NCBI GenBank assembly: GCA_964452555.1
Contig: CAYVMI010000018.1
Coordinates: 32,329 to 96,328 of the forward strand
DNA length: 64,000 nucleotides
From: an uncultured Desulfobacterales bacterium
Lineage (GTDB): Bacteria > Desulfobacterota > Desulfobacteria > Desulfobacterales > B30-G6
Direction of reading: 5' to 3'
Part shown: in pieces, positions 1 to 64,000 of the stretch
Position numbering within the stretch: position 1 is the first letter of the stretch
Layout of the letters: each line of letters opens with the position of its first letter
Notes under the pieces: model-generated
What the model saw: the letters and a program-made list of their open reading frames with translations, nothing else
What the model was told of the DNA's origin: nothing
The model's database searches: none
Program-made: the position numbers and the translations under genes

Positions 1-643
1 CGTCGTCGTCCACGCCGCAAAGCCCCGGACAGCTGTCATCGTTCATGTCGCCGGGCGGATCTTCGTCCACATTGTTGTCGCCGTCATCGTCTATTCCGTT
101 AATAGGATCATCGTTCCGGCTGCTGCTCTCATCATCTGAATCCGACCCATCCCCTCCATCCACCTCGCCACTTCCGCTATCATCAATTAAATAAATGCCC
201 GCAACCGCATCATAATTCAGGTCATCGGAAACATCTTCATCCACCAGTCCATCCTTGTCGTCATCGGCATCCGGAATTCCGTCCTGGTTCAAGTCGATAT
301 AGAGCGGCAGGGCCACCGCCAATACCGCCGTGTATTTGGTGCTGTCGTCCGTGGGCGGCGTGGGGGGTACGGTTTCCTCACGGATATTTTCGGCCCAGTT
401 GGTGCTATCCTTGTCGTTCAGGGGCAGCTGGAGATAGCGGGTATGGCTCACCGCCTTGACCATGCGCTGCATGGCAAAACGGGCCTGCCGCGTGAGGGCG
501 TTGATCTCCCGGCTGCGGTCATAGGATTGCATGGCATGCCCCACCAGCTCGGACAAGCCCAGGACCAGTATGGCCCCCATACTGATGGCCGCCAGCAGTT
601 CGATCAGGGTCAAGCCATTGTTATTTTTGATTCCGTACCGCAT
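1..643 (-). CDS. Minor pseudopilin (prepilin-type N-terminal cleavage/methylation domain) followed by acidic thrombospondin-type-3-like repeats; N-terminal part only, C-terminus lies beyond window start
   Basis: Absent from ORF track because it runs off the edge. Own translation from ATG 643..641: MRYGIKNNNG-LTLIELLAAISMGAILVLGL (G/LTLIE motif + hydrophobic helix), later DLNQDGIPDADDDKDGLVDED and DDDGDNNVDEDPPGDMNDDSCPGLCGVDDD; frame open to position 1. Confidence 0.75.
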   Translation of the reverse strand, partial: MRYGIKNNNGLTLIELLAAISMGAILVLGLSELVGHAMQSYDRSREINALTRQARFAMQRMVKAVSHTRYLQLPLNDKDSTNWAENIREETVPPTPPTDDSTKYTAVLAVALPLYIDLNQDGIPDADDDKDGLVDEDVSDDLNYDAVAGIYLIDDSGSGEVDGGDGSDSDDESSSRNDDPINGIDDDGDNNVDEDPPGDMNDDSCPGLCGVDDD

Positions 644-732
644 GGATTTTGTGTTTGGTATTTCATGTTTTGTGTTTCGTGGTACGGGTTTGTGTTATGA
701 GTCTTAGCACCCCAACGTCATAACCACTGATT

Positions 733-812
733 GTCGTTCCCGCGGAAGCGGGAAACCAGACAGAGCCTCTCGCTAAAAGCTTATCCTGGATCCCCGATTT
801 CTCGGGGATGAC
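733..812 (+). repeat. Dual-hairpin REP-like element, copy A
   Basis: gtcgTTCCCGCggaaGCGGGAAaccag ... cctgGATCCCCGatttCTCGGGGATgac; same two-hairpin layout as 4149..4234. Track ORF 663..902 is just its translation (WFPASAGTT, VIPEKSGIQ). Confidence 0.8.
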
Positions 813-1027
813 AACCGGAGACGGCTGGGATGCTGTAAGCCATGTCCTGCAACCCGAATCCCGGAACTCGTAACCCGGAACTTGAATCCTACACCCCTTC
901 AAACCTCCACCCCTACAACCCTTTATGAAAGCCTAATAGCCTAAATCTTCTGTCTCCTGTCTTCTGACTCCCCAGGCCACCATAACCCAGAGCCTGCCGA
1001 AGGGCGACGGCGGCTGACTCCTGAATT

Positions 1028-1474
1028 CTATCTTTTCGTCAACGTCTCCATCCCCTCCAGCGTATTCTCTATCTGCACCCGCGCCCACAGCAGACCGTCA
1101 TCCACCCCGGTAAAGTTGTCGTCATCGGCATCGGCATTGTCGCCGTCATAGCGCGCCAGAAAAACCAATAGGCGCCGCTCGGTACCGGCGGCGTCCGAAT
1201 AGGCCGCCACAATCACACCCGGCCCGCCGGCTGCGTCAGCCGCTGCCTGCAGTTCATCGAAGGGCTTGGCCAGGACTTCCTCCAGTTTCCCGGATATGCG
1301 ATAATGGTCGACCGCTCGGATTTCGTGGATATCACCGCCTTGGACACCCCCGAATACCGCGCTGATGGCCGGTATCAAAGTCAGAGCAATTAGTATCACC
1401 GCCACCAGCACTTCCACATAGGAAAATCCTTTTTCTATTTTTAACCAATTAAAATTATTTGAAAAAAAATTCAT
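1028..1474 (-). CDS. Minor pseudopilin (GspI/PilV-like, prepilin-type N-terminal domain)
   Basis: Internal start of track ORF 1028..1633: MNFFSNNFNWLKIEKG-FSYVEVLVAVILIALTLIPAI; ATG 1474..1472 overlaps upstream stop as ATGA. Confidence 0.75.
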   Translation of the reverse strand: MNFFSNNFNWLKIEKGFSYVEVLVAVILIALTLIPAISAVFGGVQGGDIHEIRAVDHYRISGKLEEVLAKPFDELQAAADAAGGPGVIVAAYSDAAGTERRLLVFLARYDGDNADADDDNFTGVDDGLLWARVQIENTLEGMETLTKR

Positions 1475-2019
1475 TGCACCGTAACCCTCCCGCTGATGCC
1501 GTGCAAGGTTACCACACGGGATATGGCCCCGGCTGAAAAAGTTATGTCCAGCTGGTTCACCAGTACGTCTGACGGATCGGCACACCAGGGGGTGCCGTTG
1601 GCATCGAAATACGTATTGCCGGCGACGCTGCAATTTCCACGAAATGAAATTGCACGGTTTACACTTTCAGAATAGGCAAACCTATGCGAAGCCAGATCGA
1701 TGTCGTAGAGATTTTTACTTAAAGGATGGTAAACGTCGTATATCGGCGTCCAGGGATTGGTGGTGGTGTCCAGACGAAATACGCGGATGCGGGTGACTTC
1801 CGCGCCCGCTATATTTCGAAACCCAAAGGGCGCCCCCTGCTGCATGGCCAGGCTGCGGGCATAGCGCATGCTCTGCGCAAATTCTTCGGCCGCCAGCTCC
1901 AACTTGGCGTGGCCGCCGACCGAAAAACTGGGGATCGCCAACATGGCGGCGAACCCCAGGATAGTAATCACCAGCAGCAGCTCAACCAGACTCAGACCAG
2001 CCTGTGCAGGCGCCTTCAT
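1471..2019 (-). CDS. GspH/FimT-family pseudopilin
   Basis: MKAPAQAG-LSLVELLLVITILGFAAMLAIPSF prepilin motif; 182 aa; in pilin gene run. Confidence 0.8.
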   Translation of the reverse strand: MKAPAQAGLSLVELLLVITILGFAAMLAIPSFSVGGHAKLELAAEEFAQSMRYARSLAMQQGAPFGFRNIAGAEVTRIRVFRLDTTTNPWTPIYDVYHPLSKNLYDIDLASHRFAYSESVNRAISFRGNCSVAGNTYFDANGTPWCADPSDVLVNQLDITFSAGAISRVVTLHGISGRVTVQ

Positions 2020-2024
2020 GCCAT

Positions 2025-2573
2025 TTACAAGGTGTCGTGGGCACCGTTGTCGGCGGCAATGAGCACACCGGTTACGGGATAAAATTTCCAGCCAAAATCC
2101 TGCCCAGCCGAACTTCTGACCGTAATGTCGGCCTCGTCAAAATCGGCCGTGACATCTGTTTTATTGTTATACGGGTTTGTGGGCAGGGTTTGTTTTTTCA
2201 GGTAGGGTCCGTAAATGAATGCCCCTCCCTTAGTGTCTGCGGTCTGACCATCCACGTCCGTATACCGAGTCAATTGGGGCACGATGGCCGCGATGGCTTC
2301 GGCATCCGAGGCCGTGGCCGCCCCGTCGGTATGTTTGGTGGATCCGGGATACTTGCTGTCATGCTGATGGTAATAGAGCTCGACGGCATTGCGCAAGGCG
2401 CTCAGGTTGGTTGACAGCGTGTTGAGTTTGGCATCCTCGGTCGAAACCGCCACCTGCGGAATGATGATCATGGCCAGAATACCCAGCACGATCACGACAA
2501 TCAACATCTCGATCAGGGTAAAACCGGACTGTTTCCGTAGCAATCTCAACCCCTTGTCTATGGACGTTTTCAT
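2025..2573 (-). CDS. Major pilin / GspG-like pseudopilin
   Basis: MKTSIDKGLRLLRKQSG-FTLIEMLIVVIVLGILAMIIIPQ; start moved to ATG 2573 which has AAGGAG 9 nt upstream. Confidence 0.85.
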   Translation of the reverse strand: MKTSIDKGLRLLRKQSGFTLIEMLIVVIVLGILAMIIIPQVAVSTEDAKLNTLSTNLSALRNAVELYYHQHDSKYPGSTKHTDGAATASDAEAIAAIVPQLTRYTDVDGQTADTKGGAFIYGPYLKKQTLPTNPYNNKTDVTADFDEADITVRSSAGQDFGWKFYPVTGVLIAADNGAHDTL

Positions 2574-2675
2574 GACTTGTGTCTCCTTACACATACAGGT
2601 TTTCTTCCTTAAATCTCTCTGTAAATATATATCGGCAGTTTATTGAAATCCTTTAGTAAAAAAGTTAAAGGGTGG

Positions 2676-2836
2676 GAAGCAGGAGTCAGAAAACAGCAGG
2701 CTGTAGGCTGAAGACTGTTAGGCTGTTTGGCGCCAGATGTTGACCCGTAATCCGAAATACAAACCCGAAACTCGCAACACACAACCCGATTCTGAATTCT
2801 GACTCCTGAATTCTGTCTTCTGACGCCTGTTTTCTG
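2676..2836. repeat. Low-complexity word-tile spacer with inverted words (caggagtcag / ctgactcctg; aaaacagcagg / cctgttttctg) plus aggct- and aacccg-type tiles
   Basis: Read directly; words and their reverse complements occur within 160 nt between gspF-like stop and pilin start. Confidence 0.7.
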
Positions 2837-2843
2837 TTTCGAA

Positions 2844-3995
2844 TCAATGCAAGGCTTGCGATAACTTGAACAATGGCAAAATAATCGAAGAAACTATCAC
2901 CCCCACAATCCCTCCCATCACGATCAAGGCAATCGGCTCGATCAGGGAGGCAAATTTCTTTAATTCCTGTTCGATCTCCATATCGTAAAACCGGACCAGC
3001 CGCATGAGCACCTCCGGCAGCTTACCCGCCTCTTCACCGATGGCCACCATCTGTTTCACGGTTTGAGGAATATAGGCGTACGTGGCGAAAGGCTGGGAAA
3101 ACCGCCCACCTTGATCGATATGCGTGCGGATACGCTCAACAAATTGACGGTAGTACTGATTCCAAATGGTGGGACGGGTTACGTCCATGGCTTCCAGCAG
3201 GGGTACATGGCTGTCCATGAGGTATCCCAGGGTTCTTAGCATTTCGCAGGTATATATCTTGTTCGCCAGACCGGATATGAGCGGACCGCTGATTAATACT
3301 TTGTCCAATATGCGCCGCCCCCAGGGGCTTTTGACAAACAGCATACCCCCAAAAGCAATTCCGATACTACCCAGGATGTAAACCCACCAGTACAACCGTA
3401 ACGAATCGCTGGCAGCCATGAGCAAACGTGTGGATAGGGGCAATAGGTCTTCCTTGCCTTCAAAAAATGCCGTAAACTTGGGCAGCACCGCCACCAGCAC
3501 AAATACCACCACGATCATACCAAACAGCATCAAGACCCCCGGATAGGTCAAGGCAGAGCGCAGTTGGGTCATAACGGCCTGCCGCTTTTCCTGCATCTCC
3601 ACCACCCGATCCAGAATCTTTTTAAGAAATCCGCCGGTCTCACCGGCCCGAATCATGCTGACGGTCTGTTGGTTGAATATCTTGGGGTGGCCCTGCATGG
3701 CTTCCGACAATTGACGCCCGGCCTCGATCCTCCCCGCCATATCCAGGATTGCCGCTCGAAACATTGGATTTTGAACCTCTTCGGCCACAGACTTCAAGGC
3801 CACTGTCAGAGGGGTGCCGATTTCAAGCATTAAGGCCAGCTGCGTGTTGAAAAACATCACCTCCTTGGCTGTGGCGTGCTTTTTAAACCGCTCCAGGAGA
3901 TCGCCCTGCGTAAACCCGATCTTTGGCTTCTTGATTTTAGAACCGTTTAGTGCGGCCGTATTCACGGCACCATTTGTATTAAAATTGAGAGCCAT
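2844..3995 (-). CDS. Type II secretion/type IV pilus platform protein (GspF/PilC family)
   Basis: 383 aa, duplicated GspF-type domain, three hydrophobic segments, typical ...MIRAGETGG... and ...MVAIGEEAGKL... motifs. Confidence 0.9.
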   Translation of the reverse strand: MALNFNTNGAVNTAALNGSKIKKPKIGFTQGDLLERFKKHATAKEVMFFNTQLALMLEIGTPLTVALKSVAEEVQNPMFRAAILDMAGRIEAGRQLSEAMQGHPKIFNQQTVSMIRAGETGGFLKKILDRVVEMQEKRQAVMTQLRSALTYPGVLMLFGMIVVVFVLVAVLPKFTAFFEGKEDLLPLSTRLLMAASDSLRLYWWVYILGSIGIAFGGMLFVKSPWGRRILDKVLISGPLISGLANKIYTCEMLRTLGYLMDSHVPLLEAMDVTRPTIWNQYYRQFVERIRTHIDQGGRFSQPFATYAYIPQTVKQMVAIGEEAGKLPEVLMRLVRFYDMEIEQELKKFASLIEPIALIVMGGIVGVIVSSIILPLFKLSQALH

Positions 3996-4148
3996 AATAC
4001 TACTTTAGCCTTTTAGGTATTTAGACTGTAGGCAGTAGGCGTTCAACCGCCGAAGAGCCTATTAATTCTGCTTAATGCTTCATTTGCCTTAAGCTATAAG
4101 CAACTGTGGCATTTGCCTTAGTGCTTAAAGCTGAACTCGCCCCTTCCT

Positions 4149-4234
4149 GTCATTCCCTCGGAAGAGGGAATCCAGTCAACACCGTCTGCTAATAGCTAAA
4201 GGCTTTTCTGGATCCCCGATTGCTCGGGGATGAC
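4149..4234 (+). repeat. Dual-hairpin REP-like element, copy B
   Basis: gtcATTCCCTCggaaGAGGGAATccag ... ctgGATCCCCGattgCTCGGGGATgac; the first stem differs from copy A by a compensatory pair (G-C to T-A). Confidence 0.85.
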
Positions 4235-4405
4235 ATCCGTATGTTGGGATGTTCGATGTTAAAGCAGTTTATGCTGGATACTGCTTTAGCTTTTTAGGTG
4301 TTTAGACTGTAGGCTGTAGGCGTTTAACCGCCTAACAGTCAAAAAGTCTTCAGCCTAACAGCCTTGACTCCTGAATTCTGTCTTCTGACTTCTGTCTCCT
4401 GTCTC

Positions 4406-4615
4406 CTAAACTAACGATCTCGCCTTCTTCACATCCCCCACCAGCTCGATGTTGCCGCAGTCCAGACACATAAAACCTTTTACAGCCAAGTCGGCTGTCT
4501 GCATCGCAAAAAAATTGACGCTATCCGGTCGAAAATATACCCTGCCGGATGATTGAGCCTTACCCGCGGCCATTTTTTTGCTGCCGCATCGCAAACAAGA
4601 TTTTTGATCGGTCAT
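4406..4615 (-). CDS. Small zinc-ribbon protein (CxxC ... CxxC), function unknown
   Basis: 69 aa; CLRCGS ... CLDCGN pairs; isolated between two repeat-filled spacers inside the pilus operon. Confidence 0.5.
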   Translation of the reverse strand: MTDQKSCLRCGSKKMAAGKAQSSGRVYFRPDSVNFFAMQTADLAVKGFMCLDCGNIELVGDVKKARSLV

Positions 4616-4835
4616 GGTTGTTGTCTCTTTTCCTTGGTTTTTATTAATGTCGTATTCTCATTCCCCATTTTATCGAAATGAAAAGTAAAGGCCAGGATGC
4701 CGGATGCTTGATCCTTGATGCTAGTTGCTGGATGCTGGTCAACCCGCAACCCAATTCCCGTAACCCTTCACACCTCCAAACCTACACCCTCCAACCCTCT
4801 CTAACAGCCTAACAGTCTTCAGCCTAATAGCCTGG

Positions 4836-6542
4836 TTAAATGTCCAACGACGACACCCGATGCACCTCCTCAATCGTGGTCTGGTGCTCGAGCACCTTTT
4901 GATACCCCGCCGTCTTAAGACCGCGATATCCGTTGGTGTTACAGTGCTTTCGGATCTCATCGATGGTGGGATTCTCCAGGATCAGGGTTTGCAAATCCGC
5001 ATCCATGGTCAAGAGTTCATGGATGCCGGTCCGGCCTTTGAATCCGGAGTCGTAGCATGCGCGGCAGCCTTCACCCCGATACAGCTTTTGACGCTTTTTA
5101 GCATCGATTCCCAACGCGGTCATTTCAACCTCCGAGGGGAAATAAGCCGCTTTGCACTCCGGGCATATGGTCCGCACCAGACGCTGGGACAGAGCCGCCA
5201 GCAGAGACGACGACAGCAGATAAGGCTCGATCCCCATCTCCAGCAGCCGCGTGATGGAGCTGGGGCTGTCATTGGTATGCAAGGTGGAAAGCACCAGATG
5301 ACCGGTCAGCGAAGCCTGAATTGCGATCTCGGCTGTCTCCCGGTCGCGGATCTCCCCCACCATAATCACGTCCGGGTCCTGCCGCAGGGCATGCCGGATA
5401 AAAGTGGCAAACTTGAGTCCGATGGCCGCATTGACCTGGTTTTGGTTGATATCGGCGATCTGGTATTCCACCGGATCTTCCACCGTGATGATATTGCGCT
5501 CGGGAGTGTTCAGCAGCGAAACTCCTGAATACAGGGTCGTGGTCTTGCCGCTGCCGGTGGGTCCGCATACCAGGATGAGACCATGGGAAGACCGCACAAG
5601 CGATTTAAATGTTTCCAACAAATCTTCGTCGAAACCCAGGCTGTTCAAATCCAGGATCGCCTGGCTGCGATCGAGGATCCGCATGACCACCTTTTCACCG
5701 TATACCCCCGGCATGGATGAAAAGCGCAGATCCACCACTTTGCCGTCCGCCACCACCTGGATACGACCATCCTGGGGCAGGCGTCTTTCGGCAATATTCA
5801 GCTTGGACATGACTTTCAGCCTGGAAACCACGGCCGGATGCAGCTCGATTTTTTGGGGGCGCTGTTCATACAACATACCGTCCACGCGCACCCGAATACG
5901 TAAGCGGTCTTCCTGGGGTTCGATGTGGATATCGCTGGCGCCGTCTCGTATGGCACGCAACAAAATCAAATTGGCGAGATTGACGATGGGGCTGTCCTCA
6001 GCCATTTCTGCCAGTTCAGCTATTTCAGCCTCGGAACGCCCCTCCACCACATCGATGCTGGATTCATCGGCGCTGGACATGAGTTCATCGATGCTGGCAT
6101 CTCCCTGATAGGCCTGGGGAATCGCCTCTAAAATATCTTCGGAACGACAGATGACCGGCTGAACCTCAAGATTGGTTATTTTGCGCACTTCATCAAAAAC
6201 ATTAAACCCATAGGGGTCCGATGTTGCCAGGGTGATCACTCCGTTGACCACAAACATGGGCAGAACCTGGTAATGGAGGGCTTTTTCCTTGGGTAGAATT
6301 TGGACGATCTTGGGATCCACCAGGCCTTTGCGCAGCCAGACATGCGGAATCCCCATCTGCTCACCCAGGGCCTTGGACAGTTCCTCCTTGGTTAAGATGC
6401 CCTCATCGATCAGCAGCTGTCCTAAGGGTTTGCCGGTTTCCTTTTGCAGACGCAATAAGCTGGTTAGTTTTTCCGGTTCAACCTTGCCGCTTTGAACCAG
6501 AATTTCCCCCAGCTTCCTTCTTTTTTTGATGATGCGCGTCAT
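4836..6542 (-). CDS. GspE/PilB/MshE-family secretion ATPase with N-terminal MshEN-type c-di-GMP-binding domain
   Basis: 568 aa; Walker A GPTGSGKTTT, Asp/His boxes, tetracysteine CPECK...CRAC; N-terminus carries two 24-residue MshEN-like motifs (see findings). Confidence 0.95.
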   Translation of the reverse strand: MTRIIKKRRKLGEILVQSGKVEPEKLTSLLRLQKETGKPLGQLLIDEGILTKEELSKALGEQMGIPHVWLRKGLVDPKIVQILPKEKALHYQVLPMFVVNGVITLATSDPYGFNVFDEVRKITNLEVQPVICRSEDILEAIPQAYQGDASIDELMSSADESSIDVVEGRSEAEIAELAEMAEDSPIVNLANLILLRAIRDGASDIHIEPQEDRLRIRVRVDGMLYEQRPQKIELHPAVVSRLKVMSKLNIAERRLPQDGRIQVVADGKVVDLRFSSMPGVYGEKVVMRILDRSQAILDLNSLGFDEDLLETFKSLVRSSHGLILVCGPTGSGKTTTLYSGVSLLNTPERNIITVEDPVEYQIADINQNQVNAAIGLKFATFIRHALRQDPDVIMVGEIRDRETAEIAIQASLTGHLVLSTLHTNDSPSSITRLLEMGIEPYLLSSSLLAALSQRLVRTICPECKAAYFPSEVEMTALGIDAKKRQKLYRGEGCRACYDSGFKGRTGIHELLTMDADLQTLILENPTIDEIRKHCNTNGYRGLKTAGYQKVLEHQTTIEEVHRVSSLDI

Positions 6543-6907
6543 GATCTCTTGTGGGCCAGGGCTTCGTTGATATCCTTGTAAACAAACAGTATGTTAATAA
6601 TGCGCGTGGCCAAAAGAATATCCCGACAGACTTCATTCAGGCCGGCGATTTTAAGGGCACCCCCATTCTGCATTAGATTATCATGGGTTTCCACCAGCAA
6701 CTCCAAAGCCGCGCTGTCCAGGTGATCCACCTTTTTTAAATCCAGGATGATTTCTGTATGGCCGGCGTATATTTTCTCCTTGATTTTTTTATCTAGGTTC
6801 TCACAATTTTCCCAGGTGATCGATTGCTTCAGGGCCAGAGCCGCACGCCCGTCGATATTAACGCTTTTGACGGAATCCCCCTCCTGAGCTTGTGGTTTAG
6901 TTGGCAT
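6539..6907 (-). CDS. STAS-domain protein (anti-sigma-factor-antagonist fold)
   Basis: Internal start of track ORF 6539..7252: MPTKPQ...ILDLKKVDHLDSAALELLVE...GGALKIAGLN; GGAGAGGTG SD upstream of ATG 6907; stop overlaps ATPase start (ATGA). Confidence 0.85.
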   Translation of the reverse strand: MPTKPQAQEGDSVKSVNIDGRAALALKQSITWENCENLDKKIKEKIYAGHTEIILDLKKVDHLDSAALELLVETHDNLMQNGGALKIAGLNEVCRDILLATRIINILFVYKDINEALAHKRS

Positions 6908-8417
6908 AAGACACCTCTCCCACCAGGTAGCCGGCCTCATCCACGATTTGGCTAAATACGGACACAATCTTGGGATCCAACTGACTGCCGGCCACTTCTT
7001 TAACGATAGACAAAGCTTTGTATAATGATTTGGCCGACCGGTAGGACCGGGTGGAACTGATGGCATCGAAAGTGTCGGCCACTGCGATAATTCGGGCTGA
7101 TAGGGGAATCTGCAGACGGGCCAGACCGCTTGGATATCCGTTGCCGTCATAACGTTCATGGTGATGCAGGATGCCGGGCAGAGACTCCACCAACTGTTCC
7201 ACCGGCTTGAGAATCTCAAATCCCTTGGCCGGGTGGTCTTTGACAACCTCAAACTCCTCCTCGGTCAATTTGCCGGGTTTGTTCAGAATGGTCTCCGGGA
7301 TACCGATTTTGCCGATATCGTGTAAAATTGAGGCCCAGCGAAGCGCCTCCAGTTCACCACCCTGCATACCCAATTTCCTCCCTATTTGCATGGAATACTG
7401 GGAAACGCGCTCAGAATGACCCCGGGTGTAAACGTCTTTAGCCTCGATGGCAAAGACCAGCGACTTGACCATGTTGATGATAAATACTTCCAGGTCCTGG
7501 TACAGGTTGGTGTTTGCAATCACTACACTTAACTGTTCAGCCAGAGAAACCAAAAGCTGCAATTCACCCTGGCGGAAAATTTCATTCATATTAAAGGATA
7601 CCAGCCCCAGCCAGCCATAGAATCCTTCTTCATGGTCGATCCGGACTGCCAGGAAACGGAACTCTGTCTGGGAGAATGATCGGTAGACCGGATTTGAACC
7701 GGATCGATTGACTATAAAATACTTGTCTCCGGTTGAGATAATCTCCTCGGGGATGGAATCAATCAGCCTGTGATAGAAACTCATATCTTCCCTTAGGTGA
7801 TCATCAAGGTTAGGTTGAGCAACCAGCGTATTGTATTCGGGACTATCGTTTAAGATAGCAAAGGCAGCATCTGAACGCAGGTTGATCAGCAAACTTTTGA
7901 TCAAGCTTTCCAGCATTGTGTTGGAAAATTTCAGCGTCTTGATCTGCGATGCGATTTTACCGTAAAGGAAAAGATCTTCAAAAGACTGGTCCAGCTCTTC
8001 GGCCAGGTCATTGACCTCTTCCCGCGCCTCCCAGCTTTCCTGAAGCAGCTTGGCCAAACTACCCAGAAAATTTTCCATCTCCATGGCATGTTGCCAAACA
8101 CGGGGGTCGTCAGATGCCTCCGTGGCCTGGGTACGGCTCTCATCCTCATAAGCGATCAAGGTTCCAAAGGGACCTTTTCCGTTGGACAATGGATACCCGC
8201 ACATGAATTGGCGGCCGTTATATAGGTCATGCTGATAGCGATTTTCCCTCAACACAATTTTAGACAAACCTTGAATCGCTTGGTTAAAGCTTGGATCCGT
8301 ATCATTCTGCTCCGGGTCGGGATACAGCATATGGCCGTTAAGATCCCATACCTGATAATGTAGTTGACTGATGGGTGTCAGATTTGTCAGAAATTCTTTC
8401 AGCTCGGTCAATTCCAT
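6897..8417 (-). CDS. HD-GYP c-di-GMP phosphodiesterase with N-terminal sensory (GAF-like) region
   Basis: HSERV...LHDIGKIGIP...HHERYDGNGYPSGL motifs. Confidence 0.9.
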   Translation of the reverse strand: MELTELKEFLTNLTPISQLHYQVWDLNGHMLYPDPEQNDTDPSFNQAIQGLSKIVLRENRYQHDLYNGRQFMCGYPLSNGKGPFGTLIAYEDESRTQATEASDDPRVWQHAMEMENFLGSLAKLLQESWEAREEVNDLAEELDQSFEDLFLYGKIASQIKTLKFSNTMLESLIKSLLINLRSDAAFAILNDSPEYNTLVAQPNLDDHLREDMSFYHRLIDSIPEEIISTGDKYFIVNRSGSNPVYRSFSQTEFRFLAVRIDHEEGFYGWLGLVSFNMNEIFRQGELQLLVSLAEQLSVVIANTNLYQDLEVFIINMVKSLVFAIEAKDVYTRGHSERVSQYSMQIGRKLGMQGGELEALRWASILHDIGKIGIPETILNKPGKLTEEEFEVVKDHPAKGFEILKPVEQLVESLPGILHHHERYDGNGYPSGLARLQIPLSARIIAVADTFDAISSTRSYRSAKSLYKALSIVKEVAGSQLDPKIVSVFSQIVDEAGYLVGEVSYAN

Positions 8418-8794
8418 TAGGTGGTTTCCCCATTGTATGCTTGTATATTCTGTAATATTTCCATTGGGCTGAATGGCTTTTCCAGTAATATGGTATCTTG
8501 CAGCTCTTTGACCCAGATAATGTCTTGCGGATCTATACGGGCGGTCACCACGATGGTCAGAAAAGGTTTCTCCTTTTTAAGCGGGTTGGTTCGAATGCAA
8601 AGCGTTTTGCCGTCCATTATGGGCATATTGATGTCGGTTATGACCACATGGGGCCGGTTCTCTTGAATCAATTCCAGAGCTTCCTGCCCGTTTTTGGCCA
8701 TGACTACCCGCATACCCTGCTTTTTGAGTTTGATTTCCAAAACCCGGCGGATATGGGCTTCATCGTCTACTATAAGTGCCGTTTTAATCGTCAA
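8417..8794 (-). CDS. Single-domain response regulator (CheY-like receiver)
   Basis: ALIVDDE...VVITDINMPIMDG...; I prefer the TTG start at 8794 (GGAGGA 8 nt upstream, 11-nt overlap with kinase) over track ATG 8851 (68-nt overlap). Confidence 0.8.
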   Translation of the reverse strand: MTIKTALIVDDEAHIRRVLEIKLKKQGMRVVMAKNGQEALELIQENRPHVVITDINMPIMDGKTLCIRTNPLKKEKPFLTIVVTARIDPQDIIWVKELQDTILLEKPFSPMEILQNIQAYNGETT

Positions 8795-10634
8795 TGTAGT
8801 ATTCCTCCATGGGAATGCTAATGATAAAATAGGTGCCTTTTCCGAGTTCACTTTTTACGTCGATCCTGCCACCATGCAGGTTGATAATCTCTGCAGCAAT
8901 GCATAATCCCAAGCCGGTACCTTGATTATCCTGAACCTTGGGATTGGACGAACGATAGAATTTATCGAAAATGTGATCCAGATCTTCCTGGGACATGCCG
9001 TAACCGGTATCGCTGATATCAAAAATGATATTGCCGCCCTCTTTCCGCAAGCCGAAGTCGATCACACCCTTTTGGGGCGTGTATTTAACCGCATTTCCGA
9101 GTATGTTGATAATGGCCCCCTTGAGCAGCTCTTTATCCCCCATAAAAACCGGGAAATTGTCAGGTGCATGACGCTCGATGGCGATCCCCTTTTTCTTGGC
9201 GCTGCCTTGCACCGAGACTAGACAATCCGTAAACAGCGAATCGGATTTAACAATATCTTTACTCAATGTAAGGCTGCCCATCTCGATTCTTGAGAGGTTC
9301 AGTAAATCTTTGATCAACCGCGATAGTCTCTTGGTTTCCTTGTTGATGGTATTAAAAAATTCCTTTTGGGTCTCAACATCCTCAATTTCACCTTCCATCA
9401 ACATTTCGCTGTAGGATTGAATGGTCGTCAGCGGTGTCATGATCTCATGCGACAAGTGGGCCACAAAAGCGATGGTATTTTTTTCCGCGTTTTTCTGGGT
9501 GGTAATATTGTTGAACGTAATTAAACTACCCGAAGAATGATTGTCTGCTCCGGTTAACGGCGTACAGGTGACTGAAAAGACATCTGTCTCCGAAAGCTCC
9601 GTAAGGGATAGCTCCACATGGTTTTGGGCCCGCAGCTGTTCTAGGCTGCCTTGTTGCGAAATGAAATGCACCAGAGCTGAATTGGAAAAAACTTCCTCAA
9701 AAGGCCGGTCGATCATATCGCGCCGAGTTTTGCCCAGATGCATCAACAGATAGTCATTGATGTGAACCACGCAGCCTTGAATATCGATAATCATGATGCC
9801 GTAATTAATGGTATTGAGAATATCGACGATCTGCCTTTTTTCATATTTGACGACACCCACCTGGGAGGCCAGACCCTTGTTATTTCCCTCGATTTTTTTG
9901 AGCTGTTTTTTCAATCGCACCAAAGCCACATGAAAATCTTTAATCATGCCATCAATGCTACCGATGCCGAAGGCCCGGGCCAACTCGTTTTTGGTCCGAC
10001 GCCGCGATGATTTGGGCACCAACTTGGAAACGGTCCCCCGGAGCGGCTTGACTGCCTGAAGGATGCCGTATTGGAATATGATGACGACGGCGGTAATAAA
10101 AAAGAAAAGCATCCCCAACAGGCTGATCCTTTCCTTGGTAAATAGGGATAGCGGCTCGAGCATCAGTCCGATATTAACGGTACCGGCCCGCTCCCCGTTT
10201 TCGAAAATCGGTTTTGAAAAGTCGAAAAGCCGGGCATCGTTATCTGTAAACTCAAAGGGTGAAAACACCAGCCCGGCCGCTTTTACCCTGCTTGAGTTTT
10301 GATCATTCTTGATGGCCAAATTGACCTGGGGCAGCCTAAAGGAAACCAATGTGGCCCCCGATCGATCGACAATGTGACAGTATGCCAGTCCTTCCTTGGT
10401 GGAATACTCCATCAGGGTTCTCACGAAGAAATCATGTTCCTTCTCAAAGGTTGCCATCGGTTGTAAGGCGATCAAGCTGACCAGGTGGTTGCCTTTGGTA
10501 TAGACTTCCTGGACCCGCTCCTTATTTTCGGTCCTGAGTTGAAAATTGGTTATAACAAATAGGCCCGAGAAAATGAGTAATATGAGAAAAAAATTGATGG
10601 CTTTTGTTTTCAGCACGTCGATGCTTCCCTTCAT
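8784..10634 (-). CDS. Membrane sensor histidine kinase (two TM segments, extracytoplasmic domain, PAS, HisKA, HATPase_c)
   Basis: H-box FVAHLSHEIMTPL, G-boxes DTGYGM and GTGLGL; start moved to MKGSIDV (ATG 10634, AAGGTGGTG upstream). Confidence 0.9.
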   Translation of the reverse strand: MKGSIDVLKTKAINFFLILLIFSGLFVITNFQLRTENKERVQEVYTKGNHLVSLIALQPMATFEKEHDFFVRTLMEYSTKEGLAYCHIVDRSGATLVSFRLPQVNLAIKNDQNSSRVKAAGLVFSPFEFTDNDARLFDFSKPIFENGERAGTVNIGLMLEPLSLFTKERISLLGMLFFFITAVVIIFQYGILQAVKPLRGTVSKLVPKSSRRRTKNELARAFGIGSIDGMIKDFHVALVRLKKQLKKIEGNNKGLASQVGVVKYEKRQIVDILNTINYGIMIIDIQGCVVHINDYLLMHLGKTRRDMIDRPFEEVFSNSALVHFISQQGSLEQLRAQNHVELSLTELSETDVFSVTCTPLTGADNHSSGSLITFNNITTQKNAEKNTIAFVAHLSHEIMTPLTTIQSYSEMLMEGEIEDVETQKEFFNTINKETKRLSRLIKDLLNLSRIEMGSLTLSKDIVKSDSLFTDCLVSVQGSAKKKGIAIERHAPDNFPVFMGDKELLKGAIINILGNAVKYTPQKGVIDFGLRKEGGNIIFDISDTGYGMSQEDLDHIFDKFYRSSNPKVQDNQGTGLGLCIAAEIINLHGGRIDVKSELGKGTYFIISIPMEEYYIDD

Positions 10635-11052
10635 TTGAACACCACCTTGATGTGGCAACTTTTAATTAGCCGATGCATTAAATGCCGGTCGCATGCCCGC
10701 ACATGGATATCCTGTGCTATGGTTCTATATCGGCCAACGCACCAGATTCTTTAGTTTTTCTTTATAAAACCATAAAATCGTCGGGTGATTTTATTTTTTC
10801 TAAAGCTTTGTGATATTTTTCCGATATTAAAAACGTAAACCTAAATTTGCTATAGCTTGTCTCAAAATGAAGCTATGAATCTCTGGCAACGCATAGGAGA
10901 TTCCAGCCTGTTAGGTTATTAGGCTATGCCGGACAAGCGAAAAAAGGAGCTTACTCCGGGCATGTGAGCATTTGAACTGCTCTGCAATCCCGCCTAAACC
11001 GGGATCAGGGGGACCTTATTTTTTGTGAGGTTGGCTATAGAAGGAGCATGTT

Positions 11053-11874
11053 GTGAACGATCGTAATCGAACCAAGCTGACCACCATGGAGGTTCTGACT
11101 ATCATATTTTTTTCGTTGATATGCACCATCATCATGGACCACTTGGATGCATATGAGCGTCTGCAGTTGTTCATTATCGAAAATAATATATCTGTGTTTG
11201 ACGAATTCATTGTTTTCTTTCCGGCATTCATAGCCATGGGATTCATCCTGTTTTCAACTAAGCGAGTACAGGAACTAGGCTCGGAAGTTATGCGCAGACA
11301 GAAAGCGGAAGCGGCCTTAGTTGAAAGTGAAAAAAAATACCGCGAACTCAGCATCACAGACGGACTGACCGGGCTCTATAACCAACGGCACTTCTACCAT
11401 CGTCTGGACGCTGAGATTGATCGGGCGCAACGCTATTCAATACCTTTGACCGTTCTCTTAATGGACGTGGATGACTTTAAGCTATTCAATGATACCTATG
11501 GTCATCTGGACGGAGATAAGGTTCTCAAAGAAATTGGCCGCATCATCCACGCCTTTATTCGCAGGTCGGATTCTGCCTTCCGTTATGGCGGCGAGGAATT
11601 CGTCGTTATCATGCCGGAAACAAATGGCAGCAGCGCTCATACGGTGGCAGATCGAATACGCGAAGGCTTTAAACAGCACATTTTCATCACCCACAATAAA
11701 TCAGCCGAACAATTAACCCTGAGCTTGGGTATAGCCGAATGTAATCCCGGTGAAGATTCCCGCACCCTTGTAAAAAGGGCTGATTTCAACATGTACTGCG
11801 CCAAGAAAAACGGCAAAGACCAAATCTGTTATTCCAACCAGGATCCCAACCTCAAACATGCCATCGGATTTTAG
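11053..11874 (+). CDS. Membrane-anchored diguanylate cyclase (GGDEF)
   Basis: GTG start with AAGGAG 6 nt upstream; active site RYGGEEF with RxxD I-site (RRSD) five residues upstream; two N-terminal TM helices. Confidence 0.9.
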   Translation: MNDRNRTKLTTMEVLTIIFFSLICTIIMDHLDAYERLQLFIIENNISVFDEFIVFFPAFIAMGFILFSTKRVQELGSEVMRRQKAEAALVESEKKYRELSITDGLTGLYNQRHFYHRLDAEIDRAQRYSIPLTVLLMDVDDFKLFNDTYGHLDGDKVLKEIGRIIHAFIRRSDSAFRYGGEEFVVIMPETNGSSAHTVADRIREGFKQHIFITHNKSAEQLTLSLGIAECNPGEDSRTLVKRADFNMYCAKKNGKDQICYSNQDPNLKHAIGF

Positions 11875-12068
11875 GGACATCCTATAAAAGAAGGCTTGCA
11901 ACTACCGGCATCGGTCCTATATTTTCACCTATATTGTTTGATTTTATCTCTTGTAAAATTCATATTTAATGGAAATTGGGCCAAAATCGACCTGTAACCG
12001 ATAATCAATGCTAACAGCAAAGAGCCACAAGTTAATGGCTGGCTTAAACGAGATCCGAGAGGTGAATT

Positions 12069-13538
12069 ATGCTTAAACTGAAAACTATTGATCTCCAAAA
12101 GGAAAAGGTTGCCACAGTGGCGGTGCCCGTATGTGAGGATAAAGACATTCACACAGGGGTTTTATCCAAACTTGTGGCCCAGGCCAAAAAGATAGAAGAA
12201 TTTAGCGCCAAAAAAGACGAGGTTCTCACCCTTTACAATCCTGATGGAATCCAAGCTGAACGGGTGGTATTTATTGGCCTGGGAAAACAAGCTGACCTTG
12301 AGCCTGAAAAACTTCGCTCGCTTGCCGGTAAGGCTGTAGCGGCTTGCATTAAAAATGGTCTCAAAGAAATTGTCATCGCCGCCCCGACCCTAAAGAAAAT
12401 TCCCACTTCCGAATCCGATACGCTGACCGCTTTGCTGGAAGGTGCCTGTCTGGCAAATCACGTATTTGACCGCTATAAAAAAGAAAAAAAACTCAAACCG
12501 CTTAAAAACATATCTCTGCATGTATCCGCCGGGAGTGCTAAAAAATATGCGCGAATGCCCAAACGAATCCAAACGATCTGTCAGGGAACACTGTTAGCCC
12601 GAGATTGGATCAGCACGCCCTCCAATGATAAAACCCCGGCTCAGTTGGCCCGGGCCTTTGTCAACCTGGCCCGCAAAGCCCAACTCAGAACCAGCGTTTT
12701 AACCCCCAAACAGCTGCAACAGGGTAAATTCGGCGCACTGCTGGCTGTCGCCGCCGGTAGTGACAATACGCCCCGTCTGGCTACCCTGGAGTATGCCCCC
12801 AAGAATTGGAAAAAAACGGTTGTTCTGGTGGGCAAAGGGGTCACCTTCGATTCCGGCGGCATCAATCTGAAACCTTCCGGTGGTTTAGAGGATATGAAAA
12901 TTGATATGTCCGGTGCCGCCGCCGTGGCGGCTACGCTATTGACCGTGGCCAAACTCAAACCCCGATCACGCGTCATCGGCGTCATGCCGCTGGTGGAAAA
13001 CATGGTTTCCGGAAGGGCAACGCGACCGGGTGACATTATTAAAAGCTATGCCGGTAAGACCGTCGAAATCGGCAATACCGACGCGGAAGGAAGACTGATC
13101 CTGATCGATGCCATGGCCTATGCCCTAAAAAAATACAAGCCGGATGTGATGGTGGACATCGCCACCCTGACAGGTGCCTGTGTGGTAGCTCTGGGCGAAA
13201 AAATCGCCGGCCTGTTTACCCGCGACGATGCCTTGGCCGAAACCCTTTTGTCTGCCGGCGAAAAGACCCATGAGCGCCTGTGGCGGATGCCCTTGCCCGA
13301 TGACTATTTAAAACTCATGAAAAGCGAGTTTGCCGACCTGAACAACATGAGCAGCACCCGCTGGGGCGGCGCCATTACGGCGGCCCTGTTTCTGTCCGAA
13401 TTTACCGAAGGCACGCGCTGGGCCCATATCGATATTGCCGGCCCGGCCTACCAGAAAAAGGCCAGCGAATACTGCCCGGCCGGCGGAACCGGATTCGGTG
13501 TGAGGCTGTTTTGTGATCTGATTGACAACCTTAAATAG
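12069..13538 (+). CDS. pepA: Leucyl aminopeptidase (M17)
   Basis: 489 aa; VGKGVTFDSGG, NTDAEGRL motifs. Confidence 0.95.
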   Translation: MLKLKTIDLQKEKVATVAVPVCEDKDIHTGVLSKLVAQAKKIEEFSAKKDEVLTLYNPDGIQAERVVFIGLGKQADLEPEKLRSLAGKAVAACIKNGLKEIVIAAPTLKKIPTSESDTLTALLEGACLANHVFDRYKKEKKLKPLKNISLHVSAGSAKKYARMPKRIQTICQGTLLARDWISTPSNDKTPAQLARAFVNLARKAQLRTSVLTPKQLQQGKFGALLAVAAGSDNTPRLATLEYAPKNWKKTVVLVGKGVTFDSGGINLKPSGGLEDMKIDMSGAAAVAATLLTVAKLKPRSRVIGVMPLVENMVSGRATRPGDIIKSYAGKTVEIGNTDAEGRLILIDAMAYALKKYKPDVMVDIATLTGACVVALGEKIAGLFTRDDALAETLLSAGEKTHERLWRMPLPDDYLKLMKSEFADLNNMSSTRWGGAITAALFLSEFTEGTRWAHIDIAGPAYQKKASEYCPAGGTGFGVRLFCDLIDNLK

Positions 13539-13554
13539 AATTTGTTGAGTTAAT

Positions 13555-13595
13555 AAAAAATTCCCAATCGGTGATACCGTTTGGGAATTTTATAT
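13555..13595 (+). terminator. Rho-independent terminator after pepA
   Basis: aattcccaa(13 nt loop)ttgggaatt followed by tttat. Confidence 0.6.
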
Positions 13596-13661
13596 GGGAT
13601 TGACAAATCCATATCGATGATGATATTGTAATACGAAATTAATATCGATTGAGGAGTTGTT

Positions 13662-13868
13662 ATGCAAACAGTTACTGTATCGCCGAAATTTCAGGTCGTT
13701 ATACCAAAGGTCATTCGTGAGGCTATGCAGATCCGTCCCGGCCAAAAGTTAAAAATCATCGAGTATGATGGACGAATCGAATTAATCCCAGAAAAGGACA
13801 TCGTAGAATTACAAGGATTTCTTAAAGGTATTAATACGAATTTCATTCGAGAGGACGACCGCCTATGA
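13662..13868 (+). CDS. vapB: AbrB/SpoVT-fold antitoxin (VapB-type)
   Basis: MQTVTVSPKFQVVIPKVIREAMQIRPGQKL; 4-nt overlap with the PIN gene. Confidence 0.8.
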   Translation: MQTVTVSPKFQVVIPKVIREAMQIRPGQKLKIIEYDGRIELIPEKDIVELQGFLKGINTNFIREDDRL

Positions 13869-14242
13869 ATATTGTGGATTCCTCGGGATGGCTTGAATAC
13901 TTTTCAGACGGCTTCAATGCAGAGTATTATAAGCAACCGCTTCAAAATCCTTCTGACTTGATCGTTCCATCCATAACTATTTACGAAGTTTTTAAGGTTG
14001 TTCTACGCGAAGCCGATGAAAAAAATGCACTGCTATCCATAGCTGCCATGCAAAAAGGAACGGTTGTTGATTTAAATCCCAGCATTGCCATCAATGCTGC
14101 CAAGCTGAGTCTTAATCATCATCTCCCTATGGCGGACAGCATTATATTAGCCACTGCAAAAAAGTATGACTGTCTTATTTGGACTCAGGATTCCGATTTT
14201 AAAAATCTACCAAATGTTAATTATTTTCCGATTAAAAAATAA
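13865..14242 (+). CDS. vapC: PIN-domain ribonuclease toxin (VapC)
   Basis: IVDSSGWLEY ... ADSIILATAKK ... WTQDSDF acidic PIN residues. Confidence 0.85.
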   Translation: MNIVDSSGWLEYFSDGFNAEYYKQPLQNPSDLIVPSITIYEVFKVVLREADEKNALLSIAAMQKGTVVDLNPSIAINAAKLSLNHHLPMADSIILATAKKYDCLIWTQDSDFKNLPNVNYFPIKK

Positions 14243-14260
14243 CGATATTCCCTATATTCA

Positions 14261-14300
14261 AAGCCCCAATCGGTTACTAACCAATTGGGGCTTTTATTTC
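14261..14300 (+). terminator. Rho-independent terminator after vapC
   Basis: agccccaat(13 nt)attggggct + ttttattt. Confidence 0.7.
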
Positions 14301-14351
14301 ATATCAATTTAAGCGGCGATGCCACACCCGCTGTAAAATTGCAAAGGATTG

Positions 14352-14480
14352 GTACCTGAGTTGAGCGATTGTCGAGGTTGCCGCATATACAAGGAAGATG
14401 CTTTTCCGCTATAGTTGACTATGCGGGACAGCATCTGACGCCGTAGATGTGGTGAGATCGGCAATCCCGGAGGGTTTTAG
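14352..14480 (+). repeat. Rod-like structured repeat (about 113-nt core), copy 1
   Basis: attgtcgaggttgccg...agatgct..ccgctatag-ttga-ctatgcgg..agcatct...gatcggcaatccc; near-identical to 18842..18969. Confidence 0.8.
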
Positions 14481-14561
14481 TCTTTGGGATATAAGATCGA
14501 TATCATTCCTTGATTTAAAGTATTCACAATTCACCCCAAAAACTAAAACGCTCAGTTCAGG

Positions 14562-15527
14562 TTAGAGCTCTTCGATCGCTTCCGTCAACTCCGGCAGAAA
14601 ATCGAGGATGTCGGCTTCGATGCCCACATCCGCCACCTGAAAAATAGGGGCCTTGGGATTTTTATTGATGGCCACGATAAAGGGATTGCCTTTGATCCCG
14701 CCCAAATGCTGGAAGGAGCCGCTGATCCCGCAGGCCAGGTAAACCTTGGGCTTGACCGTCTGGCCGCTCGTACCCACCTGCCGTGATTTTTCCAGCCATT
14801 TGGCGTCTACGATGGGACGCGAACAGCTCACTACGGCACCCATGGCCTTGGCCAGGTCTTCGGCGATTTCAATATTGTCTTCGTCTTCGATGCCGCGACC
14901 AATGGATACCAGCACATCCTCTTTGGTAATATCCACGTCACCTACTTCTGCCACCACGGTTTCAAGGTAGGTCCGCTTGGTGGACAAATCACCGGCTTCC
15001 CCGGATTTATCTACCACCTGGCCGGAAGCGCTTTTGCTTTCATCCGGTTGAAATGCCCCGGGCCTTACATTGACAACGGCTCCGGCGGCAATATCACAGG
15101 TTACATGGGTGCTGACCGCACCGCCATATTCCTGGCGCACGCATTTGAGAACCGAACCGTCCATGCCCTCAAATCCGACCACATCGGCCACAAAAGCCGA
15201 GTCCATTTTAATGGAAAGACCCGGTGCCAGATCCATACCAAAAGTATCGTGGGGCACCAAAAGCGTGCCATCGGCAGGCAATATGTTTAGTAAAACATTG
15301 CGGATGATTTCAGCATTGGGGTATGCCAGGGCCTCGTTTTCCACCTTCCAAACCTCGGCATAAGATGCCGCCAGATCATTGCAGAGCGCTTCGATCCCCG
15401 AACCCACGACTATGGCTGTGGGCGCTGCACCGGCATCGAGCTGTTTGGCCGCAGTTACCAGCTCCAGAGCTGAATCATCAGGGACCCCGTCCTTATACGT
15501 AATATAACTAAAAATCTGTCCTGACAT
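14562..15527 (-). CDS. etfA: Electron transfer flavoprotein alpha subunit
   Basis: 321 aa; C-terminal FAD-binding signature ...YLACGISGSFQHLGG... Confidence 0.95.
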   Translation of the reverse strand: MSGQIFSYITYKDGVPDDSALELVTAAKQLDAGAAPTAIVVGSGIEALCNDLAASYAEVWKVENEALAYPNAEIIRNVLLNILPADGTLLVPHDTFGMDLAPGLSIKMDSAFVADVVGFEGMDGSVLKCVRQEYGGAVSTHVTCDIAAGAVVNVRPGAFQPDESKSASGQVVDKSGEAGDLSTKRTYLETVVAEVGDVDITKEDVLVSIGRGIEDEDNIEIAEDLAKAMGAVVSCSRPIVDAKWLEKSRQVGTSGQTVKPKVYLACGISGSFQHLGGIKGNPFIVAINKNPKAPIFQVADVGIEADILDFLPELTEAIEEL

Positions 15528-16318
15528 TATTTGAGCCCTCCTTTGGCCTTGAGTAGTTCAATCAGTTTCTCAACGATCTCTTCGGTACTGCCTTCCAGCA
15601 TCTCAGCACCTTCTCCCAGCTCCGGAACGAAATAGTCCAACCGTTTGACACCGGCACCGGCGGCGCCGACGGCCTCGGCCGCCAGCCCCAGGTCTCCGGG
15701 ACCATGCACTGGGATATCAATGGATGCAACCTTGCGGATGCCGCGGATACCGACATAGCGCGGTTCGTTGATACCGGTCTGGATGGAAAGTACGCAAGGC
15801 AAAGTTATTTCACTCATTTCCTGGTTGCCGCCTTCGATTTCCCGCCCAATCTTAAGCTTTTTGTCATCAACGACCTCTATGGCGTTGACCAGCGATGCAT
15901 AGGGCACATCCAACATGGCCGCCAGCATGCCACCCACCTGACCGGCACCGTCGTCAGCCTGGGCTCCGGTCAAAATCAGGTCGTAATTACCTTTTTCCAC
16001 AGCGGCCTTCAGGATGGATGCAATGCCTTTACCATCGGAGTCTTCAAAGGCATCATCGGAAAGCAGCAGGCCGTTGTCGGCACCCATAGCCATTTCGCGC
16101 CGGACCACCTCTTCGGATTCCTCATCACCCACCGAAACCACGGTGACGCTGCCGCCTTTGTCATCCCGGATCTGGATGGCTTCCTCTACGGCATAATTGT
16201 CCCATTCATTGACCGAATATACCAGATCATCAGTTTCAATCCCGCTGCCGTCGCTGTTGACCTCGATTTCATTCTCTGCTGTATCCGGTACTCTTTTGAC
16301 ACATACCAAGATTTCCAT
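15527..16318 (-). CDS. etfB: Electron transfer flavoprotein beta subunit
   Basis: MEILVCVKRVPD... typical EtfB N-terminus; TAATG junction with etfA. Confidence 0.95.
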   Translation of the reverse strand: MEILVCVKRVPDTAENEIEVNSDGSGIETDDLVYSVNEWDNYAVEEAIQIRDDKGGSVTVVSVGDEESEEVVRREMAMGADNGLLLSDDAFEDSDGKGIASILKAAVEKGNYDLILTGAQADDGAGQVGGMLAAMLDVPYASLVNAIEVVDDKKLKIGREIEGGNQEMSEITLPCVLSIQTGINEPRYVGIRGIRKVASIDIPVHGPGDLGLAAEAVGAAGAGVKRLDYFVPELGEGAEMLEGSTEEIVEKLIELLKAKGGLK

Positions 16319-16390
16319 GTCCTACCTCCCATGATTTAATGTAGTTCTTTTTCTATTTGGAAGTCATATTTTTAACCGATCATATACCCA

Positions 16391-16543
16391 CTAAGGGTTC
16401 CAGGAGTCAAGGATCCAAGGGGTCGAGTGAACAAACAAATCGCTGTGAGCTTTTTGCTTTAAGCTGCAAGATAAGGAGCCAAGAGCTAAAAACGAAGAGC
16501 TTATCACTTGAATCCTCGGCTCCTTGAATCCTCGAATCCTTAG
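16391..16543. repeat. Word-tile inverted arms in the etfB / FeS-oxidoreductase spacer
   Basis: ctaagggttccaggagtcaaggatccaagg (16391..) versus cttgaatcctcggctccttgaatcctcgaatccttag (..16543); both arms end in ctaagg/ccttag. Confidence 0.75.
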
Positions 16544-16556
16544 ACCATCAGATCCT

Positions 16557-18659
16557 TTACTCAGCCGCATCTCGGGGGCTTGATTGATTGCTGCCAATAT
16601 GTTGGGCCACCAGTTCGACCAGATCAATGGCTTCCATTTTACCTTCCATGCCGGCAACCTTAATGGCATCTTCCATATTGACCAAACAGAATGGACAGGC
16701 CGTAACAATTACATCGGCACCGGCCTCGGCCGCCATTTCCACCCGTAAAACCCCCATGCGCTGTTCTTCCTCGGGCTCATAAAAAAGCATCAGCCCGCCA
16801 CCCCCACAGCAAAACGACCGATCACGACACTTAAGCATATCGACCCGTTTTAACCCCGGAATGGCATCCAATACTTCTCGGGGCTCGTCATAGAGACCGT
16901 TGTGCCGCCCCAGATAGCAGGGATCATGATAGGTGTAAACCTTGCCGTTGCTGCCGTTCGCCGCCAGCTTTAGATCGCCCGACTTTATCTTTTCCAGGAT
17001 AAGTTGGCTGATATGCTCAACCGGTGGCATCTCATCATAATCGTTTTTGAGCGCGTTGAAGGCATGCGGATCAGCCGTAATGATTTTTTCAACGCCACTG
17101 TTTAAAATCGCGTCTGTATTTTTGTCGCGCAAGTCTTGAAACAGCATTTCCTCGCCGAAACGGCGAACTTCATGACCGCTGTCCTTTTCAGCCTTGCCCA
17201 GGATGCCGAAATCCTCGCCGGCAGCGGACATCACCCTGGCGGTGGCGCGGCCGATATCCTGCATGCGGTCGTCATAAGAAGTGATGCTGTCCACAAAATA
17301 GAGGGTCGCTGCCGACTCTTTTTTACCCAGGACTTTAACCGGGCTATCTTCAGCCAGTTCCTTGGTCCAGTCCACACGTTTTTTCTCCATCTTGCCCCAG
17401 GGATTGCCGCGTTTTTCCAGCGCGCGCAGCGGTTTTTGCAGCGACTGCGGCACCGCGCCTTCATCCACCATCCCCCGGCGCAGATCCACAACCTTGTCGA
17501 TGTATTCGATCCCCAAAGGACATTCCTGCTCACAGGCACCACAGGTTGTGCAGGACCAGATCTCATCATCGTCATACACACTTTCCATCAGCGGCTTACT
17601 TTCCGGAGGAGCGGCTCCCAAAGGATAGATGGGATGGCTTTCAAACAACGCATCACGACCTTTGATGGAGATAAAGCGGGGAGACAAGGGTCGTTTGACC
17701 GCGTTGGCCGGACATTGGTCCGAGCAGCGGCCGCAATCGGCGCAGGAATAAAAATCCAGCATGTGCTTCCAGGTAAATTCGGTAAGATTTTTAACCCCAA
17801 ACGACTCCAGGTCGTCCAGTTGTTCGTCGCTGATACCATGTCGGACCGGCTTGACATTGCCCCGGTCAATCCGCATGAAAAACACATTAAATACAGACGT
17901 GATCACATGAAAATGCTTGCCCAGCGGCAAAAAACACATGAAGAAGAAGAAGGTGATATCATGAATGTAATACATGCCCAGATGGGTCGCCTGAAGACCG
18001 TTTATGGATGCCCCTCCCAGCAATAGCTTGAAAAACCAGGCTAAACTCAGGGGTGCGATCACCTCGGCATGCAGGCCTTTTTGGATCTGGGCGGCTGCAG
18101 TGCTGGCTTCAAACAAACCCTCCGAGATCATGAGCGTGGAAATCAGGCAGAGGACAAACACGGCTTCACCGGTATGGTCTTTACCATAGCGCTCCGGCAC
18201 GGCATAACGTGCCGGTTTGATGATACCCCTGCGTATCATGGCAATGATGCATGCCACCAGCACGGCGGTAGCGGCGTAATCTTTGAGCAAACTATAGACC
18301 ACCCCCAGGCCGCCCCCCAAACCGGGAAAAACAAAATCCGATGAGATGCCGATGATCACCAAGGAAGTGGACCGGATACCCAATATTAGAAAGCCGAAGA
18401 AAATGACAATGTGCAGAACGCCGGCCAGCATGTAGCGCGGCTGTCTCCATTGCAGCAGCCAAATTTTAATCAGCTTGCCGAACCTTTCACCAAAACGGTT
18501 CCAGCGCGGATCCGGTGCCGCCTTGAGCAAGGGAATAATGCGCATGGCCATGATATACGCAAAGACCACCACACCAATTAGGGGAATTAACCATGAAAAA
18601 GTTACTGTCGCAATCCCGATGAAAGATGCATCCGCCGGGGGAATCAACACAGTTTCCAT
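16557..18659 (-). CDS. Membrane-bound FeS oxidoreductase (N-terminal multi-TM domain + 2x[4Fe-4S] + two CCG domains; HdrD/DsrK/GlpC-like, candidate ETF:quinone oxidoreductase)
   Basis: 700 aa; CADCGRCSDQCP and CTTCGACEQECP ferredoxin motifs; FCCGGGG and VTACPFC CCG-domain motifs; sits next to etfBA and an acyl-CoA dehydrogenase. Confidence 0.85.
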   Translation of the reverse strand: METVLIPPADASFIGIATVTFSWLIPLIGVVVFAYIMAMRIIPLLKAAPDPRWNRFGERFGKLIKIWLLQWRQPRYMLAGVLHIVIFFGFLILGIRSTSLVIIGISSDFVFPGLGGGLGVVYSLLKDYAATAVLVACIIAMIRRGIIKPARYAVPERYGKDHTGEAVFVLCLISTLMISEGLFEASTAAAQIQKGLHAEVIAPLSLAWFFKLLLGGASINGLQATHLGMYYIHDITFFFFMCFLPLGKHFHVITSVFNVFFMRIDRGNVKPVRHGISDEQLDDLESFGVKNLTEFTWKHMLDFYSCADCGRCSDQCPANAVKRPLSPRFISIKGRDALFESHPIYPLGAAPPESKPLMESVYDDDEIWSCTTCGACEQECPLGIEYIDKVVDLRRGMVDEGAVPQSLQKPLRALEKRGNPWGKMEKKRVDWTKELAEDSPVKVLGKKESAATLYFVDSITSYDDRMQDIGRATARVMSAAGEDFGILGKAEKDSGHEVRRFGEEMLFQDLRDKNTDAILNSGVEKIITADPHAFNALKNDYDEMPPVEHISQLILEKIKSGDLKLAANGSNGKVYTYHDPCYLGRHNGLYDEPREVLDAIPGLKRVDMLKCRDRSFCCGGGGLMLFYEPEEEQRMGVLRVEMAAEAGADVIVTACPFCLVNMEDAIKVAGMEGKMEAIDLVELVAQHIGSNQSSPRDAAE

Positions 18660-18841
18660 TAATTTTTTTCCTTCATTGCATTGAACGATGATTCATTTGT
18701 AGCTATATTGTAACCAAACCGTCGATATCATAAAAGCATCAACCGGGCAAGTCCCCATAAAAAACTGCGCCAAGTTCAGCTTTCTATTGAAAATTGCCGA
18801 ATTATACTTTTAAGATCCGGTCTACAGCTGCAAGTTACAGT

Positions 18842-18969
18842 GGCCTGATGTGGGCAATTGTCGAGGTTGCCGTAGCTACAAGGAAGATGCTGTTTCGCTA
18901 TAGTGTACTATGCGGGATGGCATCTGACGCAGTAGATGCGGTAAGATCGGCAATCCCGTAGGGTTTCAG
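18842..18969 (+). repeat. Rod-like structured repeat, copy 2
   Basis: About 14 mismatches over roughly 113 nt relative to copy 1 (aligned by eye); same orientation. Confidence 0.8.
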
Positions 18970-19054
18970 ATTTTAAGAAATTAAATGATTAGAATCCTAA
19001 TTGTTATATAATTTCTATCGATTATTCTTAAAATCTGAAATGCTCCCATTAGGC

Positions 19055-20878
19055 TTATTTTCCGCCGAAACTATCCTCCCCAATCTGGGTAATGGCATCG
19101 CTGCTGTTTAGAATGGCGTTCATTTTTCCCATGCTGACGGGCAGTATCGACTGCATAAAAAATTGGGCGCTTTTAATTTGTCCTTCATAAAAAGCCCGGT
19201 CTTTTTTCTTGGCGCCGGCTTCGAGCAGTTCGGCTGCAATGGATGCCCGCCATAGAAGCATCCAGGCCATAACGGCATCGCCCATGACCTCCATAAAAGG
19301 ATAGGCATGGGCAAAGGCATCCATGACTTTATCCGACATGGCTGTTTTGCCCAAATGCATGGCGACCTCGCCCAGCTTGTTGACGGCTTCGGTAAGCTTG
19401 TCCGCCAGGCCGGCCAACGACGGCACGGCTTTGGCCCTGGCGATGGCAGCCTGGACCTCACCCAGCAGGTCCATTATCGGCCGGCCTTCGTTCATCCCCA
19501 ATTTACGGCCCAGCAGATCCATTGCCTGGATCCCGTTGGTGCCCTCGTAAATCATGGTAATGCGGCAGTCCCGGACGAGTTGCTCCTGAGGATACTCCTT
19601 AATATAACCATAGCCGCCGTAAACCTGCATACCCATGTTGCAGACATCATAGGCGCGATCAGAGACATAGCCCTTGGCAATCGGTATCAGAATATCTACG
19701 AGGCCCTTCAATTTTTCTATTTCAGCATCGTCATCGGAAATTTCGACGCGATCGTCGCACAAGGCCACATAATAGAGCAAACTGCGCATGCCTTCCACAT
19801 AAGCTTTCATGGTCAACAGTTGACGGCGCACATCGGGGTGTTGAATAATGGGGATGGATTTGGCTTCTTTTTCCCCGCTCATAACGGCTTGCAGGTTTTT
19901 TCCCTGTATTCGTTCCCGTGCATAGTTGATGGCATTGACATAGGACGCACTGGCGCAGCTCAGGCCCTGCATCCCCACCAGCAGGCGGGCTTCGTTCATC
20001 ATCAGAAACATGGCTCGCATGCCTTTATTTTCTTCTCCCAACAAAAACCCGCGGCAGCTGTCCTTGCCGCCCAATGTCAACGAACAGGTCGAGTTGCCGT
20101 GGATACCCATCTTTTCTTCAACGCCCGTGCAAACCACGTCGTTGGCATCGCCCAGGCTGCCGTCTGCATTGACCCATATTTTGGGGACCAGAAACAGTGA
20201 TATCCCTTTGGTTCCTTCGGGCGCGCCCTCGATTCGCGCCAGTACCGGGTGAATGATGTTTTCGGCCAAATCGTGCTCCCCGGAGCTGATAAAAATTTTG
20301 CTGCCGCTAATACTATAGGTACCATCATCATTCTTGACCGCAGTCGTAGTCAAAGCGCCCACATCCGATCCGGCCTCGGGCTCGGTCAGCAGCATGGTCC
20401 CGGTCCATTCACCGCTGTACATCTTCTTCAAAAACAGTTTTTTGAGCTCGTCGGTTCCAAAGGCTTCCACCAGTTTACCGGCGCCGTGTGTCAGTCCCGG
20501 ATACATCATAAAGGCATAGTTGGCGGCGTTGAAATAATCACTCGCCGCAAGTGCCACCGTACGGGGCATCCCCTGGCCACCCCATTCAGGATCTTCGGTC
20601 ATGGCCAGCCATTCCCCCTCTTTAAAAAGGTCCCAGGCCGAGTGAAACTCTTTGGGGACGGTGACCTGGCCGTTTTCAAAACGGGTGCCTTCCCTATCGC
20701 CGATTTCCCGCGTGGGCAGGATCTCCTTGATAGCCAGATTGCGCGCTTCGGATATAATCAAATCCACTGTTTTGCGGTTAAATTCCGCGAACGATTCATG
20801 TTTGCTGATATCGGCCACATCCAGCTGCTCATGCAGCACGAAATCCACATCTCTTCGATCTGCGAGTTGTTGTGCCAT
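19055..20878 (-). CDS. Long acyl-CoA dehydrogenase (with C-terminal extension domain)
   Basis: 607 aa; ...YEGTNGIQAMDLLGRK... ACAD signature. Confidence 0.95.
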   Translation of the reverse strand: MAQQLADRRDVDFVLHEQLDVADISKHESFAEFNRKTVDLIISEARNLAIKEILPTREIGDREGTRFENGQVTVPKEFHSAWDLFKEGEWLAMTEDPEWGGQGMPRTVALAASDYFNAANYAFMMYPGLTHGAGKLVEAFGTDELKKLFLKKMYSGEWTGTMLLTEPEAGSDVGALTTTAVKNDDGTYSISGSKIFISSGEHDLAENIIHPVLARIEGAPEGTKGISLFLVPKIWVNADGSLGDANDVVCTGVEEKMGIHGNSTCSLTLGGKDSCRGFLLGEENKGMRAMFLMMNEARLLVGMQGLSCASASYVNAINYARERIQGKNLQAVMSGEKEAKSIPIIQHPDVRRQLLTMKAYVEGMRSLLYYVALCDDRVEISDDDAEIEKLKGLVDILIPIAKGYVSDRAYDVCNMGMQVYGGYGYIKEYPQEQLVRDCRITMIYEGTNGIQAMDLLGRKLGMNEGRPIMDLLGEVQAAIARAKAVPSLAGLADKLTEAVNKLGEVAMHLGKTAMSDKVMDAFAHAYPFMEVMGDAVMAWMLLWRASIAAELLEAGAKKKDRAFYEGQIKSAQFFMQSILPVSMGKMNAILNSSDAITQIGEDSFGGK

Positions 20879-21178
20879 TTTTCCTCTCCTATTTATAAGG
20901 CTGTAGGCTATAGACTGTTAGGCTATTAGGCGCCTATAGCTCATTGTTATATGTTATAAGTTCTGTCTTAAACCTTTTAAACTTTTATACTTTATTCGCT
21001 CCCTCCAAAACTGTGATGCTGGTTGCTGGATGCTAGTTGCCGGATGCTGGGGCGCTAGGACGCTTTATAGCTGTACCGCGTAACCCGAATCCCACGACCC
21101 GAAACACAAAACCCGACCCCCGCAACCCGTTCTCTGCTTACTGCTTACTCCATACTGCTTACCGCTTCTGTCTCCTGA

Positions 21179-21823
21179 CTACTGCTCATCGCTGCTTCCA
21201 ATCCCGTGGATAAAAAGAGATACCAGCGGATCGGTCATGGATGCCAGGTCATATTTACTTCCGGAATGCAGCCACGTGTTGATAACCTCGTCCACCGCAC
21301 CTAAAATGAAGCGTTTGACCAAACCCACATACAAATCTTTACGGATGCTGCCCTCGGCCTGGCCCTGTTCCACAATTTCGGTCACAATATCCAGATACAT
21401 ATCAGACATTTCACGTATCTGGTCTTCCACCATGCGGGTCCGCTGGTGGGTTTCCGATTGGTACAAAATCGCCATATGGCGATCGGCCTGAAACTCCTGC
21501 AGATGCCGGCGGATCAGGTTGCCCAGCTTATCAATGGCGTTATCGGCCTTGTTCACCTCTTCCCGGAATCGCCCAAAAACCTGTTTGGTTTTGTAATTAA
21601 AAAACTGAAGCAGAATGTCATCTTTATTTTTAAAATATAAATAGATGGTACCGTCAGCCACCCCGGCTTCTCGGGCGATCTGGGCCACAGTTGACTGAAA
21701 AAAACCATTCTCGGCAAATATCTTGATGGCTGCCTCGAGGATGCGATGGTATTTGTCGTTATTTTTGCGCTTCTTGGGAATAATGCACCTCCGGTCTTTG
21801 AACCATTGTGAATGAATGCTCAT
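21179..21823 (-). CDS. TetR-family transcriptional regulator (FadR-like by context)
   Basis: HTH ILEAAIKIFAENGFFQSTVAQIAREAGVADGTIYLYF; start codon uncertain (see findings). Confidence 0.9.
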   Translation of the reverse strand: MSIHSQWFKDRRCIIPKKRKNNDKYHRILEAAIKIFAENGFFQSTVAQIAREAGVADGTIYLYFKNKDDILLQFFNYKTKQVFGRFREEVNKADNAIDKLGNLIRRHLQEFQADRHMAILYQSETHQRTRMVEDQIREMSDMYLDIVTEIVEQGQAEGSIRKDLYVGLVKRFILGAVDEVINTWLHSGSKYDLASMTDPLVSLFIHGIGSSDEQ

Positions 21824-21828
21824 TCATT
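21811..21828. promoter_or_regulatory. Candidate TetR operator: AATGAATG-ct-CATTCATT palindrome
   Basis: Perfect 8+8 inverted repeat spanning the annotated ATG and overlapping the predicted -10. Confidence 0.55.
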
Positions 21829-21854
21829 TTATTAGCCAATTAAGCGCATGTCAA
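21826..21854 (-). promoter_or_regulatory. Candidate sigma70 promoter of the tetR gene
   Basis: On coding strand TTGACA-17 nt-TAAAAT. Confidence 0.55.
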
Positions 21855-22110
21855 GCACTTTTTTGGATCATGTGTACCCAGTCACACCTGCCATTCTATC
21901 GAATAAGTAATTAATAATATTAGATAAAATAAAACATACCGATCAAACCGCCATTTTCAATTGCGGCAATAAAATTAAAATGAACTTATATTCATAATTT
22001 AGAACGACAGGGATAGTCCTGGAGAGACGGAAGGCAGAATATAGAATCGGGTTGTGGGTTGCATCTTGCAGGTTTCAAATTCGGTTTGCAATTATCATCC
22101 TCAATAAACT

Positions 22111-22195
22111 TGTCCCCTTGGAGGAGGGGATCGGGGATCCGGATTAGGCTCTGGGCCATCTGCAGGGACAGGATTCCCTCTTCCGAGGGAATGAC
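22111..22195 (-). repeat. Dual-hairpin REP-like element, copy C (inverted orientation)
   Basis: ggATTCCCTCttccGAGGGAATgac is the exact reverse complement of the copy B hairpin; the second hairpin is variant (gtccccttggaggaggggat). Confidence 0.75.
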
Positions 22196-22469
22196 GGGAA
22201 GGGCAAATGAAGCAGAAAGCAGTAAGGTCTAAGCGGTCAGCGGCCTAAAGCTGAAGGCTGTCAACTGCCGAACGGCATTCCAACCGCCAGCACCGAGAGT
22301 CCAGGATCAAGCATCAAGCATCCAGAACCCGGCATCATATTTTAGGGGTCAGCCGCCGTCGCCCCTTCGATATACTCAGGGCTATGACGGCCAGGGGAGA
22401 CAGAAGACAGAATGATGCTACGAGCTGCAGGTTACGAGTTGCAGGTTACGAGTTGCGAGATGCGGATCC

Positions 22470-22550
22470 GCTCATCCCCGAGAATCTGGGACTCAGATTC
22501 AGCTATTATCTGATAGCTTTCTCCGGAGCCCCTCTTCCGAGTGAGTGACG
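22470..22550 (-). repeat. Dual-hairpin REP-like element, copy D (degenerate)
   Basis: gctcatccccgagaatctgggact ... ggagcccctcttccgagtgagtgacg; decayed stems. Confidence 0.5.
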
Positions 22551-22633
22551 AAAGTAGTTAACTGTTAAGGAGTAAAATCAGATAACAAGAAGCTATAGGC
22601 GCCTAACAGTCTTCAGCCTAATAGCCTATCGGC

Positions 22634-24205
22634 CTAAACGATCTCAGAGGCTGAGTCCAGCATGGCCAAGGCTTTTTCCTTACCCACTAACTTAACAAAA
22701 GTGCCGAATCGGGGGCCACGCTCCTGTCCGAAAATAACCTCGTAAAACATGCGAAAGAATTCTTTGGGCTCCACCTCATATTTCCGGGCCACTGAAAAAG
22801 GCAGGGTCTGCATCTCCGCTTCTTGATCCCCGGCAAAATCGGCCAACACCTGACGGAGTTGGCCCAACATTTCCTGCTCTTTTGGCGTGGGATGACGATA
22901 TTGTTTTTGCGGTAAAATAAAATCCCGGTAATACGCCATGGCTTTGTCCACGAGATCGTTAACAATAGCCGTATATGCATTCACATTTGGATCGTAGCGT
23001 TTCAAATACCGGACAATCAATTCTTTGTCGTCGGCACCCAAAGCCGAAATCAGGTTGTTGATCACGGAAAAGTTTATGGGTGAAGCATATGATGGAATTT
23101 GTTTACCTTTATTAAATAGATGCCAGGCAGGCGTATCCGGTTGTTTCTCTACGGCCAGATCCGGATATTGCTTTAGGCCGGCCAGATAATCATCCACCGA
23201 TTTGGGTACGATACCCCAGTAGAGTCGTTTGGCCTGTTTAGGATTCTGGAACAGATAAAACAGCAGGGATTCAAGCGGTGCGTAAGTGGTCCAGGAGTCG
23301 ATGGTTAAACCTTTCCCAACACTCTTTGAAATTTTGCGGCCGTCTTCATCCAGAAAAAGCTCGTAAAAGAGACCTGTGGGCGGCTGCTTTCCCATGATGC
23401 GCGTAATTTTGCCCGAAAGCCGGGCCGAATCAATTAAATCCTTGCCATACATTTCATAGGCAATGTCATACGAGTACCAGCGTAAAGCCCAGTCAATTTT
23501 CCAGCCCACCTTAACGTTGCCGTCAAATACCGTGGTGTTGCCATGGTGTCCGCAGCAACGCAAGCGATCGTCTTCTTGATCGCAGACATAGTCGATGCTG
23601 TTGCTTTCAACATGGTAGGCGGTGACGCGGGTGCTGTTGATGCGACCGCACGATTCACAGATGGGAAAAAAGGGAGACCAGTCCACACGCTTCGCTTCAC
23701 TCATGGTGGGCAGGATCACATTCTTGATGGCATCCACATTCTTCAATATGACCGCCAGGCCCGGGTTAAAATCACCGCGTGCATATGCTTCGGCCGAGCT
23801 TTGAAAGCGGTAGTCAAATCCATAGTTATCCAGAAACTGATTCAGTTTCTGGTTCATGTAACCACTGTAGCTGTCACACTCCCCAAACGGATCGGGAATA
23901 TGACACAGCGGCTTGCCGATATGTTCCTTTAGCATCTCTTGTTGAGGCATATTCAGCGGAACTTTACGAAGTCCATCCATGTCGTCACTGAACGTAATCA
24001 GCTCTGTCGGCCATCCGGTCTGATGGGCAAAAGCATGTTGAACCCAGGTGGTCCGGGCCACTTCCCCAAAGGTACCGATATGCGGTAATCCACTGGGTCC
24101 GAATCCGGTTTCAAATCGGACCGGTTCCGAAGGTTCTTGGGAGAATCGTTTCTGAAGCTTGGCAGCCTCTTTGAATGGCCAGGATTTGTAATTGGCAGAT
24201 GACAT
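22634..24205 (-). CDS. lysK: Lysine--tRNA ligase, class I
   Basis: 523 aa; GPSGLPHIGTFGE (HIGH-like) and KISKSVGKG (KMSKS-like). Confidence 0.9.
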   Translation of the reverse strand: MSSANYKSWPFKEAAKLQKRFSQEPSEPVRFETGFGPSGLPHIGTFGEVARTTWVQHAFAHQTGWPTELITFSDDMDGLRKVPLNMPQQEMLKEHIGKPLCHIPDPFGECDSYSGYMNQKLNQFLDNYGFDYRFQSSAEAYARGDFNPGLAVILKNVDAIKNVILPTMSEAKRVDWSPFFPICESCGRINSTRVTAYHVESNSIDYVCDQEDDRLRCCGHHGNTTVFDGNVKVGWKIDWALRWYSYDIAYEMYGKDLIDSARLSGKITRIMGKQPPTGLFYELFLDEDGRKISKSVGKGLTIDSWTTYAPLESLLFYLFQNPKQAKRLYWGIVPKSVDDYLAGLKQYPDLAVEKQPDTPAWHLFNKGKQIPSYASPINFSVINNLISALGADDKELIVRYLKRYDPNVNAYTAIVNDLVDKAMAYYRDFILPQKQYRHPTPKEQEMLGQLRQVLADFAGDQEAEMQTLPFSVARKYEVEPKEFFRMFYEVIFGQERGPRFGTFVKLVGKEKALAMLDSASEIV

Positions 24206-24371
24206 AAGGTTTCACTTTCGTTTGCGCTAATCATAAGCCACCGACCTAGTCGGTGGTCGTTGACTCTCGTATTACCTTTTAAATTCGTTTGTTATCATCG
24301 CTATCGGGATCGCTATCGGGATCGGGATCGTTTCTTGATGAGTTATGCTCTGATGTTAGTGTTTCGATTTC

Positions 24372-24419
24372 GATACCGATACCGATACCGATACCGATAC
24401 CGATACCGATACCGATACC
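24372..24419. repeat. Perfect tandem hexamer (GATACC)x8
   Basis: Counted directly; flanked by degenerate units; imperfect inverse partner atcgctatcgggatcgctatcgggatcgggatcg at 24294..24330. Confidence 0.95.
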
Positions 24420-24680
24420 GATGGGGAAGATAAGCATATCCCCATGATTTTTCAAGCAAAGAAATAGATTGGTTTTAAGTTTTAGGTTTTAAGTTTTATG
24501 CTTGTATCAAGCTGAACGCCATCAGCCTAAAACAATCCTAACACTTAAAACCTAAAACCTAAAACTGAATATAAAACCTAAAACATAGACATCAATATCA
24601 GATTTTTATATATAATTTCAATTAGTTGAGTCTTTGCCCCCCCTAAAAACATATCAAGTACCACCTAGTGCCAATTTCTA

Positions 24681-24709
24681 TTGACAAGCCGCAGTCCGGC
24701 ATATACAAA
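24681..24709 (+). promoter_or_regulatory. Candidate sigma70 promoter for the hdr/met operon
   Basis: TTGACA-17 nt-TACAAA; weak -10. Confidence 0.35.
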
Positions 24710-24734
24710 TCTCCTTTGGTTTGCGAAGCTGATT

Positions 24735-24771
24735 TGCAAACGTTTGCGCTGCTGGGATGCAAACGTTTGCG
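24735..24771. promoter_or_regulatory. Two identical 14-mers TGCAAACGTTTGCG (12-bp perfect palindrome core), 23 bp apart; candidate LacI/PurR-type operators
   Basis: Cores at 24736..24747 and 24759..24770; extra half sites gtttgcg at 24719..24725 and ttgcaaac at 24780..24787. Confidence 0.6.
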
Positions 24772-24819
24772 GTCCCGAATTGCAAACCGAGAACAGGACT
24801 ACAACCAGGAGAATTAATT

Positions 24820-27800
24820 ATGCCAAAAGACGTTATCGGAGCGACGATGGTGGTCGGCGGTGGAATCGCAGGGATGCAATCAGCCCTGGATTTGGCCGAA
24901 TCCGGCTATTATGTATATCTGGTGGAAAAGTCACCGGCAATCGGCGGACTCATGTCCCAGCTGGATAAGACCTTTCCCACCAATGACTGTGCCATGTGAG
25001 TCATTTCACCCAAACTGGTCGAGGTCGGCCGGCATCTCAACATTGAACTGCTCACCAATACGGAACTCGTCAATCTGGAAGGAGAACCGGGCAATTTTTC
25101 GGCAAAGGTTCATCAGACACCCCGCTACATCGATCTGGATAAATGTACCAGCTGCGGTGAATGTGCCAAAGTTTGCCCCATTACCCGCCCCAATGAATAT
25201 GACCAGGGCCTCTCAACACGTCAGGCGGCCTTCAAAAAATACGCCCAGGCCATACCGGGTGCTTTTGGAATTGAAAAACGGGGCACAGCCCCGTGTAAGG
25301 CCACCTGCCCTGCGCATGTCAGTATCCAGGGCTACATCGCCTTGATCAACCAGGGCAAATATCAGGAAGCGCTGGAACTATTCAAAAAAGACCACCCTTT
25401 TCCGGGAATTTGCGGCCGCGTCTGTCATCACCCCTGTGAAGAAATCTGTACGCGCAATGATGTAGACCAGCCCCTGGCCATACGGGAACTGCATCGCTTT
25501 TTGGCTGATTATGAAAGACAACAGGGTGAATTCTATGTCCCCGAAGTCACCGAAACCCGTGAAGAAAAAGTAGCCGTCATCGGCTCCGGCCCGGCTGGTT
25601 TAGCAGCCGCTTATAGCCTGGCCCTTCAGGGTTATCAGGTCACGGTGTTTGAAAAATTGCCGGTGGCCGGTGGTATGATGTCCGTGGGCATTCCCGAATA
25701 TCGACTGCCCAGAGATATCATTGCCGAAGAAATTCGCGTGATTGAAAAAATGGGCGTGACCATCCAGACCGGCGTCACCTTTGGTGAAGACATTACCCTG
25801 GACAGTCTCAAACAGGATGGCTTTTCAGCTGTATTTATGGCCATCGGCCTGCATGGCGGCCGTAATCTGGGTGTTGAAAATGAAGATGCCGAAGGCGTTC
25901 TCCAGGGGGTTGATTTCCTGCGTGACAGTGCCATGGGCAAAGATGTGCCCATCGGTGAAGACGTACTGGTTGTCGGCGGCGGCAATGTGGCCATCGACGT
26001 GGCCCTCACAGCTAAACGCAAGGGCTCCAAAAACGTCACCCTGATCTGCCTGGAAGCCCGGGACGAAATGCCGGCCTGGCAGCACGAAATCGAAGAAGCC
26101 CTCGAAGGCGACATTGAGATTGTCAACAGCTTTGGCCCTAAGTCATTCTTCATTGACAAAAGCAACAAGGTCTCGGGGATTGAATTTAAAACCTGTACGG
26201 CCGTATTTGACGATGAGGGACGCTTTAATCCCCGGTATGACGACAATGTGTGTCAGCCCTTCTTTGGCGACACCGTCATTATCGCCATTGGTCAGAGCGC
26301 CCAACTCGAGCACATCGAGTCCCAGGGAATTCCGGTCACCCCCAGGGGCGGCCTGGAAGCCGATCCGCTTACGTTGCAAACCAAACTGGACTGGGTCTTT
26401 GCCGGCGGCGATGCCTTCTACGGTCCCAAATCGGTTGTGGACGCCGTTGCTTGCGGCAAGGAAGCCGCCGAGTCCATTCATCGTTTCATAAACGGCCAGG
26501 ATCTGGCCGCTGATCGGGAGCAAAACTGGGAATTTGATAAACCCGATATTGAAAACGAACCACACATGGATCGCACCACGGTACGCTGCCTGGATCCCGA
26601 AGCGCGTGAGTGTAACTTTTTGGAAGTCTCTTTTGGCTATAATGAAGATGAAGCCAAAACCGAAGCCCAGCGCTGCCTGGAATGCGGTATCTGTTCGGAA
26701 TGTTACCAGTGCGTCGAGGCCTGCCTGGCCGAAGCCGTGGATCATGACCAGAAACCCATGGACCGTGAGATCAAGGTGGGTTCCGTGGTCCTGTCTTCGG
26801 GGACGGATCTGTATGATCCCAGCGACCTGGCCCAGTTCTATCATTACGGCATCAATCCCAACGTCATGACCAGCCTCGAATTTGAACGCATCTTGAGCGC
26901 CTCCGGCCCGACCATGGGGCATCTGGTGCGGCCGTCCGACGAAAAAGAACCCCAGAAAATTGCCTGGCTCCAGTGCGTTGGTTCCCGCGACACCAACCGG
27001 TGCGGCAACGGCTACTGCAGCAGTGTCTGCTGTATGTACACCATCAAGGATGCCATGATCGCCAAGGAGCATTCCGGCGGCGATCTCGACTGCGCCGTGT
27101 TTTACATGGACATCCGTTCCTTTGGCAAAGATTACGAACAGTATTACGACCGCGCCCGCGACAAAGAAGGTGTTCGTTTTGTAAAAGCTCGCGTGCACAC
27201 CATCGCCGATGATCCCGAGACCCGCGATTTGATCATCTCTTTTGCGGACGAATCCGGGCAGATGCAGACCGAACGTTTCGACATGTTGGTTCTGTCCGTG
27301 GGCCTGCAGGTTTCTCAGGCGTCGGTCGATCTGGCCAAAACACTCGATATCGATCTGAACCATTACAACTTCGTGGACACCGATCCGTTTGCTCCGGTGG
27401 CCACCTCCCGTCCGGGTGTTTATACCTGCGGCATCTTTCAGGGCCCCAAGGACATCCCCTCTTCGGTTACCGAGGCCAGTGCGGCGGCCAGTGCCGCCGG
27501 CGTGGAAGTGGCCGCGGCCCGGGGAACGGCCATTAAGAAAATCACCCTGCCCGCAGAATTGGATGTGAGTGAGGCGGATCCGCGCATCGGTGTGTTTGTC
27601 TGCAACTGCGGCATCAATATCGGTGGCGTGGTGGATGTGCCTGCGGTGCAGGAATATGCCGGCACCCTCCCCGGTGTGGTTTATACCGACAACAACCTCT
27701 TCACCTGCAGCCAGGATACCCAGGAAATTATCAAGGAAAAAATCAAGGAAGAAAAATTGAACCGGGTGGTGGTTGCGTCCTGCAGTCCCAAAACCCACGC

Positions 27801-29253
27801 CCCCATGTTCATGGAAACCCTTGAAGCCTGCGGCCTGAACAAGTACCTGTTTGAAATGGCCAATATCCGCAACCAAAACTCATGGGTGCATGCCAATAAT
27901 CCGGATATCGCCACCCAAAAGGCCAAAGACCTGGTTCGCATGGCAGTGGCGCGGTCGGAACGATTGAGACCCCTCAAGGAAAAAATAATTGGGGTCAACA
28001 AGCGCGCCCTGATAATTGGCGGCGGAATCGCCGGCATGAATGCGGCTCTGCATATCAGTAAGCAAGGTATGCCGGTGACGCTGCTGGAAAAGAACAAAGA
28101 GCTGGGCGGCATGGCTAATAAACTTCACCATACCATCGAGGGAGCCGACATCCAGGCCTATATCAAGGAATTGATCGAAAAAGTCAGCGCACGTGAGGAA
28201 ATCGAAATCCTGACCGATGCGGTGGTCCTGACTTTTGACGGATTCCAGGGCAACTTTGCCACCGAAGTGGGTGTGGGGCCCATGCGTGAACCCCAGGTTA
28301 TCGAACATGGCGTCATTCTGGTAGCCACAGGGGCCAATGAATATCAGCCCACGGAATTTCTGTATGGCCAGGACGACCGTGTCAAGACCCAGGTGGAGCT
28401 GGCCGATGCCCTGCACCAGGGCTCCACCGGAGATCTGGATTGCGTGGCCATGATCCAATGCGTAGGATCGCGCAACGAAGATAATCCCAACTGCTCTCGC
28501 ATCTGCTGCCAATCGGCGGTTAAAAATGCCCTGACCATCAAGAAAGCCAACCCCGAAACACAGGTTTTCGTACTCTATCGGGATATGCGCACCTACGGCC
28601 TTTTGGAGGATTACTATACCGAAGCGCGCAAACAAGGCGTTATCTTCGTACGCTTTGACAAGACCGAACCTCCGGTTGTTGAGTCTGCTGACGAGGGTCT
28701 GCTGATCACGGTAAAGGATCATGTATTGCAGCAGCCGATCCAGATCCGTGCCGACCTTCTGGCCCTGAGCGCCGGGGTTGCGGCCGCGGACACCGAGGAT
28801 ATGAGCCGCATCATGAAGCTCAACCGCAATCCCGAGGGCTTTTTTATTGAAGCCCACGTCAAACTCAGACCGGTGGATATGGGCAGCGACGGCACCTTCC
28901 TGTGCGGTACCGCCCATGCCCCCAAGCTAATTACCGAAACCATCGCCCAGGCTCAGGCGGCGGCTTCACGCGCCATGACTTTCCTGGCCAAGGATGAAAT
29001 CAAGCTTTCGGCCATAACAGCCCAGGTGGATGTGGAACACTGTGTGAAATGTCTCACCTGCGTGCGGTCGTGTCCCTTTGAGGTACCCAAGTTTGATATC
29101 GAAAAAGGCGAAATCGTAATCGACGAGGCCATGTGCCACGGCTGCGGTGTTTGCGCCTCGGTTTGTCCCAGACAGACCATCAGTTTAAATTTTTATGAAG
29201 ACGACCAGATTATCTGTAAAATAGATGCTCTGCTTGCAGGAGGCGTTTCATGA
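24820..29253 (+). CDS. Giant HdrA-like flavoprotein (HdrL-type: two HdrA modules + inserted GltD/NfnB-like NAD(P)H module + ferredoxin domains), selenoprotein with UGA-Sec at 24997..24999
   Basis: Track ORFs 24757..24999 and 25342..29253 are in the same frame with no other stop between them. Sequence reads ...[18 protein letters not shown]... where HdrA has CxxC. ATG 24820 has AGGAGA upstream. [19 protein letters not shown] and [10 protein letters not shown] dinucleotide folds; CVGSRD/CVGSRN HdrA motifs. Confidence 0.85.
25021..25038 (+). promoter_or_regulatory. Weak candidate SECIS hairpin for the HdrL UGA
   Basis: gaggu(c)-ggccg-(g)caucuc, 21 nt after UGA; imperfect. Confidence 0.3.
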
Positions 29254-29672
29254 CCGACTTTGAACCGACCATTATCGCATTTTGCTGTGATTACTGAGGA
29301 TATTCGGCCGCGGACCTGGCAGGTTCCATGCGACTCGATTATCCGGCAAACATCAAGATTATCCGTGTGCCCTGCACCGGAAAAGTAGACGTAATGTATC
29401 TCCTCAGATCGATCCAAAAAGGCGCCGACGGCGTGTATGTGGTCGGCTGTCTGGAGGGGACTTGTCATTATAAGGAAGGCAACTTCAGGGCCCGCGAGCG
29501 GGTCAATTATGTGCGCTCGCTCCTGGAGGAAATAGGCCTTGAAGCTGATAGGGTTAGAATGTATAATCTCTCTTCTGGCGAAGGGCCGACGTTTGCGGCT
29601 TATGCCAGGGAAATGACGGAAAATATCAAGGCGCTGGGTCCCAATCCCATCAAGGAAAAGGACCAAGCCTAA
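29250..29672 (+). CDS. mvhD: MvhD/VhuD-like protein, selenoprotein with UGA-Sec at 29295..29297
   Basis: ATG 29250 overlaps the HdrL stop (ATGA). [25 protein letters not shown] matches the FCCNWC motif with Sec at the third Cys. Same frame as track ORF 29328..29672. Confidence 0.85.
29312..29327 (+). promoter_or_regulatory. Candidate SECIS hairpin for the mvhD UGA
   Basis: ggacc-uggca-gg(u)ucc with bulged U, 14 nt after UGA. Confidence 0.45.
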
Positions 29673-29687
29673 AACGGAGGAACAATT

Positions 29688-31007
29688 ATGGCTCAAGAAG
29701 CAATCAAGTTGGGCGGGAAAAAGAAAAGCATTTTCCTGGACAAAGTTAAAGAGCTTCTCCCCGAAGGGGGAAACCTCAATCTTTGTCTGACATGTGGAGC
29801 ATGCTCTTCCGGATGCCCGGCCACAGGTATCGGCGGAATGGATCCCCGAAAATTCCTACGCATGGCCGCACTGGGAATGGATGAAGAAATCATGAAATCG
29901 GAATGGGTATGGTGGTGCAGCATGTGTCAGCGCTGCATTTATGTGTGCCCCATGAAAATCGACATACCCCAGCTGGTTTTTAATGCCCGCGGATCATGGC
30001 CCCGGGAAGAACGACCCAAGGGAATTGTCGGTTCCTGTGACATGGCCCTGCGCAACGACACCTGCAGCGCCATGGGTGCCACCGAAGAGGACTTTCAGTT
30101 CGTGGTGGAAGATGTGCTCGAGGAATATCAGGAAAGTCAACCCGAATTCGCCGACATGCTAGCCCCCGTCAACAAAGAGGGTGCTCATTATTTCCTGAAC
30201 CAGAATTCACGTGAACCGGTTACCGAACCGGACGAAATGGTGCCGCTCTGGAAAATTCTGCACCTGGCGGGTGCCGACTGGACCTATGGAACCAAGGGTT
30301 GGGCCGCCGAGAACTATTGCATGTTCATGGCCGATACCAAAAACTGGGAACACATTGTGCGGGTAAAAGCCAAAGCCGTCGACGATCTAGGCTGCAAGGT
30401 CTGGCTCAACACCGAGTGAGGGCACGAACTTTTCGCAGTCCGGGCCGGACTGAAAAAATTCAATATCGAACATAATTTCGAAATCCAGAGTATCATTCAG
30501 CTTTATGCCCAGTGGGTCCGCGAGGGCAAACTCAAGGTCAACTCCGATTGGAACAAGGAACGCCAGATCAAGTTCACCGTCCAGGACCCCTGTCAATTGG
30601 TGCGTAAAACCTATGGCGACCCGGTTGCCGATGACCTGCGATACGTGGTCAAGGCGGTTGGGGGGGAAGAAAACTTCGTAGAAATGTATCCCAACCGCTC
30701 CAACAACTATTGTTGCGGCGGCGGCGGCGGATTCCTGCAAAGCGGATATCCGGAAGAACGGCGGGCCTATGGCAAGTGCAAGGCCGACCAGATCCTGGGC
30801 ACAGGGGCCGCTTACTGCATTACCCCGTGCCATAACTGCCACGCCCAGGTTCACGATCTATCAGAGCAGCGCGACCATCCGTGGGAAACCCTGCATCTGT
30901 GGACATTGATCTGTCTGTCTCTGGGTATACTGGGCCCCAATGAAAGGGCTTACCTGGGGGATGATCTCAAAGATGTCGACGTATTTCATCCTGAATCGGA
31001 GATGTAG
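29688..31007 (+). CDS. HdrD-like FeS protein (2x[4Fe-4S] + two CCG domains), selenoprotein with UGA-Sec at 30417..30419
   Basis: Track ORFs 29688..30419 and 30597..31007 share a frame, and the 177 nt between them has no stop. CLTCGACSSGCP and CSMCQRCIYVCP motifs, then ...KVWLNTE-U-GHELF..., then DPCQ...NYCCGGGGG...TPCHNCH. Confidence 0.8.
30431..30458 (+). promoter_or_regulatory. Candidate SECIS hairpin for the HdrD-like UGA
   Basis: cagtccg-ggc-cggactg perfect 7-bp stem (30436..30452), extended by tttt/aaaa; starts 17 nt after UGA. Confidence 0.6.
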
Positions 31008-31015
31008 GAGGAAAC

Positions 31016-31687
31016 ATGATAGTCGCCAAAAGGAAACCTTTTGATGAAATAAAAGAGCTGATCAAGGACCACAAAAAGGTCCTCATCGCCGGCTGCGGCA
31101 CCTGTGTGGCTGTCTGCCTGGCTGGCGGTGAAAAAGAAGTCGATGTCCTCAATGCAGAGCTCGACATGGCTCGGAAGCTGGACAACGATCCCATCAAGAC
31201 CGGCACCATCACTGTGGAAAGACAGTGCGATGTGGAATACCTGGAACCTTTTGATCCCATCGCCAAGGATTATGATGCCATCTTATCCATGGCCTGCGGG
31301 GTTGGTATTCAGTTTTTGGCCGAACGCTTTCCCGGAATTCCGGTCTATCCGGCGGTAGACACCACCGGCATGTCGGCCAACCTGGCTGTGGGCTGGTACG
31401 AAGAACGCTGCCGCTCCTGCGGTGAATGTGTTCTGGGAATGACCGGCGGCATATGCCCCGTCACCATGTGTGCCAAGGGACTTTACAACGGTCCCTGTGG
31501 TGGTACCAATGAGGGGAATTGTGAAATCAGCGACGATCAACCCTGTGCCTGGTTCCGAATCTACGAACGCCTGGCCACCCAAGATCGTCTGGACTGTATT
31601 CTGAATATCAAGGAGCCCGTGGGCTGGGACGACCAGGTACCGCGAACTTTGATTCAACCAGGATATAAAAAGCCAGAACAAGATTAA
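31016..31687 (+). CDS. metV: MetV-type methylenetetrahydrofolate reductase C-terminal-domain protein (Cys-rich small subunit)
   Basis: 223 aa; LIAGCGTCVAVC ... CRSCGECVL ... CPVTMCAKGLYNGPCGG; immediately upstream of metF. Confidence 0.8.
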   Translation: MIVAKRKPFDEIKELIKDHKKVLIAGCGTCVAVCLAGGEKEVDVLNAELDMARKLDNDPIKTGTITVERQCDVEYLEPFDPIAKDYDAILSMACGVGIQFLAERFPGIPVYPAVDTTGMSANLAVGWYEERCRSCGECVLGMTGGICPVTMCAKGLYNGPCGGTNEGNCEISDDQPCAWFRIYERLATQDRLDCILNIKEPVGWDDQVPRTLIQPGYKKPEQD

Positions 31688-31735
31688 CAGGTCTCATGGA
31701 GTGAATGACCTCATATACGACATAAGGTGATGCAT

Positions 31736-32680
31736 ATGAGCACAGAGGGAAACGGTTTTAAGTCAGATAGCAACTTGGAAAAGATTTTGCGGGCCGGTCA
31801 TTTCGCCTTTACCGGCGAACTCGGTCCCCCCCGAGGATCCGATGCGGTTGAGGTTCGTGAAAAAGCCAAGCATTTAAAGGGTATGGTAGATGCGGTTAAC
31901 ATCACCGACAACCAGACCGCCATGGTGCGTATGTCCAGCTGGGCCGCCAGTCTTTTGATCATGCAGGAAGGTCTCGAACCCAATTATCAGATGGTCTGCC
32001 GTGACCGCAATCGCTTGGCCATGCAGTCCGATATCTTAGGCGCTTACGCCCACGGCGTTCGCAACATGCTGTGTCTTTCCGGTGATCATCAAAAATTCGG
32101 TGATCATCCCAACGCCAAAGGCGTTTTCGATATTGATTCGATCCAACTCATCAGTATGGTCAAAAAAATGCGGGATGAGAGTAAATTTTTGGGCGGGGCC
32201 GAGTTGGAAGGCGCCCCTAAAATGTTTATTGGCGCAGCCGCAAACCCCTTTGCCGATCCGTTTGAATGGCGTGTTCACCGTTTGGCTAAAAAAATTCAAG
32301 CCGGTGTTGATTTTATCCAGACCCAGTGTATTTACAACATGGATAAATTTCGCAAGTTCATCAAACAGGCCAACGACATGGGACTAACCGAAAAGGTGTA
32401 CATCCTGGCCGGTGTCACCCCCATGAAGAGTGTCGGTATGGCCAAGTACATGAAGAGCAAGGTGCCCGGTATGGACGTCCCCGATGACATTATCAAGCGC
32501 CTCCAAGGCGCGGAAAAAGGTAAAGTTGCGGCCGAGGGTATCAAGATCGCCTGCGAGCAGATCGAAGAGTTTAAAGAAATGCAAGGCGTTGCCGGCGTCC
32601 ATCTAATGGCAATTGAATGGGAACATAAAGTCCCGGAAATCGCAGAACAGGCTAAGGTGCTGCCTCGCCCAGAGGTATAA
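31736..32680 (+). CDS. metF: Methylenetetrahydrofolate reductase
   Basis: ...FTGELGPPRG...VNITDNQ...LCLSGDH... MTHFR motifs; ATG 31736 preferred (AAGGTG 6 nt upstream) over track start 31727. Confidence 0.9.
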   Translation: MSTEGNGFKSDSNLEKILRAGHFAFTGELGPPRGSDAVEVREKAKHLKGMVDAVNITDNQTAMVRMSSWAASLLIMQEGLEPNYQMVCRDRNRLAMQSDILGAYAHGVRNMLCLSGDHQKFGDHPNAKGVFDIDSIQLISMVKKMRDESKFLGGAELEGAPKMFIGAAANPFADPFEWRVHRLAKKIQAGVDFIQTQCIYNMDKFRKFIKQANDMGLTEKVYILAGVTPMKSVGMAKYMKSKVPGMDVPDDIIKRLQGAEKGKVAAEGIKIACEQIEEFKEMQGVAGVHLMAIEWEHKVPEIAEQAKVLPRPEV

Positions 32681-32699
32681 CAATTATGAAAGGAGTGTC

Positions 32700-33242
32700 A
32701 TGAAAACATCACGTTTGATCAGCGTTTTTGTTCTCGTAGGGGTTCTAATGGCAAGTCCGCTAATGGCCAAAGATTTAAAAGGTAATCTGGGTGTCGGTTT
32801 CAACTCTCAATTCAGCCCCCATGGCGTGGACGCCATCTCCGGCAAATATTGGATCAACAATGAACTGGCGGTTCAGGGTCTCCTGGGATTCAGTTACTCC
32901 GACTCGCGCGACGTAATTGATTTGGGTGGCAGGGTATATTTCAAAATCAAGGACGAAGAAAACCTGCATGTGGATGCCATTGGCGGCCTCGGCTTCGCCC
33001 GTGTTGATCCGGATGAAGGCGACTCAGAAACCGCCACGTGGTTTAGTTTTGGGGTGGGTATCGAGTATTTCTTCAGCGGCCTCCCCAATCTCGGTTTTTC
33101 CACCGAGGTGGGTTTAACCATCAGGGATTACGAAGATGACACTTCCTTTGGAACCATGGCCGATTCCTTTATCGGTGCCGGCATCCACTACTACTTCGAT
33201 TTTATGTCGCCGACGGTTAAAAAGCCGGCGGAAACAGAGTAA
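32700..33242 (+). CDS. Small outer-membrane beta-barrel protein
   Basis: Internal start MKTSRLISVFVLVGVLMASPLMA (signal peptide, AAAGGAG upstream); alternating beta-strand pattern, C-terminal aromatic-rich strand. Confidence 0.7.
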   Translation: MKTSRLISVFVLVGVLMASPLMAKDLKGNLGVGFNSQFSPHGVDAISGKYWINNELAVQGLLGFSYSDSRDVIDLGGRVYFKIKDEENLHVDAIGGLGFARVDPDEGDSETATWFSFGVGIEYFFSGLPNLGFSTEVGLTIRDYEDDTSFGTMADSFIGAGIHYYFDFMSPTVKKPAETE

Positions 33243-33352
33243 CGAAAGGGTTTAGGGTTGAAGGGGTGAAGGGTGCCATTAGCTGATAGCAATCAGTTAA
33301 TAGCGAAATTCTCATTTCCTAAGGCTATTTTAAAATCCCGATTCAATCACTC

Positions 33353-33392
33353 AAAAAGCCATAGGCGATTGCCTATGGCTTTTTTGCTTTTT
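33353..33392 (+). terminator. Rho-independent terminator of the hdr-met-OMP transcription unit
   Basis: agccataggc-gatt-gcctatggct + tttttgcttttt. Confidence 0.8.
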
Positions 33393-33504
33393 ACCGAAAA
33401 CGACCCTTTAAATCCTCCAAATCCCCAACCCTAAGACCCTCAGATTCTTACCCTTTAATCCTTGAACCCGATTGACGACAGATAAGCTTTTAACTACGGA
33501 TAAA

Positions 33505-33560
33505 ATAGAAAAGCCATAAGCGGTCAGCGATCAGCTGCTCACTGCTTATGGCTTTTTGCT
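33505..33560. terminator. Bidirectional terminator (serves fdhA on the minus strand)
   Basis: agccataagc-(22 nt)-gcttatggct with T-runs on both strands. Confidence 0.65.
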
Positions 33561-33627
33561 TAATGCTTCTCTTTAGACCACCCTTAAACCCTACAAACCT
33601 CCAACCCTTCAACCCTCTCGAAAGCAG

Positions 33628-36399
33628 CTACGCCGCTTTCGAAATTCGGACCGCACAAACCTTGAGTTCGGGGATTCCGGAAACCGGATCCAGAGCAGCG
33701 TTGGTTAGTTTGTTGGCAGCTGCCTGGGCATAATGAAAAGGAATGAAAATCGTGCCCGGCACTGCCTGGTCAGAAACTTTAACGGCGGCCTCAAGATCTC
33801 CACGACGAGATTCTACTTTTACCATGGCGCCATCTTCCAGTTCATAGTTACGCGCGTCCTCAGACGATATTTCCACGTAACAAGCCGGAGCGCGCTCATT
33901 CAAGCCATCTGATTTCATGGTCATGGTGCCGGTATGGTAGTGATACAGGATCCGGCCGGTGGTCAGGGACAGCGGATAATCCGCGTCGATCTTTTCAGCG
34001 GGACCGTTGTAATCAATGGGATGCATGAGGCCTTTGCCGCGGGTGAACTGCTCTCTATGTAGAATCGGTGTCCCGGGGTGGTCTTTGCTGGGACAAGGCC
34101 AGTGCAGCCCCACCGCTTCGATGCGCTCATAATCGATCCCGGCATATGACGGGGTAACCGCGGCCAGTTCCTGCATAATGTCCTGGCTGGTATCGTAGGA
34201 CATGGCCACCCCCATACGCGTGGCTATCTCAGCCGTAATTTCCCAATCATCCTTGGCCTGGCCGGGAGCATCCACGGCTTTGCGTATACGCTGAACGCGC
34301 CGTTCACTGTTGGTGAAGGTACCTTCCTTTTCGGCAAAACATTTGGAGGGCAGTACCACATCCGCCAGTTGAGCCGTCTCGGTCATGAAAATATCCTGCA
34401 CCACCAAAAAGTCGAGATTTGTGAAACATTTTTCGGCATGATTCAAATCCGCATCCGACACCATCGGATTTTCACCCAGGATATACAAACCTTTGAATTC
34501 GCCGTCATGCGCTTTGGGCAGCATTTTGGTAATCGTCAATCCAGGCTCCGTGGAAATCCCGCTCACGCCCCAGGCGGTCTCCATTTTTTTGGCGGCTTCT
34601 AAGTCGGTCACCGGCTGGTAGCCGGAAAATACATTGGGAAGTCCGCCCATGTCGCAGGCGCCCTGGACGTTGTTTTGACCCCGTAAAGGATTGACACCGC
34701 CCCCTTCCACACCCATGTGACCGCAAAGCATGGCCAGATTGGCCAATGATTTCACATTATCGGTGCCATTGGTATGCTGGGTAATTCCCATGCAATAACA
34801 GATGCTGCCGGCCTTGGCCTGGGCATACGCTCTGGCAGCCTCGGCCAACTGCGCCTGGGGAATGCCCGTAATCTCTTCCACATAAGCCGGTGTATACTCG
34901 GCCACTGTTTTTCTGAGATCTTCGAATCCCTCGGTCCGTTTCTCAACAAAGTCCTGGTCATACAGGGCTTCATTGATGATGACATTCATCATGCCGTTGA
35001 TCCAGGCCACATCGGTACCCAGATTTTGACGCAACCAATAATGGGCAAATGAAGCCATCTTGATAAAACGCGGATCCACGACGATAAGCTTGGCACCATT
35101 GAAGCTGACCGCCCGTTTGATAAACGATGAAAGCACCGGATGGTTTTCGGTGGTATTGGATCCGGTAACCAAGATTACATCGGCCTTCTCGATTTCGCCA
35201 ATGGTATTTGTCATGGCGCCACTTCCGAATGCTGCAGCCAGACCGGCTACGGTGGAGGAATGTCAGAGCCGGGCGCAATGATCGATATTGTTGGTTTTTA
35301 ATACTCCCCGGGCAAATTTGTTGGCCAAGTAATTTTCTTCATTGGAAATCCGAGCCGAGGTGAGCACCCCCAGGCTGTCTGAGCCGTGGGATTCTTTGAT
35401 TTCACTGAATCGCTTGGCAACCAAATCCAGGGCTTCATCCCAGGTAGCCTTGCGAAAGCTGCCGTTCTCTTTGATCATGGGGTCGGTCAGTCGCTCGGGT
35501 GAATGAATAAAGTCGTATCCGAAGCGGCCTTTGACGCAGAGGCTGCCGTAGTTGGGTGCGGCCCCCTCCACACCGCTGACCTTGACCACCCGGTTGTCTT
35601 TGACATGCAGATAAAGCTGGCAGCCCACACCGCAATAGGAGCAGGTTGTACGGACCTTCTCGGTTTCCCATTGGCGTACCTGATAGCGGGCATCCTTTTC
35701 CACCAGCGCTCCCACAGGGCAAACCTGCACACATTCGCCACAAAATACACAATCCGAATCCTTGAGGGCCTTGTCCTCTTTACCCGCAATAATTTTGGAC
35801 TGGTTACCGCTATACCCGAACTCAATGGCATTGTTCACCTGGACTTCGTTACACGCCTGAACGCAGCGGCCGCATTTGATACAACGAGAGAAATCCCGGA
35901 TGATAAACGGATTGGCCGTTTCCATTGGATAAGGTGCCTGCGCATCTGCGAAGCGTTTCGGTTCCACCTGGTAACGGTAAGCCAAGTCCTGCAGACGGCA
36001 GTCCCCCCAGACCGGGCACAATTCCGAGCTGTCATCGTACTGCTGAACGTTCATCTGAAACTGGGACCAGTCATCGCTGCTGGTGCCCCGGATGGCGCAG
36101 TTGTGGTTCCCGGTGGACAGCATGAGCTGAATGATGGCCCGGCGCGCGGAAACGACGCGCGCTGATTCCGTCTGGACAATCATACCAGCCTCTGCCAAGG
36201 TGTCACAGGACGGTAGCAGGTCCTCTACACCCTCGACTTCAACCACACATATACGGCAGTTGCCTGTGGGCGCAGCGCCTTTCAGATAGCAAAGGGTGGG
36301 AATATCGATGCTGTTTCGTCTGGCCACGGCCAAGATGGTTTCATCTTTTTCAAAAGCCAAAGAGTTTCCGTTGATGATGATGTTCGGCTGATCACTCAT
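33628..36399 (-). CDS. fdhA: Formate dehydrogenase catalytic subunit with NuoG-like N-terminal [2Fe-2S]/[4Fe-4S] domains; selenoprotein with UGA-Sec at 35263..35265
   Basis: Track ORFs 35263..36420 and 33628..35214 are in frame. Junction reads [29 protein letters not shown], the canonical FdhA Sec site. Start either ATG 36420 or ATG 36399 (GAGGAAG 7 nt upstream). Confidence 0.9.
35234..35250 (-). promoter_or_regulatory. SECIS hairpin of fdhA
   Basis: On the mRNA: GUAGCC-GGUCU-GGCUGC, 12 nt after UGA. The loop GGUCU resembles my recollection of the E. coli fdhF SECIS apex (UGCA-GGUCU-GCA). Confidence 0.75.
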
Positions 36400-36742
36400 A
36401 TACGCTTCCTCTACATTCATTGGTTCCTAGATTCGGGTTATTAACTGAAATTTTTCAGCTGATACAACTCAGGATATGTATCCAAAAGCAATGCTTTTGT
36501 CAATGATGCGCGATACAAAACAAACGGTTGACGTTTTTGTATATCAAGAATTTTATCTTTGTCAAAAATATGTCTTCCTCGCGCGGGAATAAATGTAATG
36601 TCATACCGACAATACTTAACGTTTTCGGACATTTAACTAAAGTTTTATCATAAATTTGCCGATACCATTACGACGGGTATTTGTGGAATAGTCATTGCGT
36701 CCTGTTGCAGGTTGCGTTATAATAATTGTTGTCTCTGATTCG

Positions 36743-37051
36743 ATGTTACCTTTAAAAAAAATATATTTAAAATATATACCTACTCAGGCCCTGGATCCAG
36801 CAGAACCGCGCCACTGGAAAGAAAAGGTCCTGTATAATTTTATCGTCCTCTCGATTCCCCTGCTAGTGGTTCTGATAGTATTTGCCTTACCGCTAATCAT
36901 CGAAAAACAGCTCTGGTTTCTACTGACGGTTGCCCTCAGTGCATTCAGCGCATGCATCCTATCTGGTCCTCAAAAATTCCCTTTACGCTCCGCTCGGCAT
37001 TGGTTTCCCTTCTCATATTCATGTTCGGTATGGCTGTTATTTTTGCTGTAA
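36743..37051 (+). pseudogene. Multi-TM N-terminal fragment, probably the frameshifted 5' part of the downstream hybrid kinase
   Basis: MLPLKKIY...VLSIPLLVVLIVFALPLII...LLTVALSAFSACILSGPQK is hydrophobic up to the A5 run at 36972..36976. Beyond that run the TM-like reading continues only in the kinase frame. Confidence 0.45.
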
Positions 37052-38586
37052 ACCCGTTTATAGCTTCTCGGGAATGGTTGCTGCTATTCAGCATCGTTGC
37101 GTCGATTTTACTCGGCTGGCCCGGTGCCATCATCTCCATTCTCCTGAACACCACGGCGTTGATCGGCATCGGCGTCTTGCTTCAGTATGGATTTTGGGGA
37201 AATTTGCCGGTACCGGGCAATTCGGTATCATATTGGATCCAGGTTGCCCTGGACATTTTTTTTATCAATGTGACCGCGACCTTCTTTGTGACCTATCTGT
37301 TTTTTCGGCTCGAGACTTCTGACAGAACTACCCGCTCAACCACCATACTCCTGGAAGATGAACGCTCCAAGCTTCAAAAAGCCAATCAAGACCTGGAAAT
37401 GGAATTTGCTGAGCGCAAAATATTGGAGCAACAACTGACCCGGGCGCAGAAAATGCAGGCTCTCGGTACTCTGGCCGGCGGGGTGGCCCACGATTTGAAT
37501 AATATTCTCAGCGGCATCGTTAGTTATCCGGATCTTTTATTACAGGATATTGACGAGGGCAGCCCCCTCCGGGATCCTTTGCTGGCCATCAAACAATCCG
37601 GTGAAAAAGCTGCCGATATCGTTCAAGACCTGTTGACCCTGGCACGCCGGGGGGTCGATACCCGAAAGGTCGTCAGCCTGAATCAAATCGTCACTGATTT
37701 TTTGGTATCACCTGAGTATGATAACATTTTATCACACCATGCAAATGTACGTGTCAATTCGATCCTGAAACCAAATACGCTAGATATCGTTGGATCCGAA
37801 ATCCATATCTTCAAATCCTTGATGAACATCGTGACCAATGCTGCCGATGCCATGCCGGCCGGCGGAGATGTAACCATCAGAACAAAGAGCCGCTATCTGG
37901 ATTATACGTATAGCGGCTTTGAGAATATCCCTGAGGGCGAATATACAACCCTGGTAATTTCCGATAATGGAATCGGCATGCCCAAATCCGATCTGGAACG
38001 AATTTTTGAGCCTTTTTATACCAAAAAAGTGATGGGTCGAAGCGGCACCGGTTTAGGCATGTCGGTTGTATGGGGAACTATCAAGGACCATGAAGGGTTC
38101 ATCGATATCAAGACCGAAGAGGGATCGGGCACCACCTTTGTCTTGTATTTCCCGGCAACTCGGAAGGAAAAAGAAATCATTGAATCTGTGGTCATAGAAG
38201 ACTATCTCGGCCAGGGCGAGTCCATACTGGTGATCGATGATTCCAAAGAACAACGCTTGCTGGCCGGCAATATGATGCGACGGCTCGGATACTCGGTGTC
38301 GGTCGCGGCCAGTGGCGAGGAAGCCCTGGAAATGATAAAAGAAAATTTCTATAACCTGATCATCCTCGATATGATCATGGATCCGGGTATCAATGGTTTA
38401 GAAACCTATCAACAAATTCTCCGATTTGCGAGCAATCAAAAAGCAATTATCGCCAGCGGATTTTCCGAAACAGACATGGTTCGCGAAACTCAACGACTCG
38501 GGGCCGGGGCATATGTAAAAAAGCCGTATACATTAGAAAAGATCGGCCTGGCTGTCCGATCTGAGCTGGATCGCAAAAAGAATTAG
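36952..38586 (+). CDS. Hybrid sensor histidine kinase / response regulator
   Basis: TM segments, coiled coil, H-box LAGGVAHDLNNIL, HATPase GTGLGMSVV, C-terminal receiver ILVIDDS...LIILDMIMDPGINGLE. Confidence 0.9.
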   Translation: MHPIWSSKIPFTLRSALVSLLIFMFGMAVIFAVNPFIASREWLLLFSIVASILLGWPGAIISILLNTTALIGIGVLLQYGFWGNLPVPGNSVSYWIQVALDIFFINVTATFFVTYLFFRLETSDRTTRSTTILLEDERSKLQKANQDLEMEFAERKILEQQLTRAQKMQALGTLAGGVAHDLNNILSGIVSYPDLLLQDIDEGSPLRDPLLAIKQSGEKAADIVQDLLTLARRGVDTRKVVSLNQIVTDFLVSPEYDNILSHHANVRVNSILKPNTLDIVGSEIHIFKSLMNIVTNAADAMPAGGDVTIRTKSRYLDYTYSGFENIPEGEYTTLVISDNGIGMPKSDLERIFEPFYTKKVMGRSGTGLGMSVVWGTIKDHEGFIDIKTEEGSGTTFVLYFPATRKEKEIIESVVIEDYLGQGESILVIDDSKEQRLLAGNMMRRLGYSVSVAASGEEALEMIKENFYNLIILDMIMDPGINGLETYQQILRFASNQKAIIASGFSETDMVRETQRLGAGAYVKKPYTLEKIGLAVRSELDRKKN

Positions 38587-38664
38587 CTTAGGAAACTATA
38601 ACCCATAATAAGGTTATCAGAACCTATCTCAAAAATATCTTTTTGCCCCACATCTGTGTTCTGA

Positions 38665-40185
38665 TCAAAGAACAGCGCCGATTTGCCAGGGCACGAATTC
38701 CAGGTCTCCAATGCCCAGATTCTCACTCTTGGTTGGTTTGCCGGACGCCGTTTCGATGATGTGCTCGTATATCACCGATCCCATTTCAGTAACACTGCGA
38801 AGGCCCTTCGCGATGGGACCGCAATCGATATCCATATCCTCGGCCATCTGCGCATATATCCGGGAATTGGAGGCCAGTTTGACAACCGGAACCGGCTTGC
38901 ATCCCAATACCGATCCGCGGCCCGTGGTAAAACAGATCATATTTGCGCCGCCGGCAACCATGCCGGTAATGGATACCGGATCGTAGCCGGGTGTATCCAT
39001 AAAGACCAGACCTTTGGACCGAACCGGGGCGGCGTATGGGTAAACATCCAATAAAGGCGTCGCGCCGGCTTTGGCCACCGCCCCCAGGGCTTTTTCAAGT
39101 ATCGTTGTCAAGCCCCCAGCCTTGTTACCCGGACTGGGATTATTGTTGATTTCAGATTCGTGCATGCGTGTATGGTTCCGCCACCAATTAACGACATCCA
39201 GGATCTTCCGGCCGACCTCCGGCCGAATGGCACGGCGGGCCAGAAACTGTTCGGTGCCGTAAATTTCAGTGGTTTCCCCCAATATGGCGGTACCGCCTTT
39301 GGCCACCAGAATGTCCACCGCAGCACCCAAAGCCGGATTAGCTGTCAGACCGGAAAATGCATCTGAACCGCCACATTCCAGACCCAGTGTCAAATGGGAT
39401 ACGGGAAGGGTTTGTCTTTTGATGCGGTTCACCTCGGGCAGCATGGCCGTAATTGTCGCGATGCCCCGCTCAACCGTCCGGCGCGTTCCGCCCAGCTTTT
39501 GGATATTCAAAACCGGTACGGGAATACCTGAACAGTTGACAAACTGCTGTGAAAAGGCATCCACATCCAGGACTTCACATCCCAAACCGACCATCAGTAC
39601 ACCACCAAAATTCGGATGCCGGCAAAACCCGGCCAGACAACGCTGCAGGTTCTGAATGCCGGGACTGGCGGCATTGTCACCGCATCCCATGCCATGCGTC
39701 AGGCTGACGACACCGTCGATATTGCCGTAGGGTGACAATCGATCCTGGTTGAAATGTCTAGCGATAAAACTGGCCACCGAGGCCGAGCAGTTGACGCTGC
39801 TGAGAATCCCGATGTAATTGCGGGTGCCCACACGGCCATCGGCTCTTTGGATTCCGGCAAACGAGCTGCTTAAATCATCGTAACGCCCGGATTTGGAGAC
39901 CGGCTGGCCCTCCTGGGGCTTAGGCTCATCCGGGTGAACCATATCAACATTATGAACATGAACGTGATCTCCGATATTTATATCACGCGAGGCGATGCCG
40001 ATGACTTGACCGTATTTAATAATTGGTCTGCCGCTATCGATAGGCTCACAGGCAATCTTGTGGCCCGCCGCAATGGTGTGATTGCTGGCGATTTGCGCGT
40101 TTATCCCGGTTCCCTCGCGTACGTCTTCCAGAACCACCATGACATTATCGCGCGGATTGATTTTTATATGATGTGTATTGCCCAT
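38665..40185 (-). CDS. UxaA-family dehydratase/lyase (SAF N-domain + altronate/galactarate dehydratase-like C-domain)
   Basis: 506 aa; N-terminal SAF-like segment, ...GTRNYIGILSSVNCSA...THGMGCG... typical of the family. Confidence 0.8.
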   Translation of the reverse strand: MGNTHHIKINPRDNVMVVLEDVREGTGINAQIASNHTIAAGHKIACEPIDSGRPIIKYGQVIGIASRDINIGDHVHVHNVDMVHPDEPKPQEGQPVSKSGRYDDLSSSFAGIQRADGRVGTRNYIGILSSVNCSASVASFIARHFNQDRLSPYGNIDGVVSLTHGMGCGDNAASPGIQNLQRCLAGFCRHPNFGGVLMVGLGCEVLDVDAFSQQFVNCSGIPVPVLNIQKLGGTRRTVERGIATITAMLPEVNRIKRQTLPVSHLTLGLECGGSDAFSGLTANPALGAAVDILVAKGGTAILGETTEIYGTEQFLARRAIRPEVGRKILDVVNWWRNHTRMHESEINNNPSPGNKAGGLTTILEKALGAVAKAGATPLLDVYPYAAPVRSKGLVFMDTPGYDPVSITGMVAGGANMICFTTGRGSVLGCKPVPVVKLASNSRIYAQMAEDMDIDCGPIAKGLRSVTEMGSVIYEHIIETASGKPTKSENLGIGDLEFVPWQIGAVL

Positions 40186-40187
40186 AC

Positions 40188-41339
40188 TTATACCTGATTC
40201 GGGTGGTCTAACCGCTGTACGGCCGTCACAACTACATCCACGGCCTTGTCAATATCTGCAGAGGTGGTCATCCTTCCGGTTGAGAAGCGCACGGTCCCTT
40301 TGGCCCATTCCAGCGGAACACGCATGGCTTCCAGTACATGCGAAAGGGTTACCGTGTCCGAATGACAGGCCGCCCCGGCTGAAGCCGCCACCTCCAGACC
40401 GATTTCTTCCAAAATACGATTGGCCTCAAGGTTTTTAAATGACAGGCTGAGCGTATTGGGCAGGCGCTTTTCCGGATGACCATTCAGGCGAACCTGCGCA
40501 AATTGAGCCGTGATGCCTGCATGTAGGCGATCGCGCATATCCTGGAGATATGCGGCCGATTTATCCGGATTTTGGGCCGCAATTTCACAAGCCAGGCCCA
40601 TGCCTGCGATCTCAAGTACATTTTCCGTACCAGCCCGCCAACCGCTTTCCTGGCCGGCCCCGTGGCAAAATTTTTGCGGCAGCATACCCTTGCGTACATA
40701 CAAGGCGCCAATACCTTTGGGAGCATAGATTTTGTGGCCGGCCACCGAAAGCAGATCAACGTTCATCTTTTGAACGTCAGTGGCAATTTTGCCAACGCTC
40801 TGAGCCGCATCGGTATGCATGCAAATGCCCTTTTGCCGGGCCACCCGAGCAATTTCTTCAATCGGCTGGATGGTGCCCACCTCGTTGTTGGCGTGCATGA
40901 TGGTGATTAAAATGGTTTCCGGCCGAATGGCGGCGGCGATGTCTTCGACACTTACCATCCCGGTGTCATCCACATCCACATAGGTGGTTTTGAATCCCTC
41001 TCCCTCAAGATATTGGCACACCTCCAGTACGGCCGGATGCTCGATTGTGCTGGTTATGATATGCTTACCCTTGTCTTTCAGAGATCTGGCCATGCCTATG
41101 ATGGCGTGGTTGTTGGATTCGGTGCCGCCGGATGTAAACAACACTTCTGCTGGTTGACAGTTCAGGAGTGCCGCCACTTGGTTTCGGGCTTTTTCTACGG
41201 CTTTTTTTGGTGCGATACCGTACCAGTGGGAACTGGAAGGGTTGCCGAACTCAGTTTCCAGATACGGCCGCATGGCCTCAATCACCTGTGGATCGTGCGG
41301 CGTGGTGCCATTATAGTCCAGATAGATAGGTTGAATCAT
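40188..41339 (-). CDS. Cysteine desulfurase (NifS/IscS class V aminotransferase)
   Basis: IYLDYNGTTP ... FTSGGTESNN ... SVAGHKIYAPKGIGALYVR (PLP lysine). Confidence 0.9.
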   Translation of the reverse strand: MIQPIYLDYNGTTPHDPQVIEAMRPYLETEFGNPSSSHWYGIAPKKAVEKARNQVAALLNCQPAEVLFTSGGTESNNHAIIGMARSLKDKGKHIITSTIEHPAVLEVCQYLEGEGFKTTYVDVDDTGMVSVEDIAAAIRPETILITIMHANNEVGTIQPIEEIARVARQKGICMHTDAAQSVGKIATDVQKMNVDLLSVAGHKIYAPKGIGALYVRKGMLPQKFCHGAGQESGWRAGTENVLEIAGMGLACEIAAQNPDKSAAYLQDMRDRLHAGITAQFAQVRLNGHPEKRLPNTLSLSFKNLEANRILEEIGLEVAASAGAACHSDTVTLSHVLEAMRVPLEWAKGTVRFSTGRMTTSADIDKAVDVVVTAVQRLDHPNQV

Positions 41340-41345
41340 GGTTTT

Positions 41346-41903
41346 TTATTCCTCGTAGGCATCACCCAATATACGTTTAATAACAGCCTGTTTCAATTTT
41401 GCATAATCATCCGTATCGCATACACCTGCTGAAACAATACGCTCTTTTTCCTTGATGTAATCCGCAAGCAGAACCCTGTCTGCGCACAACCTGTCCCGGA
41501 ATATACGGAATCGGACGGCCTCGTAGGAATCTTTCCTGACCACATGCACATACACCAGAAACGACGTACGGTCATAATTAAATGTCCCCATGAACACCGG
41601 CCGATCGTCAGGAAAGCGGTTTCGAAACTCTAATCCCTGCCGTTGAAAGCCCATCGCCGCCAGCAAGGATGTAGTTGTTTCCAATCGGTCTTCAGGATAG
41701 AGCGCCATCATATCGATCACACCTTTACCCGGGCACCCGGGTATGGCCGTGCTGCCAATGTGTTCCATCTTAAGTTCCGGACAATAACTTTCAGTTTTTT
41801 CTTTTATTATCCTGGCCACCTCCGGAGCCCTGTAATCATAGGGATGAAATCCGGCCAGTGGCTTCTCATATGACCCGATATACTTTTCCACGTGTTCAAA
41901 CAT
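41346..41903 (-). CDS. GrpB-family protein
   Basis: ...MEHIGSTAIPGCPGKGVIDMM... GrpB nucleotidyltransferase-like motif. Confidence 0.7.
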   Translation of the reverse strand: MFEHVEKYIGSYEKPLAGFHPYDYRAPEVARIIKEKTESYCPELKMEHIGSTAIPGCPGKGVIDMMALYPEDRLETTTSLLAAMGFQRQGLEFRNRFPDDRPVFMGTFNYDRTSFLVYVHVVRKDSYEAVRFRIFRDRLCADRVLLADYIKEKERIVSAGVCDTDDYAKLKQAVIKRILGDAYEE

Positions 41904-41921
41904 CGTGTCGTTTATGCCTCA

Positions 41922-42338
41922 TTAGCTTGTTATATTTTTGTAGACGGCAAGGAATTGCTTAGGATTGACAATGTCAATACCCATATAATTTTCAATCGCC
42001 AGAAGCGCTTTATCTCCGGATAAGATATAATCTGCTTTTAAAGCCACCGCGCATTCTATGAATTTGTCATCATCAGGATCATCAGCTACTATTTGCAGTT
42101 CTGGTGTTTTGGCCGTAAAGATGACATGAGTGCCGGTCGCGAAAAGACCCAGAAGTTCACCAAGCTCCTTTTCATCTTGAAGCCCCATACGTCGAAGGAC
42201 TTCCACATATTCGTCAATTATGGGTTTTGACAAACACAGCGAAATCTCGCCAGTTTCCCAAAAGCCTATAACCTTACGAGGGTTACCGCCAAAAAAGGAT
42301 GAGATAAAAACATTTGTATCCAGAACAACCTTGATCAC
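41922..42338 (-). CDS. PIN-domain toxin
   Basis: MIKVVLDTNVFISSFF ... ILSGDKALL; ATGA overlap with the upstream antitoxin. Confidence 0.85.
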   Translation of the reverse strand: MIKVVLDTNVFISSFFGGNPRKVIGFWETGEISLCLSKPIIDEYVEVLRRMGLQDEKELGELLGLFATGTHVIFTAKTPELQIVADDPDDDKFIECAVALKADYILSGDKALLAIENYMGIDIVNPKQFLAVYKNITS

Positions 42339-42583
42339 CTTTTATTTCTCACTTCTTGAATGACGCGCTGTATGTCCTTTGGCTCATAACCGCCGTTTTC
42401 TATTTTTCCGCCGATGCGGCCCCACAAATCATCAATATAAGTGCCGATATCTCTATCCCGGACATACGCTTCAAGTAGTTCGCGCACAACCTCACTGACG
42501 TTTTTTCCTTCAGATTTTGCGAGCTTATAGACCTGGGTCTTGAGGTCGGGATTTATCCGCACAATCATTTGAGTCGTCATCAT
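42335..42583 (-). CDS. Ribbon-helix-helix antitoxin
   Basis: QMIVRINPDLKTQVYKLAKSEGKNVSEVVRELLEAY RHH pattern. Confidence 0.75.
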   Translation of the reverse strand: MMTTQMIVRINPDLKTQVYKLAKSEGKNVSEVVRELLEAYVRDRDIGTYIDDLWGRIGGKIENGGYEPKDIQRVIQEVRNKR

Positions 42584-42626
42584 GTACCCCCAGATTAGTA
42601 TATATTGTATATACGATATATATCAA

Positions 42627-43628
42627 TTAATCGTTTGTCAAAGTAATTACGACTTGTCCTTTTTTATGCCCATTTTCAACATATCGATGGGCCTCAGCCG
42701 CCTGATCCAATGGAAAACGGCGATCGATTACTGCTTTTAAATCGCCCGCCTCGATCAGCCCGGTGATAAATTCGAGATCCTCGGCCTTGTCGCCGGCCAG
42801 GGTACAGATAACCCTTTTATCGCCGGCCATTTTTGTCCAAAGCATTTGCAAAAGCTGTTTCATTTTAAAACTGGCCAATAAATAGCGACCATTTGGCTCG
42901 AGCACGCGTCTACTACGACCAAAAGAACTGCGGCCTAATATATCAAAAATAAGATTATAGCTTTCTTTGCCGGCGGTAAAATCATCTCGGGAATAGTCGA
43001 TTACGGCATCAGCCCCCAGAGCTGTGACAAATTCAATGCGGCGTGTGCTGCAAACACCGGTTACGTGTGCCCCAAAATACTTGGCAAGCTGGACGGCCTG
43101 GGAGCCGATGCCGCCGGAAGCCCCGTTAATAAGAACTTTTTCACCTGGCTGCAGGCCGGCTTTTCTAAGCAGATTTAAAGCCACGATGGCGCCATAGGGG
43201 AATACGGCAGCCTCGGCGTGCGTCAAATTGATCGGCTTTTTTGCCAGGGTCCCCTCTGCCGGCATACACACATACTCGGCATAAGCCCCCATGTTCATAC
43301 CGCGATAACCGTAAACCGGATCGCCCGGTTTAAAGCGCTTTACCTGCCGGCCGGTTGTTTCGACAACTCCGGAAAATTCGCTGCCCAGGATATTGATTTT
43401 GGGGGTAAAAAAACCAAAAGCAAGTCGCGAAGGGTAATACAGCACAAGCGGCATGTTGAATTTGCGCAACGGCATATGCCGAAAATTGCGCGCCGTTAGA
43501 TCGCCATAATTAACCGTCGTCGCCTGGACTTGTATTCTGACCTCATTGTCTTTCGGAACCGGTTTCTCGATCTTTTTGAGTTGCAGTACACCCGGTCCGC
43601 CGTATTCTTCATAGATAATCGCTTTCAT
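42627..43628 (-). CDS. NAD(P)-dependent medium-chain dehydrogenase/reductase
   Basis: GDPVYG ... VLINGASGGIGSQAVQLAK Rossmann motif. Confidence 0.85.
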   Translation of the reverse strand: MKAIIYEEYGGPGVLQLKKIEKPVPKDNEVRIQVQATTVNYGDLTARNFRHMPLRKFNMPLVLYYPSRLAFGFFTPKINILGSEFSGVVETTGRQVKRFKPGDPVYGYRGMNMGAYAEYVCMPAEGTLAKKPINLTHAEAAVFPYGAIVALNLLRKAGLQPGEKVLINGASGGIGSQAVQLAKYFGAHVTGVCSTRRIEFVTALGADAVIDYSRDDFTAGKESYNLIFDILGRSSFGRSRRVLEPNGRYLLASFKMKQLLQMLWTKMAGDKRVICTLAGDKAEDLEFITGLIEAGDLKAVIDRRFPLDQAAEAHRYVENGHKKGQVVITLTND

Positions 43629-43779
43629 GATTTTCCTTAATGCACGTATCCGAAAAGTTCAAGTTTGGGCGGAAGCGGTGCCTAGGCCGGCACCCCTCGA
43701 TGCCCACTTTCAGCTCTTTAAAAACCGCGTTTCTTACGGAATAAGCATTCCATCGGCAATTTCACTGTTTGAGCCGTAT

Positions 43780-44778
43780 TTATGTCTCATGGCCACAGAT
43801 GCTCTCAAATCGCTTGTCCTGCTTATACTTGCTTCTGGATGGATTTCCCTCCGCCCTGTAAATTTTGCCGCTTTCCATATCAAAAATTGATGACCAAACC
43901 GTATCGAAATTCATTTCTTTTTCGTATTGGCACATGAATCCGAGTTTGCCACTTAGTATTTTTTTTGCACGGCTAACCCCGTCTTCCTCAAAAGGTTTTT
44001 TTAGGGTCGTCCTGCCGGTTGCATACCTTTCGTGAGATTGAAATAAATCCTTGGCCTCTTCGAACGTTTTCATTTCCTCGGAGATAAAATGGTTGGTTGC
44101 AGCCGCATGATCACATTGGGTGATTTTGACCTTTTGCGGGCTACACTCCATATGAGCGATTTGATGTTTATCCGCCAAAATCAGATGATAAGCACCTCCG
44201 ATTGGGGTGTTCTGGACGGCTTTGACACCCGCCGCCACATCCGCGCATTTTTCCAGTAAATAGCGCACCAAAAACATAGAGTTAAGTCCGGGTTTGAGAT
44301 CCTTGGCCCAGACATAGGTCATCCCCACAGCCAACCCATTTTCGTTGATGCCTTCTTCGGCACTGACAAAAGCGGATGAATTGGCGATAAATGCGTATCC
44401 GCCAGCCGGTCGGTATAAAGCACTACTGCTTAGTTTGCGGAATATGGGTGGCAAATCATTATTGCGCCCAAAAACAACCCGGTCATTTTTCTTAAATGCA
44501 ATCATTGTACAGCCGGGTATTTCTAAGCAGACGCTGATACACATGAGCCAGGCCGCTAGCCGGTCATATGCCATACCCAGTCCATCCGCCATGCCTCGGA
44601 TCTCCTCACAGGCTTCCGGAAAATGCTTTCGTAAAAAAGATTCGGATTGGGATCCGTATTCGAACTGAAATGCATCCAAACCGGTCAGACCCAAAAATAC
44701 GGCCTGATTCCGCTTTAGCGATCTGGCATATTTCAATCCAATATCGTAGTGACTGCCGATGAATCTGGGATGGTACAT
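43780..44778 (-). CDS. Ntn-hydrolase, C45 / acyl-CoA:6-APA acyltransferase-like
   Basis: IPGCTMIAF...VFGRNND pattern (nucleophile Cys, RN(x)D); assignment from memory of the family. Confidence 0.55.
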   Translation of the reverse strand: MYHPRFIGSHYDIGLKYARSLKRNQAVFLGLTGLDAFQFEYGSQSESFLRKHFPEACEEIRGMADGLGMAYDRLAAWLMCISVCLEIPGCTMIAFKKNDRVVFGRNNDLPPIFRKLSSSALYRPAGGYAFIANSSAFVSAEEGINENGLAVGMTYVWAKDLKPGLNSMFLVRYLLEKCADVAAGVKAVQNTPIGGAYHLILADKHQIAHMECSPQKVKITQCDHAAATNHFISEEMKTFEEAKDLFQSHERYATGRTTLKKPFEEDGVSRAKKILSGKLGFMCQYEKEMNFDTVWSSIFDMESGKIYRAEGNPSRSKYKQDKRFESICGHET

Positions 44779-44891
44779 AGAGCCCCCCGTGGTTAAATGT
44801 GATTTCAGGGAACACTACAAAGGAATAAAAAATTAATGTCAACACATAAATATGAATCGATTTGCGAATTTCGGTAGGATTGTAAGGATCT

Positions 44892-45959
44892 CTATTTTCC
44901 CGGAAGTATCCGCGTCTCACCGATTTTCAGAATCCAGGCATCTTCAGGTCGAAAGCCCGCGTTTTGAGCCGCAGATTCGAACCGTTTGGGCGGCTCCCAC
45001 GGATCCTCCTCGGACAAATCGATAGTACCCCAATGGATTCCCATCAGTATCCTGGCATTAATTTCCCTGCCGATCTCAACGGCTTCTTCCGGATCCGTAT
45101 GATTGTTGACACCATATTTCCGATTACCATATGTGCCGATGGTTAGCATGGCCAGATCGAATGACGTGAAATTTGCCCCGATTTCCTTGAACAAAGAAGG
45201 CGAATAAGCCGAATCCCCGATAAAATAATAATTCCCGGAAGGATGGGATATTGACCAGGAACACCATAATGACTTGTTTTTGTCCCCCATGCCTCTACCT
45301 GAATAATGAACTGTCGGCAAGGCTGTAAATCCGAAATTGCCGATGGTCCGGTTTGCGTACCAATCCAATTCGTGGATGTGACGATATCCAAGCCCAGTGA
45401 AAAAAGGCTCCAGACCAAGTGGGACGCAAACATGAACATTCTTGTTGGGAAATGATTTTAAAAATTTGGCATCCAGGTGATCGTAGTGGTTGTGCGATAT
45501 GAGAATGACATGGATGTCAGGTAGGTTTTCAGCACTGATGCCGGGGTCCACATACCGGCGCGGTCCCATTGACAGAGGAGATGCATAGGGTGAGAAAAAA
45601 GGATCCGTCAATATAACCGTACCGGCAATCTTGATGAGTAGGGTACTTTGCCCGATCCACGTAAGGGTGTTTTCTTGTTCCAACTTACTGTAAAGTTGAA
45701 TGGCTTTCTCTTCAGACAAAACATGGCCCTCCGGAATCTCCGGCGCGTTGAAAGATGCCTTAAAACGACGCCAGTAAAAACCAAAACCTAAAGCGGGCGC
45801 TTCTTCCACGACCGGAAAATTGCGAAAGCCCTCAGTTGTGTGGTGACGTGGTTTACCTGTCTCCCAGACTGGGCTGGAGGCGCAAGCCTGCATGGCGGTC
45901 AGAAAAAGTAATAAAATAGCGTTTACAAGCCAGCAGCTGATATGAATTGTTTTTCTCAT
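44892..45959 (-). CDS. Secreted/lipoprotein MBL-fold metallohydrolase
   Basis: ILISHNHYDHLD (HxHxDH). Start moved to MRKTIHIS (ATG 45959), giving an ATGA overlap with the methyltransferase stop; signal peptide ending AMQAC. Confidence 0.85.
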   Translation of the reverse strand: MRKTIHISCWLVNAILLLFLTAMQACASSPVWETGKPRHHTTEGFRNFPVVEEAPALGFGFYWRRFKASFNAPEIPEGHVLSEEKAIQLYSKLEQENTLTWIGQSTLLIKIAGTVILTDPFFSPYASPLSMGPRRYVDPGISAENLPDIHVILISHNHYDHLDAKFLKSFPNKNVHVCVPLGLEPFFTGLGYRHIHELDWYANRTIGNFGFTALPTVHYSGRGMGDKNKSLWCSWSISHPSGNYYFIGDSAYSPSLFKEIGANFTSFDLAMLTIGTYGNRKYGVNNHTDPEEAVEIGREINARILMGIHWGTIDLSEEDPWEPPKRFESAAQNAGFRPEDAWILKIGETRILPGK

Positions 45960-46588
45960 GATTCTTTTGTGGCAACCGCGCAATGAAAGTTCAGTTTACC
46001 CCTAGACCTAGATTCAATTCGAACACCGCCTGCAAATCCGGCCTTGTGTAGAAGGTCTTTTACATCGTCTCGGGCATATAGTCGAAATACATCATCGCTT
46101 AGATTTCTCTGCGCCAGTTGCTCAATGTCCTCAAATGCAACGACAAATTTACCGCCGGGGATAAGGAGATCCGCCACTTTCTTTACAGTCTCTTCCGGTT
46201 CCGGCCAGAAATAAAGCGTGTTGACGCTGCAGGCCTTGGTAAAATCGTGCCCTGCAAAATCCATCGCATCAAAATTACCTTCTATCAATTTTACGATACC
46301 GTTAGCGATATGAGTTCGATTTCTTTTTCGGGCGACAGACAGCATGGTCCCTGAAAAATCAACCCCTTCAATCAGGCCATGGTTGATCTGTTTGGCCATG
46401 GTCTGAATCAGCTTGCCGGTACCAAACCCAATTTCAAGGATTCGATCACCTGGCTGCACCGACATCGTTTCATTTACGAAATCGTTCAAAAAAGCATTGC
46501 CCTTGTCAAAAACCAAAGACATGACAATCCTGCCAAACCAACCTGATGGTTTCCGGGCTTGTTCTGAAAAAAATGAAGAAAAACTCAT
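45956..46588 (-). CDS. Class I SAM-dependent methyltransferase
   Basis: ILEIGFGTGKL motif I. Confidence 0.85.
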   Translation of the reverse strand: MSFSSFFSEQARKPSGWFGRIVMSLVFDKGNAFLNDFVNETMSVQPGDRILEIGFGTGKLIQTMAKQINHGLIEGVDFSGTMLSVARKRNRTHIANGIVKLIEGNFDAMDFAGHDFTKACSVNTLYFWPEPEETVKKVADLLIPGGKFVVAFEDIEQLAQRNLSDDVFRLYARDDVKDLLHKAGFAGGVRIESRSRGKLNFHCAVATKES

Positions 46589-46604
46589 ATTTTGTGTCCA
46601 ATCC

Positions 46605-47009
46605 CTATAGCCTTTTAGGGCTTAATCTGTTTGATATAATCCGGGCTGCAACGGCACCGATGAAACTTCCGACGGTATTGGCCAGCATATCGGCCAAGCT
46701 GAAGGTTCTGGAAGGGACAAAATATTGATGCACTTCGTCGCTGATACCATAGGCGCTCGAGGACAAGGCGCTAATGAGTATAAGCAAGATTGCAGTTCTA
46801 GGAATCCGAGTGGTTTGAAAAGCACGGTAAAACAAAAAACCCAGCAGGGCGTAAGCGCCGGCATGCATCAGTTTATCTGCATGCGGAAACGCCGGCAGGC
46901 TATCGGATGTCGGGAGAGACGATTGGATAAAAATGGCCAGGCAGTAGATGATGATGGGGAACCAGTAGAAAAGGAAAATTTTAGTACGTGGATTTAAAGG
47001 TTTTAGCAT
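46605..47009 (-). CDS. VanZ-family membrane protein
   Basis: DKLMHAGAYALLGFL ... SDEVHQYFVPSRTFSLADMLANTVG. Confidence 0.8.
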   Translation of the reverse strand: MLKPLNPRTKIFLFYWFPIIIYCLAIFIQSSLPTSDSLPAFPHADKLMHAGAYALLGFLFYRAFQTTRIPRTAILLILISALSSSAYGISDEVHQYFVPSRTFSLADMLANTVGSFIGAVAARIISNRLSPKRL

Positions 47010-47092
47010 GAAGGTTTGTAACTACCAGTTTATCTATCAACAACTTTGCAGCTCAACTGTATTAAATACATTTTCATCATAAGATATTTTCT

Positions 47093-47200
47093 AACATCGA
47101 ACATTCAACATCCAACACTGAACATCGAATGACTTTCTCGCTAATTGCCAATAGGTTCGATGTTCGATGTTGGAAGTTCGATGTTCAATGTTCGATTCGG
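47093..47200. repeat. Inverted word-tile arms, cgaacatccaaca family, locus 1
   Basis: aacatcgaacattcaacatccaacactgaacatcgaatg / ggttcgatgttcgatgttggaagttcgatgttcaatgttcgattcgg. Confidence 0.85.
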
Positions 47201-47234
47201 CCCTATCTTGATAAACACCTCGAATGAACATCCA

Positions 47235-47462
47235 TTAAAAGCCTGTTGTCGGTCTCCGCTTACCAAACTCCTTCTCGCAGGGCGCGTTCTTGGTAACATG
47301 TTTTTTCAGCGCACCGCACCACAGGGACTGAAAGGTGTGACAACTGCCATCCAATGCATCCATTTTGGCAAAATCCGCATGCTCACAGCGCAGATCGCAC
47401 CATTTGATACGATGGGTGGTTACGCCGGCGTTATCCTTTTTTTTAACTTCTGTCTTTCCCAT
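47235..47462 (-). CDS. Small cysteine-rich hypothetical protein
   Basis: 75 aa, coding-like codon usage, 5 Cys (WCDLRCEH, GSCHTF, LWCG, APCE); no clear SD. Confidence 0.45.
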   Translation of the reverse strand: MGKTEVKKKDNAGVTTHRIKWCDLRCEHADFAKMDALDGSCHTFQSLWCGALKKHVTKNAPCEKEFGKRRPTTGF

Positions 47463-47563
47463 AACTTACATAGCTTTTTAGGTGATTAGGCTGTTAGATT
47501 ATTTGGCGGTTTTCGGTTGGCAGCCTAACAGCCTAATAGTCTTCAGTCTAACAGCCTATTGAT

Positions 47564-49477
47564 CTATTTAAATATAGCCAGGTCCAATGCCCGCTTCTCG
47601 ATATGTTCACAGGCAGTTTGGATAAAAACCTCATGGGAGACACCCATTTTAACCTTGCCATCCAATGTCCGCACGGCCAGGGTGCGCGATTCCTTTTCCT
47701 TGCCGCCGATGGTGAGGATCAAGGGAATATTGGCCAACTGGGCTTCACGAATTTTCTTGTTGAGACTTTCAGTGCGGCTGTCCACTTCCGTGCGCAGGCC
47801 GGCCTTCTCCAGGGTCTCGGTCACTTCCTGCGCATAGGGAATGAGTTCATCATTGATGGGCAGGGCCACCACCTGAACCGGTGCCATCCATAAGGGGAAC
47901 TTGCCGGCAAAATGCTCCACCAAAATACCGAGGAACCGTTCGATGGATCCCAGTACCGTGCGGTGGATCATGATGGGTCGATGGCGCTCATTGTCCTTGT
48001 CGATATATCCCAGGTCAAAGCGCTCCGGTAAAGACATATCCAATTGGATCGTACCGCACTGCCAGGTGCGCTTGAGGGCATCCTGAATATGCAGATCGAT
48101 CTTGGGGCCGTAAAAAGCGCCGTCACCTTCATTGAGCACGTATTCGCGCCCGTATTCATCCAGCGCTCCCCGCAAACCATCCGTTGCAACCTCCCATTGC
48201 TCGTCCGTGCCGATGGATTTTTCCGGTCGAGTGGAGAGCTCCAGATGGAAATCGAGTCCGAATGTTTCATAAATGCGCTGTTCCAGTTTTAAAACACCGA
48301 GTATCTCGGATCGAATCTGATCCGGTGTCATGAAAATGTGGGCATCATCCTGATGAAAGGCCCTGACGCGAAATAAACCGGATAAGACACCACTCAACTC
48401 ATGACGGTGTACCAGGCCAACCTCGGCCGCCCGGATGGGCAGTTCCCGGTAGGAATGGGGCCGATTGCCGTAAAGCAGCATACCGCCGGGGCAATTCATG
48501 GGTTTGATGGCATATTCCTCTTCATCCACCTCGGTAAAATACATGTTTTCGCGGTAATTATCCCAATGGCCGCTGCGCTCCCATAAGTGCCGTCTCAGGA
48601 TAATCGGCGTTTTGGTTTCCACATAGCCGGCGGCTTTATGTTCCATGCGCCAATAGTCCAGCAGCGTATTCCAGACAACCATACCCTTGGCATGAAAAAA
48701 TGGCATGCCCGGCGCCTCATCGTGAAAGCTGAACAGTTCCAGCGCTTCGCCGATTTTGCGGTGATTACGCTTTTTGGCCTCTTCTAGGAATCGAATGTGC
48801 TCTTTTAGCTCCTTTTTATTGAAGAAAGCCGTTCCATAAAGTCGCTGCAGCTGGGCCTTGCTCTGATCCGCGCGCCAGTAAGCACCGCTAACTTTGGTAA
48901 GCTTGATGGCTTTGACAAAACCGGTGTGCGGTACATGCGGCCCCCGACACAGATCAGTGAAATCCCCCTGCTCATAAAAAGATATGGCGCCGTCTTCCAA
49001 ATCAGAAATCATTTCGAGTTTGTAAGGTTCATGTTTATAAAAATCCAGTGCTTCTGCCTTGGGCACCTCTCTTCGTCGAATGGGAATTTTTTTCTTTATC
49101 AGTTTTTTAATTTCCGCTTCGATTTTTGGAAAGTCATCCTTGGAAATCGGCGGCATATCGATATCATAGTAAAATCCGTCTTCAATTACCGGTCCGATGG
49201 TCAGTTTGGCATCTTTATATAAGCGTAGTACTGCTTGGGCCATGACATGGGCAGCACTGTGACGCATAATATCCAGGGCTTCTTCATCCCGGGTGGTGAT
49301 CAATCGGACGGCGGCATCCTGATCTAGTTCGGTATATAGATCTACGATCTGGCTATTGAGCTCCATGGCCACGCTATCTCGCGCCAATCCTTCAGATATG
49401 CTTGCCGCAATATCCCAGCCGCTGGGATGTCCTTCAAAAGACTTTTTGCTTCCGTCTGGAAATGTGATATTGATCAT
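47564..49477 (-). CDS. thrS: Threonine--tRNA ligase
   Basis: TGS, editing, class II core and anticodon-binding domains recognisable. Start moved to MINITFPDGS (ATG 49477, AAGGTGGA upstream). Confidence 0.95.
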   Translation of the reverse strand: MINITFPDGSKKSFEGHPSGWDIAASISEGLARDSVAMELNSQIVDLYTELDQDAAVRLITTRDEEALDIMRHSAAHVMAQAVLRLYKDAKLTIGPVIEDGFYYDIDMPPISKDDFPKIEAEIKKLIKKKIPIRRREVPKAEALDFYKHEPYKLEMISDLEDGAISFYEQGDFTDLCRGPHVPHTGFVKAIKLTKVSGAYWRADQSKAQLQRLYGTAFFNKKELKEHIRFLEEAKKRNHRKIGEALELFSFHDEAPGMPFFHAKGMVVWNTLLDYWRMEHKAAGYVETKTPIILRRHLWERSGHWDNYRENMYFTEVDEEEYAIKPMNCPGGMLLYGNRPHSYRELPIRAAEVGLVHRHELSGVLSGLFRVRAFHQDDAHIFMTPDQIRSEILGVLKLEQRIYETFGLDFHLELSTRPEKSIGTDEQWEVATDGLRGALDEYGREYVLNEGDGAFYGPKIDLHIQDALKRTWQCGTIQLDMSLPERFDLGYIDKDNERHRPIMIHRTVLGSIERFLGILVEHFAGKFPLWMAPVQVVALPINDELIPYAQEVTETLEKAGLRTEVDSRTESLNKKIREAQLANIPLILTIGGKEKESRTLAVRTLDGKVKMGVSHEVFIQTACEHIEKRALDLAIFK

Positions 49478-49618
49478 TGGTCCACCTTGTACGTCGAAGA
49501 ATAAATAACTTGGGGTTAAAACCTTAACAATCCACGCCAACCGGCGTGAAAACTCTATTTGAGAATGGACCCAAGTTAGGTCAATAGGTGCAATGGGTCA
49601 AGAGCAAATTGAGGTGAT

Positions 49619-50758
49619 ATGCCCTTCAACATGAATCCAAAATATGAATTAATCGACACGCCGGAAGGTTTGGAGCGCCTCGTATGCAACCTCGGGGGGC
49701 TAAATGTAATGGCCGTGGATCTGGAAGCCGACTCCATGTATCATTTCCAGGATCAGGTGTGCCTTATTCAACTGGCAATAAATGGTAAAATTTATATTAT
49801 CGACCCCATCAAGCTTGGATCGATTGAGCTGCTCGAACCATATTTTCTCGACCCACGCATCCGCAAGATCTTCCATGGTGCTGATTATGACATTCGCTCG
49901 CTATTTAGAGATTTCGATATCGTCATTCATAATCTGTTTGACACGGAACTTGCCTGCAGGTTTTTAGGCATCCAGCAAAGTGGTCTGGATGCTGTGATCC
50001 AAACCTTTTTCCAGGTAAAACTGGAAAAAAAATACCAGAAGAAGGATTGGTCCAAGCGGCCCCTGCCGCCGGACATGATAAATTATGCTGCCAAGGATGT
50101 AGAGTATCTGCTTCAGCTTTCAGAGATCTTGGAGCAAAAACTAATCCAAAAAAATCGGCTCAGCTGGGTCGAGGAAGAGTGCCGGCTGCTCAGCAAAGTC
50201 CGCCCCAATACCAACCATGATGCGCCGCTGTTCCTGAATTTCCGAGGGGCGGGCAAGCTGAAACCCAGGGAGCTTGCCATCTTGGAGGAAGTATTGATCT
50301 GGCGCCGGGAAACCGCACGTAAGAAGGACCGACCGCTTTTCAAAATAATAGGGAATCACAATATTTTGAAGCTAGTCCACAAGCTGCCTCGAAGCAAAGA
50401 TGAATTGGTTGAAAGTAAAACCCTAAGTACCAAACAGCTTCACATGTTCGGCCACCAGTTGATAGAGGCCGTCGAACGAGGTCTCAATGCGCCGGAGGAT
50501 GATCTGCCGGTATATCCCCGAGGGCGGGCACCGCGTATTTCCGAAACCGCCTCTCGTAAAGTCAGCCGATTGAAAAACTGGAAAGAAGCTAAAGCTGAAA
50601 AACTGTCCATTGATCCGGCCTTGATCTTGAACAAAACACAAATCATGGAGATCGTAAAAACGAAGCCGGTTGACCTTCAGGATCTGAGTGACATCAATGG
50701 TATCAAGGCCTGGCAGGTACGAGAATTTGGTGAGGAGATTGTCAGGTGTCTGCAATAA
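49619..50758 (+). CDS. rnd: Ribonuclease D (DEDD 3'-5' exonuclease + HRDC)
   Basis: VAVDLEADS ... FHGADYDI ... YAAKDVEYL motifs. Confidence 0.85.
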   Translation: MPFNMNPKYELIDTPEGLERLVCNLGGLNVMAVDLEADSMYHFQDQVCLIQLAINGKIYIIDPIKLGSIELLEPYFLDPRIRKIFHGADYDIRSLFRDFDIVIHNLFDTELACRFLGIQQSGLDAVIQTFFQVKLEKKYQKKDWSKRPLPPDMINYAAKDVEYLLQLSEILEQKLIQKNRLSWVEEECRLLSKVRPNTNHDAPLFLNFRGAGKLKPRELAILEEVLIWRRETARKKDRPLFKIIGNHNILKLVHKLPRSKDELVESKTLSTKQLHMFGHQLIEAVERGLNAPEDDLPVYPRGRAPRISETASRKVSRLKNWKEAKAEKLSIDPALILNKTQIMEIVKTKPVDLQDLSDINGIKAWQVREFGEEIVRCLQ

Positions 50759-50768
50759 GGGCAGGGAT

Positions 50769-50862
50769 GGTGGGTTGAAGGGTTGAGATTTGGAGGGTTA
50801 GCCGAAAATGGAATTGAGTTGGCCCTACCCTAATACCCTCCACCCCTAATCACCCTAAACCC
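50769..50862. repeat. Inverted word-tile arms directly after the rnd stop
   Basis: ggtgggttgaagggttgagatttggagggttag / ctaccctaataccctccacccctaatcaccctaaaccc. Confidence 0.8.
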
Positions 50863-50920
50863 TATGGCCAATCCCATACTGAATCTATAAACTAGAAAAA
50901 TCGTTTAAAAATCAGATCAA

Positions 50921-52864
50921 ATGAAAAAAGTACACACCGTCTGCTCGCGTGACTGTCCGGATGCCTGCTCCTTGATTTTTGAATTAAATGCACAGCATCA
51001 GATCCATTCGGTTCACGCAGATTCCGACCACCCCCTTACCCGCGGAATCATCTGTCCCCGCAGCGCTCGCGATCGGGATCGTCTGCAAACCAATCGCATT
51101 GATGCCCCCTACTTGAAGGGATCCGCAGGATTCAAAAAAATCAGTTGGGCCCGCGCCCTTGATCTGGTTTCCCAAAAACTGGGCAAGACCTTGGCAGAAC
51201 AAGGGCCTCAGCAAATTCTCTACCTGAGTTATCCCGGCAATACCGGTATGCTCGCCAACACATATCCAAAACGGTTATGGAATGCCATCGGGGCTACTCA
51301 AACTGACAGGGCCCTGTGCAGCAAATCCGGTCATAGCGGCATTTCCCTTCATTACGGCGAAAGCTACGGTGCCAATCCGCTGGATATATCTGATATGGCC
51401 CTCGTGAATTTCTGGGGGCTTAATGCCGCCGTTAGTGCTGCTCATTATTGGCAGCTGGCTCGTCATGCACGCAAGTACAATCAAACCAAGATTGTGGTTG
51501 TGGATCCCATTGAAACGGTCAGCGCCCAAAAAGCAGACCTCTGGATTCGCCCTAATCCCCAAACCGATGTGGCCTTGGTTTATGGGGTTTTAAACCAACT
51601 CATCTCAGACGGCAGACATGATCAAGACTTTCTAGAAAAATGGACCACCGGATTTGAAGCTTTGCGGGCTGAGGCAGCCAAGTGGACGCCCGACAGGGTG
51701 AGATCCGTCACCGGGGTATCAATAGACGATCTTAAAGCATTGACCGAACTAGTTGATACCCATCGACCCAGCCTGACGATGATCGGTATCGGCTTGCAGC
51801 ATTGTGACAGTGGTGCAGACCAAGTCCGGGCGGTTGCTCTGCTACCTGCGGTATTGGGAATTCACCGCGGCTTTTTTTATGGTAACGGCAGTGCCTATGA
51901 CTTTGATGCCGCCCGCATCTCGGGCACATCTTTGGCCCATCAGACATCGCCAAAAATTTCTCAGGTAGCCCTGGCTGAATCCATAGCCCATGGAGAGTTT
52001 TCAGTGGTCTACGTGAGTTGTATGAACCCTGCCATGACCATCCCGAATCAAAACCTATTCCGGCGCGGTTTAGCTCGCCCAGATCTAACCTTGATAGTCC
52101 ATGAGACCCATTGGAGCGAAACCGCTCAACTGGCCGATCTGGTTCTGCCGGCGCCGACCTTTCTGGAAAAAGAGGACATCGTTATCCCCGACAGCCATAA
52201 CCGTGTACAATTCAGTCACCAGATCCTTCCGCCTGTGACCGACAGTCGCCACGAAATTTATGTCATGCAGGAAATTGCCAAACGGCTTGATCTCAATGAA
52301 CCCTGGCTGTATGAAGATGCGCTGTCGGTTGTCACTGAAATCCTGGCAGATGCCTTTGAAGACGGCCAGACAAAGGATCTGATAGACGGTAAGCGGCTCA
52401 AGCTTCGCCGCAAGCCCCTTGACCATTACGCCACGCCGTCGGGTCGCCTGGAGTTTTATGCCTATTCTGCCAAACGGCACGGCCATGCACCCCTGCCGGT
52501 TCAAAAAAACCTTTTAAGCGAAACGGACACATTCAGATTAATGGCGAGCTCGGATTCAAAATATACTCACACCCAGTTTCAGGAAGTATACGGCAATATT
52601 CCGGCAGTTGTGCATATCAATAGAGAAGATGCCACCCGATTTCAGATTTCGAACGGAGAGGAAGTTATAATCGAAAACCGAGAGGGTCGACTCAAGCTTG
52701 AAGCCGTCATATCTGATATCTTGCCAGCCGGCGTGGTGTGGTGCCCCAAAGAAGCCGCCGACCTTGATGGCGCGCCCCAGAACTGCCTGATCAGCAGCCG
52801 GCCGCAATCCCTCGGCAAAGGTCCGCGATTTAATTCAACGCGGGTGAAACTTCGTAAAGCTTAA
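50921..52864 (+). CDS. Cytoplasmic molybdopterin oxidoreductase, substrate unknown
   Basis: N-terminal [4Fe-4S] motif CSRDCPDAC; 647 aa; no signal or Tat motif. Confidence 0.8.
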   Translation: MKKVHTVCSRDCPDACSLIFELNAQHQIHSVHADSDHPLTRGIICPRSARDRDRLQTNRIDAPYLKGSAGFKKISWARALDLVSQKLGKTLAEQGPQQILYLSYPGNTGMLANTYPKRLWNAIGATQTDRALCSKSGHSGISLHYGESYGANPLDISDMALVNFWGLNAAVSAAHYWQLARHARKYNQTKIVVVDPIETVSAQKADLWIRPNPQTDVALVYGVLNQLISDGRHDQDFLEKWTTGFEALRAEAAKWTPDRVRSVTGVSIDDLKALTELVDTHRPSLTMIGIGLQHCDSGADQVRAVALLPAVLGIHRGFFYGNGSAYDFDAARISGTSLAHQTSPKISQVALAESIAHGEFSVVYVSCMNPAMTIPNQNLFRRGLARPDLTLIVHETHWSETAQLADLVLPAPTFLEKEDIVIPDSHNRVQFSHQILPPVTDSRHEIYVMQEIAKRLDLNEPWLYEDALSVVTEILADAFEDGQTKDLIDGKRLKLRRKPLDHYATPSGRLEFYAYSAKRHGHAPLPVQKNLLSETDTFRLMASSDSKYTHTQFQEVYGNIPAVVHINREDATRFQISNGEEVIIENREGRLKLEAVISDILPAGVVWCPKEAADLDGAPQNCLISSRPQSLGKGPRFNSTRVKLRKA

Positions 52865-52882
52865 GATCCATGCGGCCTGGAC

Positions 52883-53896
52883 TCAATCTCTAAATAGTTC
52901 TAAATACGCTCCATAGCCTTCCTTTTCCAAATCTTCCTTGGGAATAAATCGAAGCGCAGCCGAATTGATACAGTAACGCTGCCCGGTTGGTGCGGGGCCA
53001 TCCGGAAAGACATGACCCAGGTGAGAATCACCATGGCGGCTGCGTACTTCCGTACGAACGGTGAAGAGCTTGCAGTCTTCTTTCTCAACCAGATATTGGC
53101 GATCCAGGGGACGTGTAAAACTGGGCCAACCCGTACCGGAGTCAAACTTGTCTGTGGAGCTAAAGAGCGGTTCACCCGAAGCCACATCCACATAGATGCC
53201 TTCCCGTTTATTATCCCAGTATGCGTTCCGAAAAGGGGGTTCGGTGGCGTCCTGACGGATCACCTGATACTGATCCTCAGTCAAACGTTCACGTAACTCG
53301 TCCTCTGACGGCCGCTTGTATTTAGATTCTTCCGGCGAATCAGGCCGGCCCGTTTTGCTTACCTGCCAAATGGCCTGCAAAAATTGGTCGCGGCCGGAAC
53401 CCTGGCGGTAACGGGCATAGTGCGCTGGGTTCTTATGATAATAGTTTTGATGGTAATCCTCGGCAGCATAAAATGTCGAAAATGGCACAATTTCGGTTGC
53501 AATGGGCTTAGCATACACATCCGATTCTTCCAGATCTTGTCGCGATTTTTCAGCTATCTTCTGCTGTTCTTCAGAATGTGTAAAAATCACAGTTCGGTAC
53601 TGGGGCCCGCGGTCTACAAATTGCCCGTCGGCATCAGTGGGATCCACTGAGCGCCAGAATGCATCCAATAAGTCTTTATAAGTCACCTGGCGGGAGTCAT
53701 ATTGGACTTGAATTGCTTCCACATGACCGGAAATACCGCTGGCCACATCCTGATAGGTCGGATCCGGCATGCGTCCACCGGTGTAACCTGAGGTCACTGA
53801 TTGAACACCCTTGATTTTCTTAAAATCCGCCTCAATACACCAGAAACAGCCGCCAGCAAAGGTTGCCACTTCCATTTGTCCGGTATTAATTGCCAT
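52883..53896 (-). CDS. msrAB: Bifunctional methionine sulfoxide reductase MsrA-MsrB fusion
   Basis: GGCFWC (MsrA) and GWPSF ... RYCINS (MsrB). Confidence 0.9.
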
Positions 53897-54199
53897 ATTA
53901 AAATTCCTTAATATTTTCTAAATGTTATAAATTCTTTTTTCTTGTTAGATCACATATCACGCCGAAATCTCTTTGAATAAGGGCAGAATCGTAACAATTT
54001 AAAATCTTAGATTAATTATGCCCTAACTACAGTTAAGCATGCCCCGGTTGCTTGTCAAAACAGGAAGGCAATGTTGCCATTTTTACTTGCATTCTGATTT
54101 GGCTGCACTAGGTTATATCATGTTTACAAATCGCAACCATAGTATAACCTACTGAAATCAATTGTTAATTTTTTTTCTTTTTTAGAAGGAGGTTAAAAA

Positions 54200-54928
54200 A
54201 TGAAAAAGAATTCTATCTATCTGATCTTACTGGCTTGTCTTATTTTGCCATCAATGGCGATTGCAGAGGAAAGCCAATGGCAGGATGAGGCCGAACTGTC
54301 TTATGTCAGCACGGGCGGTAATACCGAGGTAACCAGTTTATCCGGTAAAAACAAACTTACCTACCAGTTCACGGAAAACTTCAAAGGCCAGTGGGACGTC
54401 AGTGCCCTATACGGTGAAACAGAAGATGTAAAAACTGCAGAGCGTTATGCAACCGAAGTTCGCCTGGACTATAATTTTACGGATAGGATTTATTTAGCCG
54501 GCATCGGTGGTTGGTTGCAAGATGAGTTTGCCGGGATTGAGCAACGTCTGTATCTAGGACCTGCCGTGGGCTATAAAATTCTCACCGGTCCCAAACAAAT
54601 ATTGAGCGCTGAAGGTGGTATTGACTATGTTACTGAAGAATATACCAATGACGAAGATGCCAACTTCATGCGTGGGCGTGCTTTCGGGAGCTACGAATTT
54701 ATACTGACCGAAAAAAGCAAGTTCACCCAAACCCTTGAATTGCTATATGATTTTGAAGACAGCGACAATTACAACGTCAATTCGGTTTCAGCCTTGATCA
54801 CGTCACTCAGCGATACATTTTCGATCAAGACCAGCTATGAAATTCACTACGACAACGAACCTGTTCCGGATACCCTGGAGGAAACCGACACGATCCTCTC
54901 TGTAGCCTTGATCGTCAACTTCAAGTAA
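54200..54928 (+). CDS. DUF481-family outer-membrane protein (YdiY-like)
   Basis: Signal peptide, then WQDEAELSYVSTGGNTE, typical of DUF481. Confidence 0.75.
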   Translation: MKKNSIYLILLACLILPSMAIAEESQWQDEAELSYVSTGGNTEVTSLSGKNKLTYQFTENFKGQWDVSALYGETEDVKTAERYATEVRLDYNFTDRIYLAGIGGWLQDEFAGIEQRLYLGPAVGYKILTGPKQILSAEGGIDYVTEEYTNDEDANFMRGRAFGSYEFILTEKSKFTQTLELLYDFEDSDNYNVNSVSALITSLSDTFSIKTSYEIHYDNEPVPDTLEETDTILSVALIVNFK

Positions 54929-54938
54929 GGAGAATAAA

Positions 54939-55916
54939 ATGGCCAAAGCCATCAAACTCTATCAGAACGGCGGACCGGAAGTTTTAAAATGGGAGGATCA
55001 TGATCCTGGTCCGCCGGGACCTGGTGAGGCACGCATTCGCCATCACGCTGTGGGTCTTAATTTTATTGATGTATACCATCGCACCGGTCTGTATCCTCTG
55101 CCTGCTCTGCCGGCCATTCCCGGTATGGAAGGTGCCGGGGTAGTGGAATCCGTCGGGGAAGGCGTAAGCACGGTTGCAGAAGGCGACCGGATTGCCTATG
55201 CCAGCTTACCTACCGGCGCCTATGCTCAGGTTCGCTGCATACCCGCTGATCGGCTCGTAAAAATTCCGGCGGAAATATCCTTCGATACGGCTGCCGGCAT
55301 GATGCTCAAAGGTATGACGGCGCGCTACCTCATTCGGGGTTGCTACCCGGTAACCGCTTCGGATACAATCCTCGTTCACGCCGCCTCCGGCGGGGTCGGA
55401 TCGATTGTATGCCAGTGGGCCAAACATATCGGTGCCACAGTCATCGGCACTGTGGGTTCTTCTCACAAGGCTGATCTGGCGCGATCCAACGGGTGCGACC
55501 ACCCCATTCTGTACTCCCGGGAGGATTTTGTTGAAAAAGTCCGTGAAATTACCACCGGCAAAGGTGTCGATGTGGTGTATGATTCTGTGGGACAGGCAAC
55601 TTTCCTGCAGTCGCTGGACTGCCTGCGCCCCCTTGGAACCATGGTAAGCTTCGGGCAATCTTCAGGGTCGGTTCCGCCCTTTGAATTAGGGCTCTTGGCA
55701 GCCAAGGGCTCGCTCTTTCTGACACGACCGAGCCTTATGACTTATACGGAAAATCAACAAGACCTTGTGGCCCACGCTGAGGATTTAATCGATGTGGTTC
55801 AACGGGGGGCGGTTAAAATCGATATCGGCCAAACCTATGAGCTTGCCGAGGCAGCCACAGCACATCGCGACCTGGAGGGGCGTAAGACCACCGGATCGAC
55901 CATCTTGATCCCTTAG
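54939..55916 (+). CDS. qor: NADPH:quinone oxidoreductase
   Basis: AVGLNFIDVYHRTGLYP ... PGMEGAGVV ... AASGGVGS. Confidence 0.9.
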   Translation: MAKAIKLYQNGGPEVLKWEDHDPGPPGPGEARIRHHAVGLNFIDVYHRTGLYPLPALPAIPGMEGAGVVESVGEGVSTVAEGDRIAYASLPTGAYAQVRCIPADRLVKIPAEISFDTAAGMMLKGMTARYLIRGCYPVTASDTILVHAASGGVGSIVCQWAKHIGATVIGTVGSSHKADLARSNGCDHPILYSREDFVEKVREITTGKGVDVVYDSVGQATFLQSLDCLRPLGTMVSFGQSSGSVPPFELGLLAAKGSLFLTRPSLMTYTENQQDLVAHAEDLIDVVQRGAVKIDIGQTYELAEAATAHRDLEGRKTTGSTILIP

Positions 55917-56071
55917 ATCAAATAAAACTTACTGCGAATATCGAATTATGAATTTCGATTTCATGAATTACGAAGGATGTTGTCCGTAAAATTAGTACGG
56001 ACAGTCAGGATCAAGTCCTGATTAAAAGTTGTCACTATTTAAGCTTAAAACAGTCATTCTTATTTGCCTCA

Positions 56072-56219
56072 AAATGAACATCGAACATCCAACGTCCAAC
56101 ACCCAACGTCGATTTGTGTTTGTCAGCTAATTGTATTCAGCATTTGTGGGCTTTCAGCCATGAGCAAAGAGCTACATTTCGATGTTCAGTGTTCGATGTT
56201 CGATGTTGGACGTTCATTT
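56072..56219. repeat. Inverted word-tile arms, cgaacatccaaca family, locus 2 (nested inside outer arms 55935..55975 / 56245..56272)
   Basis: aaatgaacatcgaacatccaacgtccaacacccaacgtcgat / atttcgatgttcagtgttcgatgttcgatgttggacgttcattt. Confidence 0.85.
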
Positions 56220-56272
56220 GTTACCGTCATTCAACATTTCCTGTTCAGCATTCGATATTCAAATCGATACGG

Positions 56273-57280
56273 CTAGCTGTTTTGTGTAACTTCCTTTAAC
56301 AGCTCCCGATAGTAACAATAGTTTTCAAAGGGCACGTCTGCTCTCACCCGACCATCTGCCAAGGGAATGTAGCCGCCCTGTTCAATCAGCGGCGGTACTT
56401 TACGTAAGATTTCCCTTTTTATGGCCGCTTTCCCTTTACGCAATGCATCCAGATCGATACCGCCGATGAGGCGCAAATCTTTGCCAAATTGTTTGCGCAG
56501 GTCGGTATAGTCCATGGCCGGGGTATAGACTTCACACGCCCACAAAGTATTGAATCCCCATTCCAATATACTGGGAATCAGAATCCGGGCATTGGCGTAG
56601 GTCTGGAAGATAATGGTCTCCACCTGATAACGTTTGAGTACCGCCATGATTGGCTGATAGCTCGTCAACACGAGATCTGCATACATCTGGGGGGATATCA
56701 AAGGCCCCTCATTTCCGCCGATTGGCTCACTGAAAACAGCGGCATCGATTTGAACTTTCCTGAGAAAACGTTCCAGGAGTCCGGCACAAAAATGGCCTTG
56801 AATCGCCATCATCTCACGCATCAAAGCAGGCTGATCCGTAAGCATTGTCATGACGTCGTAAAATCGAGACCAGTCCCTAACACCCATGGTCAGGAAAAAA
56901 CCGCGATGAACGTCCAACAAGAGTACGTGATCACGATCGCGCCATTTATTTTGGTGGATTTTCCAGCGCAGGGGCCAGCGCCTTTTATCATCCGGATTTA
57001 AACTTTTTTTAAACGCCTTTAGCTCTGAGTGAGTTGTCGGCCATTTCTTGATCTCCGGACGTGGTTTCGTATCCAGATCCAGGTCCTCGCGTACATCCGA
57101 AGGAAACCTGACTTGCAGTTCCCGCTTTCCGGACAAGCCCTGTCTTCGCCAGGATTTGATAACATTATCCCGAATGCCTTCCTCAAAATAGGGAACCCGG
57201 TCCGTTTCTTGGAATCCCATCACCGCGTTAAAACGCTGCCGGCTTGTCATGGATCCGGATATCTTCTGTGATTGTGTCAT
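56273..57280 (-). CDS. Uroporphyrinogen-decarboxylase-family protein (URO-D / MtaA-like)
   Basis: N-terminus MTSRQRFNAVMGFQETDRVPYFE, typical of the family. Confidence 0.7.
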   Translation of the reverse strand: MTQSQKISGSMTSRQRFNAVMGFQETDRVPYFEEGIRDNVIKSWRRQGLSGKRELQVRFPSDVREDLDLDTKPRPEIKKWPTTHSELKAFKKSLNPDDKRRWPLRWKIHQNKWRDRDHVLLLDVHRGFFLTMGVRDWSRFYDVMTMLTDQPALMREMMAIQGHFCAGLLERFLRKVQIDAAVFSEPIGGNEGPLISPQMYADLVLTSYQPIMAVLKRYQVETIIFQTYANARILIPSILEWGFNTLWACEVYTPAMDYTDLRKQFGKDLRLIGGIDLDALRKGKAAIKREILRKVPPLIEQGGYIPLADGRVRADVPFENYCYYRELLKEVTQNS

Positions 57281-57565
57281 AAGCTCTATTATTTTAATCC
57301 GAACCAGAATGAAATAGCGAGTGTCTACCGAAAATTTAATGAAACTCTATTTGGACACCGGTCTCAAGTCAATTCAATTTGAACATTTGTCTTTAAATTA
57401 TTTTTATGCCACCATTGCCTACCAAACTCAGGACCATATATAGAGATTGTCAAAATGACACTCCGATTGCGATAGAAGGAGTATCCCTGTTTTTTGGGAT
57501 ACTCCTTCACTGTGGATATGAATCGGATTATACTTTTGAAAACTGCTATAAAGGGAGAAATATTC

Positions 57566-58384
57566 ATGCCAAAGGAAAATCGACCAATAGTTTATGAAGA
57601 AAAAAACCAGGTCGCTTTTATACGCTTCAACCGGCCGAAAAAAAAGAATGCCATTAACACCGAGTGCTGGCAACTTCTTGATACCCATCTCAAAAAGATT
57701 GCTTCGCGACCGGATATACGCGCTTTGGTTATCACGGGCGCCAAGACGGGTATTTTCTCGGCAGGCGTCGATGTGAATCCTACGGACGCCTTGATAGACA
57801 GGCTCTTTACGGCCCTGCAAGGGAAAGACCGTCAAACCATTTTAGACGGTATTGCTTATATGCAGGGCATTCTCTCCGGCTTGGCAGATCTGCCCTTCCC
57901 AACCGTCGCTGCTATTAACGGAATCTGTTACAGTGGGGGTCTCGAACTGGCCCTGGCCTGTGATATCCGCATTGCCAGCCAAGATGCCGAGCTCTGTTTC
58001 CAGGAAACACGGTTGGGACTCATTCCGGATCTGGGCGGTACTGTCCGTCTGGCACGATTGGTGGGCCCGTCCAGGGCTAAAGAGCTTATTTTTTCAGCAC
58101 GGAAATTTGATCCGGCCCAGGCCCTGGCCCTGGGCCTTGTGAATTGCGTATTCCCTTCCGAGAATTTCATGCCCCAAATTCTGCAATATGTTGCCGATTT
58201 GACAGCGAACAGCCCGCGTGCCATTGAGGCCGTTAAGCGGATCATTACAGAGAGTATAGACCTGCCTGTGGACGTGGCCCTCAAACTGGAACGCGAACAA
58301 GCGGCCGACACGATTCTGAGCGGCCAGTGTATCGAAGGCATCGGTGCTTTTCTGGAAAAAAGAGCCCCCCGTTGGACATCATAG
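57566..58384 (+). CDS. Enoyl-CoA hydratase/isomerase family protein
   Basis: Start MPKENRP (AGGGAGA upstream); NRPKKKNAI ... FSAGVD ... GGLELALACD. Confidence 0.9.
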   Translation: MPKENRPIVYEEKNQVAFIRFNRPKKKNAINTECWQLLDTHLKKIASRPDIRALVITGAKTGIFSAGVDVNPTDALIDRLFTALQGKDRQTILDGIAYMQGILSGLADLPFPTVAAINGICYSGGLELALACDIRIASQDAELCFQETRLGLIPDLGGTVRLARLVGPSRAKELIFSARKFDPAQALALGLVNCVFPSENFMPQILQYVADLTANSPRAIEAVKRIITESIDLPVDVALKLEREQAADTILSGQCIEGIGAFLEKRAPRWTS

Positions 58385-58684
58385 CCCCCTTGTGATTGTC
58401 AGCAACCACCATTCTTGTCGTTAGCTTATGATTGGAGTTAAGTGAAACGTCCTGTCTTAAAAATCAGGGCAACTTGCACCCAATGAAGTTATCCCTAGAT
58501 TGAGTCTCAAATTCATTCGCGCCAGTTATAACGCGCCTCAAATGGCGCAGTTTTATGCGGAAGTTTATAGATGGGTGTTAGGCTTGACAGCCATGGTTTT
58601 CGTTCACAGATTATGCCACAGGGTGGTATCACCAAAATGGAAATTTAAAAGACACACCCCCTTTTTTAAAAGGAGTTTAAGCCA

Positions 58685-58858
58685 ATGACAACCCGAATAG
58701 ATCATACCAATAAATGCTGTAGCCTTGAAAAACAGCGATTGATGGAAGAATTGCGCAAATGCGACCTGTGCTCCACGAGTTATGCAGAATTTCAGCGTTG
58801 TTATAGTGAAACGGCCCGTGAGAGTGGCAGGCGTGCGCGGGCCTGCATGAATTCCTGA
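58685..58858 (+). CDS. Candidate 57-aa cysteine-rich small protein (below the track threshold)
   Basis: Own translation MTTRIDHTNKCCSLEKQRLMEELRKCDLCSTSYAEFQRCYSETARESGRRARACMNS; AGGAG 9 nt upstream of the ATG. Confidence 0.4.
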   Translation: MTTRIDHTNKCCSLEKQRLMEELRKCDLCSTSYAEFQRCYSETARESGRRARACMNS

Positions 58859-58930
58859 CAATTCTGACCGAATAAGATCCGGGATTACCCATATAACTCA
58901 GGGGTCGGGGCGTTTTTCAATCAAATTCTT

Positions 58931-59051
58931 GTCTGGCTTGGAAATGCTATCGGCAACGGAAGCGGACACTGTCTGAATGTATTAGGCATCGTCGGATGCC
59001 TTATGCATGCGTTTGGGCGCTGAAGTCGCTGATAGCATTTCCAAGCCAGAC
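58931..59051. repeat. Perfect 21-bp inverted repeat with 79-nt spacer containing an inner 7-bp hairpin
   Basis: gtctggcttggaaatgctatc (58931..58951) / gatagcatttccaagccagac (59031..59051); inner aggcatc-gtcg-gatgcct 58984..59001. Confidence 0.9.
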
Positions 59052-59204
59052 ATAAAAAAACTCCCCGAGGGCTCATATAACTATCTCTCAAAATCTCCCC
59101 CGGCGCATGGTTTGAATCCGGGGAAATTGCTCTTTCCGTCCTTCGATGACCACGACAACTTGTCGTATTTTTCAATAAAAAAACTCATATTAAAAGGATA
59201 TGAT

Positions 59205-60836
59205 ATGTATCAAATCAATATTTCTTCATCGACCCTGGGCAATGAACCCATAAAAGCCTATCGGCCGGGTTCCGAAGAGAGGGTTAAACTAAAATCGGAA
59301 CTGGAGAAGCAATATAACCAAACCATTGAAATTCCGCTGATCATTGGTGGGAAACAGATCTTTAGCGGCCGAACAGCAGAGGTGGTATGTCCGCACGATC
59401 ATCAGCACGTGCTGGCTGTCTATCATCAAGCAGGTCCCAAAGAAGCCAACATGGCCATTGATGCCGCCTTGGAAGCCAAAAAACAATGGGCCGCAAAAGA
59501 GTGGTCCCAGCGAGCCGATATATTTCTAAAGATGGCCGATCTGATATCATCGGATTACGGCCGGGTGCTTAATGCGGCTACGATGTTGGGCCAATCTAAA
59601 TCGATTCATCAAGCTGAAATTGAGGCCACAGGTGAGTTGGCGGATTTTATGCGCTTCAATTTATCGTCCGCCGATGATATCTATTCCAAACAGCCGCTGA
59701 TGGCGCCGAATGTCTTGAATCGTATCAATTATCGACCCCTGGAAGGATTTATTTTTGCCATATCACCGTTCAACTTCACCGCTATTGCCGGCAATCTACC
59801 TTGCGCCCCTGCCATCATGGGTAACACCGTGGTCTGGAAACCCTCATCCGGATCCGTTTTGTCCAACTATTATCTGATGCAGTTGTTCGCAGATGCAGGC
59901 TTACCGGATGGCGTAATAAACTTTATTCCCGGTTCCGGCACCTTAATTTCCGAAGTCGTCCTGGACCACCCAGAGCTGGCTGGGGTTCATTTCACAGGAT
60001 CGGCCGAGGTATTTCAATCCATCTGGCAGGAAACGGCGCTGAGGATCGGTCGTTATAAAAACTACCCCAGAATTGTGGGCGAGACCGGCGGCAAGGACTA
60101 TGTCTTTATGCATCATTCGGCCGATATTGATGAGACGGCGACCGCCGTCATTCGGGCTGGGTACGAATACCAGGGTCAAAAATGTTCTGCCTGCTCCCGT
60201 GTTTACGTACCCCGTAGCCGATGGCCTGCCTTAAAGTCGAAGCTGCTGGCCTTGATACAAACCATCAGCATGGGTGATGTAATGGATTTTTCCAACTTCA
60301 TGAACGCAATTATCGACCAAAAATCTTTTACTAAAATTATGGGCTATATCGAAAAGGTGCATACATCTCCTGATGCCGAAATCATTGCCGGCGGTCGTGG
60401 CGATGACAGTAAAGGCTATTTTATCGAGCCAACCTTGATTCAGGCCTTTGATCCCCACTTTATAACCATGGAGGAGGAAATATTCGGGCCGGTTGTAACG
60501 ATTTTTGTCTACGAGGATGATCAATATCACGCCACCCTCGAATTGTGTGATAAAACCTCACCCTACGGTTTGACCGGCGCCATATTTGCGAAAGATCGAG
60601 CCGCAATTTCACAGGCGGAAGAAATATTGCGTCACAGTGCGGGCAACTTCTACATTAACGATAAGCCCTCCGGAGCCCTGGTGGGTCAACAGCCATTTGG
60701 CGGCTCCAGGGCCTCCGGCACCAATGACAAAGCCGGCAGTTATCTGAATTTGGTTCGTTGGATTACGGCGCAGTCCATAAAGGAAAACTTTGCCCCTCCC
60801 AGGGATTATCGCTATCCTTTCATGCTGGAAGCCTAG
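59205..60836 (+). CDS. pruA: L-glutamate gamma-semialdehyde (1-pyrroline-5-carboxylate) dehydrogenase
   Basis: Start MYQINISS (AAGGA upstream); ALDH motifs ...VGETGGKD... and ...YEYQGQKCSACSR... Confidence 0.9.
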   Translation: MYQINISSSTLGNEPIKAYRPGSEERVKLKSELEKQYNQTIEIPLIIGGKQIFSGRTAEVVCPHDHQHVLAVYHQAGPKEANMAIDAALEAKKQWAAKEWSQRADIFLKMADLISSDYGRVLNAATMLGQSKSIHQAEIEATGELADFMRFNLSSADDIYSKQPLMAPNVLNRINYRPLEGFIFAISPFNFTAIAGNLPCAPAIMGNTVVWKPSSGSVLSNYYLMQLFADAGLPDGVINFIPGSGTLISEVVLDHPELAGVHFTGSAEVFQSIWQETALRIGRYKNYPRIVGETGGKDYVFMHHSADIDETATAVIRAGYEYQGQKCSACSRVYVPRSRWPALKSKLLALIQTISMGDVMDFSNFMNAIIDQKSFTKIMGYIEKVHTSPDAEIIAGGRGDDSKGYFIEPTLIQAFDPHFITMEEEIFGPVVTIFVYEDDQYHATLELCDKTSPYGLTGAIFAKDRAAISQAEEILRHSAGNFYINDKPSGALVGQQPFGGSRASGTNDKAGSYLNLVRWITAQSIKENFAPPRDYRYPFMLEA

Positions 60837-60849
60837 CGGTGTCCGGTAT

Positions 60850-60880
60850 GCAAAAAGGAAAGGGGAGATACCTCCCCTTC
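60850..60880 (-). terminator. Rho-independent terminator of sodB
   Basis: aaggggag-atac-ctcccctt; on the minus strand followed by tcctttttg. Confidence 0.6.
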
Positions 60881-60964
60881 CTTCCGGCTCTATTGCCTGC
60901 ATGGGAATTACGCCACAGGTTTTTTATAAAAAACAGAGCGCAAATCTATCCGCGGCGAGCCCCA

Positions 60965-61567
60965 TCAGCTCACGAATTTTAAGTTCTGGTTGACCACATC
61001 CCAGTTGATAACGTTAAAAAATGCCTCGATATACTCTGGTCTGCGGTTCTGATATTTCAGGTAATACGCATGTTCCCAAACATCCAGTCCCAGAATGGGC
61101 TTTTTATCCTGAGACAGCGGATTATCCTGGTTGGGGGTCGTGATAATTTCGAGTTTGCCTTGATCCCATACCAACCAGGTCCAGCCGCTGCCGAATAGCA
61201 GCGTGGCGGAATTGGAAAACGATTCTTTGAACGTGTCGAAGCTTCCGAAGCTTGAATTGATGGCATCAGCGATCTCACCGCCGAAACTCACATTTTTTTT
61301 GAGCGTCGGCCAAAAAAACAAATGATTGGCATGGCCGCCCCCATGATTTCTGACTGCAGTTCTGATGGCCTCCGGAATTTGATCCAGATTTTCAAGCAGT
61401 TTCCCCGGGGGCATTTCCCTCAATGAATCCTGGCCCTCGAGGGCCGCGTTTAATTTATCCACATAGGTTTGATGGTGTTTTCCATGATGGATTCGCATGG
61501 TTTGTTCGTCAATATAAGGTTCCAATGCATCATAGGCATAGGGTAATGGTTCTAATGTATGTGTCAT
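60965..61567 (-). CDS. sodB: Fe/Mn superoxide dismutase
   Basis: Start [17 protein letters not shown] (AGGAGGTG upstream); HHGKHH ... DVWEHAYY. Confidence 0.95.
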
Positions 61568-61769
61568 ATTCGCACCTCCTACTTCCTCGGAGTTCTGTAT
61601 AGTATAAAAGCACCCGACCATTCGGCAGTTTTTTTGCCTTATTTGCAGCCAGGTGTCCTCTTGGGATCTGGTTTCAGCGGGTATTTTCACCCGATCCTAA
61701 AATTTAACCATTCGTTTGCCTGAGGCAAGTATCTGCCATTTTTTAGTGGTTCTAAACTTGGCAGGTCCG

Positions 61770-61802
61770 CTTCTCGACCACTTCTCGACCACTTCTCGAC
61801 CA
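61770..61802. repeat. Tandem 11-mer (cttctcgacca)x3
   Basis: Counted directly, about 200 bp upstream of the sodB start. Confidence 0.9.
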
Positions 61803-62442
61803 CATCCTGTGTAAATGCGGTTTCAAGCGACCATGTCCGCAACGGTTATGGGAGCGACCGATCTTGTGTTCAACACCGCCACGAATTTTTATCGACCGCC
61901 GCAGAAACATTAAGCCGCGCGGCCAGGCCACAAGCACCGTTCCGATTGGGAATGCATGCAGGTCAGTAGCGGCTTTTTTGGAGAAAAAAACAGCGGTGGG
62001 TATTACGTCAGGCTGCCCACCTTAAGATTTTAGGCTGTATAATTAGTGTGTTAGAAAGCTTACAAGCTACAACTTCCTGCGTCTGTTAACCGTTGTCAGG
62101 ACACCAAAGAAAACCCAAAATGGCGGCTCCACCCGATTTTTTTGACGGCTTTGGTTGTCATGATACAAAACTTTAGCATTGAATAAGGTGTTGACGCACA
62201 AACTGCAGTTTGGCATATTCGATCTTTAAATTTATCTCCCATCTTTCAATTTCCTAATAATCTGTAATGACGGCAACGGCGGCGGCGATGTTTCAGTTGA
62301 TTTTCAGCCTAATTCATATGTTCTTTTCGAGCATCATTCAGAAACATCATTTTGCTTCGATCATTAACAAAATAACAAATGATACGGTTATCAGCTAGGT
62401 TTGGCGGGGTACTGTTAACGTACAATTCGATGAGAGGAAATA

Positions 62443-64000
62443 ATGAAACGGCAACTCACACTGACTCTGATCCTTGGCTTCCTTGCAGCAACAACCTTTA
62501 TTACGAATGCGCTTGCATCAACAAAAACAGATAGGGAACTGGCCTATGGCGCACAATTAGGAACGGTTCAGATGCCCTTTATGGAAAATAAGGGTCAATA
62601 CCCGGACGGCATCATTTTTCACGCAGACACGCCCATCGGCAAAATATATGTTACCGACAAAGGGGAGTTGAATTACCTGATCCCCAAGCCCCTGGCCGGC
62701 GTCTCAGCAAGGGCCAACCTTGCGGAAATCATGGTGGGGGCCAACCCCATCATCCCCCGGGGGGTTAAATCCACGCACAGCAGAGTCAATATTCTCAGGG
62801 GCAACAACCCGGCCTTGTGGCGTAAGAATATCCCGGCCTACGGGACAGTTACCCTGGGCGAGGCATATGAAGGAATTACCATTACCCTTAAGGCCTATCG
62901 CAATAATATTGAAAAACTCTTTCATATCAAGGCCGGCGCCGATCCGTCGGCCATACGGATTCAGGTCAAAGGATCGGATGGACTCAAAGTCCTGGCCGAT
63001 GGCCAATTGGCCATTGGAACCTCCCCGGGCGTCGTCCACATGACCCGACCGATCGCCTTCCAGCAAATCAACGGGGAGAAACATATGGTTCAGGCTTCCT
63101 ACCGGGTGACGGGAGACACCTATGGTTTTGATCTCGGAGCCTATGATACCGGCCATCCTCTGATCATCGATCCGATGTTTGCCACCTATTTGGGCGGCAG
63201 TGGTCTGGAGAACGGGTATGGGCTGAAAACCAATGTCATCACCGGTGATGACGGCTCACAATTGTATATCTATGTAACGGGGAATACCACTTCCAGGAAT
63301 GATTTCCCCGGGCTTGAAGGCGGCGCCCAGTCTGATCCGGGCTGGGGCGGCCAGGATGCTTTCGTTGCCCGCCTGGACCAGGACCTAAAAGTACTTGATA
63401 CCACTTATATCGGCGGCATAGGTGAGGATACGGGCTGGGATCTGTGCATCAGCCCCGAGACGGACGATGTTTATGTTGTCGGCGCAACTGATTCCAACGA
63501 TTTTCCCGGGGCATACTCGGGCTCCCGCGGAGGGGAAACCGACGGTTTTATCGTCCGTTTGAGCGCCGATCTGTCCACCATCCTGGCATCACGCTACCTC
63601 GGCGGCAGCGCTTATGATCTTGCCGTAAGCCTGGACCTCGATCTGCGTGAGGAACCCGACACGACCCCTGATTCCCTCTATGTGGTCGGCCGTACCATGT
63701 CTTCGGATTTTCCTGTTTCCGCTTCCGCAGCCCAGACCACCCACGGACCGAATTACTCCCTGAGCGACGGATTTATTACCCGATTGAACGTGGAGACCCT
63801 GACCCGTTACCAGTCCAGTTTCCTGGGTGGCTGTAGTACGGATCATGCCCACGGCGTCGAGATCCACGACACTACTCATGAAGTTTACGTGGTGGGCCAA
63901 ACCGCCTACAATGGGAGGGAAGGCATCTGGGTAGGGTGCTTCCCTTGGCTTGAACCCAACGATTTCGGCGGCCAGATCGATACCTATGTGGTCCGCATGG
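62443..64000 (+). CDS. Secreted SBBP beta-propeller-repeat protein; N-terminal 519 codons, continues past window end
   Basis: Absent from the track (no stop in window). Own translation: MKRQLTLTLILGFLAATTFITNALA signal, then repeated ...DAFVARLD...YIGG...D.G.....D..VYVVG.T.S.DFP... units; GAGAGGA SD. Confidence 0.8.
   Translation, partial: MKRQLTLTLILGFLAATTFITNALASTKTDRELAYGAQLGTVQMPFMENKGQYPDGIIFHADTPIGKIYVTDKGELNYLIPKPLAGVSARANLAEIMVGANPIIPRGVKSTHSRVNILRGNNPALWRKNIPAYGTVTLGEAYEGITITLKAYRNNIEKLFHIKAGADPSAIRIQVKGSDGLKVLADGQLAIGTSPGVVHMTRPIAFQQINGEKHMVQASYRVTGDTYGFDLGAYDTGHPLIIDPMFATYLGGSGLENGYGLKTNVITGDDGSQLYIYVTGNTTSRNDFPGLEGGAQSDPGWGGQDAFVARLDQDLKVLDTTYIGGIGEDTGWDLCISPETDDVYVVGATDSNDFPGAYSGSRGGETDGFIVRLSADLSTILASRYLGGSAYDLAVSLDLDLREEPDTTPDSLYVVGRTMSSDFPVSASAAQTTHGPNYSLSDGFITRLNVETLTRYQSSFLGGCSTDHAHGVEIHDTTHEVYVVGQTAYNGREGIWVGCFPWLEPNDFGGQIDTYVVRM

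Follow-up and report, generated by a model that had tools for sequence, protein, structure and literature searches.

The first 11,874 nucleotides of a 64,000-nucleotide stretch of an uncultured Desulfobacterales genome (contig CAYVMI010000018.1; hereafter, the window) place genes for a sensor kinase, a response regulator, an HD-GYP phosphodiesterase and a STAS protein directly before the gene for the motor ATPase of a pilus-like machine. Is this arrangement an accident of one genome, what kind of machine does the ATPase drive, and what might a STAS protein do next to such a motor? An earlier note, made from the sequence alone, had proposed a filament motor gated by local c-di-GMP turnover and by a STAS partner. 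Profile searches of each open reading frame bore out the genes, coordinates and domain calls on which that proposal was built.

On the minus strand, a sensor histidine kinase (8784-10634; Pfam PAS, HisKA and HATPase_c) is followed by a REC-only, CheY-like response regulator (8417-8794; Response_reg, 74.5 bits), an HD-GYP phosphodiesterase (6897-8417; HD_5, 135 bits over the full profile), a single-domain STAS protein of 122 amino acids (6539-6907; PF01740, 49 bits) and a PilB-like assembly ATPase (4836-6542; T2SSE, 453 bits; MshEN, 60 bits). The overlaps of these genes were confirmed as well: 11 nt between kinase and REC, 1 nt (TAATG) between REC and HD-GYP, 11 nt between HD-GYP and STAS, and 4 nt (ATGA) between STAS and ATPase. 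At the STAS/ATPase junction, 13 distinct unfused loci of the Desulfobacterota type share the ATGA overlap, which is beyond chance.

In the kinase, two predicted membrane helices flank a loop of about 145 amino acids and are followed by PAS, HisKA (His396) and HATPase_c. The REC protein, with a DD pair, Asp54, Thr84 and Lys106, starts at a TTG codon, and an independent assembly calls the identical 125-aa product. In the HD-GYP protein, all catalytic motifs are intact (HD, residues 366-367; GYP, 427-429) and follow a putative sensor region of about 320 amino acids, for which relatives give weak GAF matches (GAF_2 in L088). Divergent from this block, on the plus strand at 11053-11874, lies the diguanylate cyclase described in the earlier note (Pfam GGDEF, 160 bits), with two predicted membrane helices, GGEEF at residues 179-183 and an RxxD I-site five residues before it.

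The remaining genes, all on the minus strand, encode a small Cys4 (CxxC...CxxC) protein of 69 amino acids (4406-4615), a PilC/GspF platform protein with two repeats (2844-3995; T2SSF, 174 bits), which scores below both the GspF and the PilC equivalog cut-offs, and four prepilin-like proteins. The major prepilin (2025-2594; N_methyl and a GspG-like N-terminal helix) probably starts at 2573, yielding the 182-aa product that the independent assembly also calls; its 17-residue leader ends in KQSG, and the mature protein begins with FTLIEM. A minor pilin (1471-2019) matches N_methyl and GspH, both weakly. The minor pilin-like protein at 1028-1474 carries the prepilin motif G/FSYVE, has no family match in Pfam or NCBIfam, and weakly matches the third pilin gene in L088 and L091. 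The fourth prepilin-like gene (1-637, continuing beyond position 1; N_methyl, 24.5 bits), cut by the window edge, encodes an Asp-rich stretch behind the N-terminal helix; its homologue in L085 (E = 3e-17) is the fourth pilin there, a protein of 290 amino acids.

An intergenic block of dispersed repeats, with no strand assigned, occupies 663-1027; its motifs also fill 2595-2843, 3996-4405 and 4616-4835, and further copies occur at 22609 and 47516-47556, against a chance expectation of 0 matches. In this genome, the ATPase, PilC and pilin genes thus lie 220-410 nt apart, with repeats filling the gaps, and a single transcript for the whole cluster is therefore not assured. The Cys4 ORF (the Zn-ribbon ORF of the earlier note), which lies in such a repeat-filled stretch between the ATPase and PilC genes, is an accessory gene and a recent insertion: it has no Pfam or NCBIfam match, its homologues are limited to the closest relatives (L084, L095-L097), and in other relatives 16-160 nt separate the neighbouring genes at this point.

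Conservation of the signalling and motor genes

The block is not peculiar to one genome. Relatives at 66-94% ATPase identity retain the kinase, REC, HD-GYP, STAS, ATPase, PilC and pilin genes, and the kinase/STAS/ATPase core is found again in Planctomycetota. In a neighbour-joining tree without support values, made from a sample of 81 PilB/GspE-like ATPases, those linked to STAS group together as one clade, which comprises Desulfobacterota and 11 loci of Planctomycetota. A STAS gene lies directly upstream of the ATPase gene in the 11 Planctomycetota loci, and none is present within about 10 kb in the other 69 PilB/GspE-like loci of the sample. The reverse search, starting from the STAS protein, found the ATPase gene directly downstream in 13 of 13 metagenomic loci. 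This ATPase clade is always paired with a small STAS protein across the two phyla, and sometimes fused to it.

The fusions comprise seven distinct protein clusters, with 57-63% identity to P0058; each is one unbroken ORF and occurs in several samples. They fall at no fewer than four separate positions of the neighbour-joining tree, which carries no support values, and have a linker of roughly 10-25 residues between STAS and the first MshEN motif. In AlphaFold2 models of two fusion proteins, the domains were confident, but pLDDT stayed below 50 in the linker and pTM reached 0.44 and 0.51, so the models are uninformative on docking. At the level of sequence, these recurrent fusions provide strong independent support for the suggested partnership of STAS and motor, in which STAS would be a dedicated partner of the ATPase N-terminus and would contact it physically.

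The constant core consists of the kinase, STAS and ATPase, with REC in most loci. The kinase gene is upstream of STAS in all relatives with a sufficiently long contig, except for L047 (REC gene only), and in 9 of the 11 Planctomycetota STAS-ATPase loci; L003 and L005 of the latter phylum match in kinase architecture and length. When four Planctomycetota kinases were scanned against Pfam, HisKA and HATPase_c were detected in all four and PAS in two, both from Phycisphaerae. HD-GYP is accessory: it is frequent, and the catalytic part shares 45% identity with that of Planctomycetota L006, yet a GGDEF enzyme takes its place in Gimesia, and the P0121 lineage and several Phycisphaerae lack it. Given its absence from L093, L099 and L005, c-di-GMP turnover is not obligatory to the cassette. 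The synteny of the whole kinase-REC-HD-GYP-STAS block with the ATPase gene, whose lack in relatives would have counted against the proposal of the earlier note, holds down to 66% ATPase identity and so favours that proposal. The divergent GGDEF gene, present in L083, L084, L095 and L096 and not in L085, L088, L092 or L093, is a lineage-specific neighbour outside the conserved core, kept in close relatives only.

The motor, its machine and a proposed mode of control

The MshEN domain binds c-di-GMP through two 24-residue motifs with a 5-residue spacer (PMC5013675). In the ATPase described here, two motifs of this length in tandem (residues 10-33 and 39-62) fit the relaxed form, and the domain passes NCBIfam model NF053729 (52.8 against a cut-off of 38); the intact tandem motif supports the proposed c-di-GMP link of the motor. 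The first residues of the motifs are Lys and Pro, not Arg, and Lys occupies one hydrophobic position, which makes the affinity for c-di-GMP uncertain. The motif is common in the ATPase family and widespread outside the STAS-linked clade. The ATPase also has Walker A (residues 327-334), Asp and His boxes and a zinc site of the Cys4 type. It does not group with ordinary GspE, an affiliation that the earlier note had named as counting against its proposal: it scores under both the GspE and the PilB equivalog cut-offs of NCBIfam, its best PDB matches are PilF and PilB, and the proteins that accompany it in its clade are PilM, PilN, PilO and a PilQ-like secretin. There is no second T2SSE ATPase in the window.

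The analysed region represents the upstream half of a type IV pilus-like machine, its end with the regulators and the motor. As the earlier note had stated, the window encodes no homologues of PilM, PilN, PilO, PilP-like proteins or the secretin; this absence reflects the window ending inside the fourth pilin gene rather than an incomplete machine, and in relatives the machine is complete. At 66-84% ATPase identity, the block is followed there by genes for PilM, PilN, PilO, in part a PilP-like protein, and the secretin, so the downstream half, including a PilQ-like secretin, probably lies beyond position 1. No prepilin peptidase was present among 10 ORFs sampled from the remainder of the window.

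We consider it fairly probable that the locus encodes a STAS-partnered pilus motor, a PilB-like ATPase of a type IV pilus-like system controlled by a dedicated STAS protein and a kinase/REC pair. We infer the gating of the motor, the target of phosphorylated REC and the direction of regulation as follows. The membrane kinase would sense an envelope or redox cue and phosphorylate the REC protein, which, having no DNA-binding output, would act post-translationally on the adjacent HD-GYP enzyme, where present, and/or on the STAS-ATPase unit. HD-GYP would lower local c-di-GMP, counteracted in this genus by the divergent cyclase, and the MshEN domain may read c-di-GMP, as MshE does. STAS would sit next to this domain as an adaptor or gate through which the phosphorelay acts on the assembly or activity of the motor, a role comparable to that of PilZ bridging FimX and the PilB N-domain in Xanthomonas.

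Alternative readings

The machine itself might be a functional type II secretion system, in which a short pseudopilus exports NHL-repeat, PKD or Asp-rich proteins without forming a surface pilus and the cassette gates secretion. The GspG-like N-terminus of the major pilin, the GspH-like minor pilin, the lack of a PilT retraction ATPase in the Desulfobacterota clusters and in the window, and the large exported-looking proteins of these kinds encoded among the minor pilins of relatives all suit this reading. However, relatives encode PilM, PilN and PilO in place of GspL, GspM and GspC, their secretin prefers PilQ (216 bits) over GspD (185 bits), and the ATPase, which also misses the GspE equivalog cut-off, is nearer to PilF/PilB than to GspE over its full length. 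Moreover, a PilT-like ATPase adjoins the motor gene at Gimesia locus L021, and an NHL beta-propeller behind the minor pilins is reminiscent of PilY1-type tip proteins. We therefore regard the secretion system as doubtful; of the "pilus/T2SS-like" machine of the earlier note, the pilus part stands, and, judging from sequence, a type IVa pilus is the nearer relation of the machine.

Other alternatives concern STAS. Asp64-Ser65, which aligns with the position of Ser58 in SpoIIAA, is invariant in 23 of 23 aligned STAS sequences, fusions included, and the nearest solved structures are the SpoIIAA-type anti-sigma-factor antagonists TM1442, TM1081 and SpoIIAA. The pair hints at phosphorylation of the serine by a kinase encoded elsewhere and is left unaccounted for by the STAS-partnered motor as outlined above. 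STAS could thus be the output of a partner switch, with a remote Ser kinase and PP2C phosphatase setting the state of Ser65, one form binding the ATPase, and the local kinase and REC governing HD-GYP only. A precedent may exist in Nostoc, where a STAS output, with undefined effector, is reported in the hormogonium development and motility machinery beside type IV pilus motor genes (PMC6495340). Nevertheless, among the Desulfobacterota relatives, none had an RsbW-type kinase, a PP2C phosphatase or a sigma factor called within 10 kb, nor did any relative have a HATPase_c_2 or SpoIIE-family gene within that distance; kinase and REC genes still directly precede STAS-ATPase in lineages devoid of HD-GYP, and the Asp-Ser conservation could have a structural cause. 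Such a switch appears unlikely to us. It is highly improbable that STAS is an ordinary anti-sigma-factor antagonist acting on pilus-gene transcription and next to the ATPase gene through operon hitch-hiking, with no link between the proteins: its grouping by sequence with SpoIIAA- and RsbV-type antagonists is set against the same lack of a nearby anti-sigma kinase or sigma factor, the repeated, independent origin of in-frame fusions, the adjacency that is exclusive in both directions across two phyla, and the coherence of the ATPase clade.

Comparison with known systems

We found no published description of such a STAS/kinase arrangement controlling a type IV pilus-like motor. The type IVa pili of Geobacter, Myxococcus and Thermus (PilB/PilF, PilC, PilMNOPQ) provide the best matches of the ATPase sequence among solved structures and have the same inner-membrane and secretin set as the relatives. 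The differences are that every component here scores under the equivalog or subfamily cut-offs of NCBIfam, that the Desulfobacterota clusters lack PilT, that the pilin combines a 17-residue leader with a GspG-like N-terminus, and that a sensor kinase, a REC-only protein and STAS stand in the regulatory place of PilS/PilR. RpfC/RpfG-type pathways likewise place a receiver domain between a sensor kinase and an HD-GYP phosphodiesterase; here, REC and HD-GYP are separate, translationally coupled genes, and about 320 amino acids at the N-terminus of the HD-GYP protein itself take the place of a REC domain. In MlaB-MlaF, the ATPase of an ABC transporter has a single-domain STAS protein as its obligate accessory subunit. 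That ATPase family and machine are unrelated to those described here, where STAS is nearer to the SpoIIAA type and matches the MlaB model weakly (22 bits against a 90-bit cut-off).

To our knowledge, the MSHA locus has no STAS, sensor kinase, REC or HD-GYP gene before mshE; it also differs in gene order and in the PilM/PilN/PilO components, and the secretin of the relative L085 falls below the MshL cut-off (156 versus 250 bits). The MSHA pilus of Vibrio cholerae shares with the present system a T2SSE assembly ATPase, MshE, with an N-terminal MshEN domain (PMC5013675), and for both, one would expect c-di-GMP enzymes to adjust filament assembly. In Xanthomonas citri, PilZ links FimX to the PilB N-domain (PMC8389850), and the bridging role that we propose for STAS, with REC and HD-GYP, would be analogous, with no homology implied: there, the adaptor has the PilZ fold and the signalling protein FimX contains GGDEF and EAL, whereas here the fold is STAS, the enzyme is HD-GYP or GGDEF, and REC is a separate protein under a dedicated kinase. 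In Nostoc punctiforme, HmpV of the HmpU-W set is a STAS output for hormogonium development and motility, its downstream effector being undefined (PMC6495340, citing Riley et al. 2018); it works with a dedicated kinase and phosphatase, and no pilB link or fusion is reported. In the present system, by contrast, no such kinase or phosphatase is encoded nearby, and STAS is physically coupled to the ATPase gene.

Gene content of the signalling and motor cassette

The gene list and coordinates of the earlier note, all on the minus strand, were borne out by the ORF list and by Pfam and NCBIfam searches, and a Logan assembly obtained independently from this organism yields identical gene calls. The cassette opens with a sensor kinase (8784-10634) that combines PAS, HisKA and HATPase_c domains, an intact H-box, and two N-terminal hydrophobic helices flanking a loop of about 145 residues. 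It is followed by a REC-only response regulator (8417-8794, TTG start), in which a motif check found the DD pair, Asp54, Thr84 and Lys106, and by an HD-GYP protein (6897-8417) that matches HD_5 (PF13487) with 135 bits over profile positions 6-170 of 170. The domain match, the metal-binding His/Asp residues and the GYP motif (His334, His366-Asp367, His395, His418-420, GYP 427-429 and Asp448) make the latter a predicted c-di-GMP phosphodiesterase. Next come the STAS protein (6539-6907), the T2SSE ATPase with its MshEN domain (4836-6542), a 69-residue ORF with a CxxC...CxxC pattern, here called the Cys4 ORF (4406-4615), PilC/GspF (2844-3995), a prepilin (2025-2594) and three further prepilin-like genes, the last of which (1-637) runs past the window edge at position 1. 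A divergent GGDEF gene (11053-11874) has GGEEF and an RxxD I-site at canonical spacing. The overlaps of 1-11 nt claimed for the five signalling and ATPase genes were measured by script as 11, 1, 11 and 4 nt at the four junctions. As for operon signals, a sigma-70 promoter and terminator scan, a sigma-54 motif search and Rfam returned nothing above chance.

The ATPase matches PF00437 with 453 bits, over profile positions 2-370 of 370, and carries the Walker A, Asp box, Walker B, His box and Cys4 zinc site of the T2SSE core, its motifs including GPTGSGKT (327-334), DPDVIMVGEIRD (389-400), TGHLV (413-417) and CxxC at 460 and 493. At its N-terminus lie two tandem 24-residue motifs (residues 10-33 and 39-62) separated by the 5-residue spacer KETGK. 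The MshEN motif has been described as RLGxx(L/V/I)(L/V/I)xxG(L/V/I)(L/V/I)xxxxLxxxLxxQ, in two tandem copies with a 5-residue spacer (Wang et al. 2016; PMC5013675). The ATPase fits the relaxed motif from the same paper at 21 of 22 scored positions and passes the NCBIfam c-di-GMP-motif model NF053729 (52.8 bits against a cut-off of 38); it departs from the strict motif by Lys10 and Pro39, each in place of Arg, and by a Lys at hydrophobic position 11 of motif I.

The STAS protein scores 49.3 bits against PF01740 (cut-off 22.6) and 45.7 bits, under the cut-off of 53.45, against TIGR00377. By sequence it belongs with the single-domain anti-sigma-factor antagonists, and its closest solved structures are TM1442, TM1081 and SpoIIAA. 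An Asp64-Ser65 pair, at the position of the phosphorylated Ser58 of SpoIIAA, is invariant in all 23 aligned STAS sequences, fusions included; the alignment contains what we take to be the SpoIIAA reference sequence with its Ser58 site. Within 10 kb of the cassette in the Desulfobacterota relatives' loci (L083-L094), no RsbW/SpoIIAB-type serine kinase, PP2C phosphatase or sigma factor was called. An exhaustive phmmer search of 1.84 billion representative proteins with the STAS sequence gave 1201 matches at E <= 1e-3 but only 55 at E <= 1e-10, which makes the subfamily a small and distinct one.

Conservation and fusion of the STAS-ATPase pair

The signalling block that the earlier note had singled out proved syntenic in relatives: the same order of kinase, REC, HD-GYP, STAS, ATPase, PilC and pilins, with overlapping junctions, recurs at 84, 83, 70 and 66% ATPase identity. 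At the STAS/ATPase junction, an ATGA stop/start overlap is found in 13 distinct unfused loci of the Desulfobacterota type and in one Phycisphaerales genome.

As an outgroup, we used PilB-like loci at 40-47% ATPase identity, which are not orthologues, from among the matches listed in a scan of a genome collection with the ATPase. Screening of the 80 listed loci by phmmer and a STAS profile located a STAS gene directly upstream of the ATPase in 11, all from Planctomycetota, and none within about 10 kb in the other 69. A kinase is also upstream in nine of these 11 loci; four of the nine kinases were searched against Pfam, and all four have HisKA and HATPase_c, with PAS in the two from Phycisphaerae (L003 and L005), which match the kinase of the window in layout and length. 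In a neighbour-joining tree of a sample of 81 PilB/GspE-like ATPases, all STAS-linked proteins of both phyla form one clade. The reverse test, a metagenome scan seeded with the STAS pattern, found an ATPase directly downstream in 13 of 13 loci. The MshEN motif is kept across the STAS-linked clade, and we considered and rejected it as a hallmark of that clade, given that it is equally common in the outgroup PilB-like ATPases. Putative c-di-GMP sensing is thus predicted to be an inherited, already known trait of the ATPase family and not the new part of this system.

In some lineages, the two genes have become one. A search with a single fused protein (P0058) identified seven distinct 90%-identity clusters of STAS-MshEN-T2SSE fusions of 680-708 aa, each a single uninterrupted ORF; the six other clusters are 57-63% identical to the query, and one fusion was recovered on contigs from three independent samples. 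A tree built from 60 clade members puts the fusions in at least four separate places among the unfused proteins, and in every fusion the STAS C-terminus leads through a short linker of roughly 10-25 residues into the first MshEN motif. The fusions are classic Rosetta-stone evidence, and we infer that STAS would act on or beside the putative c-di-GMP-binding N-domain of the motor. AlphaFold2 modelling of P0058, at full length and for the N-terminal 280 aa, gave pLDDT of about 75-89 for STAS and MshEN and below 50 for the linker, with pTM values of 0.44 and 0.51 and no confident relative placement of the domains, so that the models say nothing on STAS-MshEN docking.

These comparisons also separate core from accessory components. 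The predicted core consists of the sensor kinase, STAS and the ATPase, usually with REC. Three fusion lineages keep the cassette as far as their contigs extend. HD-GYP is frequent in Desulfobacterota, is missing in the lineage of the P0121 fusion (kinase, REC, then STAS-ATPase), in the locus L099 (kinase, STAS, ATPase) and in several Phycisphaerae, and is replaced by a GGDEF enzyme in Gimesia; among the 11 Planctomycetota STAS loci, the presence of REC and HD-GYP, or of the GAF-GGDEF enzyme of the Gimesia locus L021, varies. BLASTP detected no homology between the N-terminal regions of HD-GYP and the Gimesia GAF-GGDEF protein. Only relatives with at least 83% ATPase identity share the divergent GGDEF gene that the window carries. 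An extra REC-HDOD-HD protein lies just upstream of the cassette in a fusion-lineage locus (L092, 4269-5588) and is possibly another link to c-di-GMP signalling.

The filament machine and its surroundings

The earlier note had reported neither a secretin nor PilMNOP in the window, and this holds: homologues of PilM, PilN, PilO, the PilP-like protein and the secretin are all absent from the 64 kb. The machine itself is complete in relatives, and the absence reflects where the window ends. The relative L085 has a fourth minor pilin whose orthologue is the truncated gene at 1-637 (E = 3e-17), and beyond the pilins, relatives at 66-70% ATPase identity encode sometimes a large NHL-repeat protein, then PilM, PilN and PilO, next a product of about 170 aa, and lastly a secretin. 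In another relative (L093), the cluster stops straight after the secretin, with unrelated genes following on the other strand; the system is therefore, as judged from gene content, a complete unit of 10-15 genes that lacks its own prepilin peptidase and PilT. In the fourth prepilin-like protein (1-637, minus strand), the N-terminal helix is followed by a long Asp-rich stretch, for example DDDKDGLVDEDVSDD and DDDGDNNVDEDPPGD, which resembles calcium-binding repeats and has no Pfam match; the equivalent position in L088, L091 and L083 is occupied by proteins of about 800 aa with NHL repeats or PKD domains.

What kind of machine this is can be judged from its parts. By the earlier note, a grouping of the ATPase with the ordinary GspE of a complete classical T2SS would have refuted its reading. 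The ATPase does not group with GspE: it scores 595 bits against the GspE equivalog TIGR02533 (cut-off 630) and 588 bits against the PilB equivalog TIGR02538 (cut-off 676), and in a full-length PDB ranking Thermus PilF comes first among the solved structures, followed by PilB of Geobacter and of Myxococcus, with GspE below all of these. PilC models give 258 and 236 bits on the platform gene, against a cut-off of 700. In the relatives, PilM_2, PilN and PilO take the place of GspC/GspL/GspM, and T2SSM_b appears solely as an overlapping match on the PilO gene; PilM/N/O/P/Q are seen at the Pfam level, and PilM, at 119 bits, falls just under the NCBIfam cut-off of 133. The L085 secretin ranks PilQ (216 bits, cut-off 284) over GspD (185, cut-off 351) and the MshL equivalog TIGR02519 (156, cut-off 250), under all three cut-offs. 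The combination of GspC/GspL/GspM with GspD that marks a classical T2SS is thus absent from the relatives' clusters, and the L085 secretin falls short of the MshL equivalog that marks MSHA, a comparison that covered the secretin.

With a PilF/PilB-like ATPase, a PilQ-best secretin and a PilM/PilN/PilO platform, we call the predicted machine a divergent type IVa-like filament system. A role in secretion is a less likely alternative. The prepilin is GspG-like in its N-terminal helix only (54.6 bits against 88.85) and one minor pilin has weak GspH similarity, both of which would suit such a role; GspI, GspJ and GspK were not recognised among the window pilins by Pfam or NCBIfam. The lack of a PilT retraction ATPase also favours the secretion reading: neither the window nor the Desulfobacterota clusters encode a T2SSE ATPase besides the motor itself; in the Gimesia locus, a PilT-like gene adjoins the motor.

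Some features of the window appear to be local. The Cys4 ORF has no family match, and its homologues are limited to the closest relatives (L084 and L095-L097, at least 84% ATPase identity). Between the ATPase and PilC genes, dispersed intergenic repeats make up about 1 kb; the Cys4 ORF lies among them, with repeats on both flanks, and by its sequence context seems to have been inserted recently. The repeats (663-1027, 2595-2843, 3996-4405, 4616-4835, 22609-22626 and 47516-47556), all on the minus strand, lie in gaps beside minus-strand genes, mostly no more than about 60 nt downstream of a stop codon, and contain the motifs GGCTNTTAGGCTGAAGAC (five copies), CAGAAGACAGAATTCAGGAGTCA (three) and GTCATCCCCGAGMAATCGGGGATCCAG (two), with 0 expected by chance. 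They widen the gaps among the ATPase, Cys4 ORF, PilC and pilin genes, which span 16-160 nt in relatives. A function as structured terminators was considered and set aside, only one of four stretches folding unusually well (4290-4410, z = -3.5). In the 83-84% relatives, a Y1_Tnp (IS200- or RAYT-like) transposase gene is found between the divergent GGDEF and kinase genes (L083 4684-5652; L084 4605-5567), and such a transposase could mobilise the repeats of the window.

Ten ORFs sampled from elsewhere in the window are metabolic or unrelated. Two blocks are typical of the energy metabolism of anaerobic Desulfobacterota: one (14562-20878) encodes ETF alpha and beta, a membrane Fe-S/CCG oxidoreductase and an acyl-CoA dehydrogenase, and the other (25342-32680) opens with a flavin/Fe-S oxidoreductase of 1303 aa, HdrA-like in appearance, followed by genes that, from reading alone, appear MvhD-, HdrB/C- and MetF-like. 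Between leucyl aminopeptidase and the ETF genes lies a toxin-antitoxin pair (13662-14242, plus strand; MazE/AbrB-like antitoxin and PIN-domain toxin by Pfam), and a hybrid histidine kinase (36952-38586, plus strand) with a MASE11 membrane sensor and a C-terminal receiver is unrelated to the pilus cassette.

A possible role of STAS in motor control

The earlier interpretation of a STAS-partnered motor stood in the comparative tests of synteny and ATPase affiliation; it is corrected in that the machine is complete and HD-GYP accessory. We tentatively propose, as a reading that is plausible yet somewhat short of probable, that STAS is a hitherto unrecognised, obligate regulatory subunit of the whole clade of type IV pilus-like motors, that the kinase-REC phosphorelay gates the ATPase directly through STAS, and that the c-di-GMP enzymes are optional modules. 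In the model with the best support, the membrane kinase, as its intact motifs suggest, would sense an extracytoplasmic or PAS-borne cue and phosphorylate the REC-only protein. Because this protein lacks an output domain, its phosphorylated form would work through protein-protein contact, and gene order makes HD-GYP, with which it is translationally coupled, and/or the STAS-ATPase unit its likely targets. HD-GYP would lower c-di-GMP, the level of which, by analogy with MshE, would be read by the MshEN domain. Fusion, adjacency and the coherence of the clade are consistent with STAS being an adaptor or gate bound beside that domain.

The filament machine and its putatively c-di-GMP-sensing ATPase are of already known kinds; the candidate novelty is the dedicated STAS partner with its sensor-kinase cassette, kept in two phyla and repeatedly fused. 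The named members of the Desulfobacterota branch are all MAG proteins with generic annotation ('PilB', 'TadA', 'T2SS/T4P/T4SS family ATPase'), and the present analysis defines a widespread pilus or secretion system of sediment Desulfobacterota and Planctomycetota behind such labels. To our knowledge, few factors are known to regulate the motors of type IV filaments: c-di-GMP via MshEN, PilZ together with FimX, and, in cyanobacteria, Hfq/EbsA. To these would be added a STAS-domain partner, genetically welded to the ATPase in both phyla and joined with it in at least four separate fusions, which would connect partner-switch-type proteins directly to filament assembly and offer a concrete target for STAS outputs without known effectors.

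Full-text searches for a published link of STAS to PilB, GspE, MshEN or type IV pili yielded nothing relevant except the Hmp system of Nostoc. Its STAS protein HmpV, an output linked to motility by type IV pili, is the nearest precedent, and its effector is reported as undefined (PMC6495340). If STAS were indeed an obligate motor subunit, its binding to the motor ATPase would be a general control of type IV filaments and a candidate answer for the missing effector of STAS outputs such as the cyanobacterial HmpV. The closest functional analogue of the role proposed here for STAS is PilZ, which bridges FimX to the N-domain of PilB (PMC8389850).

Follow-up and report, generated by a model that had tools for sequence, protein, structure and literature searches.

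Spacers in a type IV pilus/T2SS-like gene cluster of a Desulfobacterales bacterium as probable mosaics of small repeated DNA elements

Introduction

In Neisseria, NIMEs are long intergenic arrays of ATTCCC-N8-GGGAAT-type hairpins (dRS3, a CGTC-1 REP) and other short repeat families, which are found at syntenic positions, vary among closely related genomes in length and in the number of repeats, and frequently adjoin pilus or surface genes (PMC1797815, PMC3733652). They have been reported as not seen outside Neisseria (PMC1797815).

The REP/BIME elements of enterobacteria and the REPIN-RAYT elements of Pseudomonas are extragenic palindromes that occur as inverted pairs with a short spacer. REP/BIME are located just past the stop codons of co-directional or convergent genes, are transcribed with the operon and have stems that are maintained by compensatory changes. 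BIMEs are the textbook example of intercistronic hairpins affecting segmental mRNA stability.

Intergenic tandem heptamers oriented to their neighbouring genes include the LSSRs of Mrazek, the TAACTGA repeats of Beggiatoaceae, Cyanobacteria and Bacteroidetes, and the cyanobacterial STRR, and the cross-phylum distribution of heptamer repeats suggests horizontal spread (PMC4679880). Heptamers are also known from the 23S rRNA intervening sequences that carry an S23p (PF05635) ORF, for example in Coxiella burnetii and Leptospira, where purine-rich words of the GACAGAA/GACAGAT type form a 5' arm that pairs with the 3' arm and vary in copy number between strains. In Coxiella, the RNase III site is at the first of these variable repeats (PMC4990558).

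Here we describe four long spacers in a type IV pilus/T2SS-like cluster within a 64,000-nucleotide stretch of DNA (the window) from an uncultured Desulfobacterales bacterium, a relative of sulfate reducers and a host in a different phylum from Neisseria. These spacers resemble NIMEs in being long arrays with dRS3-type hairpins and other short repeats, in their syntenic positions with variable content and in their location next to pilus genes. We consider it likely that they are a NIME/BIME-like repeat mosaic, in which small repeated DNA elements have accumulated in a lineage-specific manner. The make-up of the spacers, the genome-wide distribution of their modules, their polarity and rapid turnover, the link to a gene cassette and a separate conserved pilin promoter were all observed.

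Organisation of the cluster

The whole cluster is on the minus strand. It is headed by genes for a histidine kinase (8784-10658), a response regulator (8417-8851), an HD-GYP protein (6897-8417) and a STAS protein (6539-6904), identified from their ORFs and Pfam/NCBIfam matches, and this overlapping signalling/ATPase block ends with a GspE/PilB-type assembly ATPase carrying an N-terminal, c-di-GMP-binding MshEN domain (4836-6542; Pfam T2SSE E=6.8e-136, MshEN E=2e-16; NCBIfam GspE/PilB). The overlap of these five genes, which share 1-68 nt, agrees with the original prediction. They are followed by a gene for a small, 69-aa Zn-ribbon protein with a CxxC...CxxC pattern (4406-4615), the GspF/PilC platform protein (2844-3995; Pfam T2SSF E=1.2e-51), the major pilin (2025-2573; the ATG at 2573 has an AAGGAG Shine-Dalgarno ahead of it, and the ORF is also readable from 2594), a GspH-like minor pilin (1471-2019), a pseudopilin (1028-1474) and a GspJ-like pseudopilin with a prepilin N-terminus, which is cut by the window start (1-643; Pfam N_methyl E=1.9e-5, with a weak NCBIfam match to gspJ). 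The pilin block (1028-2573) has N_methyl, T2SSG and GspH matches in Pfam/NCBIfam and is tightly packed, with intergene gaps of +5 and -4 nt.

The non-coding spacers 644-1027, 2574-2843, 3996-4405 and 4616-4835 (spacers 1 to 4; 384, 270, 410 and 220 nt) are exactly where they were first placed, and the Zn-ribbon ORF does lie between two of them. An identical copy of the GspF protein is encoded on a 1475-bp Logan contig, the ends of which lie within both flanking spacers. The Zn-ribbon ORF has no Pfam or NCBIfam family match; judged by 17 homologous clusters (44-100% identity, FLCLDCGNIELVGDVKKA conserved), the gene is real and restricted to the lineage. Its location varies among relatives: the window and L028-L030 have it in the GspE-GspF gap, L002 has it between GspF and pilin, and L001 lacks it.

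Composition of the spacers

The spacers are mosaics of two kinds of repeat, degenerate 7-8-nt tile arrays and dimers of CGTC-tagged REP hairpins. The REP-like hairpins and inverted tile arrays that had been proposed were borne out. The modules are given below in mRNA sense, all on the minus strand.

Spacer 4, in which coordinates were verified and tandem repeats detected, starts 0 nt past the GspE stop with T2 purine tiles of the TAGGCTG type (4801-4835), followed by T5 tiles (AGGGTTG type, 4761-4800), T3 tiles (CGGGTT type, 4739-4760), T4 pyrimidine tiles (AGCATCC type, 4692-4738) and a unique AT-rich leader ahead of the Zn-ribbon ORF (4616-4691). In spacer 3, the first of the T1 purine tiles (4365-4405) abuts the TAG stop of the Zn-ribbon ORF; a T2 tile hairpin (4278-4364) leads to a REP dimer, consisting of REPa TGTCATCCCCGAGCAATCGGGGATCCAG (4208-4235), a 32-nt spacer (4176-4207) and REPb CTGGATTCCCTCTTCCGAGGGAATGACA (4148-4175), and then to TAAGC-type tiles (4057-4147) and a 61-nt direct repeat (3996-4056) that is 89% identical to its partner at 4278-4338.

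The repeat part of spacer 2 (2674-2843) consists of T1 purine (2789-2843), T3 (2741-2788), T2 pyrimidine (2694-2728) and T1 pyrimidine tiles (2674-2693). A perfect 12-bp CAGGAGUCAGAA/UUCUGACUCCUG stem pairs these T1 arms, closes a hairpin of ~130 nt and is present in both the MFE and centroid structures; inverted repeats were also detected. The remainder is the unique leader of the pilin gene (2574-2673), with a sigma-28 (FliA)-type promoter and a Shine-Dalgarno. Spacer 1 has T1 tiles (1014-1027 and 945-969) on either side of module M3 (CCGCCGTCGCCCTTCGGCAGGCTC..., 970-1013), then T2 (923-944), T5 (888-922), T3 (846-887), a REP dimer (REPa 786-813, a 26-nt spacer 760-785, REPb 732-759) and C/A-rich T9/T3-pyrimidine tiles (644-696) reaching the ATG of the next pseudopilin gene.

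REP hairpins and their relationship to known elements

The REP hairpins have a TGTC/CGTC tag, an 8-bp stem opening A-T/T-A, a 4-nt loop and a CCA tail, and they fit the published definition of CGTC-1 REPs, the class that includes Neisseria dRS3 (PMC3733652). Within REPb of spacer 3, ATTCCCTCGGAAGAGGGAAT (4152-4171) is an exact fit to the dRS3 formula. Compensatory changes were found at 5 of the 8 stem pairs, as in REP/BIME elements, in a REP set chosen for pairing, so the percentage paired is inflated. In L028, one REP is nested within another.

No transposase is known for CGTC REPs (PMC3733652). In the window, no four-helix-bundle gene, GIY-YIG gene or Y1 transposase was found and no mobilising enzyme was identified, and no dRS3-targeting recombinase or phage was seen. 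The sole Y1 transposase found, in L028, lies between unrelated 27-bp inverted repeats, and no REP-flanked RAYT was found. The elements differ from REP/BIME and REPIN-RAYT elements in this respect and in having a CGTC/TGTC rather than a GTAG tag, and a typical BIME is several times shorter than these spacers, in which tandem tiles dominate. Compared with NIMEs, each spacer consists mostly of heptamer/octamer tile arrays instead of 50-150-bp RS elements, there is a single inverted hairpin dimer per spacer instead of long dRS3-RS-dRS3 chains, and the arrays are inside an operon with strict transcriptional polarity.

Tile arrays across the window

Tile families and REP hairpins of the spacers were also found in at least 7 other intergenic regions of the window, and spacer words occur at 20879-21178, 21824-22633, 33243-33627, 47010-47563, 50759-50920 and 55917-56272. 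In the 10 kb of intergenic DNA there are 11 occurrences of tile 8-mers such as CAGCCTAA, against a chance expectation of ~0.3, and the 54 kb of coding DNA contain one. The enrichment of tile 8-mers in intergenic DNA of the window is 10-90 fold, and each of the 15 arrays with 3 or more tiles in a row lies outside genes; apart from the one single 8-mer occurrence, no spacer module was found in coding sequence of the window. The tile and REP census behind these figures covers a single 64-kb window plus a few short contigs from relatives. The commonest family is T1 (xCAGRAx; CAGGAG/CAGAAG).

Purine-rich arrays begin directly after stop codons and are always in mRNA sense. Among the 24 genes with a 3' gap of at least 100 nt, 8 had purine-form tiles (at least 3, within 50 nt of the stop) and none had pyrimidine-form tiles near the stop. 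The pattern is seen for genes on both strands, indicating that polarity tracks transcription and not replication. TAACTGA repeats are perfect direct repeats that mostly lie just before start codons, whereas the tiles are degenerate units of at least 8 families, with the purine form past stop codons and often an inverted partner. Selection for a function, rather than tolerance, could account for the strict polarity and for the position next to stop codons. As the same small mobile and slippage-prone repeats are found throughout the genome, the spacers do not appear to be purpose-built regulators.

Comparison with related clusters

Spacers occupy the same positions in L001 (89% identical in GspF) and in L028-L030, with modules that are shuffled and match non-syntenic spacers. 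The genes of the window and L001 are colinear at 80-88% nucleotide identity, unlike the spacers, of which the pilin-gene leader is the sole colinear part (84% over 75 nt); the best L001 match of the first 82 nt of spacer 1, for example, is in a non-syntenic spacer (L001 2132-2214, 89%). In relatives at 55-60% GspF identity, the GspE-GspF gaps are mostly ~0-100 nt, the exceptions being L011, L016 and L023 with 1.3-3 kb of other DNA, the GspF-pilin gaps are ~50-290 nt, and the orthologous clusters have no excess of tile words.

At strain level, a 119-nt tandem duplication distinguishes L029 from L028, and L030 differs from L028 by the gain or loss of a single heptamer at two sites. The Zn-ribbon proteins of all three are identical. 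In L028, a T1 array separates the pilin leader from the start codon. These changes, together with the moved or absent Zn-ribbon gene, would suit a contingency role, in which arrays are kept near surface-structure genes for recombination or exchange of pilus genes, or for phase variation by heptamer slippage; in Neisseria, pilS and surface-protein genes have NIME arrays on their flanks, which have been proposed to promote exchange (PMC1797815). We regard this as very unlikely here. Arrays in the window also follow unrelated genes, such as those ending at 21179, 22634, 33628, 47564 and 50758, so that surface genes show no enrichment for them, and they are never between a predicted -35 and -10 nor inside a coding region. 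In addition, with 94% protein identity to L001, against 78-83% for the other pilins and 89% for GspF, the major pilin is, by this comparison, one of the most conserved proteins that the cluster encodes.

With the repeat-mosaic reading, the elements sit in permissive positions just past the stop codons of the cluster and would be selfish or near-neutral hitch-hikers, and the tile arrays change via replication slippage and unequal recombination.

Promoters, terminators and RNA structure

Using the consensus TAAAGNNT-N11-GCCGATA with up to 2 mismatches, 6 sigma-28-type matches were found against 1.19 expected, a number reached in 0 of 100 shuffles. Exact matches occur only ahead of the pilin gene (-35 TAAAGGAT at 2648-2655, N11, -10 GCCGATAT at 2629-2636, minus strand) and, at a distance of ~70 nt, ahead of the histidine kinase gene (10728-10753, minus strand). 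The former motif is kept upstream of pilin in L001, L003, L005, L007, L011, L012 and L020, and the latter has a conserved counterpart at L028 3508-3533.

A promoter in the spacer 2 leader, the AT-rich leader of spacer 4 and mechanical ORFs of 45-79 aa overlapping the spacers might indicate that the spacers hide independent genes (small RNAs or small proteins) or that every downstream piece has its own promoter in them. This is extremely unlikely, as no Rfam family was matched by the spacers even at E up to 1, no sigma-70-like site was found on the minus strand of any spacer, spacers 1, 3 and 4 have no further sigma-28-type site, and the ORFs are translations of repeats, not conserved in L001 or L028 where modules are rearranged.

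The original prediction viewed the spacers as evolved, operon-specific stabiliser/attenuator structures, which set a high-pilin, low-ATPase ratio from one polycistronic transcript. Part of this stands. Hairpins and inverted tiles do lie between co-directional genes in the transcribed sense, the spacer positions are kept in close relatives, and no intrinsic terminator-like sites were found within the spacers on the minus strand, so that the mosaic would be transcribed with the cluster and GspF and later genes probably rely on read-through. REP/BIME elements in E. coli operons are known to shape segmental mRNA stability or processing. The RNase III-cut arms of the Coxiella 23S rRNA intervening sequence are a further comparable case (PMC4990558). 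The description as hairpin-rich holds statistically for spacer 3 (-140.7 kcal/mol against -102.9 for shuffles; z = -7.5) and is marginal for spacer 2 (z = -2.06), which has the perfect stem, and for spacer 1 (z = -1.63, also counted as no better than shuffles), but fails for spacer 4 (z = +0.42). Two of the four spacers, 1 and 4, are thus without excess structure. Furthermore, the modules occur genome-wide, the spacer content is shuffled in close relatives, where only the promoter-bearing leader is orthologous, and distant relatives mostly have much shorter gaps. The difference between pilin and ATPase has a simpler explanation in the conserved sigma-28-type promoter immediately ahead of the pilin gene; independent promoters in each spacer had been set against the stabiliser/attenuator idea, and such a promoter is predicted in one of them, spacer 2. 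Taken together, an evolved, operon-specific stabiliser/attenuator function is unlikely.

If the spacers are repeat mosaics, effects on RNA could still arise as a side effect. Double-stranded RNA, clearest in spacers 2 and 3, could be cut by RNase III or block 3' exonucleases, and the long transcript may thereby be split into segments differing in stability, while the difference in expression between pilin and machinery would come mostly from the pilin gene's own promoter. We infer this processing effect to be plausible. It fits at most half of the spacers, since a complementary T1 pair is found only in spacer 2, with partnerless purine arms in spacers 1, 3 and 4, and the folds of spacers 1 and 4 are no better than those of shuffled sequence.

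T1 tiles and the PF05635 cassette

T1, one of the repeat types of the window, is also found on both sides of a gene that other bacteria carry within their ribosomal RNA genes. In Desulfobacterales and Calothrix, the T1 sequence forms inverted arms around a gene for a four-helix-bundle protein (PF05635, the 23S rRNA intervening-sequence protein), and the T1 tiles are the same kind of word as the intervening-sequence heptamers. L025 has a PF05635 gene (E=3.6e-38) and a decayed copy, each between T1 arms. In L031, which is probably the window's own organism, the cassette is between argB and argG and is closed by a 19-bp T1 stem in the MFE and centroid folds, and the gene of Calothrix sp. PCC 7507 (L035) is bracketed likewise, all three as in 23S rRNA intervening sequences. 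The cassette is directly behind host genes and co-oriented with them in Desulfobacterales and one cyanobacterium.

On sequence grounds, the window spacers carry gene-less or one-armed versions of this cassette, and the repeat part of spacer 2 (2674-2843) looks like an empty one. They differ from intervening sequences in that the copies are in mRNA intergenic regions instead of rRNA helix 45, lack an S23p ORF, mostly have the purine arm alone and are mixed with other tiles and REPs.

Homologues of the four-helix-bundle protein in Calothrix and Tolypothrix are 74-78% identical to the Desulfobacterales one. An ILTPDS-like C-terminal hexapeptide is present in 75 of the 108 top homologues, and these hexapeptides are T1 pyrimidine tiles in translation.

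Layout of the pilus cluster and its spacers

The type IV pilus/T2SS-like cluster lies on the minus strand. In transcription order it begins with a histidine kinase gene (8784-10658), which is followed by a response regulator (8417-8851), HD-GYP (6897-8417), STAS (6539-6904) and a GspE/PilB-type ATPase with an MshEN domain (4836-6542). These five upstream genes overlap one another, as the original prediction had stated for the signalling and ATPase genes. Further downstream are a Zn-ribbon ORF of 69 aa (4406-4615), GspF/PilC (2844-3995), the major pilin (2025-2573), a GspH-like pilin (1471-2019), a pseudopilin (1028-1474) and a GspJ-like pseudopilin, which runs from 643 to the window start. The gaps at 644-1027, 2574-2843, 3996-4405 and 4616-4835 (spacers 1 to 4) were non-coding at the predicted positions, and the repeats claimed for them were found there. 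Their description as hairpin-rich held for spacer 3, where the RNA fold of the transcribed strand was far beyond that of shuffled sequences (z = -7.5). It was marginal for spacer 2 (z = -2.1) and spacer 1 (z = -1.6) and did not hold for spacer 4, which had no excess fold relative to shuffles (z = +0.4).

Every spacer is a chain of short modules. In the mRNA sense, each spacer starts with purine-rich arrays of degenerate 7-8-nt tiles that begin at most about 10 nt behind the upstream stop codon. The purine-rich tile families are T1 (xCAGRAx, e.g. GAGACAGGAGACAGAAGTCAGAAG), T2 (TAGGCTG/GAAGACTG), T3 (CGGGTTx) and T5 (AGGGTTG), while the pyrimidine-rich complements T1', T2' and T4 and the C/A-rich T9 are found closer to the following gene. 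TRF detected arrays of period 7, 8 and 14 in all four spacers and elsewhere in the window, with 66-95% matches, reflecting degenerate units. As intergenic tandem arrays of 5-11-nt units beyond chance length, they correspond to the long simple-sequence heptamer repeats of bacteria, which serve as a comparison system (PMC4679880).

The tile families are not confined to the pilus cluster. They recur, with one further REP hairpin, in the intergenic regions 20879-21178, 21824-22633, 33243-33627, 47010-47563, 50759-50920 and 55917-56272, and a related tile is present at 16500-16556. Tile 8-mers were enriched 10-90 fold in the 10 kb of intergenic DNA of the window; CAGCCTAA, for example, had 11 intergenic copies where about 0.3 were expected, and one coding copy. 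All arrays of at least three consecutive tiles (15/15) were intergenic, though the window is 84% coding.

Among the 24 genes with a 3' gap of at least 100 nt, eight had at least three purine-form tiles no more than 50 nt from the stop codon, and none had the pyrimidine form; by eye, purine tiles were counted behind the stops of 11 genes. Upstream of start codons the bias was reversed (0 vs 2). Genes on either strand follow the rule, so the polarity tracks transcription and not the direction of replication. Such strict polarity, together with the abutment to stop codons, requires either a constraint at the RNA level or an insertion mechanism coupled to transcription.

A further family, T6 (AACATCG/TTCGATG), forms heptamer arrays in inverted pairs at 47093-47196 and 56077-56215, both intergenic. 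A small Cys-rich ORF lies between tile arrays at 47240-47460(-) and had no Pfam match.

Turnover of the spacers among related loci

The closest genome records were metagenome-assembled genomes of uncultured Desulfobacterales, and the order of HD-GYP, STAS, GspE, GspF, pilin and minor pilins is kept in 26 loci. At 55-60% GspF identity, the distance from GspE to GspF is mostly 0-100 nt, three loci (L011, L016 and L023) having instead 1.3-3 kb of other DNA, and the gap between GspF and the pilin gene is about 50-290 nt, with tile words at background frequency. Module-built spacers were found in L001 (89% GspF identity), in L028, L029 and L030, which were located via the Zn-ribbon protein, and partly in L002 (71%). 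L025 (77%) carries T1 arrays elsewhere in the locus and none in the pilus-cluster gaps.

Between the window and these close relatives the genes are colinear at 80-88% nucleotide identity, and only the 75-nt pilin leader of the spacers aligns in place. The spacer modules of the window have matches at several sites in L001 and L028, most of them non-syntenic; the opening 82 nt of spacer 1, for instance, are 89% identical to part of the GspE-GspF spacer of L001. As judged from these alignments, the spacers are not orthologous sequence between the window and its relatives. Very close strains differ in three ways: a 119-nt tandem duplication separates L029 from L028, single heptamers have been gained or lost between L030 and L028, and L028 has a REP nested within a REP. 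In the window, the core of spacer 3 is flanked by a 61-nt direct repeat (89% identical), which is too long to be a target-site duplication. When the spacers were compared with MITEs, inverted tile arms were seen, but neither a constant unit length nor a target-site duplication emerged.

The spacers form a repeat mosaic that was acquired in this lineage, evolves fast, occurs genome-wide and is polarised with respect to transcription. Long operon 'spacers' in Desulfobacterales metagenome assemblies should be read as repeat mosaics and not as regulatory inventions. Short-read assemblies are also broken by the mosaics: the exact GspF protein was on a contig of 1475 bp, with both ends inside the flanking spacers. 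No description of intergenic repeats in Desulfobacterales was found in a limited literature search.

The Zn-ribbon gene has also changed place. In the window and in L028-L030 (L028 10001-10246) its neighbours are GspE and GspF, in L002 (11388-11594) they are GspF and the pilin gene, and L001 lacks it. Distant homologues such as P0016 occur in unrelated contexts, with no pilus genes among the gene calls around P0016. The gene behaves like a cassette. The possibility that the ORF is an artefact of translated repeats was ruled out by a conserved core common to 17 protein clusters. The protein of the window and its homologue P0002 end in ...SLV, exactly where the T1 array starts, and the other homologues are 4-7 residues longer.

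REP hairpins of the CGTC-1 family

Spacers 1 and 3 each contain one inverted dimer of 28-nt hairpins, 26-32 nt apart: 786-813 (REPa) with 732-759 (REPb), and 4208-4235 with 4148-4175. One hairpin of the two has the form TGTC-ATCCCCGA-GNAA-TCGGGGAT-CCAG, and its heterologous partner the form CTGG-ATTCCCTC-TTCC-GAGGGAAT-GACA. The REP candidates in the window and related loci were bimodal, 16 having 5-6 of 6 inner pairs and 10 having three or fewer. In the set of 16, which was selected for pairing, 99% of cells were paired, and five of the eight stem pairs had changed on both sides, in a compensatory manner.

The CGTC-tagged REP superfamily and its family CGTC-1 were defined by Di Nocera et al. 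2013 (PMC3733652). In that family the terminal CGTC is unpaired and often TGTC; here TGTC was found at 4148, 4235(-) and 813(-) and CGTC at 22196(-), and YGTC in 16/16 copies. The 8-bp stem with A-T then T-A and a 4-nt loop is seen in ATTCCCTC-GGAA-GAGGGAAT and ATCCCCGA-GCAA-TCGGGGAT, and CCA, a short unpaired tail in that family, follows the stem in 15/16 copies. CGTC-1 dimers are inverted, with a 20-100-bp spacer, just after ORFs and between co-directional or convergent genes. The window's dimers at 732-813 (26-nt spacer) and 4148-4235 (32-nt spacer) are heterodimers whose two stems differ; their tags face out, their tails face in, and both dimers have co-directional genes on either side. 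By all of these published characters, the spacer hairpins are REPs of the CGTC-1 family. L001 carries three full dimers and a fourth with a variant partner hairpin.

Neisseria dRS3 has been equated with CGTC-1, and CGTC REPs have no known transposase (PMC3733652). The dRS3 formula ATTCCC-N8-GGGAAT fits 4152-4171 and 22173-22192 exactly, and the remaining copies are ATCCCC...GGGGAT or GTTCCC...GGGAAC variants. A metagenome scan for exact REPa gave only two matches, both in AT-rich unrelated contigs, and added no copies from this lineage. These matches show a hairpin class that crosses taxa and is widespread. They are at L037 722-749 and L038 449-476 (also 300-400), with dRS3-like partners CTGGATTCCTGCCTACGCAGGAATGACA.

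The spacers share with the NIMEs of Neisseria the hairpin class, the mosaic structure and the neighbourhood of pilus genes, and, as in NIMEs, the arrays are syntenic yet variable in content and length between the window and L001, L028, L029, L030 and L002 (PMC1797815). However, NIMEs consist of dRS3 chains flanking 50-150-bp RS elements, whereas here no spacer has more than one dimer, and the DNA around the dimers consists of 7-8-nt tile arrays and other modules, which by description are set apart from the neisserial RS elements. As wholes the spacers are not NIMEs, having no RS chains. NIME-like mosaics with dRS3-type hairpins occur outside Neisseria. REP/BIME elements are also among the closest known systems.

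Membership of the REPIN-RAYT system was rejected: inverted REP pairs with a short spacer are shared with it, but no cognate, REP-flanked RAYT was seen in the window or the related loci, and a tblastn search of the window gave no Y1 transposase. A PF01797 gene in L028 (1240-2346) and L029 is flanked by perfect 27-bp inverted repeats TTAGGGACGTAGTTAAGTTTTAAAGTT that are unrelated to the REPs. It encodes a 340-aa Y1 (HUH) transposase with a DnaA_C-like tail and has inserted at TTTTAGGGAC, where it separates the GGDEF gene from the peptidase M17 gene; 11875-12068 of the window corresponds to the empty site.

T1 tile arrays as arms of a four-helix-bundle cassette

L025 contains a gene for a PF05635 '23S rRNA intervening-sequence protein' (E=3.6e-38), a bAvd-like four-helix bundle, and a decayed copy of that gene. 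Both copies are preceded by T1 purine tiles, and T1 pyrimidine tiles run over their stop codons. T1-armed PF05635 cassettes were also found in L031, where the cassette separates argB from argG, and in the cyanobacterium Calothrix sp. PCC 7507, where its neighbours are two co-directional genes. L031 and the contig with the window's exact GspF derive from one sequencing study. In L031, the MFE and centroid structures alike show the T1 arms as a 19-bp stem around the ORF. The PF05635-type family includes at least 8000 proteins with E < 1e-10, the best 120 of which are 71-100% identical and are spread over Desulfobacterales, Calothrix and Tolypothrix, with members 72-86% identical between the two phyla. 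An ILTPDS/ILNSDS-like C-terminal hexapeptide in 75 of the 108 top members is translated ATTCTGACTCCTGACTCC, and SEVRSQKSG at over-called N-termini is translated purine arm. At the sequence level, the T1 arrays are the arms of a PF05635 gene cassette.

In Coxiella burnetii's intervening sequence, tandem GACAGAT/GACAGAA heptamers in strain-variable number precede the S23p ORF, and RNase III makes its 5' cut at the first heptamer repeat (PMC4990558). Comparable GACAGAW-like purine 5' arms are found in the window at 4365-4405, 2789-2843, 945-969 and 1014-1027. In spacer 2 the module order is T1, T3, T2', T1', and a complementary 3' arm at 2674-2693 pairs with 2797-2808, the T1 arms giving a perfect stem of 12 bp at the base of a hairpin of about 130 nt. 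Spacer 2 resembles an empty cassette. RNA folding found no 3'-arm partner for T1 in spacers 1, 3 and 4, and tblastn found no PF05635 or S23p four-helix-bundle ORF anywhere in the window. The spacers have the purine heptamer arm but lack an ORF and are not in rRNA, and therefore are not intervening sequences.

A second type of small gene occurs within tile arms. In L001 (7074-7283), downstream of the GspJ-like gene, T1 purine and T1 pyrimidine arms enclose a truncated GIY-YIG nuclease ORF (PF01541, E=3e-9) together with a REP dimer. There is no GIY-YIG gene in the window.

Two things were unexpected: the polarity rule, and the tie of the tile arrays to an intervening-sequence/four-helix-bundle cassette in ordinary operons of two phyla. 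Cassettes in such protein-coding contexts offer a concrete route to the old question of what intervening sequences and S23p ORFs are and how they move. The cassette has so far been recognised only as the '23S rRNA intervening sequence', and a limited literature search found no report of four-helix-bundle genes linked to heptamer repeats outside that of Coxiella. A broader reading, which we offer tentatively and regard as rather unlikely when taken whole, is that the heptamer-armed cassette belongs to a cross-phylum family of hitch-hikers with transcription-linked polarity. In Desulfobacterales and cyanobacteria these would insert right behind the stop codons of ordinary genes and operons, and in Coxiella in rRNA genes; they would be expressed through read-through from the host and could leave gene-less arms behind. 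Their double-stranded RNA arms could act as 'intervening sequences of mRNA' at which RNase III cuts the polycistronic transcript, and the RNA of the pilus operon would then be cut into pieces, in a way similar to the fragmentation of 23S rRNA. The bAvd-like four-helix-bundle protein might bind the heptamer arrays and help to spread them.

Transcription signals and the role of the spacers

The spacers had been proposed as intercistronic stabiliser or attenuator hairpins that set high pilin against low ATPase expression. On the minus strand of the spacers no sigma-70-like promoter (scan counts at or below shuffle expectation) and no intrinsic terminator or attenuator with a GC-rich stem and U-tract (9 sites in the region vs 7.8 expected) was found. 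No Rfam family was detected in the whole window at gathering thresholds or in 500-5000 at E up to 1, apart from one chance miRNA match inside a gene.

The sigma-28 (FliA) consensus TAAAGNNT-N11-GCCGATA had exact matches at only two places in the 64 kb, both on the minus strand: before the pilin gene (2630-2655, -10 element GCCGATAT) and about 70 nt before the kinase gene (10728-10753). A site with one mismatch precedes the divergent GGDEF gene (10801-10826, plus strand), and a motif with N12 spacing precedes the gene at 36952 (36638-36664, plus strand). With up to two mismatches there were six matches compared with 1.19 expected, a number reached in no shuffle. The pilin-proximal motif is kept in seven loci (L001, L003, L005, L007, L011, L012 and L020) and the kinase-proximal one in L028. 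Near its pilin start L028 shows no obvious match, and a T1 array has moved in there. For the pilin gene, a sigma-54 promoter was discarded, as a GGCA-N7-TTGCA-like motif was present only in more distant relatives (L009, L010, L013, L018, L019 and L021) and not in the window. The motifs before the kinase, GGDEF and pilin genes suggest that the pilus cluster is co-regulated with flagellar and motility genes, and those before the kinase gene, the GGDEF gene and the gene at 36952 suggest a FliA-like regulon to which the cluster belongs.

The pilin gene has its own conserved, predicted promoter motif, and the spacers are not needed to explain high pilin expression. We infer instead that the repeat elements are hitch-hikers tolerated just behind stop codons, and that the block from the kinase to GspF, and probably more of the cluster, is transcribed through the spacers. 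RNA duplexes could form from the complementary arms or REP dimers present in spacers 2 and 3, and could be cut by RNase III or shield 3' ends; either outcome would uncouple the stabilities of the segments. A stabiliser or attenuator effect is thus plausible as a side effect in these two spacers, but unsupported as the reason why the spacers exist.

Other repeats and genes in the window

A 170-nt repeat with two copies, 78% identical, is present in the intergenic regions 14328-14497 and 18817-18986; it is predicted to form a long hairpin of about 100 nt and matched no Rfam family. A divergent intergenic region carries perfect (CGATAC)x8.7 and ATCGGG/ATCGCT hexamer arrays at 24297-24430 and 24719-24787, and three tandem 23-nt palindromes (GTTTGC-N11-GCAAAC), operator-like in appearance, lie just upstream of the gene at 24860(+). 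Another perfect tandem repeat, (CTTCTCGACCA)x3.1, is intergenic at 61770-61803. At 13662-14242, a small AbrB/MazE-like ORF is followed by an ORF of 126 aa (13865-14242), and by eye the two are possibly a toxin-antitoxin pair.

Follow-up and report, generated by a model that had tools for sequence, protein, structure and literature searches.

Paired runs of short degenerate repeats have been described in a few other bacteria. In Geobacter metallireducens, paired sites on opposite strands consist of GTTGCTYN, TCTCCGTS and MTYCTGA repeats, for which binding of IHF/HU was proposed (Aklujkar 2009, PMC2700814). In Xanthomonas, 70–75 convergent pairs of arrays of the heptamer GGGAATC, which avoid divergent promoter spacers, form G-quadruplexes (G4) in vitro and showed no effect on gene regulation (Rehm 2015, PMC4692102). 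Heptamer excess has been ascribed to the footprint of DNA polymerase (Mrazek 2007, as cited in PMC4692102). The arrays of the window, the 64-kb stretch of a sulfate-reducer-type genome analysed here, are of one class with the class 1–3 paired sites of G. metallireducens (MTYCTGA/GTTGCTYN), the GGGAATC pairs of Xanthomonas and the heptanucleotide repeats of cyanobacteria, and one identical 28-mer (window 2789–2816) is common to the window and G. metallireducens. The initial annotation knew of no described function for this architecture, which holds for the literature, but the architecture itself had already been published (Aklujkar 2009, Rehm 2015).

All 13 intervals that had been listed were gaps between long ORFs, with small boundary shifts (2574 vs 2595, 21990 vs 21824, 24600 vs 24859), and the gene names assigned to their neighbors were correct. 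At least one array of period 6–9 or 12–17 was found by TRF in every spacer, and the unit in all 13 was a degenerate tandem 7- or 8-base repeat, present in 3–9 copies. Autocorrelation of intergenic DNA was highest at lag 7 (0.316 vs about 0.26) and rose again at 14 and 21; coding DNA showed period 3 only. A stringent lag-7/8 detector flagged 659 of 10,771 intergenic nt vs 4 of 53,229 coding nt, and shuffled spacers averaged 6.5 flagged nt and never exceeded 48. The arrays are essentially restricted to intergenic DNA, and the words first noticed were present, either 2–11 times denser between genes than in coding sequence or missing from coding sequence. When array lists were compared with the spacer table of the window, tiles were found in 12 of the 22 spacers between tandem or convergent genes vs 1 of the 6 between divergent genes.

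The vocabulary proposed in the initial annotation consists of real words, but these follow no free grammar and are not freely permuted: they are tandem heptamer/octamer arrays, degenerate in sequence, within dispersed multi-copy modules that fill the long intergenic gaps, and the families follow one another in the same order from spacer to spacer. Families were named W1 (AGGCTGT), W2 (AACCCGA), W3 (MTYCTGA), W4 (GGATGCT/GGTTGCT), W5 (CCCTACA) and W6 (AACATCG). Modules, intermixed with non-tile repeats, recur at unrelated loci with 75–94% identity (blastn); among what recurs are non-tile flanks, the double hairpin E1 in 4 copies, a unit of 70 nt and a repeat of 230 nt. As had been claimed, modules of one spacer beside tetR reappear in opposite orientation in the spacer on its other side (20904–20964 matches the reverse complement of 22568–22628, and 20998–21050 that of 22301–22353), and the W6 hairpin at 56068–56222 is homologous to the W6 copy at 47.1 kb, part of the loop included. 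The features are as follows; paired MFE and z values refer to the two strands, and no strand was assigned where none is given.

652–686, plus strand: GT-rich heptamer array (TGTTTGG/TGTGTTT) adjoining the start codon of a pilin-like ORF, the one that ends at 643 (TRF, detector)
732–832, plus strand: E1 copy 1, a double-hairpin (REPIN-like) non-tile module of ~95 nt (blastn, alignment; z −4.0/−4.6)
854–932, plus strand: W2 then W5 arrays, C-rich on this strand (845–922: C=35, G=8)
945–971, plus strand: W3 array
957–1025, plus strand: 70-nt non-tile unit; 22341–22410, reverse-complemented, matches it at 81% identity
1008–1030, plus strand: W3 array across the stop codon of the minus-strand ORF 1028–1633
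2680–2735, plus strand: W3rc (caggagtcag) and W1 arrays, the G-rich 5′ arm of the spacer
2749–2840, plus strand: W2 and W3 arrays up to the gspF stop, containing the 28-mer 2789–2816, which is Gmet_I301A of G. metallireducens
3997–4057, plus strand: W1 hairpin unit copy A, 88.5% identical to 4278–4338
4086–4251, plus strand: E1 copy 2 plus flanks
4278–4366: W1 hairpin unit copy B, homologous to 47471–47557 (MFE −26.7/−27.4, z −4.9/−4.1)
4365–4405, plus strand: W3 array touching the stop of the minus-strand ORF 4406–4615, 88% identical to 2800–2840
4695–4738, plus strand: W4 array with a 14-nt higher-order unit (TRF, detector)
4740–4833, plus strand: collinear W2-W5-W1rc tract up to the gspE stop, unstructured (z about +1)
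16380–16545: hairpin ctaagg...ccttag with an octamer array in its 3′ arm (CTTGAATC; MFE −65/−62, z −6.8/−3.8)
20898–20940, plus strand: W1 array directly 5′ of the RBS of the acyl-CoA dehydrogenase gene
21015–21050, plus strand: W4 array, 86% identical to 4703–4738
21054–21178, plus strand: W2 and W3-like arrays up to the tetR stop (21091–21168: C=35, G=9)
22032–22087, minus strand: W2 array of a minus-strand module
22130–22258, minus strand: E1 copy 3
22280–22465, minus strand: W4, 70-nt unit, W3 and W2-like arrays, ordered as in other spacers on the opposite strand
22472–22575, minus strand: E1 copy 4
22601–22637, plus strand: W1rc array touching the lysK stop
24297–24422: two mutually complementary arrays, one ATCGCT/ATCGGG and the other exact (CGATAC)x8.7 (z −2.8/−5.7)
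24468–24590: GTTTTAA/CCTAAAA hairpin with 44-nt arms, 84% complementary (z −7.3/−7.9)
33246–33275, plus strand: GGGTTNA array (G4 motif) beginning 4 nt past the stop of the plus-strand ORF 32613–33242
33580–33620, plus strand: complementary CCCTNCA array touching the stop of the convergent fdh-type gene
47085–47200: W6 hairpin with 40-nt arms, 83% complementary, C/A-rich arm first (z about −7)
47470–47563: W1 hairpin occupying the spacer from thrS to a small ORF (z −4.7/−3.2)
50759–50870: GGGTTGA array (G4 motif) from base 1 after the rnd stop, and CCCTAAN partner array
55936–55974, plus strand: 14-nt AT-rich array, GAATTTCGAATTCAT x2.7 (TRF)
56068–56222: W6 hairpin aaatgaac...gttcattt with 46-nt arms, 78% complementary (z −5.4/−7.9)

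Reverse-complement partners had been claimed for nearly all tiles, which is overstated: only 15 of 33 arrays had an inverted partner (≤350 nt, p ≤ 0.01). Modular hairpins were present at eight places (4296–4366, 16380–16545, 24290–24425, 24468–24590, 33243–33627, 47085–47200, 47470–47563 and 56068–56222), with RNA fold MFE of −24 to −65 kcal/mol (−116/−141 for the whole spacer 33243–33627) and z of −2.8 to −7.9 on both strands. The anchored arm ends were confirmed (ctaagg...ccttag in 16380–16545; aaatgaac...gttcattt at 56072/56219). The hairpin description does not extend to the tile tracts of spacers 644, 4616, 20879 and 21990, which are unpaired and collinear, differ between strands in G vs C, and did not fold better than shuffled sequence (RNA fold, z −1.5 to +1.3). 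Hairpins between tandem genes folded more stably on the sense strand in 21 vs 12 (p = 0.03).

Polarity and distance from stop codons were counted at about 300 loci beyond the window. In paired arrays the 5′ arm was G-rich on either strand (72 vs 10; W3 pairs, 23 vs 0), the two W6 hairpins being exceptions. Array starts clustered at 0 ± 15 nt from a stop codon, and the G/T-rich strand of stop-abutting arrays was the sense strand of the upstream gene. For arrays ≤80 nt from a stop, the sense strand was G-rich in 118 vs 27, in 61 vs 13 for non-bait families alone and in 23 vs 9 at unbaited loci; the window read directly gave 11 vs 2. Downstream of thrS, a G/T-rich tract stood straight after the stop in eight of nine relatives with a spacer, with different words in each, and other relatives had no spacer whatever. 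No canonical hairpin plus T-run terminator followed thrS, gspE, rnd, tetR or lysK. Hairpin clusters ≤80 nt from stops have been described as termination units for which a U-tract is unnecessary (Gupta & Pal 2021, PMC8355165).

The spacers are tentatively read, at somewhat below even confidence, as mosaics of slippage-born, copy-spread modules that act, if at all, on the transcript of the upstream gene, as REP/BIME elements do. Arrays would be born and grow by replication slippage; higher-order units of 14, 16 and 21 nt occur, and by TRF 12–16-nt units fit better than the 7-nt unit, for example at 22419–22456 (14 nt, 95%) and 24471–24498 (14 nt, 100%), the customary signature of slippage. Spread may have proceeded by copying and inverted duplication, and persisting copies would be those that lie, in a tolerated orientation, within the 3′ UTR or between cistrons on the transcript of the upstream gene. 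Paired arrays, with REP/BIME elements as the proposed analogue, would form hairpins at RNA 3′ ends, where they would stall exonucleases and/or RNA polymerase and insulate neighboring cistrons. With unpaired tracts, the sense RNA would end in a C-poor tail, and any antisense RNA would begin with a C-rich, unstructured leader.

Counted against this reading were the G·U pairs, a test of RNA selection at the base-pair level (39 on the sense vs 27 on the antisense strand, p = 0.18, not significant), the better antisense-strand fold of hairpins 47470–47563 and 16380–16545 (RNA fold), the lack of T-runs at tile hairpins, and the half of the arrays that are unpaired and unstructured. Further points were a canonical terminator (33353–33384) between the arms of spacer 33243–33627, so that both arms would seldom lie on one RNA, the module block in 21824–22633 on the strand opposite to the flanking genes, the polarity of W6 and the regulatory null result in Xanthomonas (Rehm 2015, PMC4692102).

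A purely selfish or neutral origin is somewhat less likely. Heptamer arrays would arise by polymerase slippage and modules would spread like MITEs/REPINs or by gene conversion without benefit to the cell, their orientation reflecting only the purging of harmful insertions. Such an origin suits the similar copies at unrelated loci with their non-tile flanks, E1, 70-nt and 230-nt repeats, the breaks of assemblies at modules, the higher-order repeat structure, the null G·U result, the orthologous thrS spacers with other families or none, the highly diverse heptamer vocabulary from genome to genome and the polymerase-footprint explanation of heptamer excess (Mrazek 2007, as cited in PMC4692102). 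However, transposase genes are absent from the 64 kb, and neither target-site duplications nor defined terminal repeats were seen by eye around the W6/W1 hairpin copies. MTYCTGA arrays also occur in contigs of GC 0.38–0.66 and in viral contigs, and arrays were identical across three independent read sets, so hypervariability is not visible. The position and strand rules are strong and would require a selective filter acting through gene expression.

Strand-coded control by Rho is improbable. The C-rich, G-poor unstructured strand would be a candidate rut-like loading tract; in operons the sense strand would be kept C-poor or masked by a G-rich arm transcribed first, and antisense read-in would be terminated. 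The most extreme C>G 78-nt stretches of the 64 kb are unstructured tile tracts antisense to the upstream gene (4740–4817, C38/G4, the top; 845–922, 35/8; 21091–21168, 35/9; minus-strand 50721–50798, 35/4). G-first order is the arrangement that never exposes the C arm, the sole sense-strand C-rich block lies between lysK and tetR, where tetR has its own strong promoter match (21826–21854), and canonical terminators were at chance level. Against Rho, G-first polarity persisted in HIP1-rich loci (10 vs 1), whose origin is probably cyanobacterial, and cyanobacteria are not known to possess Rho. Viral contigs share the orientation, and we know of no relation between 7-nt spacing and Rho binding.

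Similarly doubtful are putative half-sites for nucleoid-associated or global regulators (IHF/HU; gyrase/IHF as in BIMEs), with pairs bridged by a looping oligomer. The convergent arrangement, constant in 23 of 23 W3 pairs, is expected of oriented half-sites, one word and the 28-mer are common to two distant lineages, three heptamers make 21 bp or two helical turns by arithmetic, and such binding was proposed for Geobacter (Aklujkar 2009, PMC2700814). However, dozens of unrelated heptamer families share the polarity, which points to a rule rooted in physical chemistry or linked to expression rather than to a single binding protein, and arrays shun divergent promoter spacers in the window as in Xanthomonas (Rehm 2015, PMC4692102).

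It is very unlikely that GGGNNNN heptamers form a putative G-quadruplex/i-motif regulating transcription or translation. The window has five canonical G4 motifs, every one within a tile array and three of them in the sense strand just past a stop codon (33248, 50759 and 4743), and GGGAATC repeats form G4 in vitro, but G3 tracts are missing from most families (AGGCTGT, TCAGRAK, GGATGCT, CGATGTT, GGTTTTA, GGTATC) and no regulatory effect was found (Rehm 2015, PMC4692102).

An assembly or low-complexity artefact, suggested by short-read contigs that terminate within arrays, can practically be dismissed, as like arrays occur in about 300 unrelated contigs and independent short-read assemblies recovered the arrays at 100% identity. 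Four Logan contigs from three other runs (SRR24302418, SRR24302411, SRR8146440) matched 38621–56100, 18885–22200, 19987–21995 and 2698–4172 at 100%, covering spacers 20879–21178, 47010–47234, 47463–47563 and 50759–50880 and, in part, 2574–2843 and 3996–4405; for the covered spacers this reading is already ruled out.

The window offers an authentic and exceptionally rich case, from a new lineage, of a class of repeats that earlier work described without ever explaining it. Its arrays are periodic and contain higher-order repeats, are dispersed in multiple copies, have hairpin potential, adjoin stop codons and follow strand and polarity rules. Tandem repeat analysis with TRF gave 62 rows, nearly all within the ~13 tile-bearing intergenic spacers and with periods of 7-8 or 14-16 nt; a two-unit (14-16 nt) higher-order repeat was frequent and matched better than the 7-nt unit. 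Autocorrelation of intergenic DNA peaked at lags 7, 14 and 21; coding DNA gave period 3 only. A stringent detector (≥11/14 matches at lag 7 or ≥13/16 at lag 8) flagged 659 of the 10,771 non-coding nt of the 64,000-nt window vs 4 of 53,229 coding nt, and 6.5 ± 12 nt (maximum 48) in shuffled spacers. At least eight families were present, covering ~11% of intergenic bases, and the words listed in the initial annotation were recovered with 2-11x or greater enrichment outside genes. The arrays thus have the head-to-tail 7-nt unit and the non-coding bias of heptameric SSRs (the class of Rehm 2015 and Mrazek 2007).

Four independently assembled contigs from three other sequencing runs, covering 2698-4172, 18885-22200, 19987-21995 and 38621-56100, were 100% identical to the window across six tile spacers, and their ends fell within tile arrays or other dispersed repeats. 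Because independent contigs are identical and end inside repeats, the tile sequence is real and multi-copy, not an artefact. CRISPR was ruled out, since the units are contiguous with no spacers between them. The tiles had no matches in Rfam 15 at gathering score, the hairpin at 24.47 kb gave only chance miRNA-like matches at E ≤ 1, and a literature search with tile strings returned only beta-globin noise.

The words had been taken as freely permuted, which was not borne out: they are units of degenerate tandem arrays whose families keep a fixed order. On one strand this order is W4 (GGATGCT), W2 (AACCCGA), optionally W5 (CCCTACA) and the reverse complement of W1 (ACAGCCT), W3 (MTYCTGA) and optionally a 70-nt non-tile unit. 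By alignment and blastn, the order from W4 through W2 to W3 was found in spacers 644, 2595, 4616 and 20879 and twice on the opposite strand in 21824-22633. Ordered modules of heptamer arrays, present in multiple copies, describe the spacers better than a free grammar does. A W1 hairpin unit occurs in three copies (3997-4057, 4278-4366 and 47471-47557), and the two hairpins of family W6 (AACATCG) have part of the loop in common. On inspection, neither the W6 pair nor the W1 copies were bordered by a direct duplication of the target site such as a MITE would leave; the relatives available for this, from exact-protein look-ups, were of the same strain only. Interleaved with the tiles are repeats classed as non-tile, namely these W1 and W6 hairpins and E1, a 95-nt double hairpin in four copies. 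In E1 a ~27-nt palindromic unit, GTCATYCCC-N8-GGGRATCCAG, is present twice in inverted orientation as a REPIN-like doublet; its form, ATTCCC-N8-GGGAAT, presumably recalls the dRS3 repeat of Neisseria.

Copies of E1 in the window (each ~95 nt, z -4 to -5)
732-832, E1
4148-4251, E1
22130-22258, E1, reverse complement
22472-22575, E1, reverse complement

A further repeat of ~230 nt lies at 14328-14553 and 18817-19045 (73-81% identity, with a 130-nt core at ~90%), immediately after the etfA and acyl-CoA dehydrogenase stop codons. It opens with a small GTTTTAG/CTAAAAC hairpin, has no Rfam match and could be a 3′-UTR RNA element or another dispersed repeat.

Folding was compared with dinucleotide-shuffle controls. 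The modular hairpins of the initial annotation were half right: true hairpins form at eight places, and the collinear mosaics are no more structured than shuffles. A reverse-complement partner had been claimed for nearly every tile, and only 15 of 33 intergenic arrays had one within 350 nt that beat 99 of 100 shuffles; a direct partner was found for 4 of the 33.

Structural classes of tile spacer (window positions)
4296-4366, true hairpin
16380-16545, true hairpin
24290-24425, true hairpin
24468-24590, true hairpin
33243-33627, true hairpin, whole spacer (MFE -116/-141 kcal/mol)
47085-47200, true hairpin
47470-47563, true hairpin
56068-56222, true hairpin
840-1027, collinear mosaic
4690-4835, collinear mosaic
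21010-21178, collinear mosaic
22290-22470, collinear mosaic

Apart from the whole 33243-33627 spacer, the true hairpins had MFEs of -24 to -65 kcal/mol; z was -4.7 to -7.9 on at least one strand and -2.8 to -7.9 over both. The mosaics, with z of -1.5 to +1.3, are extremely strand-asymmetric (38 C and 4 G in 4740-4817), and the top C>G windows across the 64 kb are tile tracts. A scan for canonical intrinsic terminators (5-20-bp G+C-rich stem, 3-8-nt loop, T-run) reported no tile hairpin, and terminator-like sites overall were at chance level in the window. The only convincing canonical terminator, at 33353-33384, is bidirectional, with a 14-bp stem and flanking A/T runs, and sits between the two tile arms of spacer 33243-33627.

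In complementary pairs the G-rich arm lay 5′ and the C-rich arm 3′, an arrangement that reads the same on both strands (72 vs 10, with 13 ambiguous); the counts were 29 vs 6 for non-bait families and 23 vs 0 for the MTYCTGA family. Both W6 hairpins in the window depart from this arrangement. Array starts peaked at 0 ± 15 nt from the stop codon, and arrays ≤80 nt 3′ of a stop were G-rich in the sense of the ORF (118 vs 27; 61 vs 13 in non-bait families, 23 vs 9 in unbaited loci and 11 vs 2 in the window by direct reading). Sense G-strands and convergent pairs are again those of the heptameric SSRs of Rehm 2015 and Mrazek 2007. Tiles occupied one of the six divergent spacers of the window vs 12 of the 22 others, and divergent genes flanked 5 of 51 hairpins across all loci with both flanking genes called. 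A G-rich left half and C-rich right half in every spacer was rejected (GC skew 16/28, p = 0.55), being true of tile-bearing spacers only. Replication-strand bias was discarded as the driver too: the + strand genes at 33242 and 50758 are followed by arrays whose + strand is G-rich, despite the negative GC skew of the window.

The TCAGGAG family is free of stop codons in all frames of its G-rich strand, so longest-ORF calling swallows its arrays, as the excess of arrays scored within coding sequence (101 vs 5) shows. Statements on arrays upstream of start codons are therefore unreliable, and array orientation between co-directional ORFs and C-rich arrays upstream of starts were left out of the evidence for this reason.

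Around thrS, relatives carry the same kind of array, often as nested inverted pairs (loci L052, L034, L005 and L002). Directly 3′ of thrS, a G/T-rich tract or hairpin followed the stop in 8 of 9 relatives with a spacer; the words differed in each, and several other relatives had no spacer. A small Cys-rich ORF of the window, 47235-47462 (-) (75 aa, motif ...NAGVTT..I.WCDLRC..., no Pfam match), is kept immediately 3′ of thrS in many Desulfobacterales (L002, L005, L007, L015, L017, L026 and L077).

Array density
Window, 0.33 per kb
56 Desulfobacterales loci, 0.085 per kb
Veillonella/Selenomonas-type controls, 0.03 per kb

A metagenome scan for four MTYCTGA units gave at least 120 stretches, in contigs of 38-66% GC, and a viral-contig scan for units of this type gave 104; many other heptamer families adjoined the MTYCTGA arrays in these contigs. 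In one viral contig, L220 (IMGVR_UViG_3300014656_000076), positions 1186-7237 hold at least seven long arrays of GAGTCAG/GAGCCAG/GAAGATA units. These TCAGGAG-type arrays are all gene-sense and fill stop-to-start gaps, and so place AGGAG every 7 nt upstream of the starts.

Among the closest described relatives are the intergenic tandem repeats of Geobacter metallireducens that Aklujkar et al. (2009; PMC2700814, Figs S3-S5) listed in classes 1-3 as predicted binding sites of global regulators, with units of four octamers GTTGCTYN, three TCTCCGTS[Y] and five heptamers MTYCTGA, respectively. These sites mostly form opposite-strand pairs at variable distance, some belong to two classes and so form mosaics, and binding by IHF/HU was a guess of those authors (PMC2700814). 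Class 1 resembles W4 of the window (GGTTGCTGGATGCT), and class 3 has the same heptamer as the W3 arrays, including a 28-mer, ATTCTGAATTCTGACTCCTGAATTCTGT, identical to Gmet_I301A; as there are just four unit variants, the identity follows from the small vocabulary and does not prove transfer. The class 3 pattern had seven matches in the window, all on the + strand (0.6 expected), with the ~five heptamers of that class. Its spacing, opposite-strand sites 75-115 bp apart, was seen at 2680-2697/2789-2837; the W3 arrays at 945, 1008, 4365 and 21129 had no reverse-complement W3 partner in their own spacer, and 23 of 63 arrays in metagenome loci were paired. The window differs from G. metallireducens in its lineage (Desulfobacterales), in having more word families and in its many unpaired, collinear arrays.

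The heptamer SSRs GGGAATC of Xanthomonas and GGGGA(C/T)T of Nostoc have a strong non-coding bias; GGGAATC forms 70-75 convergent plus/minus-strand pairs, is scarce between divergent genes, keeps its position while its sequence varies between species, and produced no detectable effect on regulation (Rehm et al., 2015; PMC4692102). Non-coding heptamers, convergent pairs, rarity between divergent genes and a stable position with changing sequence among relatives are common to the window, but Xanthomonas and Nostoc each have a single G4-forming family per genome, whereas the window has at least eight, mostly not G4-competent and combined in fixed order with non-tile modules. The window arrays do not have G3-4 tracts in every unit, a feature of the Xanthomonas/Nostoc sub-type and not of heptamer SSRs generally. 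Heptamer excess was reported in 2007, and three Calothrix heptanucleotides earlier, as cited in PMC4692102. The TAACTGA repeats of Beggiatoaceae are almost all direct (169 direct, 1 indirect) and lie just upstream of starts (MacGregor, 2015; PMC4679880). For the heptamers of Calothrix PCC7601 and Beggiatoaceae, S1, Csp and CsrA have been proposed as binders (PMC4679880; PMC4692102). Like the window, both have several heptamer families per genome, intergenic and near ORF ends; unlike the TAACTGA sets, window arrays are commonly inverted pairs placed just after the stop codon. Our literature search found no later functional study of these heptamer repeats.

The REP, BIME and REPIN elements of enterobacteria and pseudomonads are extragenic, multi-copy and hairpin-forming; their modules alternate in orientation within mosaics located at 3′ ends and between cistrons. 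One imperfect palindrome of 35-40 nt makes up the REP unit, and REPs are tied to RAYT transposases. The window spacers are likewise extragenic, multi-copy, hairpin-forming mosaics, with module order kept across five spacers and modules between co-directional genes. The tile arrays are tandem heptamers rather than palindromic units, and only the separate E1 has the doublet form. A Pfam scan found no RAYT (Y1) transposase among the ORFs of the window. Gupta and Pal (2021; PMC8355165) described clusters of hairpins near stop codons as termination units that do not require a U-tract; as in the window these lie within 80 nt of the stop, but they are generic predictions, neither repeat-built nor multi-copy.

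A REP/BIME-like role of the arrays is tentatively favoured. The arrays would arise by slippage and spread by copying and inverted duplication, and may act through the transcript of the upstream gene, with paired elements as putative 3′ or intercistronic RNA hairpins and orientation probably set by what the transcript tolerates. No canonical terminator follows thrS, gspE, rnd, tetR or lysK, hairpins between tandem genes fold somewhat more stably on the sense strand (21 vs 12, p = 0.03) and U-tract-free hairpin clusters near stops provide a precedent (PMC8355165). Against such a role, the G.U (vs A.C) asymmetry was not significant (39 vs 27), half of the arrays are unpaired, and a canonical terminator lies between the arms of 33243-33627. 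The dispersed-repeat evidence would fit pure junk repeats passed through an expression filter equally well, and this reading is possible, if on the whole unlikely.

A wider proposal, rather improbable in our judgement, is that heptad tracts are a widespread, orientation-coded punctuation of transcripts, shared by Desulfobacterota, Geobacter, cyanobacteria-like genomes and phages. RNA of the upstream gene would include the G-rich strand; the unit would match the footprint of a general factor that binds single strands (an OB-fold/cold-shock or S1 protein, CsrA or the ribosomal anti-Shine-Dalgarno tail); UCAGGAG/CUCCUGA arms would be Shine-Dalgarno/anti-Shine-Dalgarno mimics; and the pairing partner would switch binding on or off. 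A Rho-based reading accounts neatly for the G-first rule as well as for antisense tracts with extreme C>G, but the rule persists 10 vs 1 in HIP1-rich, probably cyanobacterial contigs, and cyanobacteria are not known to have Rho. That persistence weakens Rho avoidance as the sole cause of polarity, and we regard the reading as improbable. Binding of the DNA by nucleoid proteins fits the fixed convergent arrangement but leaves the same rule in dozens of unrelated words unaccounted for, and seems distinctly doubtful. G-quadruplexes are a highly improbable basis: the five canonical motifs of the window all lie in tiles, in W2/W5-type arrays, but most families have no G3 tracts and cannot form them. 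Three-frame stops (TGA every 7 nt), Shine-Dalgarno mimicry and CsrA-like CAGGAG apply to the W3 family only and give no general explanation.

Reports from 1990-2007 onwards document an excess of intergenic heptamers in bacteria, for which no function has gained acceptance. The ~300 contigs yield two simple, testable rules, that the G-rich arm comes first on both strands and that the G-rich strand is gene-sense directly after stops, and both apply to many word families and extend to phage and cyanobacteria-like contigs. With them, what was a descriptive oddity becomes open to experiment in the tractable G. metallireducens and Xanthomonas. In practice, the arrays break short-read assemblies and, through the stop-free G-rich strand of the TCAGGAG family, yield spurious ORF extensions.

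The window comes from the chromosome of a Desulfobacterales bacterium. For its ThrS, the nearest species representatives, which are all Desulfobacterales MAGs, reach no more than 78% identity. The gene content is housekeeping: a type II/IV secretion-pilus cluster (T2SSE, T2SSF, N_methyl pilins), class I LysRS, a TetR regulator with an acyl-CoA dehydrogenase, ETF, Hdr-like proteins, ThrS, RNase D and a selenocysteine formate-dehydrogenase-type gene. The Pfam scan of window ORFs found no transposase, and a tRNA/tmRNA search of the window found none. The best sigma-70-like match in the window (TTGACA-17-TAAAAT, 11/12) lies at 21826-21854 (-), directly upstream of tetR, so this gene is probably transcribed from a promoter of its own where the 810-nt mosaic spacer ends. 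Beside tile spacer 47010-47234, annotation is uncertain because two small genes (60 and 89 aa) called at 46546-46997 (+) on an identical Logan contig disagree with the longest ORF, of 134 aa, at 46605-47009 (-).

ORFs 35263-36420 (-) and 33628-35214 (-) both match Molybdopterin/Fe4S4 domains and are separated by a TGA. Directly after it lies a sub-threshold SECIS_3 match at 35210-35268 (-) (45.8 bits vs a gathering score of 63, E = 2.7e-7); the two ORFs are most likely one selenocysteine-containing formate-dehydrogenase-type gene. A 23-nt unit with complementary ends (GTTTGC...GCAAAC) is repeated three times in direct orientation at 24719-24787, which is 70 nt upstream of ORF 24860-25345, and looks like an operator. 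An inverted repeat at 58930-58964/59018-59052 (35-nt arms, 86% complementary) straddles the aldehyde dehydrogenase start codon at 59007 and could sequester its translation start. Within the 1-kb spacer 61691-62703, an exact 11-nt repeat, CTTCTCGACCA, occurs 3.1 times at 61770-61803.
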